Virus record (IMG/VR): IMGVR_UViG_3300045051_000720
Coordinates: 155,465-219,464 of that record
Direction: 5' to 3' (one strand)
DNA length: 64,000 nt
Under the pieces are notes generated by a model, which worked only from the letters and a program-made list of their open reading frames with translations, did no database searches and had not been told where the DNA came from. This document shows, one piece after another, positions 1 to 64,000 of this stretch. The translations under genes and the position numbers were made by a program. How positions within the stretch are numbered: the first letter of the stretch is position 1; the number at the start of each line of letters is the position of its first letter.

Positions 1-155
1 ACCTATGGCCCCGATGGTGACCAACCCCTCCGCTGGGTCCCGCTCAAGGACTGTACGCTTGACCATCTCAAGGCCATCCAGAGGACCCAATCGCACATCG
101 TTGGCACGATAGCCGAGAAGGTCGTGGACTGGTGGGTTAAGGAGAAGGAGGGGCT

Positions 156-656
156 ATGACCTACGACCCCCACGTCTGGCTGGTATGGAGCCGGGAACAC
201 AACGCTTGGTGGCGACCCGCCGCGGCGGGGTATTGTACCAGCGTGCTGGACGCCGGGCGCTTCACGCTTGAAGAGGCCACCGATCACTGCAATCTGCGCT
301 CGCGCGTGGCTGGGGAACAAGACCCCGAGGTGATGATCCATGTGGACGATGCCCTCAAGGGACCGCACGGGCTGGATGACTATGCGCAATGCCGAGAGTG
401 GATAGATGAACTGGACCCCCTGCTATGGGTCCCACCCACCACCAAGACACCCGCGCAGCAGTTCCGCGAGCTGAAGGAAAGCAGCGAACGGTTCCGCTGC
501 GAGGTGATCGACCTGCGTTGTGCCCTCACCCAAGCCGAAGCTGAACTACGTGTGGGCGATAAATACTCGGTCTTGGCTGCGCTCCAGACCATCCGAGACG
601 CTCTCGCCGCACAGGTGCCGCGCGAACCGGCCAATGGGACGGGATGGAAAAGCTAA
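156..656 (+). CDS. phage hypothetical protein
   Basis: 166-aa ORF; WLVWSREHNAWWRP..GY..AGRF motif typical of phage hypotheticals, C-terminal coiled coil. Confidence 0.7.
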   Translation: MTYDPHVWLVWSREHNAWWRPAAAGYCTSVLDAGRFTLEEATDHCNLRSRVAGEQDPEVMIHVDDALKGPHGLDDYAQCREWIDELDPLLWVPPTTKTPAQQFRELKESSERFRCEVIDLRCALTQAEAELRVGDKYSVLAALQTIRDALAAQVPREPANGTGWKS

Positions 657-862
657 TGGGCTTCGCACTTCCAACTTGTCAGCCTCCCACCCGCTGCTAC
701 GGCTGCCGTCATGGTGAGGTTTGGACAAACCCCGCTGGTCATGCCACCCTATGGTGCAACCGAGCCCAGCGCGCGGCGCGGGTGAAGCGCAGCAAGGCTT
801 TGTTTACCGTAGCCCAGCTCAACTCAACCCCTCGCCCGAAGTGGTGCCCGCTTTCTTCATGA
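656..862 (+). CDS. small Cys-rich hypothetical protein
   Basis: ATG overlaps upstream TAA; CxxC..H..C motifs. Confidence 0.5.
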   Translation: MGFALPTCQPPTRCYGCRHGEVWTNPAGHATLWCNRAQRAARVKRSKALFTVAQLNSTPRPKWCPLSS

Positions 863-1290
863 CTCCTGACCAATCCGATCCTCTCCCTGACTCTGGCCAA
901 CGCGCCCAGTTCGCAACCGGCGCAGTGCGCGATCTTTCCCTTGGGAAGGGTCACTTTCACTCGATCCCTCCCATCGCTTTGCGTAAGCTGGCGAAGCGGT
1001 TCGAGGACGGCGCACGGAAGTACGCTAAAAATAATTTTGCCAAAGGTATCCCCCTCAGTCACTTCCAAGACAGCTTGACGCGTCATATCCTTGCTTGGGC
1101 AGAAGGCGACGAGACCGAAGACCACGCTGGAGCCATCTTGTGGAACGCCGCCGTGATGATCTGGACCGACGAGGAAATCAAGGCTGGTCGACTACCCAAA
1201 GAGCTGGACGACCTTCTATACCGCAACCGATGCACGACTACATCCGCCTCCACTCCGGCCGACGCTTCCACTTCCTCAAGCCCGCGCTGA
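859..1290 (+). CDS. dATP/dGTP diphosphohydrolase domain protein (DUF5664)
   Basis: DSGQRAQFATGAVRD..GKG..IP..AL..LAKRFEDGARKY..NNF.KGIP..SL.RH..EDH...ILWNA motifs; ATG at 859 overlaps upstream TGA. Confidence 0.85.
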   Translation: MTPDQSDPLPDSGQRAQFATGAVRDLSLGKGHFHSIPPIALRKLAKRFEDGARKYAKNNFAKGIPLSHFQDSLTRHILAWAEGDETEDHAGAILWNAAVMIWTDEEIKAGRLPKELDDLLYRNRCTTTSASTPADASTSSSPR

Positions 1291-1739
1291 ACGAGCTGTG
1301 CATCGAGGACGTAGCGCACGCCCTTGCTTACATCTGCCGATTCACTGGCCACACCCGCCAGCACTACTCGGTAGGGATGCACTCGTGTCTGGTGAGCGAC
1401 ATCCTCCCGCAAGACCTCAAGCTGTGCGGTCTCTTACACGATGCAAGCGAAGCATATTGCAACGATCTCGCAGCTCCGCTTAAGGCCGTGCTGCCTCAAT
1501 ATGTCGAGCTGGAGAATCGCGTGCAACGCCTCATCGCGCGCAAGTGGCGGTTACCCTATCCCTTCCCTGCCGCCGTCAAGACTGCCGATATGACTCTACT
1601 GGTCAGTGAGATCCGTGATCTCGTGCCCAAGGGCCAATGGAGAGAGTACCCCTACACGCCGCTCGATTATCGGATCAGACCTTGGACGCCTGAGCGCACG
1701 CGGCGCGAGTTCATGCGGCGGTTTCGCCGGTTGACATGA
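1230..1739 (+). CDS. HD-domain phosphohydrolase (YfbR/5'-deoxynucleotidase-like)
   Basis: IEDVAHALAYICRFTGH..YSVGMHS..LLHDASEAY..D..P.K and AD..LL..E motifs. Confidence 0.85.
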   Translation: MHDYIRLHSGRRFHFLKPALNELCIEDVAHALAYICRFTGHTRQHYSVGMHSCLVSDILPQDLKLCGLLHDASEAYCNDLAAPLKAVLPQYVELENRVQRLIARKWRLPYPFPAAVKTADMTLLVSEIRDLVPKGQWREYPYTPLDYRIRPWTPERTRREFMRRFRRLT

Positions 1740-1755
1740 TACGCGTTTCCACGCA

Positions 1756-1790
1756 TAGACACACCCCCTAAACCCTGCTATCCTCTCCCT
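1756..1790 (+). promoter_or_regulatory. sigma70-like leaderless promoter
   Basis: TAGACA(1756)-17 nt-TATCCT(1779)-6 nt-ATG(1791). Confidence 0.7.
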
Positions 1791-2369
1791 ATGGACCTTC
1801 TCGCCTCTCTCATCAAGGGTCTGAAGACCCCTCCCGAAGACACATCCCTCTGGGGTCGTCTGCTCTCCCACTGGTGGGAGGTCAAGTGGTGGTGGGGGGA
1901 TCATATCTGGTCACACGCGCCGCGCTGGCTGAGGCATAGCTGGAGGTCATTCGCGCGCTGGTGGCACGAGCAGATCACTTGCCGCATCAACCCGCGCCAG
2001 CGATGGTTCACCAAGCAGATCCCGCGGACTTGGACCGAGAAGGAGGAGCTGATCGAGCTATGCCTCTACGCCGCCATCATCCACTTCGTTGAGGGCGAAG
2101 ACTGCTTCAACACCACCACCATTGACGAACCCCTCGCGAGCGAGCTGCGTGCCGTATACGACTGGGCCAAAACCGGCCGCGCCGCGGCGTTGGCGGCTCA
2201 ACAGGCCTCGTGGCATCCCGGTGCATGGGAGATGTGTGGAGTCACCATCGGCGAGGGCGTGGAGCGGGGGTCCACGGAGGAATATCGCCGTCTTGGCGAC
2301 GAGATCGAGGCACGGGACACCAGATGGCTTCAGTGGATCGTGGTCAACCGCGCGCACCTATGGACCTAG
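1791..2369 (+). CDS. hypothetical protein
   Basis: 192-aa Trp-rich ORF directly behind a leaderless promoter. Confidence 0.7.
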   Translation: MDLLASLIKGLKTPPEDTSLWGRLLSHWWEVKWWWGDHIWSHAPRWLRHSWRSFARWWHEQITCRINPRQRWFTKQIPRTWTEKEELIELCLYAAIIHFVEGEDCFNTTTIDEPLASELRAVYDWAKTGRAAALAAQQASWHPGAWEMCGVTIGEGVERGSTEEYRRLGDEIEARDTRWLQWIVVNRAHLWT

Positions 2370-2596
2370 ACGCCTTCACCACCACCGTCCTCTTCGTCGC
2401 CGCCATTGGATGGTCGGCGCTGGGCATCGCGATGTGCCATGAGCTGTACCATCTGGCCCCAACGTGGCGATGGAAGGCGTTTCTCATCGCAGCGGGCGGC
2501 CCAGCGGTCTGGGGCGTCGCGCTGTATCGAGGATTCAAGGCCCTCCGCCATAGGGTTCTTCACCACTTCGGCGTCGACCACTTCAGCTGCTCATGA
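2360..2596 (+). CDS. small membrane protein
   Basis: two hydrophobic segments; overlaps neighbours. Confidence 0.55.
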   Translation: MDLDAFTTTVLFVAAIGWSALGIAMCHELYHLAPTWRWKAFLIAAGGPAVWGVALYRGFKALRHRVLHHFGVDHFSCS

Positions 2597-2832
2597 CCCC
2601 TCAAGCCATCGCCACTCTCGCCGCCAGTCTGGGGTTCGACATCACACTGGACGGCGAGACCGTCCGGCTGGACGAGGATGTGTGGGTCTTGGACGATGAG
2701 TCGGGGGTCGAAGCGTGGGACAGGTATGTCGAGATCTGCCGGGTGTTGCACGCCCATGGGCTTGACATGCCCTTTGGTCTCGTTACCATAGAGCACGATC
2801 ACATCAGCGGTGTAATTACTGCGCCCTTATGA
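2593..2832 (+). CDS. hypothetical acidic protein
   Basis: ATGA-coupled 79-aa ORF. Confidence 0.6.
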   Translation: MTPQAIATLAASLGFDITLDGETVRLDEDVWVLDDESGVEAWDRYVEICRVLHAHGLDMPFGLVTIEHDHISGVITAPL

Positions 2833-2839
2833 ACAGAGC

Positions 2840-2875
2840 TTGACACTCTTGGTCAATCCTGCTATACTGTAACTG
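2840..2875 (+). promoter_or_regulatory. promoter of tnpB
   Basis: TTGACA(2840)-17-TATACT(2863)-7 nt-TTG start; TTGAC/GTCAA inverted repeat over the -35 and spacer. Confidence 0.7.
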
Positions 2876-4645
2876 TTGAAGACTCTCATCTACCGCTTCC
2901 GACTTGCTCCTAGCGTGCATCAATGTGCCATGATTGAGGCGAGTAACACACAACTGTGTCGGGTATGGAATGCTTTAGTAGGTGCCACCAAGCACGCCGA
3001 GCACGAATGCAAGCATGGACGCAAGACTTGCGTGGTCAAGCGATTAACTGATTTGCTGACCCAGAAGAAAGTCGTCGGGATGCGCGCGGCTGCCGTGAAA
3101 AAGCTGGCAGAATCCAAAGCAATATCATTAACGGATGCCAACAATCTTCTCACCCGCGAGCAGGTCGCCCGTGAGAGTCGCACGATTGTGCGCAAGAATG
3201 GAACCAAAGCGCGACGGTGTTCTATTCGTAAGCTGGCGTTGGCCTATGCCATTGCTACGGTAGGTCATCAGATCAACCGCTTCGGAGTGGAATCCGCCGC
3301 GTTTTGGGGAGTGATTGAAAAATTCAAAACCTCTACCGCCGACTATCCATTGGGCAAACGGGGTGCGCCCCGATTCAAACGAGTGGGTGATAACGTGTCC
3401 ATGCAGGCTCAGACCAAGAATCAACACGTCAAGGAGGGGGTCGTTGACCTATCGCGTTTAGTCGGTTCTAGTTGTTCCTGTGTCCACATGATTCAACACC
3501 GCCCGATTCCAGACGGCGCGATTGTCAAGCAGATGGCCGTGGTTAAGCAAAATGACCGGCTGTTTGTGGCCATCTTTGTTGATGTGCCAGATGCGGCGGC
3601 GCAAAAGAGTTTAATGGCAGCTAGTGGAGCGACGGCTGGTATTGATCCCGGCCGTAAGACGGCAGTGTCGCTCAGTTCTACAGACGGAACAATCCAACAG
3701 GTTGTCTCGCCCCCACTCTTGCGGGACAAACGGTTCATGCGTCGCACGGCGCGGTTGGCACGCAAGTTGGACAGGCAACGCCGCTTTGCCAATCCAGACC
3801 GCTACAATGAGGATGGCACCTTCAAGCGCGGAGCGCGCGGTGTGTGGGTGACAACCAAGGGAATGACTAAGACCCAAAAGCGTGCGAACGATTTGCGTCG
3901 CCGTCTTGTGGATGTACGCACAGAGCACTATCGTCTCAAAGCGCGCGAAGTGTTGAATCAGTTTGACCACGTTGGGATCGGTACATGGCGGCCCAAGGGT
4001 GCGCCGGGTGAAGGACAAGCCAAACGCGCACAGTTGCGCAAGGACGCAGATAACGCTTTGGGTCAATTCGCGGGTATCCTTCGGGACTATGCTGCGCGCA
4101 ATGTGACCCCCAAGAAGATCTACGATATCAATGAGGTCAACACCACCCGTCGTTGCATCAATTGTGGCGAGATGACGGGGCCGAGTGGGTTGTCCAACCT
4201 TGGGGTGCGCGAGTGGACGTGTTCCCACTGTGGTGCCCACCATCAGAGAGACTTTGCTAGTGCGCGAGCTATCGCTCTGCGCACTCAAATCGTGGCCGAT
4301 ACGCATTTGGTTAACGATGGTCCAACGACCAAAATTCAGCCTGTTCGTTATGCCGCAAAGCGTAACAAACGAAGTGGGTTGGTGGCGACACCAATCAATG
4401 TGCCCGTGGAACAGGAAGCGGAGGCCGCGAGGTCCCGTCTGAGTAAAAACGGTGCTCGTGCGAGTGCCCCAGTGGTAGACCATCCGGCCGATTGCACTCG
4501 CGTGCGAAAAGCCAATGCTGACGAAGGCTCTAGCAATATCCTCGCGTCAGAGCCAGCTACCAATGCCTGCAAAGGTAACCATCGCTCGCATAGTTGCGCC
4601 GTAGAACTTGAGTCCACGGTAGTTGTGGAGGAACACTCACTATGA
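2876..4645 (+). CDS. tnpB: TnpB-family RNA-guided endonuclease (IS200/IS605-type), solo, with rearranged RuvC-II
   Basis: N-terminal YRFRLAPS..LCRVWN, RuvC-I GIDPG, RuvC-II region DHVGIGTW, INEVNTTRRCINC..CSHC zinc finger, RuvC-III HQRDFASARAI; lower GC than flanks; no tnpA in window. Confidence 0.9.
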   Translation: MKTLIYRFRLAPSVHQCAMIEASNTQLCRVWNALVGATKHAEHECKHGRKTCVVKRLTDLLTQKKVVGMRAAAVKKLAESKAISLTDANNLLTREQVARESRTIVRKNGTKARRCSIRKLALAYAIATVGHQINRFGVESAAFWGVIEKFKTSTADYPLGKRGAPRFKRVGDNVSMQAQTKNQHVKEGVVDLSRLVGSSCSCVHMIQHRPIPDGAIVKQMAVVKQNDRLFVAIFVDVPDAAAQKSLMAASGATAGIDPGRKTAVSLSSTDGTIQQVVSPPLLRDKRFMRRTARLARKLDRQRRFANPDRYNEDGTFKRGARGVWVTTKGMTKTQKRANDLRRRLVDVRTEHYRLKAREVLNQFDHVGIGTWRPKGAPGEGQAKRAQLRKDADNALGQFAGILRDYAARNVTPKKIYDINEVNTTRRCINCGEMTGPSGLSNLGVREWTCSHCGAHHQRDFASARAIALRTQIVADTHLVNDGPTTKIQPVRYAAKRNKRSGLVATPINVPVEQEAEAARSRLSKNGARASAPVVDHPADCTRVRKANADEGSSNILASEPATNACKGNHRSHSCAVELESTVVVEEHSL

Positions 4646-4685
4646 GTGGGCGAAAGTTCGTTCAATGCGGCCTCACCACATGCGC
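4560..4685 (+). ncRNA. putative omegaRNA 3' end / element right end and guide
   Basis: hairpin CACTCA-CTA-TGAGTG (4634-4648) then TTCAA (4661-4665), resembling IS200/605 right ends; 5' boundary is a guess. Confidence 0.35.
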
Positions 4686-4940
4686 CAGACCCTCTGCTAC
4701 CTTGACACCCCTCGCGCGTGTGTGGACCTCATCGACCGGCTCAACGCCGAATATCGCCGCGAGTTCGGGCGCAGGTTGACGGTTGATATGACTCTCACTG
4801 TAGGGTCGCACCGTGATTTCCCATCGCGCCGTGATGGGACACCCCGCGATGAGTACAGCATCACCTTGCACGCGGACCCCGTAACCCAAGCCCCCGAGAT
4901 CACATGGCTCATATCGAACACCCAGATCCCCGCAGCGTGA
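4665..4940 (+). CDS. hypothetical protein
   Basis: ORF after tnpB; ATG at 4665 or 4680. Confidence 0.55.
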   Translation: MRPHHMRQTLCYLDTPRACVDLIDRLNAEYRREFGRRLTVDMTLTVGSHRDFPSRRDGTPRDEYSITLHADPVTQAPEITWLISNTQIPAA

Positions 4941-5176
4941 AATGGCTTTACAAGATCCGCACCTATATCGCGCCTCCCATTGAGGTGGGTTCGAGATGGG
5001 TGTGTCGCTCAGACAAGGGTAATCCGTTCGTCGAGTACGCCTACGAGGTCGAGGCCGTTGAGAACGGCTTCGTGACCTATCGCTATATCCAACCCAAGAC
5101 TGGGTATCGGTATAGCGAACTCAGTTCACTCAGTGTCTCGTCTTTCCGCATCTGCTACTGCCCCCTTATCACATGA
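4937..5176 (+). CDS. hypothetical protein (SH3-like beta)
   Basis: GTGA-coupled ORF. Confidence 0.55.
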   Translation: MKWLYKIRTYIAPPIEVGSRWVCRSDKGNPFVEYAYEVEAVENGFVTYRYIQPKTGYRYSELSSLSVSSFRICYCPLIT

Positions 5177-5403
5177 CCATTCCGCTTCTCGACTGGGCCT
5201 CGGCCAACCCATGGTTGGCGTTTGGGCTATCGTTCCCCACCGCCATGGTCATCGTCAGCATGGCATGGCTCGTTGCCGCGTCGTGCGAGAACGCGATGAA
5301 CCTGATTTTGCGCCTCGTCAATCAGGTGGTCAACGGGGCAGTCATCCTATTTCGCGGCTACGCTCCCATGCCTGACGAGCCCGAGCCTGACGAACAGAAA
5401 TGA
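5173..5403 (+). CDS. small membrane protein
   Basis: hydrophobic segments; ATGA overlap. Confidence 0.55.
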   Translation: MTIPLLDWASANPWLAFGLSFPTAMVIVSMAWLVAASCENAMNLILRLVNQVVNGAVILFRGYAPMPDEPEPDEQK

Positions 5404-5451
5404 CCCTGCTGGTGGTGTTGGGGGTGTGCATCGTGTTGGCGTTTTTCAACC

Positions 5452-5949
5452 ATGACGACTGATTTCTTCGGCCTCTTCAATCCGCCCGGTCGGTACGGGA
5501 AGGTCATCAACTACGGGAGGACGACCGCCGTCACGTTGACCGGCTCGCCCGAGTTCCGCGCCAAGGGGTATAATCTGTTTGCGTCCTTCGGCAGCACCGA
5601 CAGCACGGACCTCCCGGTTATCCGCAAGGCCGACCGACCTGACACCGATTGGTTTTGCCTCCCTCTCGCGCGCATCGAGAGCGCGGTGCGGCTGTACCTC
5701 TATGGTCAACTGCGACAGGCGGCGCCCAAACGGGAGATCCGCGACGAGGAGGGCGACCTCCTTGAGATCGTCTGCGACACCGAGCCCGCGCTGTGGGAGG
5801 AGGCAAGTACACTCGCCGCGTGGTTTGTACAGGAGATGCCAGCCGACTGGGACGCCATCCCGGCGGACGACTGGGTCACGCTCCCCCATGATGAGTACAC
5901 CCTCGGCGAGGCGCGGTGCGCGACGCTGCCGGTGGGGCGAGAGGATTGA
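5452..5949 (+). CDS. hypothetical protein
   Basis: 165-aa ORF with phage-like codon use. Confidence 0.65.
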   Translation: MTTDFFGLFNPPGRYGKVINYGRTTAVTLTGSPEFRAKGYNLFASFGSTDSTDLPVIRKADRPDTDWFCLPLARIESAVRLYLYGQLRQAAPKREIRDEEGDLLEIVCDTEPALWEEASTLAAWFVQEMPADWDAIPADDWVTLPHDEYTLGEARCATLPVGRED

Positions 5950-5996
5950 TTCGGGATTGACTTGACATCGCCGTTCAACCCTGAGACACTCCCTCT

Positions 5997-6308
5997 ATGT
6001 TCGATCCCAAATACGGCCCCAACTGGGGCTTCGCCATCCCTGACAAACGAGAACGCCCGCCCATCGACATCGACCCGCGCGAGTGGGCTCGACGCACGCA
6101 GAGCAAGAGCTACATCCGCCGCATTAAGCGGTCCGTGCAGTCCGTCGATGGCTACTTTATGCGATGCCGTGGGCGGATGAGGGGACTAACGGGTCACCAG
6201 CGCGATGCGTGTCACTATTTCGCTGCCGTCAACACCGTCGAGGACTACCGCCGTGGGCGTAGTCGGACGGACACCAACGCCGCGCCCAAGGACAGCCTCC
6301 TTTACTGA
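5997..6308 (+). CDS. hypothetical protein
   Basis: behind promoter TTGACA(5962)-17-GACACT-6-ATG. Confidence 0.65.
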   Translation: MFDPKYGPNWGFAIPDKRERPPIDIDPREWARRTQSKSYIRRIKRSVQSVDGYFMRCRGRMRGLTGHQRDACHYFAAVNTVEDYRRGRSRTDTNAAPKDSLLY

Positions 6309-6700
6309 TGAACACTACATACCTCCTCCTCACCCTTATTGTCATTGCCATCGCCGTTGGGGGATGGATCGTGGCAATATATTCCTCCTACAACAGCACG
6401 ACGGAGACGGTTGGTGTGGCGACTGGCATCATCGGCTCAATCGTCAGTCTGGCTCTCGTCCTCGCCAGCTTTGGCGGCAATGGTACCCCCACCACCGATG
6501 AAACCACCTCCTTCTCTCTCGAACGCACTCCCTACCGAGTCATCCTCAAAGCGTTTGACCGCGAGGTCACGTTCACCGATGCGTTCACGGTCGCCAATGC
6601 GGACCGCATCGAGAGGGTGCGTCGCACCACCCAGCACAACGCGTGGGGGTTGGAGGTCGGTAACCCGACCATCGCGGCGGTGTTCAAAGAGACCAAGTGA
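6308..6700 (+). CDS. membrane protein, two N-terminal TM helices
   Basis: LLLTLIVIAIAVGGWIVAI and VGVATGIIGSIVSLALVLASF. Confidence 0.65.
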   Translation: MNTTYLLLTLIVIAIAVGGWIVAIYSSYNSTTETVGVATGIIGSIVSLALVLASFGGNGTPTTDETTSFSLERTPYRVILKAFDREVTFTDAFTVANADRIERVRRTTQHNAWGLEVGNPTIAAVFKETK

Positions 6701-6713
6701 TCCCTCGGGAGGC

Positions 6714-7220
6714 ATGATCCGCCACACTCTCGTCCGCTTGGTCTCGTTCGGGGCGATCCTTTGGCTGATGGCCGGTGTTGTTCGCGCCCAGCCTACGCAA
6801 GCGGACCCCTTTCGTTCGTATCTGGTCAGCGTAGAGGGGTATCGTCAGGCCCCTTATCGCGATCAGAATCATTGGGCCGTGGGCGTGGGCCACAATTTAT
6901 CTTCGCACAAACAGCCCGTTCGTACCTACTCCCGCGCCCAAATCGACTCTTTCTACCAAGACGATCTCGCGATTACCCTGCGCGCGGCGCGGGGTGGGGT
7001 AAGGGATTTCGATACGCTGCCCCTCAGTGCGCGGCAGGTGGTGGTGGGACTCATCTGGACCACCGGCCCGGCTGGATTCAGGGGGTTCACGCGCTTCCGT
7101 CAGGCCCTATCCACCCGCGACTACCACGATGCTGCGCGAGAACTTCGCGCTTCGAAATGGTGGACCCAAGTCGGCCAAGCCCGCGCGCGGCGGGCGTATG
7201 AGGCGTTGATGAGACTATGA
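6714..7220 (+). CDS. GH24 (T4-like) lysozyme with N-terminal signal peptide
   Basis: EGYRQAPYRD..HWAVGVGHNL catalytic region, SKWWTQVG..RA C-terminal motif; GGAGG RBS; hydrophobic leader ending VRA-Q. Confidence 0.85.
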   Translation: MIRHTLVRLVSFGAILWLMAGVVRAQPTQADPFRSYLVSVEGYRQAPYRDQNHWAVGVGHNLSSHKQPVRTYSRAQIDSFYQDDLAITLRAARGGVRDFDTLPLSARQVVVGLIWTTGPAGFRGFTRFRQALSTRDYHDAARELRASKWWTQVGQARARRAYEALMRL

Positions 7221-7648
7221 TTGACATCACCCGACCTGTTCAGCTCAATAAGCTTCGCGAGCAACGCGAGGGGTTGCTCCCTACCGGTTATTGGTGCAAG
7301 GCATTTCTGCTGGAGGTACCGACCGTAGGACAGACGCTTCGCGCGGCCCGCTATGAACGTGCGCGCCAGCGTCCCGAGGAGCCGGAGTCGGTCAAGATCG
7401 AAGGGCTTTACGTCTCATCCCCCGTACGCACCATCACCGAGCGCGAGGACGGGTCGTTGGTGTGCGAGACCATGAACAGCACATGGGCGATTGTTCAGCT
7501 TGACAGTGGGGTTCAACCCGCCCAAGATGACACCCATGAAGGTCACGCACCCCCAAATCCTGCTCCTCCGCAAGGTGCGGAAGCCCCTGCCCCCGCCAAC
7601 GGTAGTGATCCCCGACAAGAAGCGCGCGGCGGCGCGCAAGCGGGTTAA
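7217..7648 (+). CDS. hypothetical protein, Pro/Ala-rich tail
   Basis: ATGA-coupled ORF. Confidence 0.55.
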   Translation: MIDITRPVQLNKLREQREGLLPTGYWCKAFLLEVPTVGQTLRAARYERARQRPEEPESVKIEGLYVSSPVRTITEREDGSLVCETMNSTWAIVQLDSGVQPAQDDTHEGHAPPNPAPPQGAEAPAPANGSDPRQEARGGAQAG

Positions 7649-7809
7649 GGTCAAACCATGATCATCGCTCTCATCCTCTGGACGCTCATCGGTGGGTACT
7701 GGTACTACCAGACCACCTCCCTCTGGGCGGAGCGTCTGCTTTGGATCTCCATCCCACTGGGTGGCCCCGGCGTGTGGGTCATGGAGTGGGTGTTTCGGCG
7801 GGAGGACGT

Positions 7810-8046
7810 ATGATCCAACCCAACTACCGCCGCGGCACGCGTTACTTCTACGTGCATTCCGCCAGCCTTGCCTGTGTTCATCTCGGACTGGGTGAGTCCT
7901 TCCGCGTTTATACCAAACGCCCCAGCCCGGCTAGTGAGTTCCATCGGGTCGAACTGAATGTGGTCCGGACCAAAGCCGAGGCGCGGGCGCTGGAGCGCAA
8001 GTGGGCCAAGGTGCGGGCACAGCGTGCGAGTCAGGCTTCCTCATGA
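7810..8046 (+). CDS. hypothetical protein
   Basis: GGAGG RBS, ATG 7810. Confidence 0.55.
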   Translation: MIQPNYRRGTRYFYVHSASLACVHLGLGESFRVYTKRPSPASEFHRVELNVVRTKAEARALERKWAKVRAQRASQASS

Positions 8047-8246
8047 ACACCCTTTTCGACGCCATCAACAACGCCTGCGCGGCCCTGCCGGACAACTGGA
8101 CTGTCCATGTTCACGCTGAGAACGGCGCGGCGTGGGTTGAGCTGGAGGCACCCGATTTCGAGACCTTCGAGCCGTCGTGTCCCGATGATCCGCTCTCCAC
8201 ACAGATCGAACAGCTCATCGAGTTGGCACAGGCTAAGGCAAACTGA
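8043..8246 (+). CDS. hypothetical protein
   Basis: ATGA-coupled ORF. Confidence 0.55.
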   Translation: MNTLFDAINNACAALPDNWTVHVHAENGAAWVELEAPDFETFEPSCPDDPLSTQIEQLIELAQAKAN

Positions 8247-8434
8247 CCATGCCCACGTCACCGCTATCCGAACTGACCCCCGAGCAAATCCAATCCCTGC
8301 TTGACCGCACCGATTGGTCCTCCTACTGGTGCGACGTAGCCGAACGCGTCAACGAGGGGTGTGAGCAGTACGAGCGGGCAAGCGCGGCGACGATTGGGGC
8401 ACTCCGCTAACGCCCGATCTGAACCCATGCCGAT

Positions 8435-8656
8435 ATGAAGACATCGCACGAACTCGCGCGGGAGTTGCTCGCGCTGCCCGAGGGTAAGATATGGCATTAC
8501 GATCCCTCCTATGCGGACTCCGCCACGTGGGAGGAGGACCACACTGTCGCGGAGCCGGTGATTGAACCACATCTCATCCAGAACGACAGCCGGCGGTACT
8601 ACCTCATCAAGGGAGACCGCCCTGACTGGGCCAAGGACCGCGTGAAACCCCTTTAA
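8435..8656 (+). CDS. hypothetical protein
   Basis: [15 protein letters not shown] motif common in phage small proteins. Confidence 0.6.
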
Positions 8657-8660
8657 TCCT

Positions 8661-8831
8661 ATGCTCAACTACGCCCTCGTCTTCCTCGTCATCGCGATCC
8701 TATCTGGTGTCCTCGGCTTTGGGGTGCTGGTTGGCACCGCCGCGCTCGTCGCGAAGGTGAGCTTCGTTGCCTTTCTAGTCCTGTTCCTGTACGCCCTGTT
8801 CGGGGGCGAACTGCCATCCAATGAACCCTAA
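8661..8831 (+). CDS. DUF1328 (UPF0391/YtjA-like) small membrane protein
   Basis: manual translation [56 protein letters not shown]; below ORF-track cutoff. Confidence 0.85.
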
Positions 8832-9093
8832 TCCACTCAACCAACCCGGCGACGTAATCGCCTACCCGAAACTCGGGCGCGGGCAATGGGTCGTTGTCGC
8901 GACCTGCATGACAGGTGGCGGGACAGGTCACGGGCCGGGCGATGTGTACCCAGACGGTCACCAGCTCATCTTGCGGCGGCTCAAGGGTGATGTCGTTGAC
9001 TGGACGGTGCCCGAGAAGCGGTTCTATCAATCGGGGTCTTTTGTCGACAGTGTGATGCTGCCTTACCTCAAGCCAGTCAGGAGGTTGGGATGA
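8821..9093 (+). CDS. hypothetical protein
   Basis: 90-aa ORF. Confidence 0.6.
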
Positions 9094-9293
9094 TCACTCT
9101 CGAAGGGGGCAAGTACACGGTTGAACTGGCGCCTGATGGGCGTCTTCGCGCCCTCCGCCACGGCAAGGAGTGGCGAGACCTGACGGGCGACAAGCTGGTT
9201 TTGGCGTTGGTGCACGAGGTGGAGAGGCTGCGCGGCAAACACACTGCCCGCCAATATATCGACGGCGAGGACGATCACGGGGCGGCGTGGTAG
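9090..9293 (+). CDS. hypothetical protein
   Basis: GKYTV..DGRLRALRHGKEWRDLTGDKLVLAL motif typical of phage small proteins. Confidence 0.65.
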   Translation: MITLEGGKYTVELAPDGRLRALRHGKEWRDLTGDKLVLALVHEVERLRGKHTARQYIDGEDDHGAAW

Positions 9294-9818
9294 AGACTAC
9301 GTATTTTCCACACCCCCGCACGCGTGCAAAACCGTGCGATTTGCATTTTTAGCCTTGACCAGACGCCTTGCCTCTGGCACTATCTCTTTCCATCGTGACT
9401 CCCCAAACGGTCTGCTGTCCAGCTCCGCCGCCTTGCTGGACTAGCCAAGCTTCTTATTCGCGCGGTACGTTGAGGATCATTCAGGTGGTCCTCCCCTGTT
9501 CGGTGCATTATGTGCTCACTCTCAACCACATGCCCATTGCCGACGATGACGACATCACCCCCCTTGTCCGTCTAGCCGAACACGAGTGGGCGGAGTGCTC
9601 AAGCGCGCGCCGCGCGGGATAGAGCACGTCACCGTGCAGGATAGCGGTCGGAGTAAGTATAGTCCCCTACCTCACGATCAGCCCTTCGCTGATTGTTGTT
9701 GACAACGGGGTCTGGTAGAGTAGCGTCCATGCACTCATCCAACCTCGGATCACCACTGGCAACCACCCACGACGGGCGGCCCGGTGAATGGTTCGGGACT
9801 TGGCGATGAGGATACTCA

Positions 9819-10481
9819 ATGAACGCTACATCCCCAATCGCCACTGGCGATCTGAAGACGGACGGCAACTCGCCGCTCTCGACCGTACCCACCAACATCG
9901 ATCAACGCCTCGCCGAGATCGAAACCGAACGCGCGCGGCTCGTCGCGCTTGATGAAGAAAAGAACCGTCTGCTTCGCGAGAAGGAGATCGCGCTGGCCAA
10001 GCGGCGGCAGGAGACCCTCGCCACGTTGCCCGGCCTGTTGCAGGTTGGGTCGCTCAATGAGGTGCTCGATCTGATCCGCAACAGCGGAACGGTGCGGCCC
10101 GCCGCTTCGCGCACGAGTGGCGCCCGTATCCCCGAATCGACGCGCGCACAGGCCCGTCAGATGCTCGAAGCCGGTACGCCCGTCAACAAGGTCGCAAAGG
10201 CCTTGCGTATCGGCGAGGCCACGGTGTGGCTCTGGAAACGGAGCTGGGGTCTGACCAAGACCCGCACCGTGAAGGCCGCCAAGACCAAACCCGCCAAACG
10301 GCGCAACGCCCAGCCCGGCGCGCTGAGTGAAACCGAGCACGATCGGCTGATCGCGGAGCTGAAGGAGGGCAAGGTGCCCGTGGCGAAGCTGGCGAAGCAG
10401 TATCGCAGGTCGAGGGCGCGTATATATCAGATAGCCAACCACTTAGGCATCCCGACGCCCAGCCTGCGTCACGCCGCCTAG
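9819..10481 (+). CDS. coiled-coil plus tandem helix-turn-helix DNA-binding protein
   Basis: N-terminal coiled coil; HTH1 TPVNKVAKALRIGEATVWLWK; Lys-rich linker; HTH2 PVAKLAKQYRRSRARIYQIA. Confidence 0.75.
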   Translation: MNATSPIATGDLKTDGNSPLSTVPTNIDQRLAEIETERARLVALDEEKNRLLREKEIALAKRRQETLATLPGLLQVGSLNEVLDLIRNSGTVRPAASRTSGARIPESTRAQARQMLEAGTPVNKVAKALRIGEATVWLWKRSWGLTKTRTVKAAKTKPAKRRNAQPGALSETEHDRLIAELKEGKVPVAKLAKQYRRSRARIYQIANHLGIPTPSLRHAA

Positions 10482-10518
10482 TCGTTGACACTCGCCTTGA
10501 GGGTGGCTATGATAGAGG

Positions 10519-11055
10519 ATGCTCGATCAAGCCACCCTCAAAGAGTGGGTTCATTACGACCCCGAGACCGGCGTTTTCACGCGCCTCAAGGTAAACACCG
10601 TACGGTGGCAGTGCCTTGTCGGACAACCAGTCACCAATCGCCGTCACGGTTATATCCGCGTCTACATTGGGAGGCGGGAGTATCCGGCCCACCGCCTAGC
10701 ATGGCTCTACATGACAGGGGCATGGCCGAAGGTACAACTGGACCATATCAACCGCGTCAAGACCGACAATCGGTGGAGCAACCTGCGCGAGGCCACCATA
10801 GTTCAAAATGCCGGCAACGTTCCGCCCCAGCATCGTAAAACACATGGCCGTATGGGCAAGCAGTCCGGTGTCCGTGGTGTCTATTGGCGGGGAGGCTCAC
10901 CCGTCGACACCAAATGGGTTGCTCATCTCGACAACAAGCACCTCGGCGCGTTTGATACCATCGACGAAGCCAAGGCGGCCTACGAGGCGGCAGCAAAGGC
11001 CAAATGGGGTGAGTTCGCGCACGTCTGGGACCTGAGAGAGTCAGTCCAGTCTTGA
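10519..11055 (+). CDS. HNH endonuclease with AP2-like C-terminal domain
   Basis: HYDPETGVF, AHRLAWLYMTG.WP..LDHINRVKTDNRWSNLRE, SGVRGV, HLGAFDTIDEAKAAY; own leaderless promoter TTGACA(10485)-17-TATGAT. Confidence 0.9.
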   Translation: MLDQATLKEWVHYDPETGVFTRLKVNTVRWQCLVGQPVTNRRHGYIRVYIGRREYPAHRLAWLYMTGAWPKVQLDHINRVKTDNRWSNLREATIVQNAGNVPPQHRKTHGRMGKQSGVRGVYWRGGSPVDTKWVAHLDNKHLGAFDTIDEAKAAYEAAAKAKWGEFAHVWDLRESVQS

Positions 11056-11086
11056 CAGACCAGTTCAACGCCCCTATATTGGGCGC

Positions 11087-11242
11087 GTGAAGAAGACACT
11101 GACATCGGGCAAGGCCCGGACCATTGGGAAGGGGCGCACTCGCCTTGACGCCGCCGAGAAACGCCGCGCCAACCGTGGCACGCGGCAAGTGCTCAAGCGC
11201 GAGACCGAGGTACTCGGCTGGCTGGGTCAACGCATCCCATGA
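11087..11242 (+). CDS. small basic protein
   Basis: GTG 6 nt after TATATT of promoter TTGACA(11052); manual translation 51 aa. Confidence 0.5.
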   Translation: MKKTLTSGKARTIGKGRTRLDAAEKRRANRGTRQVLKRETEVLGWLGQRIP

Positions 11243-11514
11243 TCTACCTCGTCTCTGCCCACAACGCCATCGGCACCAAAAGCCGCGCGTTTGGCTGGTT
11301 CAGTACCGACCGCGAAGCCGACGAAGCTGTGGCCAACGACATCGGTGGCCTGCGGGAGGCTCTGTATGACTGGGTGGTCATCGAGAGCCAACCGTCCGGC
11401 ATCCACGCGACCGCGCGGGTGGTGAGGTGGTATAGATGGGGTGATGGGTGGTATAGATCACGCACCGCGCCCGAGTGGGCGAAGGGGATGTGCAATCTGG
11501 GAGGGGTCGGATGA
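11239..11514 (+). CDS. hypothetical protein
   Basis: ATGA-coupled ORF. Confidence 0.6.
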   Translation: MIYLVSAHNAIGTKSRAFGWFSTDREADEAVANDIGGLREALYDWVVIESQPSGIHATARVVRWYRWGDGWYRSRTAPEWAKGMCNLGGVG

Positions 11515-11699
11515 CCCGACAACGCGCTTTCCAGATCGCCCACCGCGAGGCGGGTCTCTGCACCCAGTGTTCTGAACCCGCGGCCAAGGGTGCGACTCGT
11601 TGTGCCAAGCACCTCAAGGCGGCGCGGCTGGAGGCACGGAAGCGGGCGGGGTGCAAGGCTTGGCGGGCTGGTGCGAGGGGTCGCCCACCCAAAGGATAG
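11511..11699 (+). CDS. small Zn-finger protein with AT-hook-like end
   Basis: CTQC..RCAKH and RGRPPK. Confidence 0.55.
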   Translation: MTRQRAFQIAHREAGLCTQCSEPAAKGATRCAKHLKAARLEARKRAGCKAWRAGARGRPPKG

Positions 11700-11774
11700 C
11701 GGTTTAGTACCCCGCGAGACACCGCCCCGCTTTTTTCGCTTGACGGCGGTGGTCAACTCGGGTACCTTGGCGCC

Positions 11775-12086
11775 ATGACCCAACGCACGACCATCCGCCA
11801 GATGTGGGAATACGGAGCAAACGCCGAAGGGTCATTGGTGCTAGCAAAACCCCTTGAGGGGTGGACCTGTAAAGGTCAATCCGTGTTGGTCGTGCCCTAC
11901 AATCCAACCTGCCGTCTCGCCACGATCAAACGGACGACCAAAACCCTCTGGCCACGCGCCAAGGGCAAGCGCCGTGAGGAGATGGAGGCGCTGGTGATGT
12001 ACGTGCTCGGCACCGCTTTGACCCCATCTCGGCGCCCGCGCTGGATGCCATCAAGCGTGGGGTCAACGAAGCCGGGTTGGTTCTAG
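11775..12086 (+). CDS. hypothetical protein
   Basis: leaderless promoter TTGACG(11740)-17-TACCTT-6-ATG. Confidence 0.6.
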   Translation: MTQRTTIRQMWEYGANAEGSLVLAKPLEGWTCKGQSVLVVPYNPTCRLATIKRTTKTLWPRAKGKRREEMEALVMYVLGTALTPSRRPRWMPSSVGSTKPGWF

Positions 12087-12133
12087 GGACTTGACCCTAT
12101 AGACACCACCGCACGACCTGCTATCCTCCAGCC
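12084..12133 (+). promoter_or_regulatory. palindrome-promoter module (type example)
   Basis: TAGGG-ACTTGA-CCCTA + TAGACA-16-TATCCT-6-ATG. Confidence 0.75.
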
Positions 12134-12312
12134 ATGCTCACCAAATCTGACACCGAACTCTGCACCATCATCCTCAACCGATGGGCGAGTCGCACTCGCC
12201 GTGCGGAGGCCCTGACCACTTTGGTCACCCGCCGCGAGGCGACCTCTTACGAGGCGGGAGTCAGATATGGCCATGCGCGAGGCAGTGCCACGGCGGACGC
12301 ACGGAGGGGACA

Positions 12313-12579
12313 ATGACCCTTATCGATCTGCTCACCCGCGCCGGGAGCGACCTCAAGCACCAACGGCTTGACGAATCGTTCGTGTCCATGCGACAGAGAA
12401 AAACCCATGCTGAGGTTACTTTTTCGACCGAACCGGAGGTTGCGGCGCAACTCGCGCGCAGTATGTTGACTAATCAAGCGGCCGACTACGTGGGCATTGT
12501 CGTGTGGGTGCCGGCGTCGGCCTTCACTCAACACCGCGACGACGATCTCGTGATCAGAGGTCATTCGGCAACGCCTTGA
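12313..12579 (+). CDS. hypothetical protein
   Basis: GAGGGG RBS, ATG 12313. Confidence 0.55.
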   Translation: MTLIDLLTRAGSDLKHQRLDESFVSMRQRKTHAEVTFSTEPEVAAQLARSMLTNQAADYVGIVVWVPASAFTQHRDDDLVIRGHSATP

Positions 12580-12585
12580 ACGAAA

Positions 12586-12894
12586 ATGGCTTACAAATGC
12601 TCAGACCCCAAGTGCGGTAAGGTCCAAGTTGCCTCCACCCGTTGCCTAGCCTGTGGCGCGATCTGCTTGCCCCACGTCCTGCCGTGCTCGCCTGCTGGTG
12701 CCGATTGCGCTTCAACCACGATGCCGATCACTTCACTACCTACAATTTGGGAGGCGTTCTGCGACGCCAGTTACTACGATATGTGGGCCGTGCGCCGCAC
12801 AACCGAGACCGGCTGGGGTGAGTGCTTCCACCTCAACAGCAAGGCTGAGGCCGAAGGGCTGACCAAGCTGCTCAATGACCACAGTGTGCCTTGA
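12586..12894 (+). CDS. Zn-ribbon hypothetical protein
   Basis: CSDPKC..CLAC motifs. Confidence 0.55.
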   Translation: MAYKCSDPKCGKVQVASTRCLACGAICLPHVLPCSPAGADCASTTMPITSLPTIWEAFCDASYYDMWAVRRTTETGWGECFHLNSKAEAEGLTKLLNDHSVP

Positions 12895-13098
12895 GGACGA
12901 AAACATGGACCTCGCTGACTACCTTCGCCGCATCGCCGCCGTTCCGCTGACCTCCGGAACCACGCGCTACGTTCCCGCGTTGTGCCGTCCTTGGCGGCGC
13001 AAACAGTGAATGACATGACCTTCATCGTCATTAGCTGCCTCGCGGCGCTATTCGTTATGCTGTTCGCACACAACGATTGCCGGTAGAACGAACCTGAC

Positions 13099-13290
13099 AT
13101 GAAAAATCCATTCGACGCCAACCTAAGCAACGACGCCCTGCGCGAGATTCGCGCCATACTAGAGCGCGAGATGGCCGAACTCATGCGGGTCACTTCTCTT
13201 TGCTCTTACGCGCCCGCAATCGAAACGGGCCGCGCCAACATCGCCAAGGTTCGTAGCCTTATCGCCGCCATCGACGCCGCCCAGTCCTGA
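13099..13290 (+). CDS. hypothetical protein
   Basis: flanked by GAACGA motifs. Confidence 0.55.
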   Translation: MKNPFDANLSNDALREIRAILEREMAELMRVTSLCSYAPAIETGRANIAKVRSLIAAIDAAQS

Positions 13291-13296
13291 ACGACC

Positions 13297-13521
13297 ATGA
13301 GCAAAATCCCCGACGCATTAGACCTCGCTCGCGAGGCACTTGACGAAGCCGAGTCCGAGATCAACGCGGTGCTTGATAGCTCGACACCGGAATGGCGTGC
13401 GCTTCACGCGCTTCATTCCGCGCTATCCTATCTGCGGATCGCAATCCGCGAAAACCGCGATTCAACAGCCCGCGCCGCGAACGTCGCAAGCTGTCTCGCC
13501 AACGGAATCCAGCCGGACTGA
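13297..13521 (+). CDS. hypothetical protein
   Basis: flanked by GAACGA motifs. Confidence 0.6.
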   Translation: MSKIPDALDLAREALDEAESEINAVLDSSTPEWRALHALHSALSYLRIAIRENRDSTARAANVASCLANGIQPD

Positions 13522-13754
13522 CAGAACGAACCATCTTACGCCCCCTTGAGGCTTAGCCACTCTGGCACTCACCGGGGCACGCTTTAACCGAACGAGCCAT
13601 CTTGACCATGAGCATTATTCGAGGCCATTGCTTCACCAACTTAGACGAGTACAAGCACGAGGAGTGGCCGGAAGCGTTTGTCGCCGTGCCGCGCGAAGGC
13701 GCTTCGCTCTATCGCTGACAACGTGGATTCCTGACCCGCGAACGAACCGAACCG

Positions 13755-13960
13755 ATGACCAACGACGAGCGAGATTTACTTGTGAAAGTGCTATGCACGC
13801 AGGACGGGCGCGGGCCTGTCGTGAAACGTAACTCGATGCGTTGCTCATTGCTGAGCGTGTCGAGATCCAGCGCGAGAATGCCAAGCTGCGCGAGGAAATT
13901 GCCCGACGGAACCGACTCGACCAAATGCCGCACCACCACGGCGCAACGGCCTCGGAGTGA
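13755..13960 (+). pseudogene. probable frameshifted small gene
   Basis: MTNDERDLLVKVLCTQDGRGPVVKR continues in another frame as LDALLIAERVEIQRENAKLREEIARR..SE* whose TGA (13958-13960) abuts a GAACGAA motif. Confidence 0.45.
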
Positions 13961-13973
13961 GGCGAACGAAGCT

Positions 13974-14270
13974 ATGAACGACAACTGCACCCCATGGCAG
14001 GCAACGCCAGCAGGCGACCTGCGGAACCAGATAATGAACTCCAACATCCCGAAGAACGAGCGGGAGTGGTGGGCAGCGCGCTGCATAAAAGAACTTGAAC
14101 GCAAGAACGCCAAGCTGCACGAGGCGCTGACAAAAGCGGAAGCGCACGACGAATCACTCCACGCTTTCGACGACCTGCAATGCTTTGTCGATGACCCTGA
14201 CACGCGTAACGAGTATTGGCCTGAATACTGCCGCCGCTGCAACCAACGGCAGGCGCTTGGAACGTCGTGA
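13974..14270 (+). CDS. hypothetical protein
   Basis: ATG 13974 directly after GAACGAAG motif. Confidence 0.55.
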   Translation: MNDNCTPWQATPAGDLRNQIMNSNIPKNEREWWAARCIKELERKNAKLHEALTKAEAHDESLHAFDDLQCFVDDPDTRNEYWPEYCRRCNQRQALGTS

Positions 14271-14278
14271 ACGAAAAT

Positions 14279-14509
14279 ATGGACACACCACTATTCAGAC
14301 CCGAAGCGGTTGCGGCATTTAACGCATTCGCCGAGGCGTTATCAGGGGCGCCGGAAATCCGTCGCCTTACCGCAGTAATCGACTCGCACCATCAGCTCGC
14401 GGCCAAATGCCGTTCGCTGCTTTACAACGGCGGAGCCGGGCCGAATGCCTCACAGCTTCAGCGGGTGGACGCCATGCTCCGCACCATCGCCGGCCTGCCG
14501 CCAACCTGA
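14279..14509 (+). CDS. hypothetical protein
   Basis: ATG after GAACGAAAAT. Confidence 0.55.
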   Translation: MDTPLFRPEAVAAFNAFAEALSGAPEIRRLTAVIDSHHQLAAKCRSLLYNGGAGPNASQLQRVDAMLRTIAGLPPT

Positions 14510-14521
14510 CCCGAACAAACC

Positions 14522-14674
14522 ATGAGCGCCCCAACCTGTCCCCGTTGTGCCTCGCATCGCGTGTCCCGTGTGGGACTGCGCCGCTACGTGTGTGCCGCGT
14601 GCGGCAAGGCGTGGAGCGTTCGCAAACCGGCCTGCAATTGCCGCCAGTGCCGAACCAAACGCGGATGGAAGTAG
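14522..14674 (+). CDS. small Zn-finger protein
   Basis: manual translation MSAPTCPRC..CAAC..CNCRQC, 50 aa. Confidence 0.55.
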   Translation: MSAPTCPRCASHRVSRVGLRRYVCAACGKAWSVRKPACNCRQCRTKRGWK

Positions 14675-14688
14675 GTCCATCGAACGAT

Positions 14689-14898
14689 ATGCAAATCGAA
14701 CTCGTGAGCGGCCCGTACAACGGGCGACGAATCGAAGACTTGGGAACGGTCGCAATCCGCATGGAGATAGCGGAGCGTTGGCCGCAGCAGGATGGCGACA
14801 AGTGCGGTGCTGCCGTGTACGAGCCGAATGCCGAGCGCACACACGCATTCTGGCTGAACAACGTGTGGGACGGAACCCACGTCGAAACAATCGAGTAA
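14689..14898 (+). CDS. hypothetical protein
   Basis: MQIELVSGPYNG motif; flanked by GAACGA motifs. Confidence 0.55.
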   Translation: MQIELVSGPYNGRRIEDLGTVAIRMEIAERWPQQDGDKCGAAVYEPNAERTHAFWLNNVWDGTHVETIE

Positions 14899-15219
14899 CC
14901 GAACGAACATGAAACGACTCCGCACCAAGTTTACCGACGATTTCCACTTCCGCCGCGCGCTGGAAACCGAACTCAAGCAGCGCATCGCCGACCGTGACTG
15001 GCTCAACCGGCAAATCAGACATATCCGTGCCGTCCTGCGGCTGCGTACGAACTGAATGACATGCACTCGCTTTATTGGCTTTTCTTCCGCTCCCTCGCGT
15101 GCCGCCCCAGCATCGGGTTGCGCTGGCGTGTGTGGGCATGGATTAGCCGGCGCATTTCAGCCGCGAAGCACCGGGCGCGCGGCAACAAGTTTTAACCGAA
15201 CGAAGGGGCTGATTTTACC

Positions 15220-15567
15220 ATGAACAAGGTCATCACCGACGAGATGGTTGCGCAGCTTTCCAAACTCGAAAAGCTGCTGTTTTCTCTGCACCGCGACGAG
15301 TCCGACGCCGTGGCGTATAACCAACTCGGCTACGCATGGATCAGCTTGAAGCAGGCCCGCGAAGCGATTTTAGGCGAGATGCGCGACGAGCATTTGCTGG
15401 GCGAGCAAATCGACGTGTGGAAAGTCTCGGATGGCTCGTCATCGTATTACACGACCGACGAAGCCGCCGCGAAAACCGAGGCCGAAGGCTGCGACGACAT
15501 CACCATTTCGCGCGTGAGAATGGCGCGGAAGATTTACGACAACCTGCCCGAGTTCGCGGGCTTCTGA
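15220..15567 (+). CDS. hypothetical protein
   Basis: 115-aa ORF between GAACGAA motifs. Confidence 0.65.
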   Translation: MNKVITDEMVAQLSKLEKLLFSLHRDESDAVAYNQLGYAWISLKQAREAILGEMRDEHLLGEQIDVWKVSDGSSSYYTTDEAAAKTEAEGCDDITISRVRMARKIYDNLPEFAGF

Positions 15568-15588
15568 GGCGAACGAACAATCACACCG

Positions 15589-15813
15589 ATGAATCTATCC
15601 GAACTGAGGGGTTACAAACGCGGGCAGCGCGAGGGTGAGAAAATGCGCGCTCAACTGTTGCGCATGGCTGACTGGCTCGCGCGAACCCGCGCTGCTGCGC
15701 TCAAAATGGAGCAGCAGAACCGCGGCCGTTTCGACTCGCTCGCCGACTCTTGCAAGGCCGATGCGGCCAACGCGGAGAAGATGGAACGCGATTGCCGGGA
15801 TGCGGCGAAGTAA
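15589..15813 (+). CDS. hypothetical coiled-coil protein
   Basis: 74-aa ORF between GAACGAA motifs. Confidence 0.55.
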   Translation: MNLSELRGYKRGQREGEKMRAQLLRMADWLARTRAAALKMEQQNRGRFDSLADSCKADAANAEKMERDCRDAAK

Positions 15814-15835
15814 ACCACCGGAACGAAAAGGAACT

Positions 15836-16207
15836 ATGACTTGGCACACTCTTTCCAGCATTTACCACGGCACCCGCCTCACTGAATTGCTCGCCGCCGC
15901 GTGTGACGATGGCATCGGCATCATCGCTCGCTGGACCCGTCGCGAAGACGGCGCGTGGGATGTTGAGGCAATGGACACCGAAGGCACAGACGGCATGAAG
16001 CCAGTGACGGAGTTTGACGAAGGCGAGTCGGTGCCACCGGAGCCGCCATCGGCGGAGGCGGAGCCAAAAGCAGAGGACGAGAGCGAGATTTGGCCACCAT
16101 GCCCCAAGTGTGGCAGTCAGCAGAGTTACGCGGTTGTCGGCACCCAGCGACGGTGCTGTACCAACTGCCGAACTAAGTTCTGGCCGGAGACCAACGCAAC
16201 CAAATGA
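15836..16207 (+). CDS. hypothetical protein with C-terminal Zn ribbon
   Basis: CPKC..CTNC; ATG 15836. Confidence 0.6.
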   Translation: MTWHTLSSIYHGTRLTELLAAACDDGIGIIARWTRREDGAWDVEAMDTEGTDGMKPVTEFDEGESVPPEPPSAEAEPKAEDESEIWPPCPKCGSQQSYAVVGTQRRCCTNCRTKFWPETNATK

Positions 16208-16365
16208 ACAAAGACCACAACTGGGAGGCATGGAAATCCGGCTTCATGAGCGGAGCGTTTCTAGCGATCTGCGTCATGTGCAGCATCATCTACCTCGTGA
16301 CCCACTGGACCCGTTGAACGAAACGAACGCTGCGAAATCACGTAAGTCACTCGGCAGATCGCCCA

Positions 16366-16411
16366 TTTTCGACATCCAACGACAGGCCTTTTCGACATCC
16401 AACGACAGGCC
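16366..16411 (+). repeat. perfect 23-bp tandem duplication
   Basis: TTTTCGACATCCAACGACAGGCC x2. Confidence 0.9.
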
Positions 16412-16428
16412 TTTCCTACGACTTTCCC

Positions 16429-16674
16429 ATGAACAACGACATTGCCTCGCGCATCCTCGCTTCGATTGCCGCCCTTCCGGTGCATGAGCAAGCCGATGCG
16501 ATTTCATCCCTCATCGGCTCGGCGCTCTATCAGATGCCCCTAGCTACGGTCAACGAGGTCCGCGCCGAGATCGCGGGCCAGTTCGATCCCACCATTCCAA
16601 TTGTCCGCACCACACTCGATCTGATTGATGGGCATCTGGCGCTGCGCGAGATCGGCGCGATCAACGAGCCATGA
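16429..16674 (+). CDS. hypothetical protein
   Basis: 81-aa helical ORF. Confidence 0.6.
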   Translation: MNNDIASRILASIAALPVHEQADAISSLIGSALYQMPLATVNEVRAEIAGQFDPTIPIVRTTLDLIDGHLALREIGAINEP

Positions 16675-16852
16675 CCGAGGTCGCACGCCACCTTTCCAAT
16701 CTGTCGTCGGTCCCGGGCTGGAACCTGACCACGGACAAGGTCACCGCGCGGGCGTTATTGGCGCACGAGTGGGTGTTCTGTCAGGGCGACATGCGGGACA
16801 TCTGCGTTCGGCATCTCGGGCTGGGCGTGTACAAGGTCTGGACGGAACCACG

Positions 16853-17062
16853 ATGACTGGCTGGCGCACCTTCCGCTGCGCGTGCGGGCTGGCCTTTGAG
16901 GAGGCCACTCGCGACGCGCTTTCTCCTTCGCTCACTATCTGCCCGCGCTGCAATGAGGAGTGTTTTCCTGATGCTCATCGACTTGACGATCTGGCCACCC
17001 ACATGGGCAACCTGACCATGCCATGGTCGGCGCGGGTGAGGGTTTTGGGGGATTTGCCCTAG
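16853..17062 (+). CDS. Zn-ribbon small protein
   Basis: CAC..CPRC; ATGA overlap with 16671-16856. Confidence 0.5.
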   Translation: MTGWRTFRCACGLAFEEATRDALSPSLTICPRCNEECFPDAHRLDDLATHMGNLTMPWSARVRVLGDLP

Positions 17063-17095
17063 AGACAACGCCATCTGATCTGCTACCTTTTCACC

Positions 17096-17470
17096 ATGTC
17101 CACCCATTTCCCTCAATCCTCCGGTGGGTCCATCTACTTCCCCTGTTCACCCGACCAGTTCGCGGTGTTCAAGCGGGGCGATAGGGTCGTGCGCACAGCG
17201 GTCAGCGTCCCCTCTTCCTTTGAGTGGATAGAGAGCGGTGAGCCGCCGCAGAAGGACAAGGTCTATGTGGTTCGCGACTACCACTACGGCTACGCCGAGA
17301 CCAACGGCGGTCGCCCCCCTGTCTATGGCCAAATCCTCAATCTGGTCGAGTGCGTGTGTCATAGGACCCCGCAAGGACTTGAATACGGCTGGTTTCACGC
17401 GGGTTTTCGTAAGGTGACCGAGGAGGAGATCGCCGCGCGAGTGGCCCAGACACAGGAGGTTTCTTTATGA
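17096..17470 (+). CDS. hypothetical protein
   Basis: behind palindrome-promoter module at 17046-17095. Confidence 0.65.
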   Translation: MSTHFPQSSGGSIYFPCSPDQFAVFKRGDRVVRTAVSVPSSFEWIESGEPPQKDKVYVVRDYHYGYAETNGGRPPVYGQILNLVECVCHRTPQGLEYGWFHAGFRKVTEEEIAARVAQTQEVSL

Positions 17471-17714
17471 CCACATCTATACCCCAATGGGTTCTCGACG
17501 CCGCCTCCGAGATCGGAGGGATCGGCGAGCATGGTGTCCAGCGCACCGCCCAGATCATCGCCAAGCACTGCCGCGCGAGTGATCGCTACCGGGCTGCTCT
17601 GGTCGCGCTGGTGGGTTCCGATGATCCCAAGACCCTGCGGGGCATCCGCGCCTATACGGTTCAGTATGCCCCCAACGAGACCGCCATTCTCAACGCCATC
17701 GATCTGTTGCTCGA

Positions 17715-18095
17715 ATGAACTGGCGCGCCATGGCCAAGGCCCCGAAGGACGGGACCCATATTCTGCTCGCCTACCCCTCGTTCAGCGACAACGGTCAGGT
17801 CTATGTGGGGATCGGGAGGTGGGTGGATTGCCCACCCCAAGCCGCGGTCGAGCGCGAATGCCGTGAGGCTTATGACCAACACCGTCCTGTTGTGCCTGTC
17901 GATCCGGGCAAACCCCACTGGGAGGTCGCCTATGTCGCGGAGCTGGAGCACGGCGGGGCCTATAACGGCCACTCCTACGAAGCGCGCTCGGCAACCATCC
18001 ACCATCCGTTTGGTTGGATGCCGTTGCCCAAGACGCCCAAGCGTATGTGGCGAGCGACCGCGTCGTTGTCCTACCTGTCCTACCTGAGGGATTGA
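17715..18095 (+). CDS. DUF551-like protein
   Basis: W..MAKAPKDGTHILL and C-terminal WMPLPKTP. Confidence 0.65.
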   Translation: MNWRAMAKAPKDGTHILLAYPSFSDNGQVYVGIGRWVDCPPQAAVERECREAYDQHRPVVPVDPGKPHWEVAYVAELEHGGAYNGHSYEARSATIHHPFGWMPLPKTPKRMWRATASLSYLSYLRD

Positions 18096-18134
18096 CCCTA
18101 TTGCGCGCGCCGCGCGGTGTGTTACCATCCGACC

Positions 18135-18680
18135 ATGAAGACCATCACCCTTCATCGCCTCAAGACCATCCTTGAGAACCTGACCCACGCCACGCCCGTG
18201 GGTGTCATCGCTTTGACCACCGCGGACTGCCGCGCCAAGGGGCCAACCGGCCCCAACCCATGGGGCAAGGATGGCGTCAAGAAACTGACTCGGCTTAACG
18301 CTATGATCGGCACGGACCACGAGCTGTCCATCCAGCGCCAACAGGCCCGCGAGGGTCAGGAAGCCGATTTCCTCGCTGCGCCGCGCTCATGGGGCGTTCG
18401 GATCGGACCGGGGTTGGTTGAGCATAGGGGGCAGTACTATTTGCCTCTCCAACTCAGTCCCGTCAACGCGGTGCGTCCATTATACTTGGTCCCCCGAGAA
18501 CGCGGGGCCAAGACCATCCTCACCGCCGTACCCAAGGAAATCGTTGCACCGTGGTTATCACCCGCGCGGGATGAGCGTGTCTATCAGGGGGTAGTCCGAC
18601 CGGTAGTTAGGCGCGATCTAAGGCTTGACAGTATCGTTAGCATCACTCTTGGCGGGGAGAAGTATCGCATTAGATCTTGA
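18135..18680 (+). CDS. conserved phage hypothetical protein upstream of the pentamer array
   Basis: leaderless ATG 18135; NPWG..VKKLTRLNAMIG..QRQQAREG..F..PRSWG..LVEHRGQYYL motifs. Confidence 0.75.
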   Translation: MKTITLHRLKTILENLTHATPVGVIALTTADCRAKGPTGPNPWGKDGVKKLTRLNAMIGTDHELSIQRQQAREGQEADFLAAPRSWGVRIGPGLVEHRGQYYLPLQLSPVNAVRPLYLVPRERGAKTILTAVPKEIVAPWLSPARDERVYQGVVRPVVRRDLRLDSIVSITLGGEKYRIRS

Positions 18681-18708
18681 CACTAGGCATCGTTTGGCAA
18701 CACTTAAA
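18677..18708 (+). promoter_or_regulatory. probable promoter of the pentamer array
   Basis: TTGACA at 18677, weak -10 (AACACT ~18699); predicted start near 18709 where the array begins. Confidence 0.5.
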
Positions 18709-19105
18709 GGCGGGGCTTGGCAGGGCTGGGCACGGCGGGGCACGGTTAGGCAAGTGTAAGGCAAGGAACGCGGTTCGGTATGGCAACGCGGGGCGACGCC
18801 GGGTTTGGCCGGGCGTGGCCGGGCGCGGCGAGGTTGGGTTAGGCATGGAACATGGTGTGGTGAGGCTGGGTATGGCGGGGCATGAGTAGGGCGAGGAACA
18901 TGGTAGGGCAAGGCTGGGCGCGGCTGAGCAGGGTCAGGTCCGGTACGGCTAGGCTCGGTTAGGCAAGGTCCGGGGCAGCGCGAGGTGTGGCACGGCTTGG
19001 CTGGGCAACGCACGGCCGGGTCCGGCGAGGCAAGGAACGAGGTGAGGTGGGGCAGGGCAGCGCGCGGCGTGGTCAGGCAGGGCTTGGCAGGGCAACGCAA
19101 GGTCC
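18709..19105 (+). ncRNA. GGY-NN pentamer array, candidate guide-RNA locus (VIPR-like)
   Basis: 64 exact GGYNN units plus 7 CGC/AGC variants in 5-nt register, six segments punctuated by GGC(AA/AT/GA)GGAAC; no credible ORF. Confidence 0.85.
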
Positions 19106-19138
19106 GAGGCGCGACGGTCTATCCGCGCACAATTTCTC

Positions 19139-19167
19139 TTGACAGTAGGCTCTAACATCACTACCTT
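19139..19167 (+). promoter_or_regulatory. promoter of RAMP gene
   Basis: TTGACA(19139)-17-TACCTT(19162). Confidence 0.65.
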
Positions 19168-19245
19168 CACATTATCTCCAATAGGCACCTACGCTCAGAC
19201 AATCACGTCAACGAGCATCACTCGTGACCGAACGAGACAACGCAC

Positions 19246-19908
19246 ATGCAAAAGTATAATATCGCACTCGTTGGGGCAAATCCGCTCCTTCTTCATCACG
19301 ACAACATCTCGTGGGCTGGGCTCATGAACGAATGGAATACGGACCCCGCGAACAAAGCCAAGTCCGTCGCGGGCGACGACCGCACTCCCGCTCACCGTTG
19401 GATTGGTTGTCTATACCACGAGGGTGGTCGTCTCATCGTCCCCAGCGATAACCTCATGACTATGCTGCGTGAGGGTGGCGCGCGATGTCCGACTGGAAAG
19501 AAAGGCGCGACGTTCAAACGTCAGACCCAATCCGGGCTGGTTGTCGACCAGAGCGGATGGTCCTTGACTGTTGATGGCAAGGAAATCCCCTATGATCCTA
19601 TTGCCAAGCTTATCGACGAGCCCGACTTCACCAAGCACGAGAAGACGGTAGCGAAGATGGGTTTTGCGCTGTTTGTTAAACGCGCCCGTGTCAACCAGAC
19701 CAAACATGTCCGTGTGCGTCCTCGGTTCGACCGTTGGGAGGCGGCGGGCTCCATTACCGTGTTCGACGATACTATCACTGACCGCGTACTCGAAGACATC
19801 CTCAAGTTTGGAGGTCGTTACGCCGGTCTTGGCGATTGGCGTCCATCATCCCCGAAATCCCCCGGACCATTCGGAACCTTCACGGTGACCGTTTCCCCCG
19901 CATCATGA
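19246..19908 (+). CDS. stand-alone RAMP/Cas7-like protein (Vipr-like candidate effector)
   Basis: N-terminal strand YNIALVGANPLLLH, IVPSDNLMTMLREGG, RVRPRFDRWE strand and C-terminal Gly-rich loop GGRYAGLGDWRP..PGPFGTFTV. Confidence 0.8.
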   Translation: MQKYNIALVGANPLLLHHDNISWAGLMNEWNTDPANKAKSVAGDDRTPAHRWIGCLYHEGGRLIVPSDNLMTMLREGGARCPTGKKGATFKRQTQSGLVVDQSGWSLTVDGKEIPYDPIAKLIDEPDFTKHEKTVAKMGFALFVKRARVNQTKHVRVRPRFDRWEAAGSITVFDDTITDRVLEDILKFGGRYAGLGDWRPSSPKSPGPFGTFTVTVSPAS

Positions 19909-20378
19909 GCGCAACAACCAAACTCTTCGGCGGCGGCGTTCCTACTCAACCCGAGGTTGAAAGCCTGATCAAACGATTTGGTGTTCCTGCGGTAGGGACA
20001 TCGATTCTCTATGTCGATATTGCGGCTACCATTGGACATCCTGTTCGTAGCAATCGCTATCTCGCTGTAGTATCAAGGTGGCGTAAACGTCTGTTCCAGC
20101 AGCATAATCTATTGCTGGACCCTATTCATGGTGAATCCTATACGGTCTGTAACAACAGCCAACGTATTTCCCACAGCACTGGCAAGTACAAAAGCGGCCT
20201 TCGGCATATTCGACGTGCGTCCGAAGTAGCTGCTCGGACCGACACAGAAGGATTGCTTCCCGACGAGATGCGGGCTCGCGACCATATCGTCAAGACCGGT
20301 AATGCTTTGCAGCTAGCGGCGGCCACTGCCGCACGGCAACTCAAATATGTTGCGCCGGGGCTACCTCAGTCAACGTGA
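19905..20378 (+). CDS. RAMP-coupled accessory protein
   Basis: ATGA overlap with RAMP stop; 157 aa, basic, helical. Confidence 0.7.
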   Translation: MSATTKLFGGGVPTQPEVESLIKRFGVPAVGTSILYVDIAATIGHPVRSNRYLAVVSRWRKRLFQQHNLLLDPIHGESYTVCNNSQRISHSTGKYKSGLRHIRRASEVAARTDTEGLLPDEMRARDHIVKTGNALQLAAATAARQLKYVAPGLPQST

Positions 20379-20400
20379 AGATGTCACGTACCGTTTTACC

Positions 20401-20838
20401 ATGACCATCGTTGACACCTCCACCCGCCTCCCCACCACCCCCGGACCCTACGCGGTTCTGGTCAAACCCGCACAGGGCTACCACCGCGCCATTGAGACCG
20501 GCGTGAGCTGGGATGGGTCATGGAAAGGGACCGATGATCCCGTCGTCGCGTGGGTTGACACCGCCGCGCGCGTTGCCGTTGTGCCTTCTCCGACTCAGGC
20601 GGTTGAACCCTCATCCTATTCCCTCACCCTCGTGGGCTTCGATCCTACCAGCAAGATCGGCGTGATCAAGCTCGTGCGCGAGCTGACGGGGCTCGGGTTG
20701 GCTGAATCCAAAGCGACGGTCGAGGCCCTTGCGATCAAACCCCTCATGATCAAGGAGAATGCTTCTCGCGCCGAGGTAACCGCACTGGACACCCGTCTGC
20801 GCGCGGCGGGTGGGGTGACCAAACTGGAGGCCGTATGA
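20401..20838 (+). CDS. ribosomal protein L7/L12 C-terminal-domain fusion protein
   Basis: YSLTLVGFDPTSKIGVIKLVRELTGLGLAESKATVE..P..IKENASRAE..L..AGG matches bL12 CTD; unrelated N-terminal domain. Confidence 0.8.
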   Translation: MTIVDTSTRLPTTPGPYAVLVKPAQGYHRAIETGVSWDGSWKGTDDPVVAWVDTAARVAVVPSPTQAVEPSSYSLTLVGFDPTSKIGVIKLVRELTGLGLAESKATVEALAIKPLMIKENASRAEVTALDTRLRAAGGVTKLEAV

Positions 20839-21053
20839 CCGACCGACTCAAAGGCTGCACTGTGATCTTCGATCACGACATCCGCGTGGATGACGCCGAG
20901 GCCCTACTCAATGCTATACGCATGATCAAAGGTGTCCAATCGGTCGAACCCTCCATCAGCACGAGCGAGGATTGGATGGCCGCGCGCAAGGCGAAGACTG
21001 ATATGATCAATGCCTTCCAGACGTGGCTCAACGAGCAGTGGGACAAGCGATGA
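20835..21053 (+). CDS. hypothetical protein
   Basis: MTDRLKGCTVIFDHDIRVDDAE..IRMIKGV motif. Confidence 0.65.
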   Translation: MTDRLKGCTVIFDHDIRVDDAEALLNAIRMIKGVQSVEPSISTSEDWMAARKAKTDMINAFQTWLNEQWDKR

Positions 21054-21484
21054 ACCGTTCCACTTTTCTCCGTACCATCCTCGCCGCCCCAGCCGCGCTG
21101 TGGGCTTTGACCCGTCCCACCCACGCGGTCGATTGGCGCAAGGAGGTAGACCCCAAGCTACCCCGCGTTCGCGCGGCGGTGTGCTATCAGCGGTTCTACA
21201 CCAAACTGACCGAGCGTGTCGTCCCACTGCGCGGGCCTTACAGTGTGCCGCTCCGAACCCATTGGATTGTCGGAAGTACGGCCGAGGGTGACACCGACCG
21301 CTTCCGCCAGCTCGAACGGTTCGAGCGTGGCGAGTGGGTGGTCGAAGACTGTTGGCGCGAGCAGGGAAGAAAACGCATCAGGGGTTCGCTCCAACTGAAC
21401 CGATGGTCCTACGTCTCTAATCGTGCGTCGTGGGCGCGGGACATCGTTGCTATCGCGCGGTGGTCAGAGTGGGAGACGACATGA
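21050..21484 (+). CDS. hypothetical protein with Tat-like leader
   Basis: MNRSTFLRTILAAPAALWAL. Confidence 0.55.
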   Translation: MNRSTFLRTILAAPAALWALTRPTHAVDWRKEVDPKLPRVRAAVCYQRFYTKLTERVVPLRGPYSVPLRTHWIVGSTAEGDTDRFRQLERFERGEWVVEDCWREQGRKRIRGSLQLNRWSYVSNRASWARDIVAIARWSEWETT

Positions 21485-21992
21485 CCCACCCAACAGATCT
21501 CCGCGATACCGTCAGTTCCCGCATCCGCCGCACGGTCGCGGCCAAGGCTTACAACCGCATCCATGCGTTCAACGCGGGCCGCGCCGAACCCCTCACCGAT
21601 GACGAAACCCACTGCTGGGCGGCGGGCTTCATTCAAGGCTACCTGCTGCGCCGCAACGAGCAGGCCAAGAAGAAGACGCGGTGAACCCCGTCCGTCAGCG
21701 GGTCGTTGAGAACCCAACCCTGATCGTGGACACCACCACCGCCGCGATGGTGGCTTGGCTTCGCGCCGCCGGCTTCGTGGATGGCGATCTCAAGGACATC
21801 TCGGACCGCCCACCCGAGGGCGTGTACCTGCGTCGGGGCACCACCTACGTGTTTATCGCGACCTACGAAGGTCGCTTCTGCGAGGCCATCATCGAGCGAC
21901 TAGACCAACCCAAACAGCCCAAGCGGAGGGTGGTTGGTACTGGGACGATTGCGCGATCGATGGACGAGCTGGTGGTGGTCATAGGGTCTTGA
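21481..21992 (+). other. two small coupled hypothetical ORFs (21481-21684, 21681-21992)
   Basis: ATGA/GTGA overlaps. Confidence 0.55.
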
Positions 21993-22033
21993 CCCTACTT
22001 GACAACCGCGTTCAACTCGGGTAGGGTACCACG

Positions 22034-22498
22034 ATGTCATCCTGCACCTGTCAATCCTGCCAAGGAGCTTGTAAGCGCAAACCCGGCTGGTTCAAGCCCG
22101 GTGAGGTTGAAGCCGTGGCCGCGTTCATGGGGTTGACGCTGCCCGAGCTGTTCGCCAAACACTTGGCGGCGGATTGGTGGGAGGATAGCGAACCTACCTT
22201 CGTGCTCTCTCCCGGCATCATCCGCTTTGGTGAGCCCCACGTGGGCACCGAGATGCCCGGCAACCCGCTGGGCCAGTGTGTGTTCTACAAGGATGGGCGC
22301 TGTTCCATCCATAAGGTCAAGCCTTTTGAGTGCCGGGCCTACCATCATGAGCTGACTCACGAACAGGTCAAAACCAACCATCGCGCGGCCTTCGAGGCTT
22401 GGGCCATGCCCGAGCACCAGAAGCAGATCGCGGACCTGTTGGGCCGCGAGCCGGTGGCTGAGTCGTACAGCATCTTTGACTCCTTCATGTGGCGATGA
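22034..22498 (+). CDS. YkgJ-family cysteine-cluster (Fe-S/Zn) protein
   Basis: CTCQSCQGAC..CVFYKDGRCSIHKVKPFECRAY; perfect palindrome-promoter at 21982-22033. Confidence 0.8.
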   Translation: MSSCTCQSCQGACKRKPGWFKPGEVEAVAAFMGLTLPELFAKHLAADWWEDSEPTFVLSPGIIRFGEPHVGTEMPGNPLGQCVFYKDGRCSIHKVKPFECRAYHHELTHEQVKTNHRAAFEAWAMPEHQKQIADLLGREPVAESYSIFDSFMWR

Positions 22499-25400
22499 AA
22501 CCCGAACGCCGTCACAGTCGGTCCGAGTGCAAGAAGATGGACCGCTTCCTCAAGGACCACGCGTGGGGTGGCTACTGGTACCGCCCGCACAAGCTGCGCA
22601 AGATCAGGTACACGGACGCCGACATCGCACTCCTGCTTGAGGCCCGCAATGCGGCGCAAGAGGCTGGTCGCCGTCGCATGGTGGCGCGCGGGTTGTGGCA
22701 GTACGCGCAAGCTGGTGAACTGACCCTCGAACAGGCCAAGCGGTGGGTGGCCGAGGGCAAGCGATTGCCTGACGAGGTGCTGAAGGAGCATGGGCTGGTC
22801 GGGCCTTCGTATTCATGAGCCTCGCCTCTCGCCAACGTGAACTCGCCCGTCGTCTGTCCAATCCTCCGCGCAACCCTACTTCGTCCGAACGACGCCGTGG
22901 TGCTCCACCCCTCAAGCCCGAGGAGTGGGAACGGTTGCGGGCATGGCAGGTGGCCCAGCGCGCGGCTCTGTGCGGCCCATGGTTGCCGTGGCCGGATGGC
23001 GAGCTGATACCGATCCCCACACCCGATCTCTATCCCGACCCCCTATGACCACCCGTCTTCCGTGGCCAGAGGTCCAGCGCCTGTACGTGGGCCGCACCTT
23101 TCGGCGGCGCACGCCCCGGCAGGAGACTCGCTGGGTGACCGATGTCACGCTCCGCGGGGACGTGGTTTATCAGTTTGACCGGAACCGCTCATGGACCAAA
23201 ATCGCGCCACAGGCTGAGTGGCTAGACTGGGTCGCCAAGGCCAAGGAGATCGCATGACCACACGACGCTCGTTCCTCGCTACCCTTGCCGCGCTGCCCGT
23301 GGCCGGGCTGGCTATCGCGCGAGCACTGGCCTCGCCACTACCCCCACCTCCGGCTAGCACCATCACGCTATTCGGCTGCACCACGCGTGCGCAAGCCAAG
23401 CGGGCCGCGCTGTGGTACCGGCAGTGTGGCTGGAAGAGCAACCCGGCGTGGGTGATGTACAACCATCTGGTCGCGACACACGGCCCAGCCGCCGTGGACC
23501 ACAAGTCCTTCGCCCGGCTGGCCGCGTACTGTGACGAACCCGTGAAGAAGATCTAGAGGAAGGACCTGTCTCATGACCAATTGGACTCCCTCAACCCACT
23601 GGGACCACGCCATCCCTACCTCCATTCCCGAGGTCATTGCGCTGCTCGAACGGCGCATCGAGGTCCATGCCAAGTGGCTGGACTGGTTTGAGAACGGTCC
23701 TAGCGCCGAAACCGCCCGCGCGACAGAGGAGGGAGTTGGATGCGCTGCGTCGCAACGCGCGTATATCGCCCAGTATCGGGGCGCTATCGCGGCGCTTAGG
23801 GACAACACCCTATAGACACCGCGCGTTCGATCCGCTACCGTCTCGCCATGACTCCACGCACCGACGCCCAAGTCTGCCGACTAACCAAGCCCCTGACCGG
23901 GTTTGCGTCCTATCCCGACACCACTGAGGTCGTGCCGGCAGAACTGGCTCGTGAACTGGAGCGGCGTTTGACCACCCTTGGCGGCATCCAAACCCTCTGC
24001 TCAGAAGCCGCCCGCGCGTTACGTCAGATCAAGGACCTCGCCAATGTCAACGAGCACACGCGCCAGATGCTGGTCAGCATTGGCAACAACCTCAACGAAG
24101 CATCACGTCGATGAACCCCCTCTCCTACGACGATCTACTCGCCGCCAACCGCGCGGCCAATGCTCTGATCTCCCAACAGGCCGATGAGATGGCCGCGCTC
24201 CAAGCTCGCCTAGACCAGATCGCCGCCGCCCTAAGCCACCCTGAGGCCACCCATGCCGAGGTGCTGGAGGACATCGCCATCCTCAGGCAGCTCATGTGCG
24301 CTGGGCGCGACCTAGAGGACACCGTAAAACGGTATCTCGAACGGCGCGACGCTGGCTACCCAAAGGTCGCTGAGGAGTACGTGCAGGGTATGCGGCGGGA
24401 CGTGACCAAGTGGGAAGGGGTCAACCGCCGGGACCCAGCGTTCATCTCGTCATGAGTATCCGGCCTTCCCCTCTCGCTCTTGACATCGCGCGTCATTTGG
24501 TCGGTGAGTGGTCAATCGGCCTCGTGTGGCGTGACGACGATAAGACCGACATTGGGTTCGCGACCGAAGAGGAGATCGCCGCCGCGATTGACACCATCCT
24601 CCTCCCCCGCCTCGCCGCGCACGCTGATGCCATCGAGGACGCCCTGAACGGGTCTGTCGATTCCCGCCCCTATCCTGACGGTCCCAATCTGGACCGCGAC
24701 ACCCGCGCCGCGCTGCGCAAGAGCCTTGAGGAGTTGAAACCATGACCCGTGCCGAACGCCGCGAACGCGCGCAACGCATCGTTGCCGACCTAAACGACAG
24801 CAGTGACGAGTGCCTGATGGCCCTAGACGACCTGCTCATCCTCGATCTGGAGGACGCCCTTGCCGCGCTGGTGTGGTCCTGTACTCCCACCCGCATCCCA
24901 TCCGATGTCGGGTATCCCGGCGTCAAGGCTCCCGATAAGAGAGTGCTCGAAACCGCGCGCCGCCTTCTGCCATGAACACCCCCGACCTTCCCGATGACAT
25001 CAGAGACGCCATCGACCGCGCCGCGCGTGCGGTTCGCCGCCGTCATCAACACCGCGCCGGCTATCTGGTTGACAAGGATGGTCCCTTCGTAGCCGAGCCT
25101 TCGCTCGACGACTTCGCCGAGGACATCGCCGACCAGCTCGTGATCCCACTGGCCCGGCGAGACGCGCAGGTTGAGGCTTTGCTCGCTGCCATCGAGGAGG
25201 CTATCTCGTTGAACGACAACGGGATGAGCGCGCTGGCGTGGGAGCGGCTGCGCAGTGCCATCACCACTTTGACATGAAGACCCGTTCCCGCAAAGCCCAC
25301 GCACGGTTCAACGCCTCGCTGGGGATCAAGCCTCGATTTGAAGGACTCCCGCCCGCCAAGGAGATGGGCCTCAAGCACGAGGAGTGGGTCGCGCTGATTC

Positions 25401-27341
25401 ACATTCGCAAACTTTACGGTGAGGTCCGTGATGGGTTGAACTACCTCACCATTGACCAGTGCGAGGCCAAGCTCGCGGAGGCCGAGTCGTGTCTCAGACT
25501 CCATTTTCCTGATTGGACCAGTCAACGTCTAGTCCAGATGTCCCAAGAGGACCTTTACGAGAGCGCGGCTGGGTGATATTCCCCAGCCATATGAGGGACA
25601 CACCCTATGGTGTTCCACCGCCGGTCTGCTATACTAGACACCGTGAATACACCTATCCTCTCAGTTACCTTGACCGCCGCGCAGGGCCGCACCCTGCTTG
25701 CCTCTCTTCCCGAGGCCCCCGAAGGCTTGACCTACATCTGCATCGGCCCCAACGTCTGGGGCTCCGCCAAGGTGGCGTCGAGCGCCGCGAAACGAGCGCG
25801 CGAGGAGGGTGGTGGCAAGGGACCCTACATCATCCATCTGGTCAACGGGGGTGCCGAGGTTGACTGCGTGAGCGGCAACCTCTACTACGCCAAGAGCACG
25901 ACTGGCCTTCAACTCGGCATCGCCCGATTCAAGCAATGAACCAACCTGTCGCCAATCCCGGCTATGACGGCACCGTCAAGGTGCTGCGCGAGGCTGGGTA
26001 CCACTGCACCCGCCAGTTCCGCTGTTCCGACTCCATGCGGAAGGGCTACATCCCCTGCGAGGAGCTGATGGAGGTCTGGCTGGGACCCAAGGGCGTCCTC
26101 ATCGTGCAGAAGTGGACCAAGGGTTGCGGCGCGCAGGTCTACCTTGGCTGGGGTGCTGGTCAGACCTTTGACGAGCTGAAGGCGGCGTTATGACCAAGAC
26201 CGACCGATTCGCCAAGGCGCTCCTCGAAAACGGCTTTCGTGAGTACCGCCAAGACGGTAAACGTGCGTTCGAGCGTAGCGGTAACCGTCGTCACGCGAGC
26301 TTTACCCTGCTAGGCAACGGGTGGGTTCATGTGTACACGCGCGAGTTCCCTGCCCGGGAGGGATGGGCCATATACAACTGCCGCGTCAGTGAGGCGCGCA
26401 AACTGATTGGATGGGTATGAGCACCACCAAACGCCCCCGCGCCACGAAGCGTGTCCGCACGACGCTCGACGTACTCCATCGCCGTCGCTACGATCTGTTT
26501 GCCTTGACTACCGAGGAAAATGCCAAACTGCGCCACGCCCTCCAGCTCCACATCGATTTTCTTGACTCCCTGCCTCGGGGTTGGCTGGGTCGCACGGTCG
26601 CGGACATCGGCCTCCTCAACGACGCCTACCTTGCCTCGCGTGCGGTGGGTGTGGTCAGCCGGAAGGAACGATGAGCACGCTACTCAAGCGCAAGGTCACT
26701 CGCATCACGCAGTCTTCACTCGACGGCTGCTTTGGTCCCGACCGGGGTCGGCGTATCGCCATTACTCTGGTCCCCGGCACGGATGTCATCCCCGATCTCA
26801 TCGTCCTCCGTCCCCACGGCACGCGCCGGCCCGAGTCAATCGCGGCCATCGATTGCTATGCGTACGCGATGAGGTGTCGCGTTTCCAAAGCCCAGCGCGA
26901 CAAAGCCCTCGCCAAGGCCCAAGCAATCAAGGCCCGCAAGGACGCGGCGAAGCGCGAGCGTGAGCTGGCGCGGGCGGTACGGAGGGAGCAATCATGAACC
27001 GCGAGCGTATCGACCTCTGCGCCGTCTGCGTCCCGGTCATCAAGGACCGCTTCATGCACGCGGCTGACCTATTCGAGCCCTTCAAGGTGCTCATCGAGGA
27101 GCCCATCCACATCTCGGGCTACATTGCCGAGGGCAACGATACCGCGTCCTGCATCACCAAGACCCGTGCCGCGCTAGAGAAGACCGGCGACTATCGGGTC
27201 ATCGCCATCTGGTGCTTGCAGCATCCAGAGGGAGCCTATCGTGACGAGACGGTCAAGGTGGTCAGCACCGGTCACGGCTGGTGTCTATTCCACGAGCTGT
27301 TGGAGCGGTATCAGTATCCGGTTGAGGTCTCTCCCCTATAG
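22495..27341 (+). other. run of ~17 small coupled hypothetical ORFs (22495-22818, 22815-23048, 23045-23257, 23254-23556, 23573-23815, 23848-24114, 24111-24455, 24452-24745, 24742-24975, 24972-25277, 25274-25576, 25643-25939, 25936-26193, 26190-26420, 26417-26674, 26671-26997, 26994-27341)
   Basis: gap-free + strand tiling with ATGA overlaps; no family recognised. Confidence 0.65.
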
Positions 27342-27373
27342 ACATCCCCATCCAACTCGTCTATCCTCCCACC

Positions 27374-27688
27374 ATGAACACCTTCGTCATGCTTTCCGAC
27401 TGCGTGGACCCCAGCGACCCCCAAGGTCGCACCTATCGCGAGATCAACGCCGCGAAGACACACGGCATCCCCATTGGCGCGCTTGTCGAGATCGGTCATC
27501 TCGACTATCCCTCCCCGATGGACGGCGCGCGGCTGTTTGTTGTCGCGCATAACCGTGATTGTGACGGCACTCCCCTGTATGCCCTCTGCGCGGACCCCGA
27601 GGACACAATCGTCCAGCGTAAGGGATTCGCCAACGACAAATGGCATCATGGGTACAGCGAGGACAGTCTGACGGTTATCCGACCATGA
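27374..27688 (+). CDS. conserved phage hypothetical protein
   Basis: THGIPIGALVE..GARLFVVAHNRDCDGTPLYAL motif; leaderless promoter. Confidence 0.7.
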   Translation: MNTFVMLSDCVDPSDPQGRTYREINAAKTHGIPIGALVEIGHLDYPSPMDGARLFVVAHNRDCDGTPLYALCADPEDTIVQRKGFANDKWHHGYSEDSLTVIRP

Positions 27689-28507
27689 CCCACCCCCTCA
27701 CCAACGCTCCTCTCTTCCGCGGCGAGCTGATCAACGGCGAACCCGCGCGGTTCTACGTGTGGGAGCCACTAGGCAACGCCCAAGAGGTCTGCCACCGATT
27801 CGATGACGAGTGCCTAGCCACGCAATGTGCGGTGAGACTCGGCACGACAGTGGAGGTCGAATGAGCCACACCCGCCGCGATCATCCTCCCGCCGCCGGCC
27901 TTCACGGCGACTCCGTGATGGACGAACCCCACAAGGGCATCTGGCACCGCCAAGACCACCACTACGGCGACCAGCGCAAGATGCGCGCCAAGGCCAAGGT
28001 GGCGATTCGGCGGCGTGACCGCAAGCGGTTGGGCAAGCCGACTGAGGAGTCGGGGGTGATCGAACCGGTGGCCAAGCGCACGCGATTCGGGTCCATCAAA
28101 TGAGCTTTATCCGTTGCCTGTCCAACCCCGAGGGTCTGTACGTTTACCATGACGTATGCGGCTTCATCTCCGTCCACGGGCCTGTCAATACCCGAATCGG
28201 GTTGCGCGACTGGGGTACCCTCAAGCGAATCTACCGCGCTAACCGCATTGCCGACATGGATGGCAAACGCCTCAAGGTCACCCACGACGTGACCGTGAAC
28301 CAGCGCGGGCGAGAGGTAGACAGGAGCAAGTGGTCTCTTCGGCGCCGCGTGTCCGGCCCGCGCTGTGACCTCAAGGTCCGCATCGCCATCTTGCACAGGC
28401 GCACGTGGCACCGATTCTACCTCTGGGAGGTCACCTATCGCTACCTGATGGACAACGCCATCGCGCAGGACGATTGGGCACGTGACAAGCGCATGGTACG
28501 CATATGA
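27685..28507 (+). other. three small coupled hypothetical ORFs (27685-27864, 27861-28103, 28100-28507)
   Basis: ATGA overlaps. Confidence 0.55.
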
Positions 28508-28932
28508 TCCTCTCCATCAGCGCGCCGTTCTGGCAGGTCGAGAAGTGGACCCACTCATGGCGCCATCGCGTGTGCCTCATTGAAGGCTTGACCTGCATCC
28601 AAGGCCAGACCCACTACAACGGGAGCACCCCTACCGCCATTGTGGTCGATGCCACCATCGCGCCGATTGTGCTGCGCCTGAACGAGCTGGGCCACACGAC
28701 CCAGTTCTCATGCAGTGGGCTGAAGGAGGATCATGACGATCCCCGCTGGGGGCACTTCGACGGGACGCATTGGGCCTATCTGGCGTTTGACCAGTGTGAT
28801 CCCACTCTCGCGCCGCGCGGGGTGGTGGTCCAAGACACCCACCATGTCCATTGGACCTTCAGCCGTCAACTCACCCATCTCCGCACGCAATGGGAAGAGC
28901 TGGCGGCGCGGTTGGGAGTGGAGCTGTTGTAG
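28504..28932 (+). CDS. hypothetical protein with TYW3-like motif
   Basis: DATIAPIVLRLNELGHTTQFSCSG. Confidence 0.55.
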   Translation: MILSISAPFWQVEKWTHSWRHRVCLIEGLTCIQGQTHYNGSTPTAIVVDATIAPIVLRLNELGHTTQFSCSGLKEDHDDPRWGHFDGTHWAYLAFDQCDPTLAPRGVVVQDTHHVHWTFSRQLTHLRTQWEELAARLGVELL

Positions 28933-28981
28933 GGTAAACACCCTGCTTGACGGGCCACCCATCATCGAGTAACCTACCACC

Positions 28982-29445
28982 ATGCGCTATCACTATCTCC
29001 TCACTCTCTCCACCTTCTGCCTTGGCTGGGCCGCGATCGATGTAGTCAAGGGAACCATCAAGACATCGACCCATGGGTTCACCCTCGCCGCGCTGGCGCT
29101 GGTTGTGATCTATCTGGCGATCAAGGAGGCTCGTTCATGAAAGCCATCGGCTATATCACCGTCACCATCCTCGCCATCGTCCTCTCCACCATCTGGGGCG
29201 GCTATATCCTCTCGATCCTGTGGTCGTGGTTCATGGTCAAGGCATTCGCCCTGCCCGTACTCACCACCGGCCAAGCGATTGGCGTCTCGCTGGTTGTCGG
29301 TTACTTCCATCGGGGACTGGCTACCACCAAGACCAAGGAGGAAGACTCGTTTGGTGAAACGCTTGCCCGTTCGGCGGCGATGGGGTTCGTGTTTCCCTTG
29401 GTGTTCCTCGCGATTGGGTGGGTTGTTCATGTCTGCGTTGGTTGA
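28982..29445 (+). other. two small membrane proteins (28982-29140, 29137-29445)
   Basis: hydrophobic ORFs behind palindrome-promoter at 28930-28981. Confidence 0.6.
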
Positions 29446-29448
29446 CCC

Positions 29449-32400
29449 ATGACACCTACCTACCTCGTCTGGGTCAAAGGCCCTCGCGGAACCAAGCTGC
29501 TCCCCATCCAAGCGGGCGACCGCATCTCTTGCCGCCGCACCGTCAAGCCGCGCAATGTGCTCGGGACGGTGTTGGAGGTCAAGGGTGGTCTCCGCGTCGA
29601 ACTGGACCCCTACGACAGCAACGAGGTCAGTCTGCCGGGTGGCGAGATGACCCTCCGCCCGCGCTGGTTGGTGGGCGCATGGCGCGATGGGATTCACCTT
29701 CACGATCTGCCCGAGAACGCCTCGCGATGACCGATCAACCCTCACCCCTCGCCATCAAGCTGGCCGCGCGTTTCCATCCCAAGGGACCAGACGCCGCCGC
29801 GCAGGTCCAATCCGTCCTCGACTCCCACCAGTGCGACGAATGGGAGCGCAAGCGCGCTGAGAACGCGCGCCAACCCCGATTCGCTGACAACATCTGGGTC
29901 AAACGCGCCCGCGCGCCGTCCTATGTCGCGGAGTGGCTCACCCTCTCTCTGGCTCCCGCAGAGGACGATCACCCCTATCGGGTTCAGCTCCGGCGGTATT
30001 GCACGCCGGGCCGCATTGCGACCTACTCGTTTGACATGCAGATTGCCGCGTGCGCGGGCGTAGGTCCGCGGTTCCGGTACTATAGCGAGCCGTGGTGCCC
30101 CATCGCCAAGGCCATCCAGATGGCGCAGGTTGATCTCGACAGGCCACAGGTGGTCGCACTGTGCGTGAAGGCGTTCGAGGTTGAGTGCATCGTCCGTGCC
30201 TACGGGCACGAGTTTATCTGGCTGCTTGACATCCTCGCGCCGAAATCGCGCACCTACCGCGCGGTCAAGCGGGTATGCGACCAGACCATGGAGGCGCGAG
30301 CGACGCGTCTCAAAACCTCGAAACCATGAAACCCCGCCTCTACATTGCCTTCGGCTATCACCTGTCCTGCATCGCGGACGAGCACCGCTCGGCCAACGGC
30401 TCTTGTCAGGTCAGCGTGGCCGCGCTGGTGCCGACCAAGAAACGGTTCGCGGAGCTGCTGTGTGAGATGGGCCGTGGGAACGTAACCCCGCGCGACGTGA
30501 ACAGCACCCTGCGTACCCTCAACACCTACTGCCTCGTACAGGTAGCGCACGAACACATGGCTGTGTACCCCACCGTGACCGCGGCGGTAGTGAAGGTCAA
30601 CACCCTCTACTATAGCCCGGACGGCCACTGCATGGAGGGGTACGTAAAGGAATGGTTTGAGGTCACGTCTCGGTCATGAACACCGAGCCCCTATCCACTT
30701 TCCTGCGTTCCGCCATCGCATTGCTCGACAGCGTGACCGGACAGACGCGCATCCAGCGTTTTCTCTACCTCCGTTACGACCTGCTTAACCTCCACTATCC
30801 CCATGAGCCGTTCGGCGTCGATCAGGGCACTCCTGACGTGTTCGCCGAGATGCTGTCCTATGTCACAGGCGCGCAACCTATTCCCGAGCGCAAGCCCGGG
30901 TCGGATGCCCAAACGGACCAGACCTATTGGCGACGCTACCGTGACTGGCTGCGGCAGTATGTCGTGAGGTAGATTCCCTATTGCGCCCCGCCACAGACCT
31001 GCTACCATCCCCCGTGACATGAAGCGCCTGCCCTACATCAACCCGTGCTTCCGCAAGCACCTTGACGGGACATGGAGCTGGCGCGCGGTTGTGTTCGCCA
31101 GTACGCCCCCTAACGCATACCAACGTCGCCACGGGTTCATGCAGATGGCCCATTGCACACTCGAAATGGCCACCTCGCCTCAGCCCACTCTTGAGGAGGC
31201 CGAAGCCGATCTAAAGGCCGCGCTCAAGGTGCTTGGGCTCTCTCGCGCCAAGTCCTCGCCACGCTCATGAACCACCTCCTCTTCACCATCTCTGTGCCCA
31301 CCCGCGCGCGCAAGCCCGAGATCATTGACCGCGAATGGGAACGCATCAAGCGCCGGCTTGAGCGAGCAGCGACCCGATCTAAGGACCCCGAGCGGCGCGC
31401 TGTGGTGACGCCTGTGGTTCAACACCTCTCATGACTGACCTCACCCCCCTATCCGACGAGCTGAGCGACCTCGACACCATCGACGAGACCGCCATCCGCT
31501 GGCTCCTCGATCTCAAGGACATCGGCGAGCGCGCCTCATCGCGGCTGTTTGAGCGTTGTGCCTCTATCCTATCCGTCGCGCGGCAGTGTCGGGACACCCA
31601 TCTGTACATCCCCTTCCACAAGGCTTATCATCGTACCCATGAGGCTTTAGTCGGCACACTATTCGAGGGCCATGGTTCCATCGACACCTTCGAGGTCTAT
31701 ACCGAGAGGGTCACTCTCAACACCATCTCGTACGGACGGCACGGTGACGGCGATGAACATTGGAAGCTCTCCTTTCCCATCGCGTGGCTGTGGATGTCAT
31801 ATGACGACGTGAAGCTGCTGTGCAACGCCGAGCTGGATGTGTTGGCGACCAAAGAGTGCCGCAAAGAGGACGTTGTCAAGGCCATCCGCGAAGCCGCCGA
31901 GCGCGCCAAGCTGGTGGAGTTGCGTGCCAAATACCCCGACCTATGACCTACCGCACCGCCACCCGCCGTCTGATGAAACGGTTGCGCGATGTATGTCGGA
32001 GCATCGCATCTGGCTACCATCCCAGTTGGTGGTTGACGTGGCGATGGCCCGACTAAACACCTTTCTCCATGACCCTTTACCTCCGCGCTCTCTGGCGGCT
32101 GCTCTTGTTCAAAACCAGCGCCCCAATGACCGATCATCAGTACCACACCATGATGGCACAGGCTGGCGCGCGGTGCCGGCACTGCGGGCTGCATCTATGA
32201 TCTCATCTCTCAAACCCGACCCCGCCATCCTCGGACCGATTGACGAGGCCCTGACCGCCTTTTATCCTGACCCTTGGACCTATCGGCACGAGGAGGGGGT
32301 AGCGTACTGGCGATGGCTCTGTGTGGATCGAATCGTGACACCGGAAGAGCTGGGTGTCATGCTGGACACCGTGCGCGGACTCAACCCGCGCGGGTTTTTT

Positions 32401-32460
32401 CGAGGGACGGTACTAGGCAAGCCGCTGACGGCTATTTTCTTCTATCCCGCGTTCTCGTAG
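29449..32460 (+). other. run of hypothetical ORFs (29449-29730, 29727-30329, 30326-30679, 30676-30972, 31019-31270, 31431-31946, 32197-32460)
   Basis: + strand tiling, overlaps, leaderless promoters. Confidence 0.6.
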
Positions 32461-32509
32461 GGTAATCCCCCCGCTAGACAGACCCCAATCGATCGGCTAT
32501 CCTGCTCTC

Positions 32510-33397
32510 ATGACCATCCAACCCGCCATTGGCGACCAGCTTCGCATCAAGGTCCTCGCCGAGAACCGCGAATGGGGCTACAACCCCGCACCGGACGGCA
32601 CCATCGTCACGGTCCGCGATTTCGGCCGCATCACGTACGGCCGGACCAACAACTTCGGTCTTCGTCCCGGCGTTTACCTCAACCGTTGCTGGCTCGATGT
32701 CGAGTTGGACGGCAAGGTGGAGTCGATTTCCCACTGCCACCTCGAAGGGTTGAAGGGCGAGTACGTCGGCAGCGACGCGTTTGAGAACCGAGCCACTGAT
32801 CGCATTGGCGATTTGCCCTCCACTCCGATCTGGGAGGAGGACATCGTGGTCGCGCCGGCTGAACGCCAATACCCCGAACCCCGTGACGGTCTGGTCGTAC
32901 AGGGCATCGATTACGGCTGGGTCCATGGACTCGACTACGCGCGTCTGAGCAGCAGCGCGGATGCGGGCTGGTATACCTCCTACCCCATCCGCGATCTCGT
33001 GCTCAAGCGGCGCGGACCGGTGTGGACCTATTACAACGATCCGGCCTCCCTCGACCTGAGCGACGCCGATCTCATCAACCTGCACAAACGCCTCGGGTTG
33101 GCGCGCGAGCAGTGCAACCCCCGGACCAACGACTATAGCTGGACCGTCAGTGAGGCTCTTGAGGACATCCGGGCTGGTAAGGTAGACGCCATCAGTGCAT
33201 CGCCGGGTCTGTTCGGTGCCAGCGCGTCCCTCTCGATCTACCGGTTTGATGATCCCAAGGTGGGAGTCAAAGCCCGTGCCGCGACCATCGCGGGATGGGC
33301 TGGTGCGACGCCCGAATCACTCGCCGAGTACGACAAGCCCCATTTGGAGCAGCGCGCGCGGGTTGACGCCCTGCTACGCGACCACGCACGACGATGA
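32510..33397 (+). CDS. hypothetical protein (295 aa)
   Basis: long ORF behind palindrome-promoter 32458-32509. Confidence 0.75.
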   Translation: MTIQPAIGDQLRIKVLAENREWGYNPAPDGTIVTVRDFGRITYGRTNNFGLRPGVYLNRCWLDVELDGKVESISHCHLEGLKGEYVGSDAFENRATDRIGDLPSTPIWEEDIVVAPAERQYPEPRDGLVVQGIDYGWVHGLDYARLSSSADAGWYTSYPIRDLVLKRRGPVWTYYNDPASLDLSDADLINLHKRLGLAREQCNPRTNDYSWTVSEALEDIRAGKVDAISASPGLFGASASLSIYRFDDPKVGVKARAATIAGWAGATPESLAEYDKPHLEQRARVDALLRDHARR

Positions 33398-34055
33398 GCA
33401 CCACCCGAGGCTACCACTGGACCTCCCGCGCGTGGTACGCGGACGCCTGCCGTCGTCCCGACATCACCGATGAGGTGACATTCGGGCTCTACTGCACCGA
33501 TGGCGGCACGACTGGCGAGATGACCATGAAATGGGTTGACCTCGGCCCCTATGCCGCCGCCCAACTGTGCGTCTTCAACGATGCGTGGAAGGTACTCGCC
33601 TCCATGACCGATCTGATCGGCGCGTTGGGCAGGTTGGGCGAGCATGTGACGGCGGAGCAGTTCTGCGCGGTTCTGCGTAATCTCGGGTTCAAGGACCTGA
33701 CTGCCTACGCGACGCCTGAACGGTATCGTATCGACCATCCAATCCCATGATCAATCCTCTCCACCCCTCCCTCTTCCGCGAAGCAGCGCGCCGCATTGCC
33801 CAAGGCGAGACCCATTTTGCGTGCTGCGCCTTGGACGAAGCCAGTGAGGCGGAGGGTATCCACTTCCATGCGGATAGCCCCGCCTGCCTGTGGTTCGCGG
33901 ATGTGTTTAAGCCGCGGGGTGCGTATGCGAACAGCCCGTGGTACAGCAGTCAGTCCGATGGTTGTGAGTATTCGACCTATGCTCGTGACCAGATGGCCCG
34001 GTCTCTCGGGCTTTTGCTCGCCGCTGAGCTGATCGAAGAGGGGTTTGAGCCATGA
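33394..34055 (+). other. two coupled hypothetical ORFs (33394-33750, 33747-34055)
   Basis: ATGA overlaps. Confidence 0.6.
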
Positions 34056-34387
34056 GCAACGGCGAAGACTCCATCTGGGTCGAGACCAAGCCTCACCTAC
34101 GCCCCGGTGCCAAGCAGCGGCGCGTGGTGTGCGCAGCCAACCGCAGTTGGGGATGCCTCGTTGTCGGTCCTCGCCACGGTGACGCTGTTATGCGCGAGCA
34201 GGTAGACGCGCGCGTGCATGGTGGGGAAGACCCGGCGTGGTGGCGCGGGGCCGAGCAGGGTTTCGTGGACCAATGGGGCACCTTCATGGACCGCAAGGAG
34301 GCTTACGCCGTGGCGGTGGCCGCTGGTCAGATTCTCTATGGGCCGCACCTGTCGGGCGGCGAGCTTGACTCAAGCGACTTGTACTGA
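34052..34387 (+). CDS. conserved phage hypothetical protein
   Basis: RVVCAANR..GPRH..QGFVDQWGTFMDRKEAY..AGQI..LDSSDLY motif. Confidence 0.7.
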   Translation: MSNGEDSIWVETKPHLRPGAKQRRVVCAANRSWGCLVVGPRHGDAVMREQVDARVHGGEDPAWWRGAEQGFVDQWGTFMDRKEAYAVAVAAGQILYGPHLSGGELDSSDLY

Positions 34388-34434
34388 GGTCAACCCCTCA
34401 TTGTCCCGCCCAACCATCCTGCTATCATCCTTCC

Positions 34435-37400
34435 ATGAACCCCCTCGATCAAGCCTTCCGCGCCCAGTTTGGTGACGCCTATCCCACTCGCCGCGCCGAG
34501 GCCGAGGCGTTCATGGAGCGGGCGCTGCAAAACGCGCTGGTGATGCGTTGGGTTGGGTCGTTATCCCCAGCTTTTCTCGCGGCGGTCGTGGCGAATCGGG
34601 CCGCTGTGCTCAACTGCCCTATTGCCGAGATCGACCCGACCTTTCAAGGTCCCGACGAGATCGACTGGCTTTGGCACTCCTACCGGGCCACGATCCGGCT
34701 TTTTGCCGACGACGAGCTATGAGGGATTCTCCCTACTGGACGATCGGGTGCCTTTCCGGTATCCTGCCCCCATGCCCTCTGAAGACGATTACTTCACCGA
34801 CCGCATCCGCAAGCTTGCGTCGGTGCGCCGCATGCACCATGAGCGCGCTACTGAGTCGATTTACCAACTGGAGCGCGGGTTGCCGGGGAACGATCCCCTC
34901 CGCGCCGCGTTTTATCGCCTGCGCACTGAGCTGGCGGCCCGTTATGCCGAGCTGATTGCGCGGGATAATCGACCGACCCAAACACCATGACCAACATGTC
35001 CTACTGCCGCTTCCGCAACACGCTGGAAGCCCTCCGCGAGTGTGCCGACGACCTCGCCAACAAGGAAACACTCGATGAGCTGGCGTCGGCCGACGAACGC
35101 GAAGCCGCGCGCCGTCTACTCAAGCTCTGCGATACGCTCGCGAGCGATTGGGGCATCGAGGTTGAGCAAGCCAGCCACAAGGGCTGACGAATCATGACGC
35201 CGCTCGAAAAGGCCGACGAGATACTTGCGGAAGCAATCCGCATTCGGGACACCCACAGCGGTTGTCACTCACTGCCGTCGAGCGTTTACGACCTGACTCA
35301 GTTCCGAAAAGCACTCGAACGCCATCCAGACGACGCCGAATCCCTTCTGGCGTGGATGGAGTTTACCATCGCCCATATCCGTCGCAAGGTCGGTTTGCTC
35401 AAGACCTGAGCTGTCACCCTCTTTATTATGTCCCGCCCACCCTTTACCCGCCCTCTTCCCGATCCCGTGCGTGACCGCACGGTTTACGTCACCGATCAGG
35501 TCTATACGCTCAAACGCACGCCTCCCGATCACGTCCGGGGGCTCGTCAAGGGCGCGAGGGTTCGGCTCATCACCGGGGTTGGTGACATACCCGGCGCGCA
35601 TCCCGATCACGACTGGCGAACGATCTGCCCGGCGCGCAGCAAGGTCGCGCAGTTCTATGGCGTGATGGCCAGCGATCTGCGGAAGGCGCGGAATGGGTCG
35701 ATTCGGCGAGTGGCTGTCACCGCATGAACCTTACCCCCGTCCGCCTCTACATCGGTGGGGCGTATCGCACGATCCCCGCGCGGGTGGATGGGCGAATTGC
35801 GGTCGTCAGCCTGCGGTGTCGCTCAATGAACGGCGAGGACTGCGATCGGTGGTTTCCGTTCGACACCCACCACGGAGCCAAGCTCGCGGATGGGTGCGGG
35901 ACGATGAAACGGGCGGTCGAGATCGGTCGTGAGACCATAGCCAGCATGGTCGGTGCTGGGGTGATCCCCCCGGTTGACAAACCGGCGAGAGGGTGTAAGG
36001 TGGGGGTATGACTCCCTTCTCTCATCTCACGGTCCTGCGCACCGGTCCCGCCGAGCGGTATGTTTTGGTGGACGACAACGGCGAGCATGTTATCAGCATG
36101 TACGCCGCCGACCCGCGCGGCAAGGAGCGTGCCGAGTGGCTGGCCGCGACAATCAATGGGCGTATCCCTGTCGTGGGCGCCGAGGCGGTTGACTGCCTGA
36201 CCACGCTTCTGCAAACCATCGCCGATGACGGGCAACTGGAACAACTCACCACCCCCGAGTTTCGCGCGCGGTGTGAAGCCATCACCGGTCCCATCAAGCG
36301 AGCCCTGTTCAAATGAGTGCGCAACGCTTCACCACCGACATCGGCGGTTTCATCGAGACCCACTCATCGCTCACCGTAGCCATCCGACACGTTGAGCAAT
36401 CGGCCTCATTTGCTTCCCCCATCGAGTGGGACGAAGAAAAGCGGCCCTATGGCACTGTTCACATCGCGCGTCAGATGGGCAGCGACCAATACCCGCGCAT
36501 CGTGGGCAAAGTGTTCGTGTCGGAGGTTACATGACCCTCATCGATCCCTCTACCGATCCCGTCTACCGTGTCCGCCGGGCTATGGAGAGACTGGAGTCAC
36601 TGAGTAACGGCGTTCATCGCTGCGCTACCACCGCGCAACTGATTGCCGATGGTTTTGCCGCTCTTGACACCCTTCGCGCGCCTGTTGTGGAGCCAGCCAC
36701 GCCCGCCGCGCAATGGACCGCCCTCAAGGCCGAGATGAGCGCACGCATCGAAGCGATTGACCGCGCCACTCCATGGGCCGAGACCGAGCCGCGCTGGTGG
36801 CTGGAGATGATGGAGGTCAAGAGGCACCTGCTGTGACCCATGGAGACCCGCATAATCCCCCTCCAAACCGCGCTTGACCTTCTCCACGCCTGCGTGGCGG
36901 TTGAGGCCAACGGCGAGTTGTGCCGTCCTATGTTCCCCGACTCCGACGATCCGCATGATCGCGATGTGTTCCTGCTTACCGCCCATTTCACCTTCCGCGC
37001 TGGTGACAACACCACTGTCCAAGCGCGCCCGGACGGGTTCGTGCTGCAAAGCGTTGGCGGGACGCGGGTGTTGGTGATGCCTCTGATGGGGTGCATGGGT
37101 TTGGGGTCTTCCCCTCACTAGACAGCACCCAACCATCTGCTATCCTCCCTCCATGAACCTGTTCATCGCTCTCGTCTTCGCCGCCGCCCTTTGGATGACG
37201 GACATCAACCTCGCCAACACCGCTGCCGCGGTCGCGGGGCGTCATGTCAACGGGGCCAATCCCCGCCATACCGGTATCGCCATGGCCCTGTTGTGGGGGC
37301 TGTTTTTCTATCTCGTCCGATGAACCCACTCCGCCCCGCCGCTGAAGCACGCGTTGATGCGATTTTCACCGCCGCCGCAGAATGGGTCGTTGCCTCGCGC

Positions 37401-37888
37401 GGTTCGATCTCTGCGGAGAACCAAGCCATGGACAACCTCCGCGCGGCCATTCGATTGGCCCTTAAGGAGCAGGACCGCGATACGCGACATGCCTGCGCCG
37501 AGGCTGTGCTCGGGGTGGGTGCCGGCGAAACCAACATCTCCATTCGTCTCATAACCGACGCCGTATGCACCCGTGCACACGCCGTCTGCATGAACACCCA
37601 TGCGGTGTGACCAGATAGGGTAAACACCCGGCTAGACGCCTCGCAATGGTGTGCTATCCTCACCCCATGACCCTTCCCTCCGAGTATCTGATCCTCCGCC
37701 AGCCCGGCCGTGTGGCCGAGGTGGTGTTTGTCCAGCACGGCGCCGAGCATGTCATGTTCTCGGGCAAGCGGTGGGATGCGAGGCGTTCTCTTCTGCGCAT
37801 CCGCCAATCCATCGGGTTTGAGCATCTGCCTGTGTACGTGCGCAAGGAGACCGGGGCGATTGAGCTGAGCGAGCGAGTGACGCTCTAG
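34435..37888 (+). other. run of small hypothetical ORFs (34435-34722, 34772-34990, 34987-35187, 35194-35409, 35428-35727, 35724-36011, 36008-36316, 36313-36534, 36531-36836, 36840-37121, 37320-37610, 37667-37888)
   Basis: + strand tiling; 34987 ORF has the common phage MSYCRFRNT motif. Confidence 0.6.
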
Positions 37889-37935
37889 GGGGTTGTTCCC
37901 ATAGACACCGCGCGCCAACCTGTTACCCTCCCATC

Positions 37936-40900
37936 ATGAGACCTTCCCGACCCGTCCAACCGAACCAGATCGACCTGCTGGCAGACGCTCCTGCCAATGC
38001 GCTGCTGTTCAGCGCGCTGTGCGAACAGATCAAACCCGACAGCCCTCTCTTCGGTCCCATCCGTAAGGACCACGGGCTCGTCACCCTTCAGATCGTGATC
38101 AACGGGGTGGAGCTGCCCAACCCGCTCACGGCACTGGAAAAGGTGGCCAAGGCGTGGGGCGAGCAGAGCGAGGCTGAAGTCGGTCGCCGTGCGCTGGAGA
38201 TGGTCACAGAAGCGGGTTTGACCGGGGTGCACGAGGCATTCGAGAAGACCCGCCGCACCATGGAGGAAGCCCGGCGCGAGCTGAAGCGCGTGCTGGTCGA
38301 GAAAGCGGGCGCGCAGTTCTATGGGGACGATGACTAGGGGCGACGCCCTATAGACACCTCCCACCCATCTGGTAGGATGACCCCATGACCTTCGATCAAA
38401 CCCTAGCCGCCCTCCCCCTGCGCCGCACCTACCCGCGCGGCAAGCTCCGCCCCATCAAACAGGCCGAGAGCGATGCCTTCAACGCGGCGGTGATGGCCTA
38501 CATGGAGGGCTATCCTCTGGCCCCGATCCGCGTTCCGACTGACGACTGGACCGCCGAGGGTCGGCGTCTGTGCTGCATGGCTCGGGATGAGGATGAGCAA
38601 GCGTGGCTGGTTGACACTGAGTTCGGACCCCTCCGCGTGGCGGTGCCGCGTCTTGATCACGAGGTGCTATTCACGGTCTGGACCTGCTTCATGGGCACGC
38701 CTGACCAGTGCTGCGCTGCGGCCAAAGCCTTCGACTCCAACCCCTTCAGCGGCAAGTGGAACGTGCACCAGTATGAGGCCGCAGACGCGCTGCGTCAGCT
38801 TGACCACCAACTCATGATGGCCAACGCCGCGAGCAAGCCAACCCCCGTTTTGGGGGTTTCTCCCCACTAGACACGGCGACCAAACCTGCTATCCTGAGAC
38901 CATGGACCCGACCACCGAACGCCACCTCCGCCGCATCGTCAAGGCCCCGCTTGCCCAGTGGGCAACCCTCGCGGCCAAGCTACCCCCGAGCCAACAGTTC
39001 GACATCGCCCGCGCGGTTGATTCCGACGCCGAACGGTGCGCGCTGCTGGGGGCGTATCTCAGTGCCCTGTCGTATGGGGCCGAGCACGCCACCGCCCGCA
39101 AACGCGCCGCGTGTGTCGTCACAAAGGTCCGCTCAGCAATGGGCTACTCCTACCCCGGCCAAGGCTTGGCGCAGGCGAGCTGGTAGGGTCTTTTCCCTAT
39201 TCCCATCCCCCGCCAACCTGCTACCATCGCCTTATGAAACGCTTAATCGCCTTCCTGACCCTCGCGGTTTTCACCGCTTTGTTCGCCGCCCCGTGTTCCG
39301 CCACCGAGACCCCGCGCACCTCAACCGAGGCCGTGTTTTACGCCCAAGGGGCGATTGACACCAACGCCGAAACGGCCCTCGCGCTGCCCGCACAACGCTC
39401 ATCCTTCCGCACCATGGCGGGGGTGAACCGAAACAACGCGGGGGTGTTTCTCGCCTTCGCGGCACTCACATCCGATCCGGCGCAGGCGGCGGCCAATCGG
39501 ATTATCGGGTTTTACTTCCTCGGGCGCGCCGACGCCTTCGATTTGCTCGCTGATCTGGAGGGCTGACCTTGGGGCATCGTCCCCGATCTGGACCTAGCCC
39601 CGGGTTGCCACGCGCGATCCGGGGCTTTGGGCGTCGCCAATGCTTGCGGTGTGCGTAATCGTTTTGCTTCTGATCGTGCTGGCGTCCAGCAGGGAGGAGT
39701 GAGGACAACTCCCTATGGTCAAACGCTCTCCCATCGCATACCCTACATCATGAAACCACGCTTCCCCCTTGGCCGCATCGTTGACGGCGGCCCGCCCATG
39801 CTCTACACGATCCGCGAGCTGCCTAGCGGCCTGTTCCTCTACCAACGCCGCCCGGAATACGGCTGGGGCCACAGCGCGCCCGGCTGGACGATTCACCGGG
39901 AGCAACCCGGCAAGGGGCGGCCGGTTGAATCAATCGGCCACGGTCGCACACTGCGAGAGGCCATCGAAAAGGCGAAGGGGATCAAGCCGTGAGCCCAGCA
40001 CAGGCCAAGCTCCTGCGCGAACTGATTGAGGCCGAACGGGCACACGCCGCCGCGGTGCTAGAGCACACGCGCCGCGAGGGGGAGGGATGGGCGTATCCCC
40101 AGCCCGGTCTCAGATGGGTTGAGGTAAGCGGCCCGACCGTCCGCACAGCTTACGCCCTTGCCGATGCGGGTCTTGTGGACCTAGAAGGACGCGCCGAGGG
40201 GCGGCAGTTGTGGGCGCGGCTCGCCATAGGGTAAACCCCCGACTAGACATCCCCTCTCGTTCTGGTAAACCGACCCGATGAAGACCTCCAAAGCCATCTA
40301 TGAGCAAACCGCCGCCATCCTGCGCGCGCGTCTGCCCGACGAACCCGACATGAGCAACGTTGGCGACTATTGGGCGGTGGAAAACGTGCGCCTGTTGGCG
40401 CTCGCTTTTGCCGATGCCTACACCGTCGACAACCCGAGGTTTGACCGATTCCGCTTCTTTGCGGCTTGCGGATTGGCGGGCAAATGACCAGCGAGCTTTA
40501 CTGGCGCGGCGGTCCGGCAGAGACCTCAGAACGCACGCTTGACCGCGACGGCGACACCTTTTGGGCCAAGCGCACGGCGCGCCGCTGTGCTAGGCAGATG
40601 CGAGAGCTAGCCGCCGCGCTGCCCGACGACGCCCCAAAGGCTGAACAGCGCCGGGCTTGCTTGCTCACTCGCGCCGCCGAGATCGAGGCGGGTCAATCCA
40701 ACCCCGTGCATCACTTTCGCGTTGCCGTGCCTTTCGAGCGTGTCGCCCCCTCCGGACGCAAGTCAAAGCGCGTGATGACGTACCCGTGTTCTGGTTGCCT
40801 GCTCTACACCTTCGACGAGGCTTGGCTTCTGATGGAGACCTTCGCCGCGCGCAGCTACGCCGCGGGCACGGAATGCGATGTGTGGGCGGAAGGACGCGGG

Positions 40901-42623
40901 CAGAATTTCACGCTCGACATCATCTATGACGGCATCGCCGACCCCATGCGCGAGGTATCGCCCGGCCCGTCTAGGGAGAATCCCTGATGGACACGCCGCG
41001 CGGAGCTGCTAGACTACGCCCGATGCACCTCACCTATACGATCAGCCCCGACCGTCGCACCCTCACGATCCGCGCCGATGAACGCACTCGCGTGGAGCTG
41101 CGCGAGTTGCTGGCAGAAAACCCCGACCGTGACAACCTGTGGGACGCTTTCGAGAACCTGATATGCAACAGCGAGCTGGGATGGATCGACCCCGCCACCT
41201 GTGGCGATCTGACGGACGCTCCGATCCTTGGCGTGCTGAGCGATGAACGCCCCGGCAAGGGCCGTGATGGGGACCTTGGAAGCGGGTCCGTCCTCGTTTC
41301 CACTGGGCGCGATGGGTTCACGGTCTGCGATGTGGTCGAACGGTGGGGCTTCATGTCCTACGCCGTGCGCGATCCCCTCGCGGACCTCTGCGACACAGGC
41401 GAGGCCGTTTTCACCGCGCCGTGATGCAAACCCTGCTAGACACTCACGCCGCCGGGCTGCGCGTTGATCGGGTCTCCCCGCACCGTTGGACGGTCTGGGC
41501 TCCTTCCGATCAAGCCGCCGACACCCTATCCCGCGCGCTGCTTCCGTTCATGGACGCCGGGGTTGAAGGCCACGAGTATTGGCGCACCCTTGGCGAGATC
41601 GTGCCTGTGAAGGTGATGCGGAAGGGCAGAGATCGCGTGAGGGTGCTTTCGCCCGGCTACCCGCCGCGCGGGATGTTTTCCAATCTCCGGGCGCTGGAGA
41701 GGGTGTTGACGGTAGGGTGATCTCCCGACTAGACATCCCATCCGGGTCTGATAGACTGCGCCCCGATGAAACACGCTAACGGCTTTTACTATCTCGCCCC
41801 CCTCCTACGCTGCGACACGATCCGCGATCTGCAATGGCGACTGACGCGCAAGGCAGAGCAACGCGATCCTCGCTTGCTGGAAACGGTCGAGGTTCGCCCG
41901 ATGGTATGGGACCGCCGCCACCGCGATCTCGTGGCTCAAGTCCACGCGCAGATCATGGAGCGTTGCAAGCGGTTGTTCCCGCGCCTGTTGCGCTCCTATG
42001 AGTGGATCGCCGAGCGCAACTGCGAACACCTTGCGACGTTGACTCCCGAACAGGCCCGCGCCGCGTTCGATCTGTATCACAACACCGGGTTAAACGGCGG
42101 ATCGTGGGGTTGTCTCGACTGGTTCGAGGTACTGCCCCCGGGTATCACCCATCAAGCCGCCGCCGATGCGTTGGGTGAAGGATTCACTGTTGATCGCGGC
42201 TGGCACAACGAGGGCGGGCGGTCTGTCAAGCGGCATAGTGAGTTCACCCCCGGCGCGGCGAAGCCACGCAAGGGGACAATGGTGGCGAAACGCATCTAGT
42301 GTGATCCCCCTCTGGTATTGACCCAACGATCTGCTATCCTACCCCCCATGACAACCCGCCAACGTTTGACTGAGGATCGCACGCGCCGCGCCAAGGTGGC
42401 GCAACAAGATCGCGTTTTCGCCTATATCGCCGAGCAACGCGCCGCCGATCCCCAAGCGTGGGACGCCAAGGTAAACGCTTTCGTGCTCGCCAACGATTGC
42501 GCCGGGGCCACCCTACAGCCTGACGGCTGGTTCACGGACCCGCAAGGGCGGCGGCTTTACCCCGTGGGCTCGGTGCGCTGGCAATGGGAGGAAGAACGAT
42601 TCGCGGCGGCAGAGTTGGGGTGA
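37936..42623 (+). other. mostly individually promoted hypothetical ORFs (37936-38337, 38385-38870, 38902-39186, 39234-39566 secreted, 39750-39992, 39989-40234, 40278-40487, 40484-40987, 41023-41424, 41424-41720, 41766-42299, 42348-42623)
   Basis: most start 6-8 nt after a -10 box of the palindrome-promoter module. Confidence 0.65.
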
Positions 42624-42667
42624 TCCCCCTATTGTGCTTCCCAGCCCCTATGGTATAGTCACCCCCG

Positions 42668-43297
42668 ATGAATCCGACTACCGAATCCCCCGAATCGCTC
42701 CCCGACTATCAGATCGCCGCGCAGGAGCTTGCCGCCCTTTGGGCCGCCCTTGGCTTCACTGCCGAGATCACTGGAGCACACGCTGCCATTGAGCCCGCCA
42801 CCTCTGCGGAGGGTCGCGAGTGGGCACACGTCGCCGCTACCGTCACGATCACCCGTCAGCCCATGGACAATGGGCACGGGCGCACGATGGGCAAAGCCGC
42901 TTCCGCGTCCTTTGACTGGAAAATGGGGATAGGTTTGGCCGATTGGCCCGCCATCCTCAAGCGCACGCATGTTTCATCCGACGACTACGTTGCGATCAAG
43001 GCCATGGCCGGGCATGGTTCCCTCTCCGCCGCCGCGCAGGTGAGGCTTGCCGCCAAGTACCTGCCGGCCTTTGTCAAGCAGGTCAACCCCGCCGAAGTGC
43101 TCGCGCGGTGTTGCGCGGACGGTCAAGAGGCTTCCGGCTCATCCTTTGAGGATTGGGCCGGCAATTTCGGTTACGATACTGACAGCCGCAAGGCGGAAGC
43201 CGTTTATCTCGCCTGTCAAGAGGCGGGAACCAAAGCGCGCAAACTGGTTGACGGCAACACGTTCGCGAAGCTTGCCGAGCTGGCAAACCGGCTTTAG
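42668..43297 (+). CDS. conserved hypothetical protein
   Basis: SFEDWAGNFGYDTDSRKAEAVYLAC motif seen in phage/plasmid hypotheticals. Confidence 0.7.
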   Translation: MNPTTESPESLPDYQIAAQELAALWAALGFTAEITGAHAAIEPATSAEGREWAHVAATVTITRQPMDNGHGRTMGKAASASFDWKMGIGLADWPAILKRTHVSSDDYVAIKAMAGHGSLSAAAQVRLAAKYLPAFVKQVNPAEVLARCCADGQEASGSSFEDWAGNFGYDTDSRKAEAVYLACQEAGTKARKLVDGNTFAKLAELANRL

Positions 43298-43346
43298 GGT
43301 TTCCCCTCACTTGACTCCCTCCCCCTATTGTGGGACACTGCGAGCG

Positions 43347-43730
43347 ATGAACAAACCCAACACACACGCCCCGGCCGCCACCGCGCAGACGATCAACACG
43401 CAAACGCCCGGCCCGCTCACCGTCGCAGCACTCTCTGGCAAGATCACCGCGGGCGGCATGACCATTGCGGCGAGCTACGATCTACGGCATGACAGCCACG
43501 GCAAGGAGGAGCATGCGAACCGGCGTTTGCTCGCCGCCAGTTACACCGCCTTTGACCGCGCCGGGCGCGAGCTTGGGATCGATGCGGTCGATCTGGCGGA
43601 ACGGATCGATCTCGCCGCGCTGATTCGTGCGGCCCGTGAACTGCTCGACGCCGCCGAGCGCGACACGTTCAAGAGTCACGGACGCGGGCAGAGTGAGATC
43701 GAAGCGATGCGCCGAGCATTGGCGATCTAG
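43347..43730 (+). CDS. hypothetical protein
   Basis: leaderless ATG 43347. Confidence 0.6.
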   Translation: MNKPNTHAPAATAQTINTQTPGPLTVAALSGKITAGGMTIAASYDLRHDSHGKEEHANRRLLAASYTAFDRAGRELGIDAVDLAERIDLAALIRAARELLDAAERDTFKSHGRGQSEIEAMRRALAI

Positions 43731-43779
43731 GGCCAACCCCCCATAGACACCTGCCCCGCTTTGGTCTAACCTTGGGACG

Positions 43780-44373
43780 ATGAAAACGATTGCGCTTCCC
43801 GTTACCGTCGCCGCTATGCGCGGCGAGAATCACCCGGCCGATTTTAAGCTTGCCTTGGCAGGCGGTTTGACTGCTCACATCCGAACCGAACGCGACGACG
43901 ATCACGAAGCCCCTTGGGAGGACGGCGACGGGCGCGGGATTGTGTCGAATTGGACAACCCGCGACAAGCGGCCCGGCGAGCGCGTTTTGTCTTCGGACGG
44001 ACGCAGCAAACGGTTTTACGATTACGCGGCGACCATTGAGATCGCCAAGCGTGACGGCTGGGACGCCCCGCCATACAAGACGGGAACGAAGGACCAACAG
44101 GCCGCGCGAGCCGTTGAGGCCGATTTCGAGTTTTGCCGCAGTTGGTGCGCCGATGAATGGGAGTATATTGGCGTGATCGTCACCCTTACGGACGGCACCG
44201 GGCGGAAGGTAGGCAAAGATTCGATTTGGGGGATCGAATCGTGCGAGAATCCCGGGCATGGGTTTTATTGGCACGAACAAGCGGCCGAAATGGTCAACGC
44301 CCTTGCCGAAGCGCACGCCGCGGAGAGTGCGGAACGTGCCGAGTGGGAAGCCCGGGACACGGTGACGATCTAG
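43780..44373 (+). CDS. conserved hypothetical protein
   Basis: DEWEYIGVIVTL..DSIWGIES motif. Confidence 0.7.
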   Translation: MKTIALPVTVAAMRGENHPADFKLALAGGLTAHIRTERDDDHEAPWEDGDGRGIVSNWTTRDKRPGERVLSSDGRSKRFYDYAATIEIAKRDGWDAPPYKTGTKDQQAARAVEADFEFCRSWCADEWEYIGVIVTLTDGTGRKVGKDSIWGIESCENPGHGFYWHEQAAEMVNALAEAHAAESAERAEWEARDTVTI

Positions 44374-44423
44374 GGTGTAGTCCCTACTAGACAAACCCCC
44401 GATCCTCTGTCACACTGGCGACG

Positions 44424-45095
44424 ATGAACACAACCGCCCCCGCCAACCTCGCAACCCTCGCCCCGGCCATTTGCCGCGCGCTGGGGTTTAACAGCCTCCA
44501 CCATTGGACGGCTTCTGATTTCCAGACCTACCCGCGCAGCGACGGTGAATGCACCCTAACCCGCGCCGACGGTCTTGCGCTTTACGTGGTCGCCGGGGGT
44601 TACGGCAAGGCCGGACGCATCACGATCACGCACTCGCGCCCGCGCGGCGTCAAGGGCGAATGGGTCGAGCTTTGGGGCGAAGGCGCCGCCAAGATCAACA
44701 GCCCCGAGATCACCGTTGCGGCCACGGCTGACGCCGAGCGGATCGCCAAGGAGATCGCGCGCCGGTTGCTCCCCGATGCGGAGTGCGTGCAAGGCTTGGC
44801 CATGGCGCGGATTGACGCCGATCGGGCCTACCGGGACAGCCGGCTTGCCCTCCTCCGCGCGATCTGCGAAGCGGCGGGCGAGCCCGTACCCGGTGAACAC
44901 CGCCACAACCGGGAGCAGGTTTACAGCGTTGACATTTACGCCAGCGACGCCGCGCGGAAAGAATACAGCCCGATCGCCCGCGCCGAGGTGCGCGGGGGTT
45001 ATGCCGAGATCAAAGTTGACGCCAAGCCCGGACAGGCGGAAGCCCTGATCGCGTTCCTCCGCTCCCCCGCCTACCTCAACGCGGGCACCGTTTAA
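44424..45095 (+). CDS. hypothetical protein
   Basis: 223-aa ORF behind perfect palindrome-promoter 44371-44423. Confidence 0.7.
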   Translation: MNTTAPANLATLAPAICRALGFNSLHHWTASDFQTYPRSDGECTLTRADGLALYVVAGGYGKAGRITITHSRPRGVKGEWVELWGEGAAKINSPEITVAATADAERIAKEIARRLLPDAECVQGLAMARIDADRAYRDSRLALLRAICEAAGEPVPGEHRHNREQVYSVDIYASDAARKEYSPIARAEVRGGYAEIKVDAKPGQAEALIAFLRSPAYLNAGTV

Positions 45096-45112
45096 CCCTT
45101 CACCCTTTCGCC

Positions 45113-48100
45113 ATGACTCACCCGACCATTACCACGCAAGGCGCCTTGCGCGCCGCGTTTTGGGAGACGTACTCCGATTCAATCGCCCGCCACTACCGGC
45201 GCGGCAAACGTCAAAACGATTACCCCGCCGATGTGCGCATGGCTTGGGTTGACTACGTTGACGCCTGCCAGCGCAACGGGGCGATCTCGGAAAAGCTGGC
45301 GCAGCGTGCGACCCTCTAACGGGTTGCGCTTGTTTCCCCGCTTGACCCGCGCCCCCTCTTTGCCTAGTCTCCCTTTAGGGTGAGAGATCACCCGCTCACG
45401 CAAACGGTTGTGTGTTCATCCTCGGGCCGGTGGGCTAACGCTCGCCGGCCCTTGGTGTTTTTGGGGGTTTGTCCTCAGTTGACGGACGGGCGGCAATGGG
45501 TTAGGGTTGAGGGGATGAATACGATCCCCGCCAAGGTAACAAACCCTCGCGAAGTGCGCTATCTTGCCCCGCAAGGGAGCGAGCTTGCCCCCTACGTCCC
45601 CGTTGGCGACTGGCAACCCTTCCCGGCTTGGCTTCACCTTGCCGATCATATCGCGCACAACCTGCCGCGATCGTGGCGTTGTGAAGGTGAGGCGCGGTTT
45701 TATGTCGCGCCAAGCGGTGCAATCGGCTTTTGCGAAGTCCGCTAGGGTCTTCCCCCCTCTAGACAACACCCCCCGCGATCTGGCAGGATAGCCCCCGATG
45801 AACACAACCGCCGCCCGTTTCACTGTGGAGCACAAAGGCCGCGCACACGGCTTTGCCACTCTCCCCGCCGCCAAGGCTTGCGCCGACAAGGTATTTGCGC
45901 AAACTGGCGTGGCCCTTGGCATCACGCCCGCTTTCCTCATTCGCGACAACGCCGGGCGCGGCTATCTCGCGGCCAACGCTTCAACCTCCTTTGACCTACC
46001 GCGCAATTGGACAACCGCCCGCCGGGCGCGTCTGTTCGCGACGTTTGACGAGGCGAGCGCGCACGCGCAAGCCTTTTTCCGGGCCGGGTTTGTGAGGATT
46101 GAGGCCGCGCAATGAGCCGATCCGCAGAGCTTGCGGAGTTAGAACGGGCCTTTGCCGCTGGCAACGTATCCGCGGAGGTCGCCCAAAAGCGCGCCGCGCA
46201 ACTACTTGGCGCCTTTCGCAATGACTGGCGCACGCGCGGCCGGTGCGTGTTTCTTTGGAATGCCGCCCGCGCCAAGGTGGGAGACAAACAGAAAGCCGCG
46301 CGCAAGCGTGGCACGGGCAAGGGGCGCTAAGGTGTTTACCTTACTAGACAACACCCCCGCGATCCTATAGGGTTGACCCGATGAACACCCCTCGTTACAC
46401 CGTTTTAGACACCTATCCGGCCGATCTCCGCAACGAGACGCCGCCGCGCCGTGAAGAGATCGCAGAGATTCAGGATCGCGAAGCGGGCGATCTGTTGTGC
46501 TACGCCAACCCGGCACACGCCGCGCGGATTTGTCAAGCGGTCAATGGCTACGCCGCCGCCCTCAACGTGCTGCGCGAAGTGCTCGACGATTGCACCGATC
46601 ACACGGGGATCGGGGTGGGCGGCGGAACGCTTGCCCGGGTCCGCGCTGTGCTCGCGGACAACGAGGGAGTAACCCCGGACCCGATCGCCTCCCTCCTTTG
46701 GCGTCTCACCTGTCACGTTGAGGGGTTAGCCGCTTACACTCTCCCCGCGACTGCCGATCTGTGCAATGAAATCCGCCGCACTCTCGGCAAACCGGAGATC
46801 AAGCCGTGAACCTCCTAGCCCCCACCGATCCGCGCTACCTTCGCCGCCTTGTGCGCGAGTGCAACGCCCTGCCGGATGGCTTCTATGCCGATCACGGCAC
46901 CTTGCGCGCCCGATTCAACCGCACCCGGTTTACAACCGCCGGCCACTTCACAAGCGGCGGAGCGTTCCAAGCGCGCCCCATAGGGGATCGCCGTTGGCTC
47001 ACCCTTGATCCCGCACAGATCGCGAGCATAGGCGACGCCTACGGGCGCAACGTGTGCGCGAGTCGTACCCCATGATCGATCCCCTTTCCGCCTTTGCTAA
47101 CGCGATGACGCTCGCCCGGGTTGAGGAATTGACCCGCCAGCGCGACGCCTTACAGCGCGAGATCGCCGCGATTGAAGCACACGATCCCGCGACGCTTGCC
47201 CGGTTTCACCTTTACACCGGGGAGCAAATCACCCGGCATGGACTCGACTGCGCGGCGCGCGAACGGGCGCGGTTCACCCCGGCGGAACAGGCCGCCGCCA
47301 ACGCGCGAGCCCTCGCCGCGAGTCAAGCGGAGTTTGACGCATACAAAGCGCGACGCTAGGCGATCAACCCTAGAGACAAGCGCGCCGCTATGGGTTAGGC
47401 TTGATCTGATGAAAACGCCCCTTTGCTACGTCTTGACCCAAACGCGGGATCGTGAATATGCCCACTTGCGGCTGACAATCCGCCACCTTGGCGATACCCG
47501 GTTCGGTGACTCGCCGACCGCTGAAATCCGGTTTCAAACCGATGCGGAGAATCACAAGAGGACCGGGGGCGGCTTTTGGTACGGTTACCGGATCGAGATC
47601 AACGCCAAGAGCGGCGCGGAAGCCGCGCGCCTTGCCAGCGCGATCACCCGGGTTGAAAAGACGATTGAAGAGCGCAAGTCGGAAGACTACGCCGCGCGCC
47701 AGATCACCCCGGCAAACCTGTTATGGGCTCTGGATCAAGCCAAGATCGGCCGCGCCGTGTTCGATGGCCGGACGGACCTTTACACCTTGATCGGCAAGCT
47801 CCCCGATCCCGCGCTCCGGCAATGGGGCAACCGATCCGTGAGTGTGTTGGCGGAAGACGCGGAACGCGCGCGCCGCTTGCTCGCGGTCAAAACCGCGGAA
47901 TACAGCCTCAGCGCACTTGAAGAGTGGATCGCCGCTGGCAAGCCCGTCACTGAGGGGCGCGACGTTGCGCCGGTAGTCGAACCGCTTGACAAGCTTCTCG
48001 CCGATCCCTTCGCGCCGATTGCCACCCCTCAAGCCCCCGCTAGCATATAGGGGATCAACCCTATAGACGGCGGACCCGTTATGCTATAGGCTACCGGTGA

Positions 48101-48777
48101 TGAACGCAACCCTATCCCGTAACGCCCGGCGCGCTTTGCTTGTGCGCCGTTTTCGTTCGCTTCGCCTCGGCGGAGCTGCCGCCCTTTCCCTCTTGACCGT
48201 CCGCGCCATCGATGCGGAAAGCTCCCGTGAGGCCGCCCGAATTGCGGCGAGTATCGCCAAGGGGCGCGAGCGGGATCGATCGGTACAGGATGACACCCCG
48301 ATCGCCGAGATCGGCGAGTCTCACGGGTTGAGTCTGCGCGGATATACGCTCACACACGCCGACCGCGCCACCCTCGCCGCGAGTTTGGGCCGGGCGCCCC
48401 GCGCGTTGGTCGTCAAATCCGCGCCGGTTGTCAATGATGAGCCGATCGATCCCGGTTTCATCCCGGCCCCGGTTGAGCCCTACGCCCCGATCATCACGCA
48501 CGATCCCGCGATCGATGCGCAAGCCGCGATCGAAGCCGCCGCGGAGGTTGCGGAGATCGAAGCTCGTGACGCGCGCGACGCTGACGCGCTCTCTTTCGTC
48601 TCCGATCTCGAAAGCGGGATCGTTGACTATACGCCGGCCATCCCGACGATCGCGACGGTCGCCCCGGTTGACAACAGCGAACACGCGCAACTCGCGCGCC
48701 TTGTACTGGCAAACGTTGCCATTGCCCGGGAAGCAGCGCACGTCGCGCGGCGCAATGGTCGCACCGTCGCCGCCTAG
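45113..48777 (+). other. run of hypothetical ORFs (45113-45319, 45515-45745, 45798-46115, 46112-46330, 46381-46809, 46806-47075, 47072-47359, 47409-48050, 48100-48777)
   Basis: leaderless promoters, GATC-rich codon usage. Confidence 0.6.
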
Positions 48778-48881
48778 TCTTCACTCTCCCACCCCCGCCC
48801 CGGGTACGCCAAAAGCGCGGCCCGGGGTTGCGTGGTCAAAACGCTTGACACTATCATCCAACATTTTTAGACTAGGGATCG

Positions 48882-49325
48882 TTGGCATCCATCTCTAAAC
48901 TAAACGCAATTATTGAAACCGTCTCCGGAGGAGACGACGTAAAATGCTGGATATGGCCCTATTACAAAAACGCTTGCGGTTACGGTCGAGTCAGTTTCAA
49001 AGGGAAAGCGTGTTTTGTTCACCGCTTGATTTATCAGCTTAGAGTTGGTCCCGTGCCGGACGGATGCGAACTTGATCACTTGTGCCGCAATAAAGCTTGT
49101 TTCAATCCCAAACACCTAGAGCCAGTATCGCATCGGGAAAACGTTATGCGAGGCGATGGAGTAGCCGCGAAACACGCGCATAAAACCCATTGCATACACG
49201 GACATCCATTTTCGCCAGAAAATACACGTATTAGAATACGTCCTAACGGACCCGAACGTGTCTGCATAGCTTGTATACGCAATTACAACGAAAGACGCCG
49301 ACAAATGCGGCTAAAAAATGACTAG
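48882..49325 (+). CDS. HNH homing endonuclease
   Basis: CWIWP..GYGRV..HRLIYQ..GPVPDGCELDHLCRNKACFNPKHLEPVSHRENV..KTHCIHGH; markedly lower GC than flanks. Confidence 0.9.
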   Translation: MASISKLNAIIETVSGGDDVKCWIWPYYKNACGYGRVSFKGKACFVHRLIYQLRVGPVPDGCELDHLCRNKACFNPKHLEPVSHRENVMRGDGVAAKHAHKTHCIHGHPFSPENTRIRIRPNGPERVCIACIRNYNERRRQMRLKND

Positions 49326-51724
49326 ATATCCCGCCACCCCCCGCACCCTTAACCCGGATCACTTCTACGGCTCGACGCCGATCCCGCACGGGCGCACGAT
49401 TCCCCATGACAGGCAATCGCTTGCGGCGCAAGGGTTTACCTTTGCGATCATGGCACTTGCCTTTGTCGCTTTCGTCATGCTTGCCGCTTGGCTCTAGGGT
49501 TGATCCCTCAATCGTGCAAACGGGCTTGACACTGTACCGATCGCGGCTAGGTTCGCCCCGATGAATGCAACCCGTTTCAATCTCACCTTTGAAGTGATCA
49601 CCGAACGATCCGCCGAGCAAGGCGACTTTGCCCGGCATGGATTTTTGCCCCGATCGGGCGATATCCCGCGTCGCACTTATATGCCGAAAAACCCGCACGC
49701 CTTTACGCTGCGCGAAGCGATCGAAATCATGGCGCGACACAATAGCGGGTTTGCCCGCTGCGAGGCGGACAGTTGCCCCGTCAGCCGTCCGCGTTGGCTG
49801 ACGATCCGCGGGGAGATCGATGATTATCCCGGCATGCCGGACGCCCTAGGCGTGTCGCTGCATATCCCGGAGACGGTTAGCACGGCGAGCGCGCGGCGGA
49901 TCGCGCGTTTGCTTGGGTGTTATGGGTTGCCCCGGTTCCGCTCTCACGTCGCGGAAATCGCCTTTGCCATCGGAGCCGATGCCATGCGCGGGCTTGGCGC
50001 GAAAGGGTTTGACAATGACGGGATCGCTGGTCAAACCTCCCCCCGATGAAAACAAACACCCTTGCACCGTTCCGCCAGTGGGGGAACGCTCACCGGCACG
50101 CCGCGCCGTTTGTCCTGCCTTATGCCGTCAACGTTGGCCGGTGAAACCCAACGCGCGCAAAACGGCGCAACCGTTTTTGGCAAACACGCTTCCCCGTCAA
50201 AATCCGTCAGCTCGACAACGCATTCGCGTTTGCCCGCTTACGCGGAAAGGTTAGAGCGGGCTTGGCAAATTATCATCCGACACGGGTATTCATCCGGGGG
50301 CGGTTCCCATAGGGGGATCGCCCCTTGTGCTTTTTGCTATTGACAGGGGGAAGGATCGGACCACACTTCGCCCCGATGAATACTGAAACCATAAGCGCAA
50401 GCGCGCTTGCCATCGTCGCCGGGATCGATTGGGATCGCGGCTATTTCACGCGGGAAGAGTGCACGGCGATCGAAACTGGATTCCGCAACCCGTTCCGCGT
50501 TGAGCGTCTGACGCGCGATCTTGAAGCCGTTCGCCGCGTTGAGAATATCTCAACGGCGGATTTCAGCGACACGGCGCGCGAATGCACGCGGCTGTTTGGC
50601 AACGGTCAAACGCTCGACAAGCCTCTAGAGGCAATGGCGATTGCGCTTGACCACGAAATTTGCGAAGAAAACAAGCGCGCGAACATTGTGCGCGCTTTCG
50701 GATTCAAACGCGGACCCGATGAGGCTTGGCGCTTGTGGATCGTGTTGACGCGGGAAGGATCGAAGCTTTTCCCCACGGAAAAGGCTTGCGCAAACCTTTG
50801 GGCGGGATGGGGTTTTGATGCCGCCGCGTCGCCGCAATCGGAGTATTCTCCGACCGGCCGAATGTTTCAGGGTGAATTGCACGTTCGCCGCGCAAGCAAC
50901 AGCTGCGCGATCCTGACGCAATCCGGCGCGCGAGACGTTTAGGCTTGATCGGATCGGATCAAATCGTCAACCCTGTCACCGATGAAAACGGAAATCCGGA
51001 TCACCCCTAATCGCGATCGGGGCTATGATGCCACGATCTACAGCGTGCGCGCCGTGCGCCTGTCCGCGTTTATGCGCAACCTTTGCGAGCGTACCGGATC
51101 GGATGGGAAGGAGCGCGAACCGATGCACACTGTAAACGCCCCAAGCGAAGCGAAAGCGCGCGAAATGGCGCAAGCTTGGATTGATGCGCAACCCAAGCGC
51201 ACGCGCAAGCCTCGCGCGCTTTCGGAAAGCGAATGCGAGACGCGCGAAGCGATCGCTAACGAAAAGCGCGCGCACGGTTGACCGTCTCTCCCACCCTTCA
51301 CCCCTAGGTTGCCAAAGCCTAGGGGTTTTCTATTTGACAGACCCTCCGGATCGCGTTCTATTGCCAACGATGAAACCCTCGAAACTCTTATCCGATCCGC
51401 GTCTCGCCGCGTCGCGCGACGCTTTCACCCTCGCCGCTAAATACTCGCGCCTATGGGATCAAACCGTTGCGCGCGGGATCAAACGCTTTGGCGAACGTCC
51501 GCAAGGTGGCCACGTCTCCGGAATCTATTCCGAACACTTCCCGCAACGCTGGCAAACCCGGTTGCGCAACCTTGCGCGAGCCGTCACCGAACACTCGGAT
51601 CGCGCCTATGCCAGCAAGCCCGCGCGCGTGCGTCTGGCAACCTTGCGCCAATTGCGCGCAGCAATCCACGCGCGAGACGGATCGGGCTTTTACGGTTAAT
51701 CTGCTACCCTCCGCGCAAGCGTTC

Positions 51725-51749
51725 AACCCGGTGCAAAGCCGGGTTTTTT
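51725..51749 (+). terminator. intrinsic terminator
   Basis: AACCCGG-TGCAAAG-CCGGGTT followed by T-run. Confidence 0.75.
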
Positions 51750-52767
51750 CGTGCCTACTCGCGCAGATTGCATGATGCGGCTGATTTGCATTAGACCTAG
51801 GGGATCAACCCTACCGCACTAGGCTTGCAATCGCGCGCGAGGGTTATACTTTCCCCCCTGTGAATACCTCTAACCCGTCAGATCAAAACGTGGCGCAAGC
51901 CATTGTGTTCTCTCCCGAAAACGAATCAAAAGCAATTGCTTGGCTCCGCACGCGCGGAGGAATTGCGGTTTGGTCTAATAAAGACCTAGGCTCGCCGGAC
52001 CTAGGCTCGCAATCCTTCACCCCGGCATTGACTGAAGACGGCAAGCCCTATCCCTCGCCAAATTGGCGTTGCGGAACGTCCGGACCCGATCGGATCGTCA
52101 CCGATGTCACGCAAGTGATCGTTCAGACCTACCGGGAAGTTGCGCGCGTTAAGATTCGCCGCGGTCTGCCCTATCTGGGATGCGTGCACCGTGCGGATCG
52201 CGATCGTCTCGACAAAGCTTTAGCGGCGGCCGGACCGGCGGCCGGATGGAACGCGGATTATTCCCGTATGGCATACGGATCGCCTTGGTTTGAGGCAGTG
52301 ATCAGCGTACCGGCGGAAACGCGCGCGCCTAACCTTTCGCTCTAATCCCATGAAACTGTCTTCCCCATTTTTCATCTCCGCGCGTTTGGCTCCGGCGGTC
52401 CGCATTGCGGACGCGGTTTTGTCCTTTGATCGCGGTCAATTCGTGCTGGATTTGCCAGACGGATCGGAGCACCGGATCACTGACTTTCACTTTCCGGCCG
52501 GACGCGTGCACGGTGCAACGGATGAAAGCGAATTGCAAGACGCGTTTGGCGCGATCCTGTCTTTCCTGTCAGCTTGTGCCGAGTCTCGCGCATACGCTCG
52601 GCGCCGCGGACGTGATGAGAGTGAAGGTGAAAACAGTGATCTCTTTCCCGCGAACGTCGGCGAGTGGGCGGAAAGTGTATCGGATGAACTTGGCATGCTG
52701 GCATGCGAACTAGAGGAAACCCGCGGATTAATCGCGCCGGAATAGGCTTTCCCTCCCTTCCCACCTT

Positions 52768-52798
52768 AAACCCGCGTGCGTCAATGCTGCGGGTTTTT
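52768..52798 (+). terminator. intrinsic terminator
   Basis: AAACCCGC..GCGGGTTT followed by Ts. Confidence 0.65.
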
Positions 52799-53457
52799 AC
52801 TTGGCTAGGCGATTGCCAGTTGCGAATGAGTTGCGAGTAGGAAAACGCGAAAACGCTGTTGACAGTAGCCAAAAACTCCATTTGCTAGGCGTTGCATGAA
52901 ATCTTACCTTCACACTTGGATCGGAGACGAGCCGCGCGGCTCTTTGCCTTGCACGTTGGCGGAATTGCTGGCATTTGGCGTTCCAATGTCCGCAATCGAA
53001 TCGGATATGCGCGGCGAGTTGAAAACGATTGGACCGTGGCAAATCCCGGTTTCCTACCGTGCGCTAGCAATGTCGACGGTTTACACGGACGAAACGCGCG
53101 CAATGTGGTCCGCGCAGACTGATTCGAAGACCGTGCATGGGATGCGGACAATGACGCAATGTCATCAGGAAGGATATCAACTAGAGGGTAGGGTAACAGT
53201 CGACGGGAAATCCCACCGTGCGTTTACGTCTTCGCAACTCTTCAGCGTTCGCATGCCAGACGGCACGATCAAACTTGTCAAGATGGCCACGATTCATGTC
53301 TGCATCGATGACAAAGAGCAAACCGCGCAGATCACCGCGTTGCGCGCGGCCGGTCTGATTCCCTCTCACGTTGCCAAGCAAAGAGAGCCAATAACTCGCG
53401 CGGAGACTCTTTGCGCGTTGCTTGGCTACCGTTAAAGGGGTTTCTCCTTCCCTTTCT

Positions 53458-53486
53458 AGACCTACTCGCAAGGGTAGGTCTTTTTT
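53458..53486 (+). terminator. intrinsic terminator
   Basis: AGACCTAC-8-GTAGGTCT followed by T-run. Confidence 0.8.
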
Positions 53487-53841
53487 GCGTCTAATGCACA
53501 GGAAAGAGGCCTAGGGAGGGAATGAGGGAAGGTTTCCCCCAATAGGAGGAAAGACAGTAAAAGGAAAGAACCCCAAGGGAGGGTAGCAAAGCAGAGTTTG
53601 GCTAGGGTGGGAGGGTAGTCCGTCCCTCCCTCAATAACCCCTAACTAGTTAGGCACCTAACTATCTCACTTCCCCTCCCTTCCCATAGGTTCAGCCTATG
53701 GTTTCCCCCCTAGGGTGTTCCACGTGGAACAATTAGGTGATCAACCCTACTACTCTAGGCTTGCTCTCTACCCTCTAACCCTCCCTAGTGGTGGCAAGGC
53801 GCAAACCGGGCGCTGAATCCAAAACCTAGTCTAGTCCAACG

Positions 53842-54135
53842 ATGAAAACTCCCTCCGTCTACTGTGTTCTTAGTCTGAATCAGCTAGAGGCAATGATCAC
53901 CCAAGCCCGCCAGCAAATGGCCATTTCTCGGGATCAAGGTCTCCGGCCGGCCGATTCCGTTAATGGCCAAGCGTGCGCAATCTTCTATGGCGATCGGCAC
54001 GAAGACCGGACGGCAGGCATGGATCAAATCTCCTTCACTATGCTGCGCGACTCCGCTTCTAGTGAACCGGTCTTGCTATTCTCCGCCGCATCTCGCGTGC
54101 CGTCGCTTCCCATCCCCGCGCGCGTTTCCCTCTAA
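53842..54135 (+). CDS. hypothetical protein
   Basis: only credible ORF in the CTAG-rich region. Confidence 0.5.
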   Translation: MKTPSVYCVLSLNQLEAMITQARQQMAISRDQGLRPADSVNGQACAIFYGDRHEDRTAGMDQISFTMLRDSASSEPVLLFSAASRVPSLPIPARVSL

Positions 54136-54242
54136 CCCTCAAGTGTTTACGTCTATGCCTTCCCTCCCTTCCGCTCTTTGCGCCAAGTGTCCGGACGTTG
54201 TTTCGTTCGTTCGCCTTTAAGCCTCTCCCTCCCTACCCTTCG

Positions 54243-54271
54243 CCCTACCCTTACCCGGGTAGGGTTTTTTT
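54243..54271 (+). terminator. intrinsic terminator
   Basis: CCCTACCC-6-GGGTAGGG followed by 7 T. Confidence 0.8.
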
Positions 54272-55409
54272 GTGCCTACACTTCACACACTAGGCGCGCC
54301 TAGGTGTATACCAAGCGCACGCACGCATGCCACATTGCGCCAACGGTCACAGCGTCTCTTAGGAGTATGAGTCTGTCCCTACCTAGTAACCAAGCTCTAG
54401 CATGCGAGCGATAGCAGTGCGGCTCTTTAGTTAGCCGACTAGTCACCCCTTCACTCGCCTAGTTTTGCGCCACTCGCGCGCGACGCTAGGCGCAACTGCG
54501 TCCGGGTTTTGCTCATAGCCTCAGACCGTACCAAACCGGGCTTGCCAACCCTCGCCGCTATAGCCTACGCGCACGAGGCTGTAGAATCAAAAATCCGACT
54601 GTCAGATTGATCTGTGCCTCTAGAGGTAAACCCCCCTTGCTGCGGTCTAGTGGCTGCCGCGCATCAAATCGCCTTAAATCGCACGCAATGGCCATTGCTG
54701 CACAAATCGATGCGACGCAACGAATTGAGTTGTTCTCCCTATTGACAACGCGCCCATCCCCCAGATCAAAATGAGGGATCATCCCGATTGACATAGGGTG
54801 AGCACCCTAACGCGCCTAGGGGGTATTTATTCGAAAAATGGGGGGAAGACCCTACCCCGTCGCGGCGGCGGGGGGCTTACATCCTGCCGCTCAACCCCAT
54901 TTTTCGCAGGCTGCGCAAGGCAGATTTATTCATTTCCTACGTCTGTCTCCCCCTATTCGTTCAGACCACCCTTCAAAAAATCCGCGAGGCAATTTTTCAA
55001 ATTACTGCCACCTTGTGGCCATAGACCCCCTCAACCCACCATTCCTCCGTACTGCCGCCGGTCGCGCTGGCTTCGCGACATAATCATACCTTCCCTCCGC
55101 TTTTTCCCGAGCGACCCGTCGCGCGATCCTGTAGTCCAACCACTGGTCGAATGTCCAACCCTCTGGGCATGAACGCACAACGCGCGATTTGGCCCGGCGA
55201 GGCGACCACGCCGCGATCAGAGCGTTCACTCCCACCCGTACGGCCGACCGACGTGCGATTGATGAGAAAAAAGAGACCAGCGACCTACCCGAGAAAAATG
55301 ATCGGCCAAGCGCGAGACGCATGGCACCATCGTGGCGACGTTCCCTACACCTGTCAAGCACCAAAAACACGGCCCGCCCGCGCGGCGCGCGCCTCGTGTA
55401 TATCACCGT

Positions 55410-56402
55410 ATGAGTCGACTCCTCGCTATCGACGCAGATCTGAGTGCCCCGCCCTCCAGCCCGAGTTGCTTTCGGGATGTCTCGTTGCAAGCGGCTATCC
55501 ATCACTACGATACGATAGCGATCTGCCCACCCGACTGGGTGGACTCCTACGACACGTGGTTCGCCAGCTATGGGCTCTGGGACTACCTCGACGCCATCCT
55601 CACGCCCGCCGAAGCCGAACACGAAGACATCACGATTCATGTCCAAGGTGGCCCCAACGCGCGGCTCAATGTGCTCAACCTTCACGCGGTCATTCGGATG
55701 TTGACATGAGGGGTTAACACACCTACCATGGATTGGTGAACCCACCCTGCGCCGTTCAAGCCTGCCCTGCCAACCGGGACCTTTTCTGCTCGCGACCTAC
55801 CCTAATCCAGATCAACGAGGCAGGGGTATGCAAGACCGGCGCGCGGTTTTTAAGACGCGAGCCCAAGGTCGTCAAGTCACCTTTACGTCGACTAACCCCA
55901 TGTCACTAACCCCCAACTGGATGGTCGAGGACAACCTTGATCGGTCCGTTCGTGACGGAGTCCGGCGCGCCCAGCGGCGCGCATTAGAAATCTGCATCTG
56001 CACGGCCTTTATGACTGCCGACCGCCGCAGTTGGCCGGTAGGTAAAGCCTTCGCCCGCGCCAAGGAGGATATGAGCCCCGACGAGCTGGCCGCCCTCCAA
56101 TCTATTACCTCCTTCGACAACGACCTCCCATGCCCAAGCTCCAACCCCCCGACCTCGACTCATCCGGTCTGACCATCGACTCTCATCTGGCCCTGTGGAC
56201 CGATTTCGCGCGCGATGCGCTGCACGGTATTCTATCCTTCCACGGGACCCACTCGTCACCCAAGTCGATCGCCACCCTAGCCGCTCAAGTGGCCGACGAG
56301 ATGCTCAACCAGCGCGCAGCGCGGCGGGTCGCGCACAAAGACGCCAAGGAAGCCGAGCGCGCTAAGGGACAGATTGGCGCAGTCGTTCAACAATTTGAGT
56401 AA
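55410..56402 (+). other. three hypothetical ORFs (55410-55709, 55900-56172, 56130-56402)
   Basis: + strand ORFs after the non-coding region. Confidence 0.5.
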
Positions 56403-56451
56403 CCTTCCCTCGTAGGGCACTTGGCATAGCGTGTGCAAGACCCCAATCCCT

Positions 56452-56850
56452 ATGATCCAATCCTACCCCATCTCGCGCTATCTACCCGCATTTCGCTCCA
56501 TCCAGCCGCTTTTCAGCGCGTTGGAGCAAACCCTCGACGATTTGGCCTATCCGACCCGCCTCGTGTTGGAGGACGAAACCGACGCCGCCTATGTGCTTAC
56601 CCTCGCGCTGCCGGGGTTCAAGAAGGGCGAGGTTGACGTAGAGGTGAGGGACGACACCCTCGCGGTGTTCGCCTCGCGCAAGGGGACCAAAACCGATCAC
56701 GCCTCAGATCGTCACACAGTCCAGAGGTCCATCACCCTGCCCGGTGACATCGACGCCGCCAAGATCGAGGCGCGGCTTGAAGATGGCGTTCTGACGCTCA
56801 CCCTGCCCAAGACCGCCGCAGCGGTGCCGCGCAAGGTCGACATCAAGTAG
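56452..56850 (+). CDS. Hsp20/alpha-crystallin small heat-shock protein
   Basis: EDETDAAYVLTLALPGFKKGEVDVEV..L.V..RSITLPGDIDAAKIEARLEDGVLTLTLPK. Confidence 0.92.
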   Translation: MIQSYPISRYLPAFRSIQPLFSALEQTLDDLAYPTRLVLEDETDAAYVLTLALPGFKKGEVDVEVRDDTLAVFASRKGTKTDHASDRHTVQRSITLPGDIDAAKIEARLEDGVLTLTLPKTAAAVPRKVDIK

Positions 56851-57349
56851 CGCGCCAGTCCACGTCTCCGTACAGATCGTCGGGTATCACCACGTTGGCC
56901 GGTTTGGCGTGTCGTTCGATGGCGCGTGCAAGGGTGGAGGCCATCTCGGCAGGTGTCCACCCGCTCAGTCCCGCCCCTATCGGGGTGAACAACACCTCCC
57001 GCGTCGGATTGGCTTCTGCCCACTCAAACAGGGCGACAATCTGATCCTCGATGTCGCGCAACGGGGTACTGCGCTTCCAACCGGGCCGCTCGATGGTCTG
57101 GATGGCATAGGACGTGCCTTCGCGGCCTTGTTGCAATCCCCGTGCTACGCCAAACACCGCCCAGCGACCCACCCGATCTGGATGACCCACTGGTGCGCAT
57201 ATGGCAGCGAGGAAGGCGGGATCTGTACGCCATGTGTTGGCGGCGGTACCACGCATAGCCAGCCCAGCCGCTCCTGCACCGTGAAAACCGCTGGCGTTGC
57301 TGCCGAACAGAAACACCTGATGCGGCGCGAGGGTCGTTATCGCCTTCAC
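56843..57349 (-). CDS. macrodomain-like protein (VFVFGSN/HGAGAA family)
   Basis: VFLFGSNASGFHGAGAA..GTSYAIQT..TPIGAGLSGW motifs; GTG start overlaps upstream TGA. Confidence 0.7.
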   Translation of the reverse strand: MKAITTLAPHQVFLFGSNASGFHGAGAAGLAMRGTAANTWRTDPAFLAAICAPVGHPDRVGRWAVFGVARGLQQGREGTSYAIQTIERPGWKRSTPLRDIEDQIVALFEWAEANPTREVLFTPIGAGLSGWTPAEMASTLARAIERHAKPANVVIPDDLYGDVDWRAT

Positions 57350-58314
57350 CCCTTCCACCCCTCCTCGGGCCGCAGGTTTGCTTCCCTCCACTCATCCTCA
57401 TCTTCGGCTGGCAGCATGACACCCGACACCAGCGGCGTACCCTTTTTCTCCGCCGCCTCGGCCAGTTCAGTCAGATCTTTACGATCCGGCCACGGGCCGA
57501 TCGCCCGGAGGAACAAGAGGACCACGCCCTCGTTCTCGTGGCGCGAGTGAAGGGTCACCCGTGCGGTGTATCGCCTCCCGTCGCGGCGCGAGGTGTAGGT
57601 GTAGCGGTAGATGGGGTCGGTCATACCCTCACCGTCCCGTAGTTCTGCCCGCGCTTGCAGAAGGCAAAGGTGCCCACCACCTCGCCGCGCACCATCTCGC
57701 GCGCGAAGCCCGTGTCGAAATCGTCCATGAAAACGGTGAACGCGCGCGCAGTGGTCTTTGACACAAAACACAGGTACGCTGCGCTCCGCCCCCGCCGATA
57801 CCCATCATAGACCAGCGTGTCCTCAAACGGCGCGTTGGGTTTCCATACGATCTGATCGTGCTGACCGACCATCGGTTTGTCGCTGTTCCATCCCTGTTGA
57901 GTCTGCGGCGTGGGGTAGATGACCAAGCCCATCTCCTCGTGGGTGAATGTGCGGATGGGTTCGCGTTTTTGCGCACCATACCCATGCCACCCCCACACAT
58001 CCGTCCCATCCCAATCCTCGGCGCTTAGGTAGCGCGGGTAGGTGGGTTCGGGGTAGTGGAGCTGGTTACCCCACAGGTCGAAGGGGATGGGGCCGGCGTA
58101 GCGTTTACTGCTCATCGGGGAGGTCGAGCGGTTTGGTGGCGGTCAACTCGCATGCCCAGTGTTCCTTCTCGTCAACGGGGTCATCCCACGTGACGAGGTA
58201 GGTCAAGATCCCCTCTGCACGGACCAGATATCCAGTCACCATCCCTTTCCGCTCGGCGTTGACGACGAGATAGATGACCGATCCGATATCGTACTCGGGG
58301 GTGGGGAGTCTCAT
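57346..58314 (-). other. three coupled hypothetical ORFs (57346-57624, 57621-58115, 58105-58314)
   Basis: minus-strand tiling with overlaps. Confidence 0.6.
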
Positions 58315-58814
58315 TGCGCGCGAAACTGGGCCTCCAGTGCACGGCAGGCGGCCTGTTCGGCGGAGGTGAGTTCGGGCGGTCCGTCTGGGTCAAACGAGGC
58401 GAATAGCTCTGCCCACGGTGTGGGCGGCAACCGCACGGGTCGGCGCGGCGCGGTGTAGTCACCTCCTTCTATCCCAACGGACGTTAACGCATCACGATAC
58501 GTCAAGCTGTTGCACAGGCCCGATACGAACGCTATGGCCTCGTCCAGATCGACTCGGAAGAACTCACGTCCCTCGTTCACGCGCGCATTATCAAATCGTT
58601 CATGGGTAAGGCGTTCCGCCTCAAATGCATCGTCGAAGTCGTGGTAGTATGCCAAGATCATCTCTTCGGGTACCCCGGTCCCCGCGCTCAGCTCTTTCGC
58701 TCGCTGAAGGGGGTGCTTGCGCGTGGCCCCGATCTTGACCAACCCGGGCATGTGGGGATTGGCCACCAAGTAGACAAAACCTTGGCGACCGTTGTCAAGA
58801 TAGAGCGAGGACAT
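58311..58814 (-). CDS. T5orf172/MUG113-type GIY-YIG-family nuclease
   Basis: GFVYLVANPHMPGLVKIGAT..P.QRAKEL..TGVP..AE..H..REFF; leaderless promoter TTGACA-17-TACCAT-6-ATG on minus strand. Confidence 0.85.
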   Translation of the reverse strand: MSSLYLDNGRQGFVYLVANPHMPGLVKIGATRKHPLQRAKELSAGTGVPEEMILAYYHDFDDAFEAERLTHERFDNARVNEGREFFRVDLDEAIAFVSGLCNSLTYRDALTSVGIEGGDYTAPRRPVRLPPTPWAELFASFDPDGPPELTSAEQAACRALEAQFRAQ

Positions 58815-58948
58815 ACCCTCATGGTAGCCGGGTTGGACGGGTGTGTCAAGAGGGAGTTGACAAGACCCCGCTAGGTGTATATCATATCTCGATGGGCAAT
58901 CCCGCCCATTACAACCGGGCCGAGTAGTCGGCCTAGAAGGAGTACACC

Positions 58949-59815
58949 ATGACAGCACACATCAATGTGGACCTCAAGGTCCACGTCAACGGCAACGCAG
59001 TTGCTACCTATACCCACGAGGGTCGCACCTACGTGGAGGCTCGCGAGGGGTCTGAATACGCCCTCTTCATCAAGAACAACAACCCCTTCCGCGTGAAGGT
59101 GGTTCTTAGCGTCGACGGAATCAACGTGGTTGGAGGCGAGGCCGCCACAGGCGAGCGCGAGGAGACGGGCTATATCCTCGATGCCTATCAATCGACCACC
59201 ATCAAGGGCTATCGCGTCGATGACAACACCGTCGCCGCTTTTCGCTTCACCAAAGCGGACGGCGGTTATGCCAAGGCCGAGAAGGGCCTGACGGGCACTA
59301 CAGGCGTGATTGGCTGCCGGGTGTGGCGAGAAAAACCCGCGCCCGCACCCGTCATCAAGGAGATCCATCACCATCATGGTTCGTATGGCCAGCTGTGGCC
59401 CTATCGTCCGCGCTACTATGGCGATCCCATCTGGTACTGGAACGACTCATCTTTTTGCACGCTGACGTGCGGTACCAGCAATGTGGCAGGAGGTGCAGTG
59501 GCTTACAACGCCTGTGCGCAAGCGTCTGTCGACAATGCCGTGCGCATGATGAACTGCTCCATGCAGTCCTCGACGCAGTTGGTCCCAGAGACTAACCCCT
59601 TTGACGCCGGGTCTACGTGGGGCGGGAAAGTCGAGTCTAAGGTTACTGCGGTCGGCTTCGAGGCTGAGACCTTGCTGGACACCCTCACCATCTACTACGC
59701 TTTCAAGGCGGGGTTGATGGCGTTGGGCGTAGACACGAGCCGCGCCCAGAAGGTGGCCTTCCCACAAGCGTTTAGCGGGGCCTACTGCAAGCCACCCGCG
59801 AGTTGGGTAGGCTAA
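58949..59815 (+). CDS. conserved hypothetical protein (288 aa)
   Basis: EGSEYALFIKNN..VVLSVDGINV..GYIL..IKGYR..FRF..GVIG motifs; AGGAG RBS. Confidence 0.75.
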   Translation: MTAHINVDLKVHVNGNAVATYTHEGRTYVEAREGSEYALFIKNNNPFRVKVVLSVDGINVVGGEAATGEREETGYILDAYQSTTIKGYRVDDNTVAAFRFTKADGGYAKAEKGLTGTTGVIGCRVWREKPAPAPVIKEIHHHHGSYGQLWPYRPRYYGDPIWYWNDSSFCTLTCGTSNVAGGAVAYNACAQASVDNAVRMMNCSMQSSTQLVPETNPFDAGSTWGGKVESKVTAVGFEAETLLDTLTIYYAFKAGLMALGVDTSRAQKVAFPQAFSGAYCKPPASWVG

Positions 59816-59928
59816 GCGCCGTACACCTGCCGCGCGCCCGTTTCAGGGCCGAGCCCGCGCCGCGCGCGGCGGTGTATCTCTCATCGGTGGGTCACCACCT
59901 GTTCTTTTCTGCGCCAACCCCTCATCCA

Positions 59929-60705
59929 TTGAGCAACAAACGCCGTCTGGCCAAAGCCAAGTCTCATCCTGCCACCACAATTCAGCTTCCCGTTGATCGC
60001 AGTCCAAAGGTCCATCAACGAGACAAGCTGAGTCAAACGCTAGCCATCCGACAACGCGACGATCTAACCGAACGACAGAAGGTCATCCTAGAGACCGCAC
60101 TACATCGCGACACCCGTGCGCTTTTTATTGACGGTGTGTGGGGCAGCGGTAAGACCTATCTCGCTGTACTCGCGTCCCTTATGTTGCTTAACACCGGGCG
60201 TGTTGACCAAATCGTTTACATTCGCAACCCGATTGAGGCTACCACGACAGGCAAGCTGGGTTATCTCAAAGGCGATCAGGGGGAGAAGATGGCTCCTTAC
60301 TGTGCGCCTCTCTATGACAAGCTAGACGAGATGCTCTGCAAGGGAGACATCGACTCTTTGGTCAAGGATGATCGTGTAGAAACACTACCCCTCGGCTTCA
60401 TCCGTGGACGCAGCTGGAACTGCAAAGCCATTATCGTAGACGAGGCCTCGTCTATGACGTGGGACGATCTGTTACTCATCCTCTCGCGATGCGGTGAGTT
60501 CACTCGCGTCTTCCTAATCGGAGACAGTATTAACCAGAACGACATCGGGTCTAAAGCGGGCTTTCGCCGCATGTTTGCTACTTTCGACGACCCCGACAGC
60601 AAGGAGCATGGGGTGTTTGCATTCGAACTGCGCGAACCGAGCGACATCGTGAGGAGTCGGTTTCTACGCTACGTGATGACCAAGACGGGGGTCATAAAAG
60701 GATAG
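59929..60705 (+). CDS. phoH: PhoH-family ATPase
   Basis: Walker A GVWGSGKT, PLGFIRGRSW..IIVDEAS..LSR.GE..GD..Q.D motifs. Confidence 0.9.
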   Translation: MSNKRRLAKAKSHPATTIQLPVDRSPKVHQRDKLSQTLAIRQRDDLTERQKVILETALHRDTRALFIDGVWGSGKTYLAVLASLMLLNTGRVDQIVYIRNPIEATTTGKLGYLKGDQGEKMAPYCAPLYDKLDEMLCKGDIDSLVKDDRVETLPLGFIRGRSWNCKAIIVDEASSMTWDDLLLILSRCGEFTRVFLIGDSINQNDIGSKAGFRRMFATFDDPDSKEHGVFAFELREPSDIVRSRFLRYVMTKTGVIKG

Positions 60706-60729
60706 CCCATCAAGTGTATAGTCAACGTC

Positions 60730-61437
60730 ATGTCTTACGGACTCATCTATCTCGCCACTAATCAAGATAACGGGCTCAAATATATCGGACAGACTGTGGC
60801 TACCCTCATCACGAGACGCCAAAAACACATTGATTCGGTAAACGCGGGTAGCACGACCTATTTTCACAACGCGATGCGTAGTCATGGGATAAACGCATTT
60901 GCGTTTACTGTGATCGATACCGCCGACTCCCAAGATGAACTAGACCGCAAAGAGCGGTATTGGATACAGTATTATGAGACTCGCGAGCGCACTAAGGGAT
61001 ATAACACCAAAGACGGCGGTAAACTAGGTGCCGTCCTCAACGAAGATATTATCCGCAAAATCAGTCAAGCCAATACAGGTAAAAAACGTTCCCCGGAAGC
61101 ACGAGCGAAAATGTCGGCCCGCAAAAAGGGTATCCCTAATCCCGCGCATTCGGAACGGATGAAACGTCTGTTTCAGGAGAGACCTAGCTGGTGGATAGGC
61201 AAGACGCATACCGAGGACACAAAGAGGCTACTGGCCGATAAACACCGAGGCAAACACCATTCGCCACATACGCAATACCCGTCAGTAACTATACAATGCG
61301 TGGAGACGGGTGTAATTTTCCCGTCCATCTCTGCCGCGGCACGCCATGTAGGTGTCAATCCGTCAGGCTTCGACCGGCTTAAAAAACATCCGAATCAGCG
61401 TGTCAAAGGGTTTCATTGGGTGCGTCTGACAGCTTAA
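60730..61437 (+). CDS. GIY-YIG homing endonuclease with NUMOD3-like repeats
   Basis: GLIYLATN..KYIGQT..R..H..E.YWI..GYN; TGKKRSPEARAKMS and GKTHTEDTKRLL repeats; low GC. Confidence 0.9.
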   Translation: MSYGLIYLATNQDNGLKYIGQTVATLITRRQKHIDSVNAGSTTYFHNAMRSHGINAFAFTVIDTADSQDELDRKERYWIQYYETRERTKGYNTKDGGKLGAVLNEDIIRKISQANTGKKRSPEARAKMSARKKGIPNPAHSERMKRLFQERPSWWIGKTHTEDTKRLLADKHRGKHHSPHTQYPSVTIQCVETGVIFPSISAAARHVGVNPSGFDRLKKHPNQRVKGFHWVRLTA

Positions 61438-61441
61438 TTAA

Positions 61442-61570
61442 CCCTCCTACCGCGAGAAGGGTATCCACTACGTATCCTTCACGGAGGATGACATCCTGCG
61501 GTCCGGCATCACCCGCGAACTGGTCAAGGCCCTAGCTGCTTACCGGGCCTCAATCAGGCCAGCTCACTAA
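61442..61570 (+). pseudogene. orphan phoH 3' fragment
   Basis: PSYREKGIHYVSFTEDDILRSGITRELVKALAAY..* with no start codon; parallels the last ~35 aa of the upstream PhoH. Confidence 0.75.
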
Positions 61571-63219
61571 TACTGGACTCCAACCACCCGCCAGTTAGAC
61601 GCATCACTGCGTACGGTCACGCCCTGCCCCTGCCCGCTGACCACCCAGCTGGACAGTCCATTGATGGTCTGAGCACCCACCGGGACCACCGCCACGCGAT
61701 TGGCTGAACTGTCAGTTTTGATCACGGTGAACTGCTGGCCGAGATTGAACTCGGCGGTCGGTAGATAACCCGTGCGCGGCCCCGAGGTGGCGTCCATCAG
61801 CAGCGTGTCCCACCGGAAGTCGAGAGTGGCGTTGGCGGTGGACGAATAGACGGGGACACTGATCGCCTTGTTGAAATCCTGCGTGCCCGGCCCGAGGTTA
61901 CCGAAGGCCTGCGCGCCGCTGATGAATCCCGGCGAAGGGAGGGCCATGAACCCCGCTGAATCAGCGCGGGCAGTGTTGTTGCCCTCGAACAGGAGGCTGC
62001 GGAACCCCACGGTAGCATTGGCGGTATAGAACGAAATACCCGCCACGTCCGCGCGCCCGCTGAACATGTTGCCACAGAGGTTCAGCCCGTTGCAGATGTA
62101 GTCGGCGTCCAAGAACACGAAATCGAAGCCGCTGACCGTGGAGAACGAGTTCCCGCAGATGGACAGATCGTTCCACGCCTTCGCATTGATGCCGTGCGCG
62201 CCGTTGGTGATGCCGATGATCATGGCGATGTTGTTGCCCATGATCTTGATGTTGTCGCTGTACTGGAGGTCCACATGCGTGCCGGTGAAGCCGGTGACGT
62301 GGTTGCCCGTGACCGTGACGAAGGTGGAGCCCGAGTTGAGGCTGATGGCGTTGCCAGTGCTCAGCACACCAGCCGCGGACCGCCCATCAATCGTGTTGCC
62401 CGTCACCGTGACCTCCGAACAGGCGGCCACCTCGATGCCGTACGTGCTCGGCGCGTTGATGACGTTGCCAGACACCGTCATCTTTTTCGATCCAGACAGC
62501 GAGATCCCCATGGTCACGCCGCGAATGGTGTTGCCGGTCACCGCGCAGGAGTCCACGCTCGTTTGCAGCTCAATCCCCTGCACGATGGTACCCTCAAGGA
62601 TGTTGTTCGCGATGGTGTGGCCGCCATAGGGGGCACTCGCTGTCCCATGGAAGGTGATGCCGCTGCCGCCGCTGATGGCCGCACCGAGGTAGTTGCCCAC
62701 GATGCGGCAGTTCACCGGCTGGGTGCCGCCGCTGGTGTTGCCGAAAATCGCGGTGCCGTAGGCGGTGAAGCGGTTATCGCGAATCAGGATGTCCGAGCAC
62801 GCGCCGAGCACGCGCACGCCGCAGTCGGCGGTGTTCTGGAACGTGCAGTCGGCCACCGTGATCTTGGAGCAGGTGATGAGGTCAATCAGCCCGTTGTTGA
62901 CCGCCGCCGCCGCGCTGACCCACGCGCCGTCCAGCGTGAAGCCGTAGAACTGGACGTTCGTGCGGCTGGTGCAGGTGAACATCACGTATTGGGCCTCGCT
63001 GGACCCAATCAGTTTGGCCCCATAGCCCATGAACCGCATGTTGTCGTTGGTGATGGTCAGGGCCGCGCTCAGTTTGTATGTGCGACCGGACTGGAATACG
63101 ACCGACCCGCCCGGCCCAGCCGCCGTGATCGCACGCGTGATGGCCGCGTAATCGTCGATGACGCCATCGCCCACCGCACCATAATCGGCTACGTTGACTG
63201 TATAGGTTGTGTTTGCCAT
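61567..63219 (-). CDS. tailspike/depolymerase-like right-handed beta-helix protein (pectate lyase 3-like)
   Basis: VNVADYGAVGDGVIDDYAAITRAI N-terminus followed by many parallel beta-helix repeats (VTGNTI, ISGNVI); ATG at 63219. Confidence 0.85.
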   Translation of the reverse strand: MANTTYTVNVADYGAVGDGVIDDYAAITRAITAAGPGGSVVFQSGRTYKLSAALTITNDNMRFMGYGAKLIGSSEAQYVMFTCTSRTNVQFYGFTLDGAWVSAAAAVNNGLIDLITCSKITVADCTFQNTADCGVRVLGACSDILIRDNRFTAYGTAIFGNTSGGTQPVNCRIVGNYLGAAISGGSGITFHGTASAPYGGHTIANNILEGTIVQGIELQTSVDSCAVTGNTIRGVTMGISLSGSKKMTVSGNVINAPSTYGIEVAACSEVTVTGNTIDGRSAAGVLSTGNAISLNSGSTFVTVTGNHVTGFTGTHVDLQYSDNIKIMGNNIAMIIGITNGAHGINAKAWNDLSICGNSFSTVSGFDFVFLDADYICNGLNLCGNMFSGRADVAGISFYTANATVGFRSLLFEGNNTARADSAGFMALPSPGFISGAQAFGNLGPGTQDFNKAISVPVYSSTANATLDFRWDTLLMDATSGPRTGYLPTAEFNLGQQFTVIKTDSSANRVAVVPVGAQTINGLSSWVVSGQGQGVTVRSDASNWRVVGVQY

Positions 63220-63233
63220 GGGTGTGGGGGTGC

Positions 63234-63530
63234 TTACATCATGCGGAGCCACGAGCCGCCGTCGCTCTGAAGGACGACACAAGCGTATGGAGTGACCGTG
63301 CAGTTGGTACCGTAGTCCACAGAACCGGTGAGCAGGAGAGACGCGCCGGTATTGATGCTCTTGATCGTGAGTTGAGCGCCGGAGATGACGCTCGGCGCGG
63401 CCAACGTGCCGGTCCACGAGAGTGCTCCTTGGCCCGACCAGAGGTAGCGCGAACCGTAGCCGCTGAGCGTAAAATTGCCGGTCACGTTGGACCAAGGGAG
63501 GAGGGTGAATTGTGTAGGGAAATAGGCCAT
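63234..63530 (-). CDS. small tail-associated protein
   Basis: 98-aa beta-rich ORF ending LQSDGGSW. Confidence 0.6.
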   Translation of the reverse strand: MAYFPTQFTLLPWSNVTGNFTLSGYGSRYLWSGQGALSWTGTLAAPSVISGAQLTIKSINTGASLLLTGSVDYGTNCTVTPYACVVLQSDGGSWLRMM

Positions 63531-63533
63531 GGG

Positions 63534-64000
63534 TTATAGAATCGCCCACACCGTGCCGTCATATTGCGCAATAACGGCGTCGCCAGTATTGAGGGGCATG
63601 GTAGCGGCGGTAGTGTTGGTAAAGAGGTTGGCACCATTACCTGAGACCGTGATCAATCCCGCCCCCTTGTTCTTTATCAGGTACCGCTGGCCCGTGCCGG
63701 GGCCGGCGGGCAGCGTCACGGTGAAGGCCGAGCCGGAGTTGCAGACCACGGTGTCATACGAGGTGTCAAGGGTCGTGCCGGTGGTGATGACTGCGATCTT
63801 GGACAGCCGACCGCCGGCCGTGGAGAGATTACCAGTCCCGGAGACGGTGAGGTTGCCGGCGAGGGTGGCGTTGCCTGTGGTGCCTAACGAGAAAATGGAT
63901 GAGCCGCCGTCAACCGTCATATACAGCGTGGTCGCGCCGCCGAAAATGTCCCAATCATGCGCCCCCGAACGGGTCAATCGGAGTTGACCGTCTGCGCTGG
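63534..64000 (-). CDS. tail fibre/virion protein, 5'-truncated by window edge
   Basis: frame open to the window end; Gly/Thr-rich fibre repeats then YDTVVCN..FTVTLP..YLIKN..YDGTVW domain. Confidence 0.7.
   Translation of the reverse strand, partial: SADGQLRLTRSGAHDWDIFGGATTLYMTVDGGSSIFSLGTTGNATLAGNLTVSGTGNLSTAGGRLSKIAVITTGTTLDTSYDTVVCNSGSAFTVTLPAGPGTGQRYLIKNKGAGLITVSGNGANLFTNTTAATMPLNTGDAVIAQYDGTVWAIL

What the first reader, a model, noticed from the sequence alone, without database searches (positions are those of the whole stretch)
12084..54809. Covarying 5-6-5 palindrome abutting the -35 box of more than 25 promoters
Seen: TAGGG-N6-CCCTA lies 0-1 nt upstream of the -35 hexamer in perfect copies at 12084, 21982, 23797, 38335, 39184, 44371 and 48048. 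Further perfect copies at 51798 and 54794 sit in other positions. Compensated variants are TGAGG/CCTCA (34385), TGGGG/CCCCA (38851) and TAAGG/CCTTA (46328), with many near-perfect copies. The left arm often doubles as the upstream stop codon. Known: CRP/FNR sites have the same 5-6-5 geometry and activate from about -41.5. Inference: an undescribed phage-wide regulon operator at about -42 to -44, or a short recombination or RNA-hairpin element that makes genes cassette-like.
Basis: partly seen in the sequence, partly recalled or inferred. Interest (0 to 1): 0.7.

Follow-up and report, generated by a model that had tools for sequence, protein, structure and literature searches.

The report
Palindrome-tagged leaderless promoter cassettes, jumbo phage
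A 16-bp palindrome (TAGGG-N6-CCCTA) sits at one fixed place just upstream of 33 promoters for leaderless genes in the ORFan-rich arm of an uncultured 219-kb soil phage. It is most likely a shared regulator-binding site, and it resembles the promoter/stem-loop cassettes (PeSLs) known from T4-like phages, so it is a new variant of a known kind.

Summary
The motif is real. There are 9 perfect copies against 0.03 expected, and 20 copies with at most one mismatch against 0.67 expected. I count 33 palindrome-plus-promoter modules in window 12-48 kb. Each 47-55-nt unit reads: upstream stop codon (often the first 3 nt of the left arm), palindrome, -35 (TAGACA/TTGACA) 0-2 nt later, 16-17 nt, (TGc)TAnnnT, 6-8 nt, ATG. 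The mRNAs are therefore predicted to be leaderless.

The palindrome centre lies 31.5±1 nt upstream of the -10, about -43.5. The motif is not phage-wide. It marks one promoter class in one 43-kb ORFan-rich region: 17/22 promoters there carry it, against 0/22 TTGACA promoters in the replication-gene region.

"Covarying" is not supported. Arms pair no better within sites than between sites, G·T and A·C mismatches are equally common, and TGAGG/CCCTA is usually uncompensated.

Two related metagenomic phages keep the same arms at the same distance from the -10. Their loops diverge, and in one the -35 decays.

The best reading is a sequence-specific operator for a dimeric regulator at a class-II position, embedded in PeSL-like gene cassettes. 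No binding protein was identified and no RNA data exist.

The parts
12084..12136 (+). module: TAGGGacttgaCCCTA + TAGACA-16-TATCCT-6-ATG; the left-arm TAG is the stop of the upstream ORF
17046..17098 (+). module: TGGGGgatttgCCCTA + GAGACA-16-TACCTT-6-ATG
18085..18137 (+). module: TGAGGgattgaCCCTA + TTGCGC..TACCAT-6-ATG (uncompensated TGA arm)
21982..22036 (+). module: TAGGGtcttgaCCCTA c TTGACA-17-TAGGGT-6-ATG
23797..23850 (+). module: TAGGGacaacaCCCTA + TAGACA-17-TACCGT-6-ATG; the upstream ORF stops at the TAG of TAGACA
25592..25645 (+). module: TGAGGgacacaCCCTA + TGGTGT..TATACT-7-GTG
27323..27376 (+). module: TGAGGtctctcCCCTA + TAGACA-17-TATCCT-6-ATG
28930..28984 (+). module: TAGGGtaaacaCCCTG c TTGACG-17-TAACCT-6-ATG
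30965..31021 (+). module: TGAGGtagattCCCTA + TTGCGC..TACCAT-10-ATG
32458..32512 (+). module: TAGGGtaatccCCCCG c TAGACA-17-TATCCT-6-ATG; drives the 295-aa gene whose ortholog in relative 1 also has a module
34385..34437 (+). module: TGAGGtcaaccCCTCA + TTGTCC-16-TATCAT-6-ATG (compensated variant)
34720..34774 (+). module: TGAGGgattctCCCTA c TGGACG-17-TATCCT-6-ATG
35957..36010 (+). module: TGGGGtgatccCCCCG g TTGACA-16-TAAGGT-6-ATG
37101..37155 (+). module: T TGGGGtcttccCCTCA c TAGACA-16-TATCCT-6-ATG
37616..37669 (+). module: TAGGGtaaacaCCCGG c TAGACG-16-TATCCT-6-ATG
37886..37938 (+). module: TAGGGggttgtTCCCA + TAGACA-16-TACCCT-6-ATG
38335..38387 (+). module: TAGGGgcgacgCCCTA + TAGACA-16-TAGGAT-6-ATG
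38851..38904 (+). module: TGGGGgtttctCCCCA c TAGACA-16-TATCCT-6-ATG (compensated variant)
39184..39236 (+). module: TAGGGtcttttCCCTA + TTCCCA-16-TACCAT-6-ATG (weak -35)
39700..39752 (+). module: TGAGGacaactCCCTA + TGGTCA-17-TACCCT-5-ATG
40227..40280 (+). module: TAGGGtaaaccCCCGA c TAGACA-16-TAAACC-6-ATG
40972..41025 (+). module: TAGGGagaat(c)CCCTG a TGGACA-16-TAGACT-7-ATG (loop of 5 or 6)
41713..41768 (+). module: TAGGGtgatctCCCGA c TAGACA-16-TAGACT-8-ATG
42297..42350 (+). degenerate module: TAGTGtgatccCCCTC..TTGACC..cTGCTATCCT-7-ATG
42616..42670 (+). module: TGGGGtgatccCCCTA + TTGTGC-16-TATAGT-8-ATG
43295..43349 (+). module with a 5-nt loop: TAGGGtttccCCTCA c TTGACT..ATG
43728..43782 (+). module: TAGGGccaaccCCCCA + TAGACA-17-TAACCT-7-ATG
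44371..44426 (+). module: TAGGGtgtagtCCCTA c TAGACA..TCACAC(poor -10)..ATG
45462..45517 (+). module: TGGGGgtttgtCCTCA g TTGACG-17-TAGGGT-7-ATG; a canonical U-tract terminator (45424-45451) lies directly upstream of it
45743..45800 (+). module: TAGGGtcttccCCCCT c TAGACA..CAGGAT..ATG
46328..46383 (+). module: TAAGGtgtttaCCTTA c TAGACA-17-TAGGGT-7-ATG (compensated variant; the stop is TAA)
47357..47411 (+). module: TAGGCgatcaaCCCTA + GAGACA-17-TAGGCT-7-ATG
48048..48102 (+). module: TAGGGgatcaaCCCTA + TAGACG-17-TAGGCT-4/7-GTG/ATG
49495..49510 (.). displaced copy TAGGGttgatCCCTC, about 15 nt upstream of the TTGACA-16-TAGGTT promoter of the 162-aa gene at 49561 (77% identical in relative 1)
51798..51813 (.). 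perfect copy 11 nt (one helical turn) upstream of TTGCAA-16-TACTTT-7-GTG, the promoter of the gene at 51860
53734..53749 (.). orphan copy TAGGTgatcaaCCCTA in a non-coding stretch; it shares the ...CTAGGCTTGC tail with the 51798 copy
54737..54854 (.). conserved non-coding cluster: CCCTA-TTGACA, CCCGA-TTGACA-TAGGGtgagcaCCCTA (54794-54809) and TGGGGggaagaCCCTA (54839-54854). The cluster, including the GGAAGA-type loop of the last copy, is conserved in both related phages

Best explanation
The palindrome is a double-stranded DNA operator. A dimeric, sequence-specific transcription factor, probably encoded by this phage clade and not identified here, binds T(A/G)(G/A)GG-N6-CCCTA centred about 43.5 bp upstream of the start point. 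This directly abuts the -35, the position used by class-II activators such as lambda cI at PRM or CRP/FNR at -41.5. Through contact with RNA polymerase the factor switches one whole promoter class, at least 33 promoters, on or off together.

These promoters drive leaderless mRNAs for short operons of ORFan genes whose internal genes are coupled by ATGA overlaps. Because the genome is packed, the distal half-site is built on the stop codon of the preceding gene. The result is a 47-55-nt stop/operator/promoter/start unit.

I think activation is more likely than repression, because the element persists at fixed geometry in a relative whose -35 hexamers have decayed.

As a side effect, the roughly 45 nt of shared sequence at each cassette border can act as a recombination linker, as in PeSL cassettes.

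Shown: the motif, its geometry, its class specificity, its conservation and the lack of structural covariation. Inferred: leaderless start points, protein binding, the direction of regulation and recombination.
For: 1. Enrichment and class specificity.
- 9 perfect copies against 0.03 expected.
- 17/22 promoters in window 12-49.6 kb carry the palindrome with at most 2 of 10 mismatches, against 0/22 TTGACA promoters in the replication-gene region (Fisher p = 8e-8).
- 19/23 copies lie in one 43-kb region.

2. Rigid geometry. The arm end lies 22-24 nt from the -10 start in 46/50 modules.

3. Sequence is conserved, not structure.
- 91.6% of cells pair against 90.3% when arms are shuffled among sites (31/500 shuffles reach it).
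- Mean hairpin energy is -6.56 kcal/mol against -6.41±0.23 when left and right halves are swapped among sites (p = 0.24). Sense and antisense strands do not differ (p = 0.41).
- G·T mismatches (18) are about as common as A·C mismatches (16), so there is no RNA-strand signature.
- Left arm TGAGG is paired with an unchanged CCCTA in most cases.
- The centre is W-rich, with TT (14) and AA (11) in either orientation.

4. Relative 1 (61% aa identity in the 295-aa protein; only 15/67 genes shared) has 23 modules with the same arms and the same spacing. At orthologous promoters the loops differ completely.

5. Relative 2 (50% GC; sigma protein 63% identical) keeps TGAGG/TAGGG-N6-CCCTA 22-23 nt from GCTATCTT-type -10 boxes. 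Its -35 position reads TTCTCT/TTCCAT, about 3/6 mismatches. Two of its modules have essentially no hairpin (-1.2 kcal/mol).

6. It is not a terminator. There is no U-tract, and only 1 palindrome module between 36 and 55.5 kb (42616) meets the terminator scan. Canonical U-tract terminators exist in the same region, and one sits immediately upstream of a module.

7. A cluster of three copies in a non-coding stretch is conserved in all three phages, an operator-array-like arrangement.
Against: - No binding protein was identified. There is no CRP-type HTH and no Mor or Ogr family hit above cut-off. The conserved proteins of the region have no informative family. The HTH_7 protein at 9819-10481 is only a candidate by position.
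- No RNA data could be listed, so start points, timing and leaderless status are inferred from geometry.
- In this phage the -35 (TAGACA) and the TG-extended -10 are good enough to work without an activator. Palindrome quality does not anticorrelate with -35 quality (rho = -0.12, p = 0.42).
- A weak excess of pairing exists at the outer arm positions (p = 0.02-0.05).
- The only perfect copy outside the region overlaps the start point of the phage sigma-factor operon, but it is not conserved in three relatives.
- Half of the modules use the left arm as a stop codon, so part of the left-arm conservation may have a non-regulatory cause.
Confidence: 0.52

Rival explanations
1. PeSL-type RNA or DNA stem-loop. 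The palindrome folds in the upstream transcript, or in single-stranded DNA, and acts as a terminator, attenuator or insulator between cassettes. It may also act as a 3'-end stabiliser. Its closeness to the -35 would then be only genome compaction.
For: - The composition is the same as PeSLs: a G-run/C-run stem-loop directly before a sigma70-type promoter, between small ORFans (PMC2839356, PMC4122927).
- It lies at operon ends and overlaps the stop codon in 20/40 cases.
- Hairpin energy is well below that of shuffles: -6.6 against -2.8 kcal/mol.
- Loop length varies from 5 to 7, and several copies have extra inner pairs.
- There is a slight excess of pairing at the outer positions.
Against: - No U-tract, and only one palindrome module meets the terminator scan. 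Real U-tract terminators are used nearby, and one lies directly upstream of a module.
- No covariation beyond the consensus.
- A·C mismatches are as common as G·U.
- The consensus in relative 2 (TGAGG/CCCTA) is itself mismatched, and two copies there do not fold.
- The element is absent from operon ends elsewhere in the genome.
- The spacing to the -10 is rigid.
Confidence: 0.2
2. No dimeric factor is involved. CCCTA(T) is an upstream promoter element read directly by RNA polymerase, through alpha-CTD, host sigma region 4, or one of the two phage-encoded sigma70-family proteins. The left arm is mainly 'stop codon + GG', so the dyad symmetry is largely incidental.
For: - The right arm is slightly better conserved than the left at positions 14-15.
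- The left arm follows the type of stop codon (TAG, TGA, TAA) while the right arm mostly stays CCCTA.
- The phage encodes sigma70-family proteins at genome 15442-16179 and about 64951-65622.
- The -35 differs between the three phages while CCCTAT is constant.
Against: - GG at exactly 6 nt from CC is nearly invariant even where the stop codon lies elsewhere.
- Perfect palindromes also occur away from gene ends and away from -35 boxes, at 51798, 53734 and in the 54.7-54.9 kb cluster.
- The -10 (GCTAt..T) is shared with the other promoter class, which argues for the host sigma.
Confidence: 0.13
3. The primary role is as a recombination linker or site. The conserved modules exist because they mediate cassette gain, loss and exchange, either by homologous recombination between modules (PeSL mini-circle model) or by integron-attC-like site-specific recombination.
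For: - Only 15 of 67 genes of relative 1 in this region have a homolog in the window, while flanking order is kept.
- Modules are the dominant repeat families of the region.
- 5 of 8 collinear orthologs start at a module in both genomes.
Against: - No tyrosine or serine recombinase is encoded in the genome.
- At least one gene replacement lies inside an operon, not at a module (46381/46806 against relative 1).
- No joints or variants were seen in the available contigs.
- Recombination does not explain the rigid distance to the -10.
Confidence: 0.1

Closest known systems
PeSL (promoter-early stem-loop) cassettes of T4-like phages (Arbiol et al. 2010, PMC2839356; Comeau et al. 2014, PMC4122927)
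   Same: Both are short repeated intergenic units made of a G-run/loop/C-run inverted repeat placed just upstream of a sigma70-type -35/-10 promoter. Both are densely packed between small ORFan genes in a hyperplastic genome region, and gene content around them differs strongly between relatives.
   Different: - Here the inverted repeat abuts the -35 by 0-2 nt, where PeSLs have an AT-rich tract.
- There is no U-rich tail and no Shine-Dalgarno sequence; the ATG follows the -10 by 6-8 nt (leaderless).
- The left arm is often the upstream stop codon.
- The arm sequence, not just pairing, is conserved across three diverged phages.
- The phage is not T4-like: it has a J-type tail tip, a DnaE-type polymerase and 59% GC.
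- Terminator activity and mini-circles, shown for PeSLs, are untested here.
Class-II activator sites: CRP (TGTGA-N6-TCACA) and FNR at -41.5, lambda cI OR2 at PRM (about -42), Mu Mor at Pm (about -43.5). Positions are from my own knowledge of the literature.
   Same: A dyad-symmetric site of about 16 bp (5-6-5 like CRP) at a fixed position touching the -35, centred near -43.5. It persists where the -35 is poor (relative 2).
   Different: The sequence is different. No CRP/FNR, Mor or Ogr homolog was found in the phage and no binder is known. In this phage the -35 is near consensus, so dependence on an activator is unproven.
Multi-copy operator-like repeats in actinophages: the Cluster O 17-bp palindrome TGTTCGG-N3-CCGAACA (>30 copies, PMC4351075) and the L5/Cluster A stoperators (the latter from my own knowledge)
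   Same: Thirty or more copies of one short conserved site lie in small intergenic gaps of a phage. As in Cluster O, the centre is T- or A-rich and occurs in both orientations.
   Different: Those sites are spread over the genome and are not locked to a promoter at a fixed distance. Stoperators are asymmetric and act by blocking elongation.

Membership tests
PeSL cassettes | G-rich/C-rich inverted repeat immediately upstream of a sigma70-like -35/-10 promoter, repeated in many intergenic gaps | tested here: met
   33 modules in the window, 23 in relative 1 and 8-9 in relative 2
PeSL cassettes | Concentrated in a hyperplastic, ORFan-rich region whose gene content differs between relatives | tested here: met
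   19/23 copies lie in window 12-55 kb. About 100 small ORFs have almost no family hits. Only 15/67 genes are shared with relative 1.
PeSL cassettes | AT-rich tract between stem-loop and -35, and a Shine-Dalgarno sequence before the start codon | tested here: not met
   The arm ends 0-2 nt before the -35, and the ATG lies 6-8 nt after the -10 with no room for an SD.
PeSL cassettes | The stem-loop is an effective transcription terminator | tested here: inconclusive
   By sequence there is no U-tract, and only one palindrome module meets the terminator scan, while canonical terminators occur nearby. No functional assay or RNA data are available.
PeSL cassettes | Recombination between cassettes produces indels and mini-circles | not testable with these tools
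   Only distant relatives were found. The contigs laid on the region showed no joints, and population variants of relative 1 were identical.
PeSL cassettes | The host phage is a T4-like myovirus | tested here: not met
   The phage has a lambda-J-type central tail fibre (phrog_31, E = 7e-149) and a DnaE-like polymerase, and no near relative in the phage collection.
Class-II activator site (CRP/FNR-, cI-, Mor-like) | Dyad-symmetric site at a fixed position abutting or overlapping the -35, centre about -41.5 to -43.5 | tested here: met
   The centre lies 30.5-32.5 nt upstream of the -10 start in 46/50 modules.
Class-II activator site (CRP/FNR-, cI-, Mor-like) | Dependent promoters have a weak -35 | tested here: inconclusive
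   Relative 2: yes, TTCTCT-type hexamers. This phage: no, mean 1.0 mismatch to T[TA]GACA, and no anticorrelation with palindrome quality.
Class-II activator site (CRP/FNR-, cI-, Mor-like) | A cognate dimeric DNA-binding protein | tested here: not met
   PF13545 gave no hit. PF08765 scored 12 bits, below cut-off. PF04606 gave no hit. Only generic HTH proteins were found, at window 9819-10481 and genome about 120.8 kb.
Class-II activator site (CRP/FNR-, cI-, Mor-like) | CRP or FNR consensus sequence | tested here: not met
   The arms are TAGGG/CCCTA, not TGTGA/TCACA or TTGAT/ATCAA.
Intrinsic (rho-independent) terminator | Stable GC-rich hairpin followed by a U-tract | tested here: not met
   Mean energy is -6.6 kcal/mol and the hairpin is followed by TAGACA or TTG.
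Structured RNA element kept by compensatory change | Significant covariation of paired positions; G·U tolerated, A·C not | tested here: not met
Integron attC-type recombination site | A cognate site-specific recombinase; cassettes without their own promoter | tested here: not met
   No PF00589 or PF00239 hit in the genome, and every cassette has its own promoter.

The most novel reading that the evidence does not exclude
A clade of uncultured jumbo siphovirus-like phages uses a dedicated, still unknown dimeric factor to drive more than 30 leaderless promoters. The factor's operator is fused to the preceding gene's stop codon. This gives a standard 47-55-nt 'stop-operator-promoter-start' connector with no untranslated RNA, which lets ORFan cassettes be plugged in, removed and co-regulated. 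Functionally it would be a regulator-dependent, leaderless counterpart of T4 PeSLs that arose independently.
Probability: 0.3. Interest if true: 0.7.

Novelty: new variant of a known kind. Interest (0 to 1): 0.55.

Why it matters
If the operator reading is right, one factor controls the whole accessory-gene arm of a jumbo phage. That gives a simple handle on temporal control in a phage lineage known only from metagenomes.

The connector is about the most compact transcription-translation unit one can build: the stop codon lies inside the operator, the operator touches the -35, and the start codon is the first base of the mRNA. It shows that PeSL-like cassette architecture is not a T4 peculiarity but recurs in an unrelated, GC-rich, leaderless setting.

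It also gives a concrete test system for telling protein operators from stem-loops in repeated phage intergenic motifs. Practically, the module is a ready search key for annotating promoters and true start codons in this clade.

Tried and rejected
- Near relatives in the phage collection: none by megablast. Only distant protein hits.
- Motif scans of IMG/VR with TAGGG-N6-CCCTATAGACA and TTGAGG-N6-CCCTATTC gave only single, chance-level matches.
- TnpB as a clue to the host: one distant hit only.
- IMG/VR and metagenome relatives of the 295-aa protein are 29-44% identical, span 29-64% GC, mostly use Shine-Dalgarno starts and lack the module.
- Sequencing runs: one DNA run (rhizosphere metagenome) and no RNA run listed. 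Laying its contigs on 37-43 kb gave only short unrelated pieces, with no joints and no variants.
- Supposed population variants of relative 1 turned out to be identical DNA.
- The genome search could not reach the relative's record or draw relatives for a virus record.
- Protein atlas searches for the two best-conserved proteins of the region gave nothing usable.
- The perfect palindrome over the start point of the phage sigma operon (genome 14898) looked like an autoregulatory operator. It is absent at the same promoter in three relatives, so I give it little weight.
- 'Weak -35 in relative 1': the difference from this phage is not significant (p = 0.17).
- I did not run a protein-DNA complex prediction, because no binder is claimed and the tool gives no verdict for DNA.

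Full report
**Setting.** The window is the last 64 kb (155465-219464) of a single 219,464-bp contig with 59% GC. It is a virus record rated 96% complete, and a rhizosphere metagenome run holds the stretch and may be its source. The genome encodes a lambda-J-type central tail fibre, a large terminase, a DnaE-like polymerase, a ribonucleotide reductase, helicases, a DNA methyltransferase and two sigma70-family proteins. The phage collection holds no near relative. The J protein's best hits are phages of Proteobacteria. The host is unknown.

**The observation.**
- TAGGG-N6-CCCTA occurs 9 times perfectly in the window, against 0.03 expected.
- With at most one mismatch it occurs 20 times, against 0.67 expected.
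- It is the commonest 5-6-5 palindrome of the genome, and only one perfect copy lies in the other 155 kb.
- 19 of 23 copies with at most 1 mismatch lie in window 12-55 kb.

**Anatomy.** Aligning the copies shows a composite unit:
- the stop codon of the upstream gene;
- the palindrome;
- 0-2 nt later a -35 hexamer (TAGACA or TTGACA);
- a 16-17-nt C-rich spacer that often ends in cTGC;
- a TAnnnT -10;
- 6-8 nt, then ATG.

No Shine-Dalgarno sequence can fit, so these are predicted leaderless mRNAs. A promoter-plus-start scan finds 49 such sites on the + strand of the genome, 6 on the - strand and 2-7 in shuffles. Within operons, genes overlap by ATGA, and the gap from stop to next ATG at a module is a near-constant 44-50 nt. 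I count 33 modules in the window. In 20 of 40 modules with an adjacent upstream gene end (window and relative 1 pooled), the stop codon is the first three bases of the left arm. In others it is the TAG of TAGACA or a TGA in the loop.

**Two promoter classes.** Promoters in genome 78-167 kb, in front of replication and nucleotide-metabolism genes, read TTGACA-N17-TAnnnT-6-ATG with a conserved t(c/t)AAC in the spacer. They have no upstream palindrome. In window 12-49.6 kb, 17 of 22 promoters carry the palindrome with at most 2 of 10 mismatches, against 0 of 22 in the other class (p = 8e-8). The palindrome is therefore a class mark, not a phage-wide feature and not a general end-of-operon signal.

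**Geometry.** The right arm ends 22-24 nt before the -10 hexamer in 46 of 50 modules. If transcription starts 6-8 nt after the -10, the dyad centre is at about -43.5. This is the place occupied by class-II activators (my knowledge of CRP/FNR, lambda cI at PRM and Mu Mor).

**Structure or sequence?** I tested the covariation claim on 50 modules (27 from the window, 23 from relative 1). They were chosen only by a GG-N6-CC core plus a downstream -10 and start.
- Outer-arm pairing is barely above the level obtained when right arms are dealt out among sites: 109 against 102.7±3.4 Watson-Crick pairs, p = 0.05.
- The formal count gives 91.6% paired against 90.3±0.7% (31/500 shuffles reach it), with 7 double-sided changes against 4.7 expected (72/500).
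- Hairpin energy (-6.56 kcal/mol) is far below that of shuffled 24-mers (-2.8). It is no better than when left and right halves are swapped among sites (-6.41±0.23, p = 0.24). It is also the same on the antisense strand (p = 0.41).
- G·T (18) and A·C (16) mismatches are equally frequent.
- Left arms reading TGAGG (stop TGA) mostly keep CCCTA opposite.
- The centre is W-rich, with TT or AA in either orientation and few TA/AT.

Together these results say that a palindromic sequence is conserved, not a base-paired structure.

**Not a terminator.** The palindromes have no U-tract, and only one palindrome module between 36 and 55.5 kb (42616) meets a lenient terminator pattern. The same stretch has textbook hairpin-plus-U-run terminators at 45424, 50296, 51300, 51725, 53458 and 54242. 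The one at 45424-45451 stands directly in front of the module at 45462.

**Relatives.** The 295-aa protein at 32510-33397 has a 61%-identical homolog on NCBI MAG contigs.
- In 30.8 kb of that phage (relative 1, 60% GC), only 15 of 67 genes have a homolog in the window.
- Relative 1 nevertheless has 23 modules with the same arms and spacing. Its palindromes are better conserved than here: 0.6 against 1.6 mismatches, p = 0.002.
- At orthologous promoters (32510/10001, 39234/12999, 42668/19252, 48100/22481) the arms persist while the loops are unrelated.
- Through the phage sigma protein I reached a more distant phage (relative 2, 50% GC, sigma 63% identical).
- The end of its ORFan region carries 8-9 modules reading (T)TGAGG or TAGGG-N6-CCCTA, followed by TTCTCT/TTCCAT/TTCTAT, then 16-17 nt and GCTATCTT-type -10 boxes 6-7 nt before ATG.
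- The distance from arm to -10 is again 22-23 nt. The -35 is essentially gone, although the same phage has a perfect TTGACA at its sigma operon.
- Its consensus left arm is mismatched to the right arm, and two copies have no stable hairpin.
- A non-coding cluster of three copies near window 54.74-54.85 kb is conserved in all three phages, including the loop of the last copy.
- Distant homologs of the 295-aa protein in other metagenomic phages mostly use Shine-Dalgarno starts and lack the module. IMG/VR motif scans gave only chance hits.

**Interpretation.** Five findings point the same way:
- rigid helical position;
- class specificity;
- conservation of arm sequence over saturating divergence;
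- persistence where both the hairpin and the -35 decay;
- lack of any RNA-strand signature.

Together they favour a dsDNA operator for a dimeric factor acting at a class-II position. I put this at about 0.5. Activation seems more likely than repression because of relative 2. In this phage, however, the core promoters look self-sufficient, so the direction is open.

I could not name the factor:
- no CRP-type, Mor or Ogr domain was found;
- the conserved proteins of the region are ORFans;
- an HTH_7 protein at 9819-10481, conserved in relative 1 at the head of the region, is only a positional candidate.

The one perfect copy outside the region overlaps the start point of the zinc-ribbon/sigma operon (genome 14898). 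It is not conserved in relatives.

**Comparison with the known.** The closest described thing is the PeSL cassette of T4-like phages. PeSLs are GGGG...CCCC stem-loops just upstream of strong sigma70 early promoters. They are dense in hyperplastic ORFan regions, have been shown to terminate transcription, and recombine into mini-circles (PMC2839356, PMC4122927). The present element shares the composition, the setting and the gene flux around it. It differs in the following ways:
- it abuts the -35;
- it lacks the AT/U-rich tract and the SD;
- it serves leaderless genes;
- it embeds the stop codon;
- it is conserved in sequence;
- it occurs in an unrelated phage type.

It therefore works partly like a PeSL as a cassette connector. 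By my tests it is not a terminator-type stem-loop, and it fails several PeSL features. Cluster O mycobacteriophages offer a second parallel: more than 30 copies of a 17-bp palindrome with a TTT/AAA centre in both orientations and unknown function (PMC4351075). No site-specific recombinase is encoded, which argues against an integron-like mechanism.

**Verdict.** The feature is real and strongly non-random. The operator reading is the best supported, and the 'covarying' and 'phage-wide' claims are not. It is a new variant of a known kind, of moderate interest.

Noticed in passing
genome 78-167 kb (outside the window) and window 10485, 11052, 11740: A second promoter class covers about 22 promoters: TTGACA-N17-TAnnnT-6-ATG, also leaderless. 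It has a strongly conserved t(c/t)(c/t)AAC at spacer positions 7-12, often giving TTGAC-N7-GTCAA dyad symmetry. It has no upstream palindrome and sits in front of replication and nucleotide-metabolism genes.
   Followed up: partly
window 12375-16322 and 19229-19356, + strand: The motif (N)GAACGAA clusters between stop and start codons of a run of small genes that lacks palindrome modules. About 20 of the 60 window matches fall in roughly 4 kb, all on the + strand. It may be a non-SD translation signal or an RNA-binding signal.
   Followed up: partly
window 18700-19105: A non-coding 565-nt gap is filled with 10-bp-periodic G-rich repeats (GGCAGGGCTG-like; three short arrays and three 76-nt copies). 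This looks like a protein-binding array or an origin.
   Followed up: partly
window 53435-55485: A stretch of about 2 kb has no convincing gene, lower GC, several canonical terminators and CCCTCCCTTCCC-type repeats. It also holds a stretch conserved in two relatives that contains three palindrome copies, a 6-codon mini-ORF (ATGAGG...TGA) ending in a TTGACA, and a conserved CCCGTCGCG...GGGGG hairpin. It may be a control region, an origin or a small RNA.
   Followed up: partly
L001 14870-16179 (genome coordinates): There is an operon of a zinc-ribbon protein (173 aa) and a sigma70-family protein (245 aa, Sigma70_r2). Its TTGACA-17-TAAGAT promoter is overlapped at the start point by a perfect TAGGGtaaagcCCCTA. 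The operon is conserved in at least 15 metagenomic relatives, but the palindrome there is not. A second sigma-like gene (r2 + r4) lies at genome about 64951-65622 (-).
   Followed up: yes
palindrome loops, e.g. window 35957, 41713, 42616, 47357, 48048, 51798, 53734; L025 3468, 7542, 9639, 16284: GATC occurs in the 6-nt centre far more often than its genome frequency predicts: 6/50 in the strict set, more with the orphan copies. The loop types TAAACA/TGTTTA and GATCAA/TTGATC occur in both orientations and recur in all three phages.
   Followed up: partly
window 2876-4645 (+): A 589-aa ORF carries Cas12f1-like TNB and OrfB_IS605 signatures, i.e. a TnpB-like protein inside the phage.
   Followed up: partly
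window 59803-63549: Three genes with clear families: PhoH-like ATPase (59803-60705), GIY-YIG/NUMOD3 homing-endonuclease-like gene (60730-61437), and a 660-aa right-handed beta-helix tail-spike-like gene on the - strand (61567-63549).
   Followed up: partly
window 9819-10481 (+): A 220-aa protein with a resolvase-type HTH (HTH_7, E = 1e-8) but no recombinase domain. Unlike its neighbours it has an SD-led start. It is conserved (46%) at the head of the ORFan region in relative 1.
   Followed up: partly

What the first reader, a model, noticed from the sequence alone, without database searches (positions are those of the whole stretch)
18435..18460. First array segment nearly matches the neighbouring gene when read as a gapped, codon-phased code
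Seen: the NN dinucleotides of segment 1 are GG TT AG TG AC GG AC TA AA. Reverse-complemented with one skipped base they give TTnTAnGTnCCnGTnCAnCTnAAnCC. Bases 18435-18460 (TAcTAtTTgCCtCTcCAaCTcAGtCC) match 14 of 18, with every skip on a wobble position. The mismatches correspond to conservative changes (F/L-Y-V-P-V-Q-L-N-P versus own Y-Y-L-P-L-Q-L-S-P). Inference: the guide may target the homologous gene of a rival related phage while sparing self, and wobble-skipping would resist synonymous escape. Caution: my rough estimate is ~0.5 such matches by chance per 64-kb window on both strands, so proximity and the conservative pattern carry the argument.
Basis: partly seen in the sequence, partly recalled or inferred. 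Interest (0 to 1): 0.7.

Follow-up and report, generated by a model that had tools for sequence, protein, structure and literature searches.

The report
VIPR guide aimed at rival phages' gene
The repeat array is a phage VIPR guide-RNA array (a CRISPR-like system first described in 2026), and its first two guides match a neighbouring gene's versions in related phages far better than the phage's own copy, which fits a weapon against competing relatives.

Summary
The arithmetic is right. Segment 1, read as a reverse-complemented gapped code, matches 18435-18460 at 14 of 18 positions, and every skipped base is a codon third position of ORF 18135-18680. That score alone is chance level: 61-67% of shuffled guides reach 14/18 somewhere in the 219-kb genome.

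The location is not chance. The array (18709-19105) and the 220-aa protein at 19246-19908 form a VIPR system (2026 bioRxiv preprints). In VIPR, GGY/NN repeat RNAs recognise DNA by a 1-nt-skip rule whose skipped base falls on the wobble position.

At the same nine codons, homologues of ORF 18135-18680 in related, VIPR-less phage contigs score 17/18, 16/18, 16/18 and 15/18. The phage's own copy scores 14/18.

The second guide matches the last codons and stop codon of the same gene in another relative at 23/26 (21/22 in its core). The phage's own copy scores 12/26.

None of 3000 shuffled guides reaches either score. Skips of 0, 2 or 3 bases give only background.

This is a new member of a recently described kind, not a new kind. 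Targets of guides 3-6 were not found, and no RNA or functional data exist.

The parts
18135..18680 (+). 181-aa ORF of unknown function. It is the phage's own copy of the gene family targeted by guides 1 and 2.
   Evidence: ORF and translation. 28 homologues found. No Pfam, PHROG or PADLOC match. Its fold matches only uncharacterised AFDB clusters.
18435..18460 (+). Own-copy counterpart of the guide-1 target. 14/18 match, with 4 of 9 dinucleotide units each carrying one mismatch.
18645..18683 (+). Own-copy counterpart of the guide-2 target (last codons plus stop codon). 12/26 match.
18677..18705 (+). TTGACA box with a weak -10 (ACACTT after 17 nt), placed just upstream of the first repeat unit. 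A possible array promoter; this is an inference.
   Evidence: Read from the sequence. The motif CTTGACA[GC]TA occurs 3 times in this locus and once elsewhere in the genome. The consensus scan did not call it.
   Evidence: Target matches.
18754..18771 (+). Junction/tail GTGTAAGGCAAGGAACGC. The GGCRAGGAAC motif recurs at 18847, 18895 and 19034.
   Evidence: The same motif ends runs in the related locus L074.
18772..18846 (+). vrRNA guide 2: 15 units. Units 1-13 match the 3' end of the homologous gene in relatives.
18854..18883 (+). Guide run 3 (6 units); target not found.
18902..18971 (+). Guide run 4 (14 units); target not found.
18974..19033 (+). Guide run 5 (12 units); target not found.
19041..19105 (+). 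Guide run 6 (13 units); target not found.
19139..19167 (+). TTGACA-17 nt-TACCTT, about 80 nt upstream of vipr. A possible vipr-vap promoter; this is an inference.
19246..19908 (+). vipr: a 220-aa minimal RAMP protein with a G-loop (GLGDWRP...GPFGTF).
   Evidence: phmmer against PDB 36pp 'SUSP1 Vipr protein', E = 2.8e-5. The family profile hits the same chain at E = 7.7e-41. It matches phrog_4652. Homologues lie next to 81 of 122 GGCNN arrays, 80 of them on the same strand.
19905..20378 (+). Candidate vap (Vipr accessory protein), 157 aa. Its start codon overlaps the vipr stop codon.
   Evidence: Conserved directly downstream of vipr in L071, L047 and L103. The structure model has low confidence (pLDDT 54), with an order of helices and strands compatible with a winged helix. 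It was not compared with the published vap1-6.
18681..21680 (+). Block of about 3 kb that is absent at this position in related contigs. It holds the array, vipr, the candidate vap and four small ORFs.
   Evidence: In L130 and L127 the gene right after the ORF 18135 homologue is the homologue of window ORF 21681-21992. The relatives' loci hold no arrays.

Best explanation
**What it is.** Window 18700-20378 is a VIPR (Viral Interference Programmable Repeat) locus in a 219-kb rhizosphere phage. It has six runs of GGY/NN pentamer units, a vipr gene and a probable accessory gene.

**How the published mechanism works.** Vipr protomers polymerise along the RNA and hold each GGY. They present each NN to pair with double-stranded DNA in which every third base is skipped. 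The bound complex blocks transcription.

**What is shown here in silico.** Guides 1 and 2 are complementary to two conserved, codon-phased sites in the gene family of the neighbouring ORF 18135-18680:
- a [F/Y]Y-x-P-x-QLNP motif
- the C-terminal NGERYRVRA-stop

The matches are to the versions carried by related phages that lack VIPR. The phage's own copy is mismatched: 4 of 9 units for guide 1, and 12/26 positions for guide 2.

**What is inferred.** During co-infection or superinfection the phage silences this gene, and probably the genes transcribed downstream of it, in related competitors, while its own copy escapes. The 14/18 self match is the evolutionary shadow of that target, not a functional self site.
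For: **Identity of the system**
- Vipr homology to the solved SUSP1 Vipr.
- A period-5 GGY/NN array that is unique in the genome.
- Arrays and vipr co-occur on the same strand in 80 independent viral contigs.
- Mechanism and the 80% target threshold come from the papers.

**Targeting**
- Site-by-site table. Guide 1: 17, 16, 16, 15, 14, 13, 13 of 18 in seven relatives, and 14 for self. Guide 2, units 1-13: 23, 20, 18, 17, 16 of 26 in five relatives, and 12 for self.
- In each relative's 1-20 kb locus, the top guide-1 hit is the homologous site.
- 0 of 3000 shuffled guides reach 17/18 or 23/26. Skips of 0, 2 and 3 bases give 12-16, which is null level. Guides 3-6 serve as internal decoys and are at null level.
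- L128 differs from self at exactly the four self-mismatch positions, and three of those become guide-matching.

**Relatives as plausible rivals**
- They are syntenic phage contigs at 40-63% amino-acid identity without the VIPR block.
- A diverged copy of the target gene and the identical array both occur in run X3.
Against: - No perfect 18/18 homologue was found.
- The own copy (14/18 = 78%) is only just under the papers' 80% cut-off. Three relatives score no higher.
- The vrRNA ends are inferred from sequence only. No RNA-seq run holds this phage.
- The published experiments are on type II systems with pseudoknot tails. This array is compact, has no significant fold and its type is unassigned.
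- The function and essentiality of the target gene are unknown.
- Guides 3-6 have no identified target.
Confidence: 0.8

Rival explanations
1. Pure coincidence: the 14/18 self match and its position are chance, and the array has no relation to the neighbouring gene.
For: The self score is at the level of shuffled guides. The binomial expectation is about 1.7 such hits per genome. Perfect 18/18 hits in IMG/VR and JGI metagenomes lie outside homologues and follow a random distribution.
Against: The homologous sites in relatives reach 17/18, and 23/26 for a second, independent guide in the same gene. 0 of 3000 shuffles reach these scores, and only the 1-nt skip gives signal.
Confidence: 0.03
2. 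Autoregulation: guide 1 binds the phage's own ORF 18135-18680 with partial complementarity. This would tune that gene, or read-through into the array, rather than attack rivals.
For: 78% identity is close to the 80% cut-off. The site lies 250 bp upstream of the array on the same transcriptional axis.
Against: Four separate units each carry a mismatch, and each unit pairs only 2 bp. The first paper reports that perturbing NN pairing abolished silencing and found no self hits of 80% or more in natural systems. Guide 2 matches self at only 12/26, although it targets the same gene family.
Confidence: 0.08
3. Historical footprint only: guides 1 and 2 were copied from an ancestral or neighbouring allele of the flanking gene by an unknown guide-generating process. 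The similarity reflects origin, not a current function.
For: Both matching guides are the two nearest to that gene. How vrRNA guides arise is not described in the sections of the three papers that I read.
Against: The matches are best to present-day divergent relatives and sit at conserved motifs. All informative positions fall on codon positions 1-2, as in validated natural targets. Origin and function are not mutually exclusive.
Confidence: 0.09

Closest known systems
VIPR systems (Vipr + vrRNA; Escherichia phage SUSP1 and the P. fulva prophage, type II). bioRxiv 10.64898/2026.04.26.720920, 10.64898/2026.04.26.720927, 10.64898/2026.10.15.759431
   Same: - A minimal RAMP protein with a G-loop, homologous to SUSP1 Vipr.
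- GGY/NN pentamer repeat RNA genes next to vipr on the same strand.
- A small gene directly downstream of vipr.
- Targets follow the 1-nt skip rule, with skips on wobble positions, on either DNA strand.
- Targets lie in related mobile elements, and self-match is lower than non-self match.
   Different: - The host genome is a 219-kb rhizosphere phage.
- Vipr is only distantly related to SUSP1 Vipr (pairwise E = 2.8e-5 over the C-terminal third).
- The array is compact: runs are joined by 2-18 nt (GGAACNN / GWGTARGGCRAGGAAC), with no roughly 50-nt pseudoknot tail and no significant fold.
- The targets found are alleles of the gene flanking the VIPR block itself, not a satellite, a lysogeny regulator or another VIPR.
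- There are no expression or functional data.
Class 1 CRISPR-Cas effector backbones (Cas7 filaments on crRNA)
   Same: A RAMP fold with G-loop and thumb. Protomers polymerise along a guide RNA, and the thumb breaks the guide-target duplex periodically.
   Different: - No CRISPR repeats, no cas1/cas2 and no adaptation module.
- Period of 5 nt with 3 scaffold bases, against 6 nt with 1 flipped base.
- The guide information is non-contiguous.
- The system is phage-encoded.
TIGR-Tas tandem interspaced guide RNA arrays (recalled from memory; not tested here)
   Same: Phage-associated, non-CRISPR RNA-guided DNA-targeting arrays with short split guides.
   Different: TIGR uses Nop-domain Tas proteins and 36-nt RNAs with two spacers. 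The protein here is a Vipr RAMP and the repeat is a pentamer.
TRAP-type RNA-binding rings (GAG/UAG triplets spaced by 2-3 nt). Considered early as a mechanistic analogue.
   Same: A protein oligomer reads a conserved triplet repeated with a 5-nt period.
   Different: In TRAP the spacer bases carry no information. Here the NN bases carry target information, and the adjacent protein is a RAMP, not a TRAP.

Membership tests
VIPR system | Vipr protein: a minimal RAMP with a glycine-rich loop, homologous to characterised Vipr | tested here: met
   Window 19246-19908 against PDB 36pp_D 'SUSP1 Vipr protein': E = 2.8e-5, aligned through GxGDWRP. A 63-member family profile against the same chain gives E = 7.7e-41.
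VIPR system | vrRNA gene(s) of tandem GGY/NN (YNNGG) units, at least 4 and typically 9-16, next to vipr | tested here: met
   Six in-phase runs of 6-15 units at 18709-19105, on the same strand, 140 nt upstream of vipr. This is the only such region in the 219-kb genome.
VIPR system | Targets obey the 1-nt skip rule at 80% NN identity or more | tested here: met
   Guide 1 reaches 17/18, 16/18, 16/18 and 15/18. Guide 2 reaches 23/26 (21/22 in its core). Skips of 0, 2 and 3 bases are at null level, and 0 of 3000 shuffles reach these scores.
VIPR system | No self target at 80% or more | tested here: met
   The best self hits with degenerate units masked are 14/18, 18/26, 18/26, 14/20 and 17/22, all under 80%. 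The exception is the 6-unit run 3 at 10/12, which is null level for so short a guide.
VIPR system | Accessory gene (vap) in an operon with vipr | tested here: inconclusive
   ORF 19905-20378 overlaps the vipr stop codon and is conserved after vipr in three related loci. It has no Pfam, PHROG or PADLOC match and a low-confidence model. The sequences of vap1-6 were not available for comparison.
VIPR system | vrRNAs are expressed, processed to discrete RNAs with a conserved 3' tail, and co-purify with Vipr | not testable with these tools
   Only DNA metagenome runs hold this phage. A short recurrent end motif, GGCRAGGAAC, is seen here and in L074, but there is no pseudoknot and no significant fold.
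VIPR type (I-VII) | Placement in the Vipr phylogeny, together with vrRNA architecture and vap class | not tested
   The classification data (data S4) are not held. The architecture differs from type II and may correspond to the 'staggered' compact arrays of fig. S18.
CRISPR-Cas | Direct repeats of 24-40 nt separating contiguous spacers, plus cas genes | tested here: not met
   Tandem-repeat and direct inspection show only a 5-nt period. No cas domains occur in the neighbouring genes.

The most novel reading that the evidence does not exclude
The VIPR block behaves like a homing-type selfish cassette. Its first two guides are aimed at the cassette-less allele of its own insertion site. Guide 2 covers the last codons and the stop codon that abut the insertion point in relatives, and guide 1 lies about 245 bp upstream. 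The carrier's flanking gene is 'immunised' by mismatches. Binding there would silence the rival's downstream operon. It could also stall replication at the empty site and so favour recombinational spread of the cassette during co-infection.
Probability: 0.15. Interest if true: 0.7.

Novelty: new member of a known kind. Interest (0 to 1): 0.5.

Why it matters
- This is independent, sequence-only confirmation that the VIPR 1-nt-skip code holds in a distant Vipr clade with a different, compact array architecture, in an uncultured soil jumbo-size phage.
- It gives a concrete guide-target pair with a built-in self/non-self contrast. Natural target sites score 17/18 and 23/26, against self sites at 14/18 and 12/26. 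These can be put straight into reporter or binding assays to measure the mismatch tolerance of VIPR.
- The targets are alleles of the gene that flanks the cassette in VIPR-less relatives. That suggests allele-directed competition between close relatives. This target class differs from the satellites, lysogeny regulators and rival VIPR loci reported so far.

Tried and rejected
**Readings rejected**
- *Protein-coding pentapeptide repeat.* All three + frames are broken. The long minus-strand ORF is expected, because the pentamer allows few stop codons.
- *Known RNA family.* Rfam gave no match at gathering thresholds, and only an irrelevant sub-threshold hit in the array.
- *Structured RNA or intrinsic terminator.* Fold z-scores are -0.4 to -1.0.
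- *TRAP-like or CsrA-like protein sponge, R-loop replication origin, G-quadruplex tract.* These were early ideas. I dropped them once the adjacent protein proved to be a Vipr and the NN bases proved informative.

**Database tests**
- The exact 18/18 pattern gives one hit in IMG/VR, inside a spurious ORF and not a homologue.
None encodes a homologue, and the score distribution is binomial.
- So a 'perfect hit in a database' is not an informative test at this pattern length.
- The guide-2 21-base pattern gives 0 hits in IMG/VR.

**Targets of guides 3-6: none found**
- No signal in the own genome.
- No signal in 1.07 Mb of fetched loci.
- No signal in the homologue genes.
- Guide 4 only: no match in the 382-kb phage record G001.
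- Guides 4-6: no exact hits of their 9-unit cores in IMG/VR.
- Guide 4 only: five hits in GTDB genomes, all chance level outside the core.

**Other dead ends**
- Function of the target protein: no family match, and only uncharacterised structural neighbours.
- RNA evidence: only DNA contigs of rhizosphere metagenomes are available.
- A weak second tblastn hit of ORF 18135 at window 42057-42182 contains a stop codon and is spurious.

Full report
**1. The observation**

The window is the last 64 kb of a 219,464-bp IMG/VR virus record. It comes from a rhizosphere metagenome.

- Bases 18709-18753 are nine pentamers of GGC or GGT followed by NN, with NN = GG TT AG TG AC GG AC TA AA.
- Reverse-complemented with one skipped base between dinucleotides, they match 18435-18460 at 14 of 18 positions.
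- 18435 is the first base of a codon of ORF 18135-18680, so all skips are wobble positions.
- It is the only hit of at least 14/18 in the window and in the whole genome, on both strands.
- That is what chance predicts: binomial expectation 0.5 per window and 1.7 per genome. 61-67% of shuffled guides reach 14/18 somewhere in the genome.
- So the description is correct and the score alone is not significant.

**2. What the array is**

- Region 18700-19105 is a period-5 tract of about 69 called GGY/NN units in six in-phase runs of 9, 15, 6, 14, 12 and 13 units. The runs are joined by short motifs, GGAACNN or GWGTARGGCRAGGAAC.
- It is unique in the genome, has no Rfam match and has no significant fold.
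- I clustered all flanking ORFs. One protein family of about 200 aa lies within 4 kb of the array in 81 of 122 loci, and in 80 of those it is on the array's strand. The window's member is ORF 19246-19908 (phrog_4652).
- A 63-sequence profile of this family hits PDB 36pp, 'SUSP1 Vipr protein', at E = 7.7e-41. The window protein alone hits it at E = 2.8e-5, aligned through the GxGDWRP glycine loop.

**3. What is known about VIPR (from the papers)**

- VIPR was described in 2026 (bioRxiv 10.64898/2026.04.26.720920).
- Vipr is a minimal RAMP protein. The vrRNAs are 9-16 GGY/NN repeats with a 3' tail.
- The NN dinucleotides pair with double-stranded DNA under a '1-nt skip rule'. The skipped base mostly falls on wobble positions, either strand can be targeted, and no PAM is needed.
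- Natural targets, called at 80% NN identity or more, are satellites, prophages and other VIPR systems. No self hits reach 80%.
- A cryo-EM paper shows Vipr protomers sequestering GGY and presenting NN in a helical filament (10.64898/2026.04.26.720927).
- A third paper shows that codon-periodic targeting prevents escape. It also shows that self-match scores are lower than non-self scores (10.64898/2026.10.15.759431).

**4. Does guide 1 target the neighbouring gene's homologues?**

I found 28 homologues of ORF 18135-18680. I fetched DNA for seven distinct homologues with the look-up of encoding contigs and for one more distant homologue, L126, with the search for related loci. At the nine homologous codons the guide-1 scores are:

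| Copy | Peptide | Score (of 18) |
|---|---|---|
| L128 | FYMPVQLNP | 17 |
| L253 | LYLPIQLNP | 16 |
| L256 | YYVPIQLNP | 16 |
| L130 | FYLPVQLHP | 15 |
| L129 | FYLSAQMNP | 14 |
| self | YYLPLQLSP | 14 |
| L127 | FFLSAQMNP | 13 |
| L255 | FYLPAQIQR | 13 |

- In each relative's 1-20 kb locus, the top-scoring guide-1 position is this site.
- L128 differs from self at exactly the four positions where self mismatches the guide. Three of those four become matches.

**5. A second, independent guide hits the same gene**

In guide sense, units 1-13 of run 2 (18772-18836) match the coding strand of the last 12 codons plus the stop codon of the L130 homologue, ...TLNGERYRVRAD*.

| Copy | Score, units 1-13 (of 26) |
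|---|---|
| L130 | 23 |
| L127 | 20 |
| L129 | 18 |
| L255 | 17 |
| L128 | 16 |
| self | 12 |

Over units 3-13, L130 scores 21/22.

**6. Controls**

- I scored guides against the eight non-self homologue genes (4.9 kb, both strands, any register).
- 0 of 3000 shuffled versions of guide 1 reach 17/18. The null mean is 12.0 and the maximum 16.
- 0 of 3000 shuffled versions of guide 2 reach 23/26. The null mean is 15.8 and the maximum 21.
- With 0, 2 or 3 skipped bases the best scores fall to 12-16, which is null level.
- Guides 3-6 are at null level in this gene, so they act as internal decoys.

**7. Context**

- The relatives are syntenic phage contigs at 40-63% protein identity in neighbouring genes.
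- In L130 and L127 the gene right after the homologue corresponds to window ORF 21681-21992. About 3 kb (18681-21680) is therefore extra in the window. It holds the array, vipr, ORF 19905-20378 and four small ORFs.
- None of the relatives' fetched loci holds an array.
- ORF 19905-20378 overlaps the vipr stop codon and is conserved after vipr in the three closest loci that have sequence there. It is the candidate vap. Its model is of low confidence.
- No nuclease domain is detectable in the block.
- The guide-2 target in L130 ends on the stop codon, two bases before the next gene. That is the point where the block sits in the window.
- Run X3 holds both an identical piece of the array and a diverged copy of the target gene, with 11 differences in 91 nt. 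Relatives therefore co-occur with this phage.

**8. Limits**

- No homologue has 18/18.
- The two perfect hits in public collections are outside homologues and follow a random score distribution.
- The own copy is not uniquely poor.
- vrRNA boundaries, expression and repression are all untested.
- The target protein has no recognisable function.
- Guides 3-6 have no identified targets.

**9. Verdict**

- The feature is real and belongs to a kind first reported in 2026. It is a new member, with a compact array and flanking-gene alleles as targets.

Noticed in passing
L001:2900-3993 (Mycobacterium phage Donkeykong NC_051648, 36870-37969): A cultured cluster-F mycobacteriophage (host M. smegmatis mc2 155) carries the same kind of locus. 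The CDS annotated as hypothetical gene 48 is a run of about 70 NNGGC pentamers, so it is probably a vrRNA array and not a protein gene. Gene 49 is a Vipr homologue (family HMM E = 3e-60). The first VIPR paper's text does not mention mycobacteria. This would be a tractable experimental system.
   Followed up: partly
L028:6880-7220 (IMGVR_UViG_2681812969_000001): Here the GGCNN runs are separated by tRNA-like minihelices: a T-arm (GGTTCGACTCC) plus an acceptor-like stem ending in CCCA. There is a sub-threshold Rfam hit to mascRNA-menRNA (E = 0.003), and ARAGORN calls no tRNA. This suggests processing by RNase P or RNase Z. The text of the first VIPR paper mentions hammerhead-interspersed arrays but not this architecture.
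   Followed up: partly
L015, L045, L008, L047, L074 (arrays): Array punctuation is lineage-specific:
- GGCGTTCAR in L015
- GGCACCGCA in L045
- ATGGTGTGGCAGGC in L008
- a GGCC-GTAT-GGCC mini-hairpin in L047
- GGCAAGGAAC in L074, as in the window

The number of units per run varies from 5 to 17.
   Followed up: partly
window 18624, 18676, 19138 and 48844: The motif CTTGACA[GC]TA occurs only four times in the 219-kb genome, and three of those are in the VIPR locus. One lies inside the 3' end of ORF 18135-18680, one before the array and one before vipr. The copies may be promoters or repeat scars of the insertion. The fourth copy (48844) is a good TTGACA-17-TAGACT promoter, followed by a leader similar to the one before the array.
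   Followed up: partly
window 20347-20838: An ORF in the inserted block has a C-terminal domain matching ribosomal protein L7/L12 (PF00542, E = 5e-14). That is unusual for a phage accessory gene.
   Followed up: no
window 18618-19100 (minus strand): A 160-aa ORF runs antisense through the whole array. It is a by-product of the pentamer, which allows few stop codons, and gene callers could annotate it as a protein by mistake, as happened in Donkeykong.
   Followed up: yes
L254:1-929 (JGI Ga0620603_000017, a 219-kb contig): A phage contig of similar size carries a truncated homologue of the target gene and an IS605 OrfB/TnpB (Cas12f-like) gene nearby. No VIPR array lies within the 20 kb fetched.
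   Followed up: no

What the first reader, a model, noticed from the sequence alone, without database searches (positions are those of the whole stretch)
18709..19105. GGY-NN pentamer array: candidate non-contiguous guide RNA locus
Seen: ~400 bp in strict 5-nt register, with 64 exact GGY+NN units and 7 CGC/AGC variants. The triplet is constant while the dinucleotide is highly variable, unlike a microsatellite or a CRISPR repeat-spacer array. It begins where an upstream TTGACA promoter would initiate and ends before the promoter of a RAMP gene on the same strand. Known: RAMP/Cas7 proteins polymerise along guide RNA with fixed periodicity. From memory (to verify), phage VIPR systems pair such a RAMP with GGY/NN RNAs whose NN bases read a gapped DNA target. 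Inference: a programmable RNA-guided system in which information is carried only by the NN positions.
Basis: partly seen in the sequence, partly recalled or inferred. Interest (0 to 1): 0.97.

Follow-up and report, generated by a model that had tools for sequence, protein, structure and literature searches.

The report
Phage VIPR guide-RNA array locus
This is a real array of about 71 five-base GGY+NN units that sits next to a small RAMP protein gene in a 219-kb phage, a new example of the recently published VIPR RNA-guided DNA-silencing systems, so it is a clean rediscovery rather than a new kind of system.

Summary
Positions 18709-19105 contain exactly 64 GGYNN and 7 CGC/AGC pentamers, and this is the only such array in the 64 kb. 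It has 49 GGY-5-GGY pairs against 0.8 expected.

It is not in one strict register. Five 7-nt junctions (4x GGAACNN, 1x GGTCCGG) and two 6-nt irregular units shift the phase. A sixth junction, GGTCCGA, closes the array. Together the junctions cut it into six guide blocks of 8-15 units.

The downstream ORF (19246-19908) is a Vipr homologue:
- The family profile matches the solved SUSP1 Vipr protein at E=1.5e-12.
- The GGY-contacting residues H17, R158 and D197-W198-R199 are invariant.
- The AF2 model matches Cas7/Csm3 RAMPs.

A conserved 157-aa accessory gene (19905-20378, winged-helix-like) follows. Of 99 related loci, 98 carry same-strand GGYNN arrays beside the gene. Twenty-five of them use the same 7-nt junction.

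No DNA target of the six guides was found. Expression and maturation remain untested. The compact, tail-less junction architecture is the only part that may go beyond the published work.

The parts
18675..18704 (+). Promoter-like element for the array: -35 TTGACA at 18677-18682, a 16-nt spacer, and a weak -10 AACACT at 18699-18704. The predicted start is about 18710, which is the first repeat unit.
   Evidence: Sequence. TCTTGACA occurs 9 times in the window against 1.3 expected. The 14-nt extended -35 is shared 13/14 with the vipr promoter. The sigma-70 scan did not call it. Function is inferred.
18709..19107 (+). vrRNA array: 71 GGYNN-type units in six guide blocks. The blocks are separated by five internal junctions and closed by a sixth, all 7 nt long.
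   Evidence: This is the only such array in the window.
18709..18771 (+). Guide block 1: 9 canonical units, a 6-nt irregular unit (18754-18759), GGCAA, and the junction GGAACGC.
   Evidence: Parse.
18772..18853 (+). Guide block 2: 15 units (two of them CGC variants) plus the junction GGAACAT.
18854..18901 (+). Guide block 3: 6 units, a 6-nt irregular unit (18884-18889), GGCGA, and the junction GGAACAT.
   Evidence: The relative L101 has the same GGCAT+GAG... irregular end.
18902..18973 (+). Guide block 4: 13 units (one AGC variant) plus the junction GGTCCGG.
   Evidence: L072 uses the analogous GGTCTGG junction.
18974..19040 (+). Guide block 5: 12 units (two CGC variants) plus the junction GGAACGA.
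19041..19107 (+). Guide block 6: 12 units (two CGC variants) plus the junction GGTCCGA.
19108..19138 (+). Array end: one orphan unit GGCGC, a short GC hairpin (GCGCG 19109-19113 paired with CGCGC 19124-19128), then a U-rich tract. This is a possible weak terminator or 3' cap.
   Evidence: L101 has the same GGCGCG...CGCGCAAT..ATTT ending. The fold is not better than shuffles (z = 0.06), so this is weak evidence.
19137..19167 (+). Promoter-like element for vipr-vap: -35 TTGACA at 19139-19144, a 17-nt spacer, and -10 TACCTT at 19162-19167.
   Evidence: Function is inferred.
19246..19908 (+). vipr: a 220-aa minimal RAMP protein and homologue of SUSP1 Vipr.
   Evidence: phmmer against PDB chain 36pp_D 'SUSP1 Vipr protein' gives E=2.8e-5; the profile of 30 homologues gives E=1.5e-12. 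H17, R158, D197, W198 and R199 are invariant and correspond to the SUSP1 contacts H17, R138, D177, W178 and R179. The AF2 model has pLDDT 91. Foldseek top hits are Cas7/Csm3 and viral RAMP-like proteins. It also matches phrog_4652.
19905..20378 (+). vap-like accessory gene: 157 aa, with its ATG overlapping the vipr stop (ATGA). The model is a winged-helix-like domain plus a long helical hairpin.
   Evidence: Conserved beside vipr in 70 of 80 IMG/VR loci. The AF2 model has pLDDT 91 with topology a-b-a-a-b-b plus two long helices. Foldseek gives only weak hits, mostly winged-helix regulators (best E 0.02). There is no Pfam or PHROG hit and no homologue in GenBank phages.

Best explanation
The locus is a VIPR (Viral Interference Programmable Repeat) system carried by a 219-kb uncultured phage. 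It consists of a promoter-like element, a compact array of six guide blocks on the + strand (18709-19107), and then a vipr-vap operon.

The mechanism below is inferred by homology with the characterised SUSP1 and P. fulva systems:
1. The array is transcribed as one precursor, because 7-nt junctions leave no room for internal promoters.
2. Vipr protomers polymerise one per pentamer. They bury each GGY through H17, R158 and the G-loop D197-W198-R199, and expose the NN dinucleotides.
3. Each filament reads double-stranded DNA that carries the same dinucleotides separated by one skipped base (xNN).
4. It forms a gapped R-loop triplex and silences transcription of a competing phage, prophage or satellite. 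The winged-helix-like Vap assists.

Specific to this clade, the roughly 40-nt pseudoknot tail of SUSP1 vrRNAs is replaced by a conserved junction, GGC-R-A GGAAC R-N. This junction inserts two extra bases and puts a purine where the pyrimidine pocket expects Y. I infer that this breaks the filament register and so marks the end of one guide and the start of the next, either as a cleavage site or as a filament stop.

Shown here: the repeat anatomy and its statistics, the protein homology and conserved contact residues, the co-occurrence and strand rule, and the conserved junction. Inferred: transcription, maturation, DNA binding, the 1-nt skip rule in this clade, and the biological target.
For: Array statistics.

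Vipr homology: E=2.8e-5 pairwise and 1.5e-12 by profile to PDB 36pp_D 'SUSP1 Vipr protein', colinear over both halves. The published GGY-contact residues are invariant in 30 homologues.

Fold: the AF2 model (pLDDT 91) matches Cas7/Csm3 RAMPs (prob 1.0, E 3e-5, TM 0.45-0.5). It also matches viral proteins, including one named 'Cas system-associated RAMP superfamily protein' (E 2.6e-9).

Co-occurrence: all 79 other IMG/VR loci, 18 of 19 genome loci, and the closest long-contig relative L101 carry GGYNN arrays flanking the gene. There are 353 guide runs on the gene's strand and 0 on the other.

Accessory gene: vap is conserved in 70 of 80 loci.

Junction:
- Spacing between adjacent runs in 98 loci has a sharp spike at exactly 7 nt (116 cases).
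- 89 unique GGAAC junctions give the logo GGC-R-A GGAAC R-N, while neighbouring NN positions are near uniform.
- Array architecture tracks the Vipr tree (9 changes against 20.8 in shuffles, 0 of 500 as low).
- The published GGY>GGA substitution abolishes silencing, which fits GGA acting as a stop.

Skip rule and self-targeting: no self-target in the window, as published for other VIPRs. Guides from relatives hit a Sak4-like gene of another VIPR phage with the skips on wobble positions.

Phage context.
Against: - No target was found for any of the six guides. Exact 1-nt-skip core patterns gave nothing in IMG/VR or in JGI metagenome contigs. The single hit for guide 1 (L081) is what chance predicts, is not wobble-phased and does not extend.
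- Seven units are non-canonical and two are 6 nt long.
- Both -10 boxes are weak.
- There is no 3' tail or pseudoknot, and the array RNA is not more structured than shuffles.
- The protein is only about 23% identical to the SUSP1-group Vipr. Vap has no detectable sequence relative among cultured phages.
- Nothing here shows expression or binding.
Confidence: 0.9

Rival explanations
1. It is a VIPR locus, but the array is not cut into six vrRNAs. One long transcript carries several filaments, or longer composite guides, and the 7-nt junctions are only phase slips tolerated by the filament.
For: No ribozyme, hairpin or Rfam element lies between the blocks. Blocks 1 and 3 contain further 6-nt slips that are not at conserved junctions. 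The published text says staggered arrays were not among the architectures confirmed by sRNA-seq.
Against: The junction is strongly conserved in sequence and in exact length across 25 loci. Block lengths of 8-15 units match the published 9-16 repeats per vrRNA. A purine at the Y position is reported to abolish function.
Confidence: 0.2
2. It is a decaying, non-functional VIPR remnant in the phage genome.
For: Seven non-canonical and two irregular units. No target was found. The -10 boxes are weak.
Against: vipr and vap are intact, translationally coupled ORFs. Every residue that is invariant in 30 homologues is present in the window protein, which is the first row of that alignment. 64 of 71 units are canonical. 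The published systems also show 'frequently observed internal degeneracy'. The closest relative has the same layout.
Confidence: 0.06
3. The repeat is the coding sequence of a proline/alanine-rich low-complexity protein on the minus strand (ORF 18618-19100, 160 aa).
For: An uninterrupted 160-aa ORF spans the array. A gene caller annotated the equivalent region of L101 as a 117-aa gene.
Against: The periodicity is 5 nt, not 3 nt. 44% of arrays with shuffled NN have an equally long open stretch, so the ORF is a by-product of composition. The conserved feature across 98 loci is the pentamer scaffold on the vipr strand, with free NN, which no reading frame would preserve.
Confidence: 0.01
4. It is a structural DNA element, either a slippage-prone microsatellite or a G-quadruplex-forming G-rich tract, unrelated to guide RNAs.
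For: The + strand is 49% G, and GG runs spaced by 3 nt could in principle form two-tetrad quadruplexes (my inference).
Against: Microsatellites have uniform units, whereas here NN carries 3.79 of 4 bits. The strict association with vipr, on its strand, in 98 of 99 loci from many phyla is not explained by DNA structure.
Confidence: 0.02

Closest known systems
Type II VIPR of Escherichia phage SUSP1 and the Pseudomonas fulva prophage (bioRxiv 10.64898/2026.04.26.720920 and .720927)
   Same: A single small RAMP protein (Vipr) with the same GGY-contact residues; vrRNAs built of GGY/NN pentamers on the gene's strand; a two-gene vipr-vap core; phage-borne; 8-15 units per guide block against the published 9-16.
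   Different: Only about 23% protein identity to the Felixounavirus (SUSP1-group) homologues. There is no ~40-nt conserved tail or pseudoknot, and guides abut through a 7-nt junction. All six guides lie in one upstream array behind one promoter. Vap has no sequence match in cultured phages. The host phage is 219 kb.
[quoted passage not shown]
   Same: [quoted passage not shown] In the paper's YNNGG framing, the C of GGAAC can be read both as the end of one block and as the Y of the next unit, which would be a 1-nt overlap.
   Different: The figure is not available to me, so identity with the GGAACNN architecture is unverified. The paper states that the ribozyme and single-vrRNA types, not the staggered type, were confirmed by sRNA-seq. 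The text I read mentions neither the junction logo (GGC-R-A GGAAC R-N) nor its exact 7-nt length.
Class 1 CRISPR backbone RAMPs (Cas7 of type VII, Csm3 of type III-A)
   Same: Best solved-structure matches of the model: RRM core, G-loop, thumb, and polymerisation along a guide with periodic base flipping.
   Different: 5-nt rather than 6-nt periodicity. No repeat-spacer array. None of the roughly 25 window ORFs I scanned matched a Cas5, Cas6 or adaptation-gene family. The guide information is non-contiguous.
TIGR-Tas tandem interspaced guide RNA arrays
   Same: Tandem short-period arrays that carry guide information next to their effector gene.
   Different: 18-nt period and an unrelated effector fold. 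Not a candidate family here.

Membership tests
VIPR | A Vipr protein homologous to characterised Vipr | tested here: met
   The match to PDB 36pp_D 'SUSP1 Vipr protein' is E=2.8e-5 with the single sequence and 1.5e-12 with a 30-sequence profile, colinear over both halves. There are 122 GenBank phage records with full-length matches at 23-29% identity, mostly Felixounavirus.
VIPR | Minimal RAMP fold: RRM core, glycine-rich loop and thumb | tested here: met
   AF2 model pLDDT 91, pTM 0.86. The top 40 or so PDB hits are Cas7/Csm3 RAMPs. The G-loop motif G-D-W-R-P at 196-200 is invariant or nearly so.
VIPR | Residues that bind G1, G2 and Y3 of GGY (SUSP1 H17, R138, D177, W178, R179) | tested here: met
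   They align to H17, R158, D197, W198 and R199, all invariant in alignment A1.
VIPR | Tandem GGY/NN (YNNGG) repeats, at least 4 units, beside vipr on the same strand | tested here: met
   71 units at 18709-19105, 140 nt upstream of vipr, on the + strand.
VIPR | GGY conserved while NN is hypervariable | tested here: met
   Entropy is 0.52/0/0.88 bits at the scaffold positions against 1.92/1.95 bits at NN. The same holds across 89 junction contexts in relatives.
VIPR | A conserved accessory gene (vap) next to vipr | tested here: met
   The 157-aa ORF 19905-20378 is coupled to vipr, and homologues are adjacent in 70 of 80 loci. The winged-helix-like model rests on weak fold evidence. Which of vap1-6 it is could not be decided.
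VIPR | Viral or proviral genome context without an associated CRISPR array | tested here: met
   IMG/VR contig of 219,464 bp. The window carries lysozyme, tail spike, PhoH and a homing endonuclease. There is no CRISPR-type repeat or Rfam hit.
VIPR | vrRNAs are expressed and co-purify with Vipr | not testable with these tools
   This needs sRNA-seq and pull-down.
VIPR | Guides match natural DNA targets under the 1-nt skip rule (at least 80% of NN), typically in competing mobile elements | tested here: inconclusive
   There are no hits above the control skip rules in the window or in the 79 other IMG/VR loci. Exact core scans of IMG/VR and JGI metagenome contigs were empty, except for one chance-level hit. 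In relatives there is one wobble-phased hit on a Sak4-like gene.
VIPR type II (SUSP1 clade) | Each repeat tract is followed by a conserved ~40-nt 3' tail with a pseudoknot | tested here: not met
   Blocks are separated by exactly 7 nt, with no structure beyond shuffles. I therefore do not file the locus under type II. Its type among I-VII could not be assigned because the classification data are not held.
CRISPR-Cas class 1 | A repeat-spacer array with a contiguous spacer of about 30 nt or more, plus Cas5/Cas6/large-subunit and adaptation genes | tested here: not met
   No such repeats. The neighbours are vap and non-conserved small ORFs.

The most novel reading that the evidence does not exclude
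The compact arrays of this Vipr clade may be a mechanistically distinct, tail-less class of vrRNA. A conserved 10-11-nt junction (GGC-R-A GGAAC R-N) adds two bases and places a purine in the pyrimidine pocket. It would replace the pseudoknot tail as the element that ends one Vipr filament and starts the next. One promoter would then deliver six or more guides at about 65 nt each, with a maturation or capping mechanism that has not been characterised experimentally.
Probability: 0.3. Interest if true: 0.55.

Novelty: new member of a known kind. Interest (0 to 1): 0.3.

Why it matters
- It places a complete VIPR system (array, vipr, vap) in a 219-kb environmental phage. The Vipr clade it belongs to has no cultured representative above 30% identity, yet its profile finds 2,547 protein clusters (50% identity level) at E<=1e-3, 258 of them at E<=1e-30, in public data.
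- The comparative data give a precise, testable definition of a compact multi-guide architecture. This is practically interesting for multiplexed programmable repression, and it bears on how Vipr filaments are bounded.
- These arrays are routinely mis-annotated as ORFs.
- It does not change the picture of what VIPR is.

Tried and rejected
- **Near-identical DNA in GenBank phages:** none.
- **Pfam on vipr and vap:** no hit.
- **Rfam and tRNA scans of the window:** nothing, so there are no hammerhead ribozymes between guides.
- **Consensus promoter/terminator scan:** called neither TTGACA site nor a terminator at the array end.
- **RNA folding:** neither the array nor its end folds better than shuffles.
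- **Local target search under the 1-nt skip rule:** checked against skip rules 0, 2 and 3 in the window and in the 79 other IMG/VR loci. No excess.
- **IMG/VR scans with exact xNN cores:** guide 2 full length, guide 2 with its two CGC units masked, guide 4 units 2-11, guide 5 units 1-10 and guide 6 units 1-10 all returned 0.
- **JGI metagenome scans:** guide 2 units 4-14 and guide 4 units 3-12 returned 0.
- **Guide 1 (18 specified bases):** one hit, L081:11901-11926. I rejected it as a target because about one chance hit is expected at that specificity (my estimate of database size). It also straddles a stop codon out of wobble phase, does not extend into the next units, and no other guide hits that contig.
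- **All-against-all test of 171 relatives' guides on 640 kb:** only a marginal excess for the 1-nt skip rule.
- **Assignment to one of the seven published types:** not possible, because no supplementary data are held.
- **Minus-strand ORF reading:** rejected by simulation.

Full report
**What is in the sequence**

Positions 18709-19105 on the + strand are built from five-base units whose first three bases are GGY and whose last two bases vary.

- Scaffold positions carry 0.52, 0 and 0.88 bits of entropy. The two N positions carry 1.92 and 1.95 bits.
- 15 of 16 dinucleotides are used.
- The region holds 49 GGY-5-GGY pairs. The rest of the window predicts 0.76 for that length, and 2000 shuffles of the region give a mean of 2.7 and a maximum of 11.
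- No other run of four or more units exists on either strand of the 64 kb.

The array is real and far beyond chance.

**Correction to the observation**

The register is not strict. It changes seven times. Parsing shows why:
- The array is a chain of six blocks of 8-15 units (6-15 canonical units, plus in blocks 1 and 3 an irregular unit and one more).
- Five internal 7-nt junctions join the blocks: GGAAC+NN four times and GGTCC+GG once. A sixth, GGTCC+GA, closes the array at 19107.
- Blocks 1 and 3 each contain one 6-nt irregular unit.
- One orphan unit follows the last junction, then a short GC hairpin and a U-rich stretch (19108-19138).

The same ending is seen in the closest relative L101, but it does not fold better than shuffles.

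**The neighbouring genes**

The 220-aa ORF at 19246-19908 has no Pfam hit. Several lines identify it as a Vipr homologue:
- It matches the solved 'SUSP1 Vipr protein' (PDB 36pp_D) at E=2.8e-5, and at E=1.5e-12 with a profile of 30 homologues. The match is colinear over both halves.
- The cryo-EM paper lists the residues that hold G1, G2 and Y3 of each GGY in SUSP1 as H17, R138, D177, W178 and R179. They align to H17, R158, D197, W198 and R199 here, and all are invariant in the alignment.
- An AlphaFold2 model (pLDDT 91) finds Cas7 and Csm3 backbone RAMPs as its best solved matches. In the viral structure library it finds uncharacterised phage proteins, one of them named a RAMP-superfamily protein.

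The next ORF (19905-20378, 157 aa) starts on an ATGA overlap with the vipr stop. Homologues lie beside vipr in 70 of 80 related viral loci. Its model has a winged-helix topology followed by two long helices. The fold matches are weak but are mostly winged-helix DNA-binding regulators. This fits the published description of vap genes as predicted DNA-binding proteins.

The ORFs further up- and downstream, including one with a ribosomal L7/L12 C-terminal-like domain, are not conserved with vipr.

**Comparative test**

The opposite is seen:
- All 79 other IMG/VR loci that encode a homologue (48-67% identity) have GGYNN arrays directly flanking the gene.
- 18 of 19 loci from bacterial and archaeal genome assemblies of many phyla do too. 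The exception is a 46-residue fragment match.
- So does the closest long-contig relative, a 35-kb integrase-bearing phage.
- I called 353 guide runs on the gene's strand and none on the opposite strand.

**The junction**

In relatives, the distance between adjacent runs has a sharp spike at exactly 7 nt (116 cases), on top of a broad 20-70-nt distribution that corresponds to tailed vrRNAs.
- At 89 unique GGAAC junctions the consensus is GGC-R-A GGAAC R-N, followed by GGY. Ordinary NN positions nearby are close to uniform.
- Other loci use GGACTAA, GGATCAC, GGACCGA or GGTCTGG.
- In the paper's YNNGG framing, all of these amount to a two-base insertion between GG and Y.
- Compact and tailed architectures cluster on the Vipr tree (9 changes against 20.8 in shuffles, 0 of 500 as low). 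The window sits among compact-array loci.

A 7-nt junction cannot hold a promoter, so the array must be made as one precursor (inference). The published GGY>GGA mutant abolishes silencing, and the Y pocket sterically excludes purines. I therefore infer that the junction stops or interrupts the Vipr filament and marks guide boundaries. Whether the RNA is also cut there is unknown.

**Transcription signals**

TTGACA boxes lie at 18677 and 19139, inside a shared 14-nt motif. TCTTGACA is seven-fold enriched in the window. The consensus scan did not call either site, so this remains an inference.

**Targets**

Under the published rule, each NN pairs and one target base is skipped. I found the following:
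- There is no self-target in the window and no target in the related loci.
- Exact core patterns of guides 2, 4, 5 and 6 returned nothing from IMG/VR or from JGI metagenome contigs.
- Guide 1 gave one hit, which I judge to be chance.
- The collection scans accept only exact patterns, so targets with one or two mismatches inside the cores would be missed.

There is one side result. A guide shared by L021, L022 and L023, and a related guide of L068, match the antisense strand of a Sak4-like gene in another VIPR phage (L027). The matches are 17/18 and 17/20 NN bases, with the skipped bases on codon position 3. This is suggestive support for the same rule in this clade.

**Comparison with what is known**

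VIPR was described in 2026:
- discovery, code and types (10.64898/2026.04.26.720920);
- structures (10.64898/2026.04.26.720927);
- satellite competition (10.64898/2026.10.15.759431);
- an independent recovery of 99 VIPR-like clusters by a language model (10.64898/2026.10.21.760802).

The locus meets every sequence-level criterion of the family. It fails only the type II feature of a ~40-nt tail. It probably corresponds to, or is close to, the 'staggered arrays' mentioned there, which I could not check because figures and supplementary data are not held.

In cultured phages the protein has only distant relatives (23-29% identity; Felixounavirus, LESphi2, LittleE, Trine), all annotated as hypothetical. 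The profile finds 2,547 cluster representatives in public data.

**Rivals**

- A minus-strand Pro/Ala-rich ORF spans the array, but composition explains it. 44% of NN-shuffled arrays are equally open, and the periodicity is 5 nt, not 3 nt.
- A microsatellite or a purely structural G-rich element does not explain the high NN entropy or the strand-specific linkage to vipr.
- A decayed remnant is unlikely, given intact coupled genes and 64 of 71 canonical units.
- The live alternative is that the junctions are filament breaks on an uncut multi-guide RNA rather than processing sites.

**Verdict**

This is a genuine, well-formed VIPR locus and a new member of a known kind. The conserved 7-nt junction architecture and the unknown targets are the parts worth experimental follow-up.

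Noticed in passing
window 2876-4645 (+): A 589-aa ORF with a Cas12f1-like TNB domain (PF07282, E 9e-10) that also matches PHROG transposase phrog_506 (E 1e-34). It is a TnpB/IS200-IS605-type RNA-guided nuclease gene in the same phage window.
   Followed up: no
window 20347-20838 (+): A 163-aa ORF whose C-terminal 67 residues match the ribosomal protein L7/L12 C-terminal domain (PF00542, E 5e-14). It overlaps the 3' end of vap by 32 nt but is absent next to vipr in the 79 other IMG/VR loci.
   Followed up: partly
window, e.g. 2839, 5961, 7499, 11051, 21998 (+) and 58850 (-): A recurrent promoter-like motif: CTTGACA, 5 nt, GTTCAAC, then a -10-like box 17 nt after TTGACA. TCTTGACA occurs 9 times against 1.3 expected. 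This is probably the phage's own promoter family.
   Followed up: partly
window 16366-16414: A perfect 23-nt tandem repeat, 2.1 copies.
   Followed up: no
window 59803-61437 (+): A PhoH-like ATPase gene immediately followed by a GIY-YIG/NUMOD3 homing endonuclease gene. A beta-helix tail-spike gene lies on the opposite strand at 61567-63549.
   Followed up: no
L101 3629-3982; window 18618-19100 (-): Automatic gene calling turns vrRNA arrays into protein genes. In L101 the array is annotated as a 117-aa product. In the window a 160-aa ORF is listed over the array.
   Followed up: yes
L027 2280-2305 (-), inside ORF 1800-2717 (+): Guides from four other VIPR phages (L021, L022 and L023 at about 3752-3808; L068 at 3885-3934) match this site in a Sak4-like AAA_24 gene. 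The matches are 17/18 and 17/20 NN bases under the 1-nt skip rule, with the skipped bases on codon position 3. This is a likely natural inter-phage target.
   Followed up: partly
window 18787, 18797, 18979, 19009, 19061, 19096: All six CGC variant units follow a purine-purine dinucleotide. The pair GGCAA+CGCAN recurs at 18782, 19004 and 19091, and sits at guide 3' ends in the relative L101. This is unexplained.
   Followed up: no
L081 11901-11926 (-): The only exact 1-nt-skip match of any window guide (guide 1, 18 specified bases) in IMG/VR. It straddles the stop codon of a 314-aa ORF with no family hit. I judge it a chance match.
   Followed up: yes

What the first reader, a model, noticed from the sequence alone, without database searches (positions are those of the whole stretch)
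18754..19040. Array is punctuated into six guide-sized segments
Seen: GGCAAGGAAC (18760), GGCATGGAAC (18842), GGCGAGGAAC (18890) and GGCAAGGAAC (19029) each add a 7-nt unit that shifts the register by +2. A fifth +2 shift occurs at 18972. Segments contain about 7-15 pentamers. NN strings: seg2 TC AT AA GG GA CG TT CG GT CG GC GA TG TA AT; seg4 AG AA TG GC TG AG CA CC AC TA TC TA AA CC; seg5 GT AC TT TG AA AC CG CC GA AA; seg6 GA GG AG AG GC GT CA AG TT AG AA AA CC. Inference: GGAAC marks processing or filament-capping sites, giving several distinct guides from one transcript.
Basis: partly seen in the sequence, partly recalled or inferred. Interest (0 to 1): 0.8.

Follow-up and report, generated by a model that had tools for sequence, protein, structure and literature searches.

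The report
Punctuated VIPR guide-RNA array in phage
The pentamer array is the guide-RNA array of a phage VIPR system (a Cas7-like protein guided by GGY/NN repeat RNA, described in 2026 preprints), and a conserved GG-AA-C break splits it into six guide-sized blocks; this extends a known system and is not a new one.

Summary
Window 18709-19107 (+) carries about 75 GGYNN pentamers in six register blocks.

Two junctions carry an extra +1 shift, a sixth 7-nt unit lies at 19101, and the array starts at 18709.

The gene just downstream (19246-19908) is a homolog of the SUSP1 Vipr protein. It has a Cas7-like fold and keeps the GGY-binding residues. The locus is therefore a VIPR system.

Of 79 other viral loci encoding this protein, 77 have same-strand arrays and 49 have multi-block arrays. 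The dominant break is a 7-nt unit, GG-A(A)-Y-NN, preceded by a constrained GGC-R-W pentamer. Other NN positions carry about 0 bits. Blocks bounded by two breaks have a median of 9 pentamers. Related phages share leader and end but carry different blocks.

In the published structure G1 and G2 are held by one protomer and Y3 by the next, so the AA insert falls at the protomer joint.

No RNA data and no natural targets were found, so cleavage or capping remains inferred. This is a new member of a known kind, of moderate interest.

The parts
18624..18647 (+). Promoter-like box CTTGACAGTATCGTTAGCATCACT, a near-duplicate of the box in front of vipr at 19138
   Evidence: the pattern CTTGACA-N(8-16)-CAYCACT matches only at 18624 and 19138 (0.01 expected). 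Its function is inferred.
18676..18708 (+). Promoter-like box for the array: -35 TTGACA at 18677-18682 and a -10-like AACACTT at about 18699-18705. The first GGC follows at 18709.
   Evidence: CTTGACA occurs 27 times in the window against 5.9 expected; several copies have TAnnnT-type -10 boxes at a 16-18 nt spacing. The start site is inferred, not mapped.
18709..19107 (+). vrRNA array: about 75 GGYNN pentamers in six register blocks, each closed by a 7-nt unit
18709..18753 (+). Block 1: 9 pentamers (NN: GG TT AG TG AC GG AC TA AA)
18754..18771 (+). Long junction GTGTAA GGCAA GGAAC GC: a +1 shift (one base inside a GG, G-T-G) two units upstream of the +2 unit GGAACGC at 18765-18771
   Evidence: The same 18-nt class makes up 18 of 214 junctions in related loci.
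18772..18846 (+). Block 2: 15 pentamers. The last one (GGCAT, 18842-18846) is the constrained closing pentamer.
18847..18853 (+). 7-nt unit GGAACAT (+2 shift)
18854..18883 (+). Block 3: 6 pentamers
18884..18901 (+). Long junction GAGTAG GGCGA GGAAC AT (a +1 shift, then the +2 unit GGAACAT at 18895-18901)
18902..18966 (+). Block 4: 13 pentamers ending in the closing pentamer GGCAA (18962-18966)
18967..18973 (+). Degenerate 7-nt unit GGTCCGG (+2 shift). It has the same form as the terminal unit at 19101.
18974..19033 (+). Block 5: 12 pentamers ending in the closing pentamer GGCAA (19029-19033)
19034..19040 (+). 7-nt unit GGAACGA (+2 shift)
19041..19100 (+). Block 6: 12 pentamers ending in the degenerate closing pentamer CGCAA (19096-19100)
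19101..19107 (+). Terminal 7-nt unit GGTCCGA
   Evidence: relatives end their arrays with GGACCGG, GGTCCGG or GGACCGA in the same place.
19108..19140 (+). Terminal hairpin (stem 19109-19113 paired with 19124-19128) followed by ACAATTTCTCTT. It is either a terminator or the 3' cap of the last guide.
   Evidence: 5 conserved pairs in 6 loci, with one compensatory C-G to U-A change; the fold energy alone is not significant (z = 0.53); the simple terminator scan did not list it.
19138..19162 (+). Promoter-like box CTTGACAGTAGGCTCTAACATCACT in front of vipr
19246..19908 (+). vipr: a 220-aa Cas7-like RAMP, homolog of SUSP1 Vipr
   Evidence: -: both proteins match phrog_4652.
- 22% identity to SUSP1 Vipr over the full length, E = 9e-12.
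- the AF2 model has pLDDT 89.9, and its PDB matches with E <= 0.001 are CRISPR effector-complex chains, with Csm3-type subunits and type VII and type IV backbone subunits on top.
- H17, R158, D197, W198 and R199 are invariant across the family.
19905..20378 (+). vap-like accessory gene (157 aa). Its start overlaps the vipr stop.
   Evidence: -: 43% identity (E = 2e-31) to the gene after vipr in L213.
- conserved in 6 loci.
- no similarity to SUSP1 vap1.
- only weak winged-helix-like structural matches, which are a lead and nothing more.

Best explanation
**What it is.** This is the guide-RNA (vrRNA) array of a VIPR system carried by a 219-kb phage contig from a rhizosphere metagenome.

**Transcription (inferred).** One promoter-like box at 18676 would drive a roughly 400-nt G-rich transcript that ends at a short conserved hairpin (19108-19140). 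A second, similar box at 19138 would drive vipr (19246-19908) and a vap-like gene (19905-20378).

**Filament assembly (by homology with SUSP1).** Vipr protomers should polymerise on the RNA one per pentamer. They would hold each GGY and present the NN pair for gapped pairing with DNA.

**Role of the punctuation (inferred).** Each block ends with a constrained pentamer GGC-R-W and then GG followed by a 2-nt insert (AA, here twice TC) before the next Y. In the published structure G1 and G2 are held by protomer n and Y3 by protomer n+1. The insert therefore sits at the protomer joint and should end one filament and start the next. The result would be six guide modules, with 9, 14, 5, 12, 11 and 11 pentamers ahead of the closing pentamer.

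**Fate of the linker (inferred).** I think the exposed linker is most likely then cut by a cellular RNase or by Vipr itself, giving separate ribonucleoproteins. An uncut string of filaments is also possible.

**Long junctions.** Those after blocks 1 and 3 add a 1-nt insert inside a GG (G-W-G) two units upstream. Its role is unknown.

**Shown versus inferred.** Shown here are the sequence grammar, its conservation, its association with the Vipr homolog and cassette-like turnover. Transcription limits, filament breakage, cleavage and targeting are inferred.
For: **The protein**
- It matches phrog_4652, the family that SUSP1 Vipr also matches.
- BLASTP to SUSP1 Vipr gives E = 9e-12. SUSP1 residues H17, R138, D177, W178 and R179 align with H17, R158, D197, W198 and R199 here, and these are invariant in 29 family members.
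- The AF2 model has pLDDT 89.9. Its 41 PDB matches with E <= 0.001 are CRISPR effector-complex chains; type III Csm and type VII backbone subunits lead, followed by type IV-A and a gRAMP, and Foldseek probability is about 1 for the best of them.

**Association with arrays**
- 77 of 79 other viral loci with a homolog have a same-strand array next to the gene, and none has one on the opposite strand. 49 have multi-block arrays.
- 63 of 120 loci found by the repeat pattern alone encode a Vipr homolog within the fetched stretch.

**Punctuation**
- 135 of 214 junctions are exactly 7 nt and 103 contain GGAAC.
- With GG-only anchoring, 99 of the 167 distinct junctions tallied are 7-nt units. After the GG these read AA 64 times, AC 14 and AT 8, and position 5 is C or T in 97 of 99.
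- The logo from 132 sites reads GGC-R-A|GGA-A-C|R-N, while other NN positions carry about 0 bits.

**Size and turnover**
- 137 blocks bounded by two such units have a median of 9 pentamers and an interquartile range of 8-11. Published vrRNAs have 9-16 repeats.
- L168, L170 and L172 share leader and terminal hairpin but carry different blocks. Only the first block is shared, between L168 and L172.

**Structural logic and tail grammar**
- Published structure: G1 and G2 bind one protomer, Y3 binds the next, and the Y pocket excludes purines.
- In SUSP1, LESphi2 and LittleE the repeat tract also ends with a constrained unit followed by GG and a purine at the start of the tail.

**Transcription unit**
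- CTTGACA boxes are enriched in the window.
- The terminal hairpin is conserved, with one compensatory change.

**No self-target**
- No self-target exists in the window, as reported for other VIPR systems.
Against: - No RNA-level data exist. No RNA run could be listed, and the DNA runs gave only fragments.
- No natural target was found for any block under the published 1-nt-skip rule.
- Block 3 has only 6 pentamers, below the published 9-16.
- Two of the six units read GGTCC. A T at position 3 is a legal Y, so the purine-exclusion argument does not apply there and the exact place of the insert is ambiguous.
- The first block is not preceded by a 7-nt unit, whereas many relatives have one there. 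Whether the unit belongs to the upstream or the downstream guide is therefore unsettled.
- The terminal hairpin is weak thermodynamically.
- Promoter assignments rest on consensus only, and the sigma-70 scan did not call them.
Confidence: 0.72

Rival explanations
1. The whole array is one very long guide. Vipr coats all ~75 units as a single filament, and the register shifts are tolerated slippage or indel scars with no function.
For: The structure preprint says that vrRNA length dictates filament length and that natural vrRNAs reach up to 30 repeats. Internal degeneracy of vrRNAs is reported, and degenerate units such as CGCGG and AGCAG occur here.
Against: - Random indels would not be 7-nt units with A at position 3 in 89 of 99 cases and C or T at position 5 in 97 of 99.
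- They would not be preceded by a constrained pentamer.
- They would not be spaced at a median of 9 units with an interquartile range of 8-11.
- Blocks turn over as cassettes between related phages.
- 75 units is far above any reported guide.
Confidence: 0.07
2. The blocks are separate guides, but the 7-nt unit with its closing pentamer is a 5' handle or nucleation site of the downstream guide. It is not a 3' stop of the upstream one, and the RNA stays uncut as beads on a string.
For: Many relatives have a GGANC-NN unit in front of the first block (L124, L126, L127, L128, L130 and L168). The first two bases after the C are weakly constrained (R at +5). No nuclease domain or ribozyme was found.
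Against: - In this window the first block has no upstream unit while the last block has a downstream one.
- In tail-bearing relatives and in SUSP1 the GG-purine unit opens the 3' tail.
- The published vrRNA architecture places the constant part at the 3' end, and SUSP1 vrRNAs are discrete species of about 100 nt.
Confidence: 0.17
3. The repeat is not an RNA guide array at all. It is a DNA-level element, such as a G-quadruplex or R-loop-prone origin, protein-binding iterons or a packaging site, or else a coding repeat.
For: The G-rich strand has GG every 5 nt. ORFs can be drawn across it (18618-19100 on the minus strand and 18677-18889 on the plus strand), and JGI called the homologous array in L213 as a 117-aa gene.
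Against: - A period of 5 with +1 and +2 shifts cannot be a conserved reading frame.
- The array is always on the coding strand of an adjacent Vipr homolog (77 of 79 loci and never opposite).
- The protein keeps the GGY-binding residues.
- The variable and constant positions match the published vrRNA grammar.
Confidence: 0.02
4. The array is a set of decoy or competitor vrRNAs aimed at hijacking the Vipr proteins of other phages, and does not arm the adjacent Vipr.
For: Solo vrRNAs that redirect a foreign VIPR are described in satellites and phages (abstract).
Against: The array sits directly upstream of its own vipr-vap operon behind a near-duplicate promoter box. The same arrangement holds across the family. 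Solo vrRNAs are defined by the absence of a nearby vipr.
Confidence: 0.02

Closest known systems
VIPR systems of the SUSP1 / P. fulva kind (type II; bioRxiv 10.64898/2026.04.26.720920, 10.64898/2026.04.26.720927 and 10.64898/2026.10.15.759431)
   Same: - Phage-encoded.
- Small Cas7-like Vipr protein with the same GGY-contact residues.
- Guide made of GGY/NN pentamers, with the GGY part constant and the NN part hypervariable.
- Guide size of about 9-16 units.
- A small accessory gene directly after vipr.
- The repeat tract closes with a constrained unit and then GG followed by a purine.
- No self-target.
   Different: - SUSP1 vrRNAs are separate units of about 100 nt, each with a tail of about 40 nt whose pseudoknot caps the filament.
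- Here six guides abut, separated by 7 to 18 nt without predicted structure, and only the last is followed by a hairpin.
- The accessory protein shows no similarity to vap1.
- Vipr identity is only 22%.
[quoted passage not shown]
   Same: Consecutive vrRNAs without spacers, where the end of one marks the start of the next (legend read). This is probably the same architecture, or a closely related one.
   Different: - The figure itself is not held, so identity cannot be checked.
- The legend speaks of 1-nt overlapping positions. Here the breaks are +2, or +1 followed by +2.
- The preprint says only the ribozyme and single-vrRNA architectures were confirmed by sRNA-seq.
- The text I could search mentions neither GGAAC nor a linker or register rule.
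CRISPR arrays with Class 1 Cas7 backbones
   Same: RAMP protomers polymerise on a guide. Variable guide modules are separated by a short constant element. Related genomes share the array ends but differ in modules. The fold matches Csm3 and Cas7.
   Different: - The constant element is 7-12 nt; from my own knowledge CRISPR repeats are far longer, typically a few dozen nt.
- No cas1, cas2 or Cas6 was seen among the genes I scanned next to the array.
- The guide pairs non-contiguously.
- There is no evidence of acquisition machinery.
Hammerhead-ribozyme-interspersed vrRNA arrays (fig. S19 of the discovery preprint)
   Same: Several vrRNAs come from one transcript, separated by a processing element.
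   Different: No Rfam family, hammerheads included, reaches its gathering score anywhere in the window. The junctions are too short for a ribozyme.
TRAP-trp leader RNA (own knowledge, not tested here)
   Same: A protein oligomer reads a conserved triplet repeated with 2-3 nt spacers, one subunit per repeat.
   Different: TRAP is a closed ring that uses the RNA for attenuation. The spacers there carry no guide information, and the protein fold is unrelated.

Membership tests
VIPR system | Vipr protein: a minimal RAMP (RRM core, G-loop, thumb) homologous to SUSP1 Vipr | tested here: met
   - phrog_4652 matches both proteins.
- BLASTP E = 9e-12 over the full length.
- AF2 pLDDT 89.9, with Foldseek matches at E <= 0.001 all to CRISPR effector-complex chains, led by type III Csm and type VII backbone subunits.
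VIPR system | Residues that hold G1, G2 and Y3 (SUSP1 H17, R138, D177, W178, R179) | tested here: met
   They align with H17, R158, D197, W198 and R199, all of which are invariant in 29 family members. Residue roles are taken from the structure preprint.
VIPR system | vrRNA gene: tandem GGY/NN pentamers next to vipr on the same strand, with GGY constant and NN hypervariable | tested here: met
   for the window. Searches show 77 of 79 related loci with an array and none on the opposite strand. One search shows NN at about 0 bits and GGY at 1.2-2 bits.
VIPR system | Guide length of about 9-16 repeats | tested here: met
   The window's blocks have 9, 15, 6, 13, 12 and 12 pentamers. The family median is 9 with an interquartile range of 8-11. 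Block 3 is short.
VIPR system | Accessory vap gene in an operon with vipr | tested here: inconclusive
   A conserved 150-157-aa gene overlaps the vipr stop. It shows no similarity to vap1 and matches no Pfam or PHROG family. Winged-helix-like matches are only weak.
VIPR system | vrRNAs are expressed and bind Vipr | not testable with these tools
   No RNA run could be listed. This needs an experiment.
VIPR system | NN pairs match natural targets under the 1-nt-skip rule, typically in competing mobile elements | tested here: inconclusive
   - No self-target was found, and nothing above the controls in 1.5 Mb of held loci.
- 10-unit seeds of blocks 2, 4, 5 and 6 gave no exact hit in viral contigs.
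- The block 2 seed hit 10 metagenome contigs, but the flanking units matched only at chance level.
- Block 1 gave one exact 18-base hit, where about one is expected by chance on my rough estimate of the collection's size.
- Only exact seeds could be searched.
VIPR type II (SUSP1-like) vrRNA architecture | Each vrRNA carries an invariable structured 3' tail of about 40 nt (a pseudoknot) | tested here: not met
   Internal junctions are 7 or 18 nt and unstructured. The array as a whole is not significantly structured (z = -1.6). Only the last block is followed by a 5-bp hairpin.
Ribozyme-interspersed vrRNA array | Hammerhead ribozyme between guides | tested here: not met
   No Rfam match at the gathering threshold in the whole window.
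CRISPR array | Direct repeats a few dozen nt long alternating with contiguous spacers, together with cas genes | tested here: not met
   The constant element is 7-12 nt and the variable part is itself a 5-nt repeat. The genes scanned beside the array gave no cas family apart from the Cas7-like fold of Vipr; the whole window was not scanned protein by protein. The repeat-length criterion is from my own knowledge.

The most novel reading that the evidence does not exclude
A 2-nt insert between G2 and Y3 of one GGY motif, together with a constrained closing pentamer, is by itself a sufficient stop-and-start signal. It would partition one transcript into several Vipr filaments with no structured tail, no ribozyme and no dedicated processing enzyme. 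That would make it the smallest known 'repeat' of a guide array, and a plausible intermediate between single tailed vrRNAs and repeat-spacer arrays. The G-W-G insert of the long junctions would then be a second, distinct punctuation mark.
Probability: 0.35. Interest if true: 0.65.

Novelty: new member of a known kind. Interest (0 to 1): 0.45.

Why it matters
VIPR was described only in 2026, and so far only tailed (type II), ribozyme-separated and single-guide architectures have RNA-level support.

This locus and about 50 relatives show a compact, tail-less way of packing many guides behind one promoter. They also give an explicit grammar that can be tested directly:
- guide units, then
- a closing pentamer GGC-R-W, then
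- GG-AA-Y.

If the 2-nt insert alone sets filament boundaries, two things follow. It would explain how guide length is defined without a capping pseudoknot. It would also offer a very simple way to multiplex guides in engineered VIPR tools.

The analysis also shows that gene callers annotate these arrays as protein genes.

Tried and rejected
- **Known RNA families.** Rfam found nothing at the gathering threshold in the window.
- **Near-identical phage genomes.** Megablast of 17500-20500 against 50,697 phage records found no match.
- **RNA ends.** Two run searches listed no RNA run. Laying the four DNA runs gave only short fragments and one identical 234-nt unitig, which says nothing about processing or variation.
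- **Self-targets.** The best scores under the skip 0, 1 and 2 rules were no better than for shuffled unit orders.
- **Cross-targeting among held loci.** 684 distinct guides were searched against about 1.5 Mb with compressed-sequence BLAST. Skip 1 gave a slight excess of 16-19-base matches but no near-full-length hit, so this is not convincing.
- **Collection scans.** Exact 1-nt-skip seeds gave no hits or chance-level hits. All scan quotas were used. A mismatch-tolerant search was not possible.
- **NN composition against codon positions.** The best Pearson correlation was 0.33, for codon positions 1-2, which is too weak to support or reject coding targets. C is depleted at the first N.
- **Secondary structure.** Neither the junctions nor the whole array show significant structure.
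- **vap function.** There were no Pfam or PHROG matches. Foldseek's best hit had E = 0.06, among scattered winged-helix proteins.
- **VIPR type.** The preprint's supplementary tables are not held, so the type (I-VII) could not be assigned.

Full report
**1. The observation**

Reading 18300-19500 and indexing every GGY by coordinate mod 5 shows an uninterrupted run of GGYNN pentamers from 18709 to 19105 on the + strand.
Each GGAAC is followed by two bases and then by GGY units in a register moved by +2.
- The fifth +2 shift is at 18972-18973.
Segment 5 lacks its first two units.
- The feature is not chance. A six-unit pattern with at most one mismatch gives 37 overlapping matches, all in this array, against 0.01 expected. 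GGAAC occurs four times in about 400 nt against 0.32 expected, each time at a register shift.
The array starts at 18709. The junctions at 18754 and 18884 carry an additional +1 shift (GTGTAA and GAGTAG), two pentamers before GGAAC. A sixth 7-nt unit, GGTCCGA, closes the last block at 19101.

**2. Context**

- The window is part of a 219-kb viral contig (IMGVR_UViG_3300045051_000720) from a rhizosphere metagenome.
- It has phage genes: a tailspike, a lysozyme, PhoH and many small ORFs.
- The array lies between CTTGACA boxes, which are enriched in the window at 27 against 5.9 expected. One is at 18676, 33 nt before the first GGC. A near-duplicate pair lies at 18624 and 19138.
- The array ends in a short hairpin plus a T-rich tract (19108-19140). 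The hairpin is conserved in relatives, with one compensatory change.
- ORFs drawn across the array cannot be genes, because a 5-nt period with +1 and +2 shifts is not a reading frame. JGI nevertheless called the homologous array in L213 as a 117-aa gene.

**3. What it is**

A literature search led to three 2026 preprints that describe VIPR systems. In these, a small RAMP protein (Vipr) polymerises on vrRNAs made of 9-16 GGY/NN pentamers. The NN pairs read double-stranded DNA with one skipped base per pair.

The 220-aa gene just downstream of the array (19246-19908) is a Vipr homolog:
- It and SUSP1 Vipr both match phrog_4652.
- BLASTP aligns the two proteins end to end (22% identity, E = 9e-12).
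- The SUSP1 residues that hold G1, G2 and Y3 (H17, R138, D177, W178, R179) align with H17, R158, D197, W198 and R199. These are invariant in 29 family members.
- An AF2 model (pLDDT 89.9) has 41 PDB matches with E <= 0.001, all CRISPR effector-complex chains. Type III Csm and type VII backbone subunits are on top, with type IV-A and a gRAMP further down.

The next gene (19905-20378) overlaps the vipr stop and is conserved after vipr in relatives. It is unrelated to SUSP1 vap1 and gives only weak winged-helix-like matches.

**4. Is the punctuation real biology?**

I fetched 79 other viral loci encoding homologs at 47-67% identity, plus closer ones from metagenomes.
- **Association.** 77 of 79 have an array on the gene's strand beside the gene and none has one on the other strand. 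49 have arrays of several register blocks.
- **Junction length and sequence.** Of 214 junctions, 135 are exactly 7 nt and 103 contain GGAAC. An 18-nt class (GAGCAG GGCGA GGAAC GC), equivalent to the window's two long junctions, accounts for 18.
- **Unbiased anchoring.** When blocks are anchored on GG alone, to avoid biasing position 3, 99 of the 167 distinct junctions tallied are 7-nt units. The two bases after GG are AA in 64, AC in 14 and AT in 8. Position 5 is C or T in 97 of 99.
- **Logo.** A logo from 132 distinct sites reads GGC-R-A | GG-A-A-C | R-N. All other NN positions carry about 0 bits. The pentamer before the break is therefore part of the constant element.
- **Block size.** Blocks bounded by two such units (n = 137) have a median of 9 pentamers and an interquartile range of 8-11. 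This is the size of experimentally defined vrRNAs.
- **Turnover.** L168, L170 and L172 share the same leader and terminal hairpin but carry different blocks. Only the first block is shared, between L168 and L172. That is cassette-like turnover with breakpoints at the punctuation.
- **The two GGTCC units.** GGTCCGG and GGTCCGA in the window match the GGACCGG, GGTCCGG and GGACCGA units that close the arrays of relatives.

**5. Mechanism**

In YNNGG register the 7-nt unit is simply an AA inserted between ...YRAGG and YNNGG.... In the published filament G1 and G2 are bound by one protomer and Y3 by the neighbouring protomer, whose pocket excludes purines. The insert therefore lies at the protomer joint and should interrupt the filament. 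This is my inference.

The same grammar appears in tail-bearing relatives. In SUSP1, LESphi2 and LittleE the repeat tract ends in a constrained unit followed by GG and a purine, which opens the structured tail. In one LittleE vrRNA the tail begins GGAAC. The compact arrays thus look like tailed vrRNAs whose tail has shrunk to two bases.

Neither the junctions nor the array as a whole show significant predicted structure, and no ribozyme is present. Whether the linker is cut, and by what, cannot be said from sequence.

**6. What could not be shown**

- No RNA run could be listed, and the DNA runs gave only fragments.
- Under the published xNN rule there is no self-target.
- Exact 10-unit seeds for blocks 2, 4, 5 and 6 gave nothing meaningful. 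Each was run against the viral contigs and against one further collection: the metagenome contigs for blocks 2 and 6, the genome contigs for blocks 4 and 5.
- The ten metagenome hits of block 2 encode a common peptide and do not extend beyond the seed.
- Block 1 has one exact 18-base hit (L221), mostly outside coding sequence, where about one is expected by chance on my rough estimate of the collection's size.
- NN composition is uninformative about coding targets.

**7. Comparison and novelty**

The locus is a member of the VIPR family. It is not of the SUSP1 tailed architecture, because the tail feature was tested and not met.

[quoted passage not shown] This is probably that architecture or a close relative of it. 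The searchable text gives no GGAAC, linker or register rule, and the figure and tables are not held.

The closest cultured relatives in the phage collection (LESphi2, LittleE, Trine) have spaced, tailed vrRNAs.

**Verdict.** This is a new member of a known kind, with a testable grammar for guide boundaries.

Noticed in passing
window 2876-4645 (+): A 589-aa ORF matches the Cas12f1-like TNB domain and OrfB_IS605, and phrog_506 (transposase, E = 1e-34). This is a TnpB-like RNA-guided nuclease gene in the same phage contig as the VIPR locus.
   Followed up: no
window 20347-20838 (+): A 163-aa ORF directly after the vap-like gene carries a ribosomal protein L7/L12 C-terminal domain (PF00542, E = 5e-14). 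No L7/L12 domain is on record for the genes after vap in L213.
   Followed up: partly
window 18624-18647 and 19138-19162 (+): A near-duplicate promoter-like box, CTTGACAGTA...CATCACT, lies 85 nt before the array and again directly after it, in front of vipr. Array and operon may be co-regulated, or the array may have been inserted behind a duplicated promoter.
   Followed up: partly
window 18967-18985 (+): The internal junction GGTCCGG GGCAGCGCGAGG resembles the terminal module GGTCCGA GGCGCGACGG at 19101-19117. The six-block array may be a fusion of a four-block and a two-block array that lost the first terminal hairpin.
   Followed up: no
window 2761-58850, both strands: There are 27 CTTGACA boxes against 5.9 expected. 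Several have a shared spacer motif GTTCAAC and a TAnnnT-type -10 box (for example at 2839, 5961, 7499, 11051, 21998 and 58850), which suggests a phage promoter family.
   Followed up: partly
L213 2629-2982; window 18618-19100 (-) and 18677-18889 (+): Gene callers annotate vrRNA arrays as protein genes. The JGI 117-aa 'gene' in L213 is the array itself, and similar spurious ORFs span the array in the window.
   Followed up: yes
Only 63 of the 120 show a Vipr homolog within the fetched stretch. The rest may have divergent Viprs or be solo arrays.
   Followed up: partly
L221 11901-11926 (-): This is the only exact 1-nt-skip match to all 9 NN pairs of block 1. It lies just past the stop of a 314-aa ORF with no Pfam match, on a 14.5-kb viral contig with 61% GC. 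About one such hit is expected by chance on my rough estimate of the collection's size.
   Followed up: partly
L127 3150-3470: Two neighbouring blocks are partial duplicates, including their preceding GGAACCC unit (GGTCG GGCAA GGCAT GGCTT GGTGA GGCGG... and GGTCG GGCAG GGCAA GGCTT GGTGA GGCGG...). This suggests that blocks duplicate together with their punctuation and then diverge.
   Followed up: no
family arrays (333 distinct blocks): C is depleted at the first N of the NN pair: CA, CC, CG and CT together make up about 16% of NN pairs. The cause is unexplained and may be an RNA-level or protein-contact constraint.
   Followed up: no
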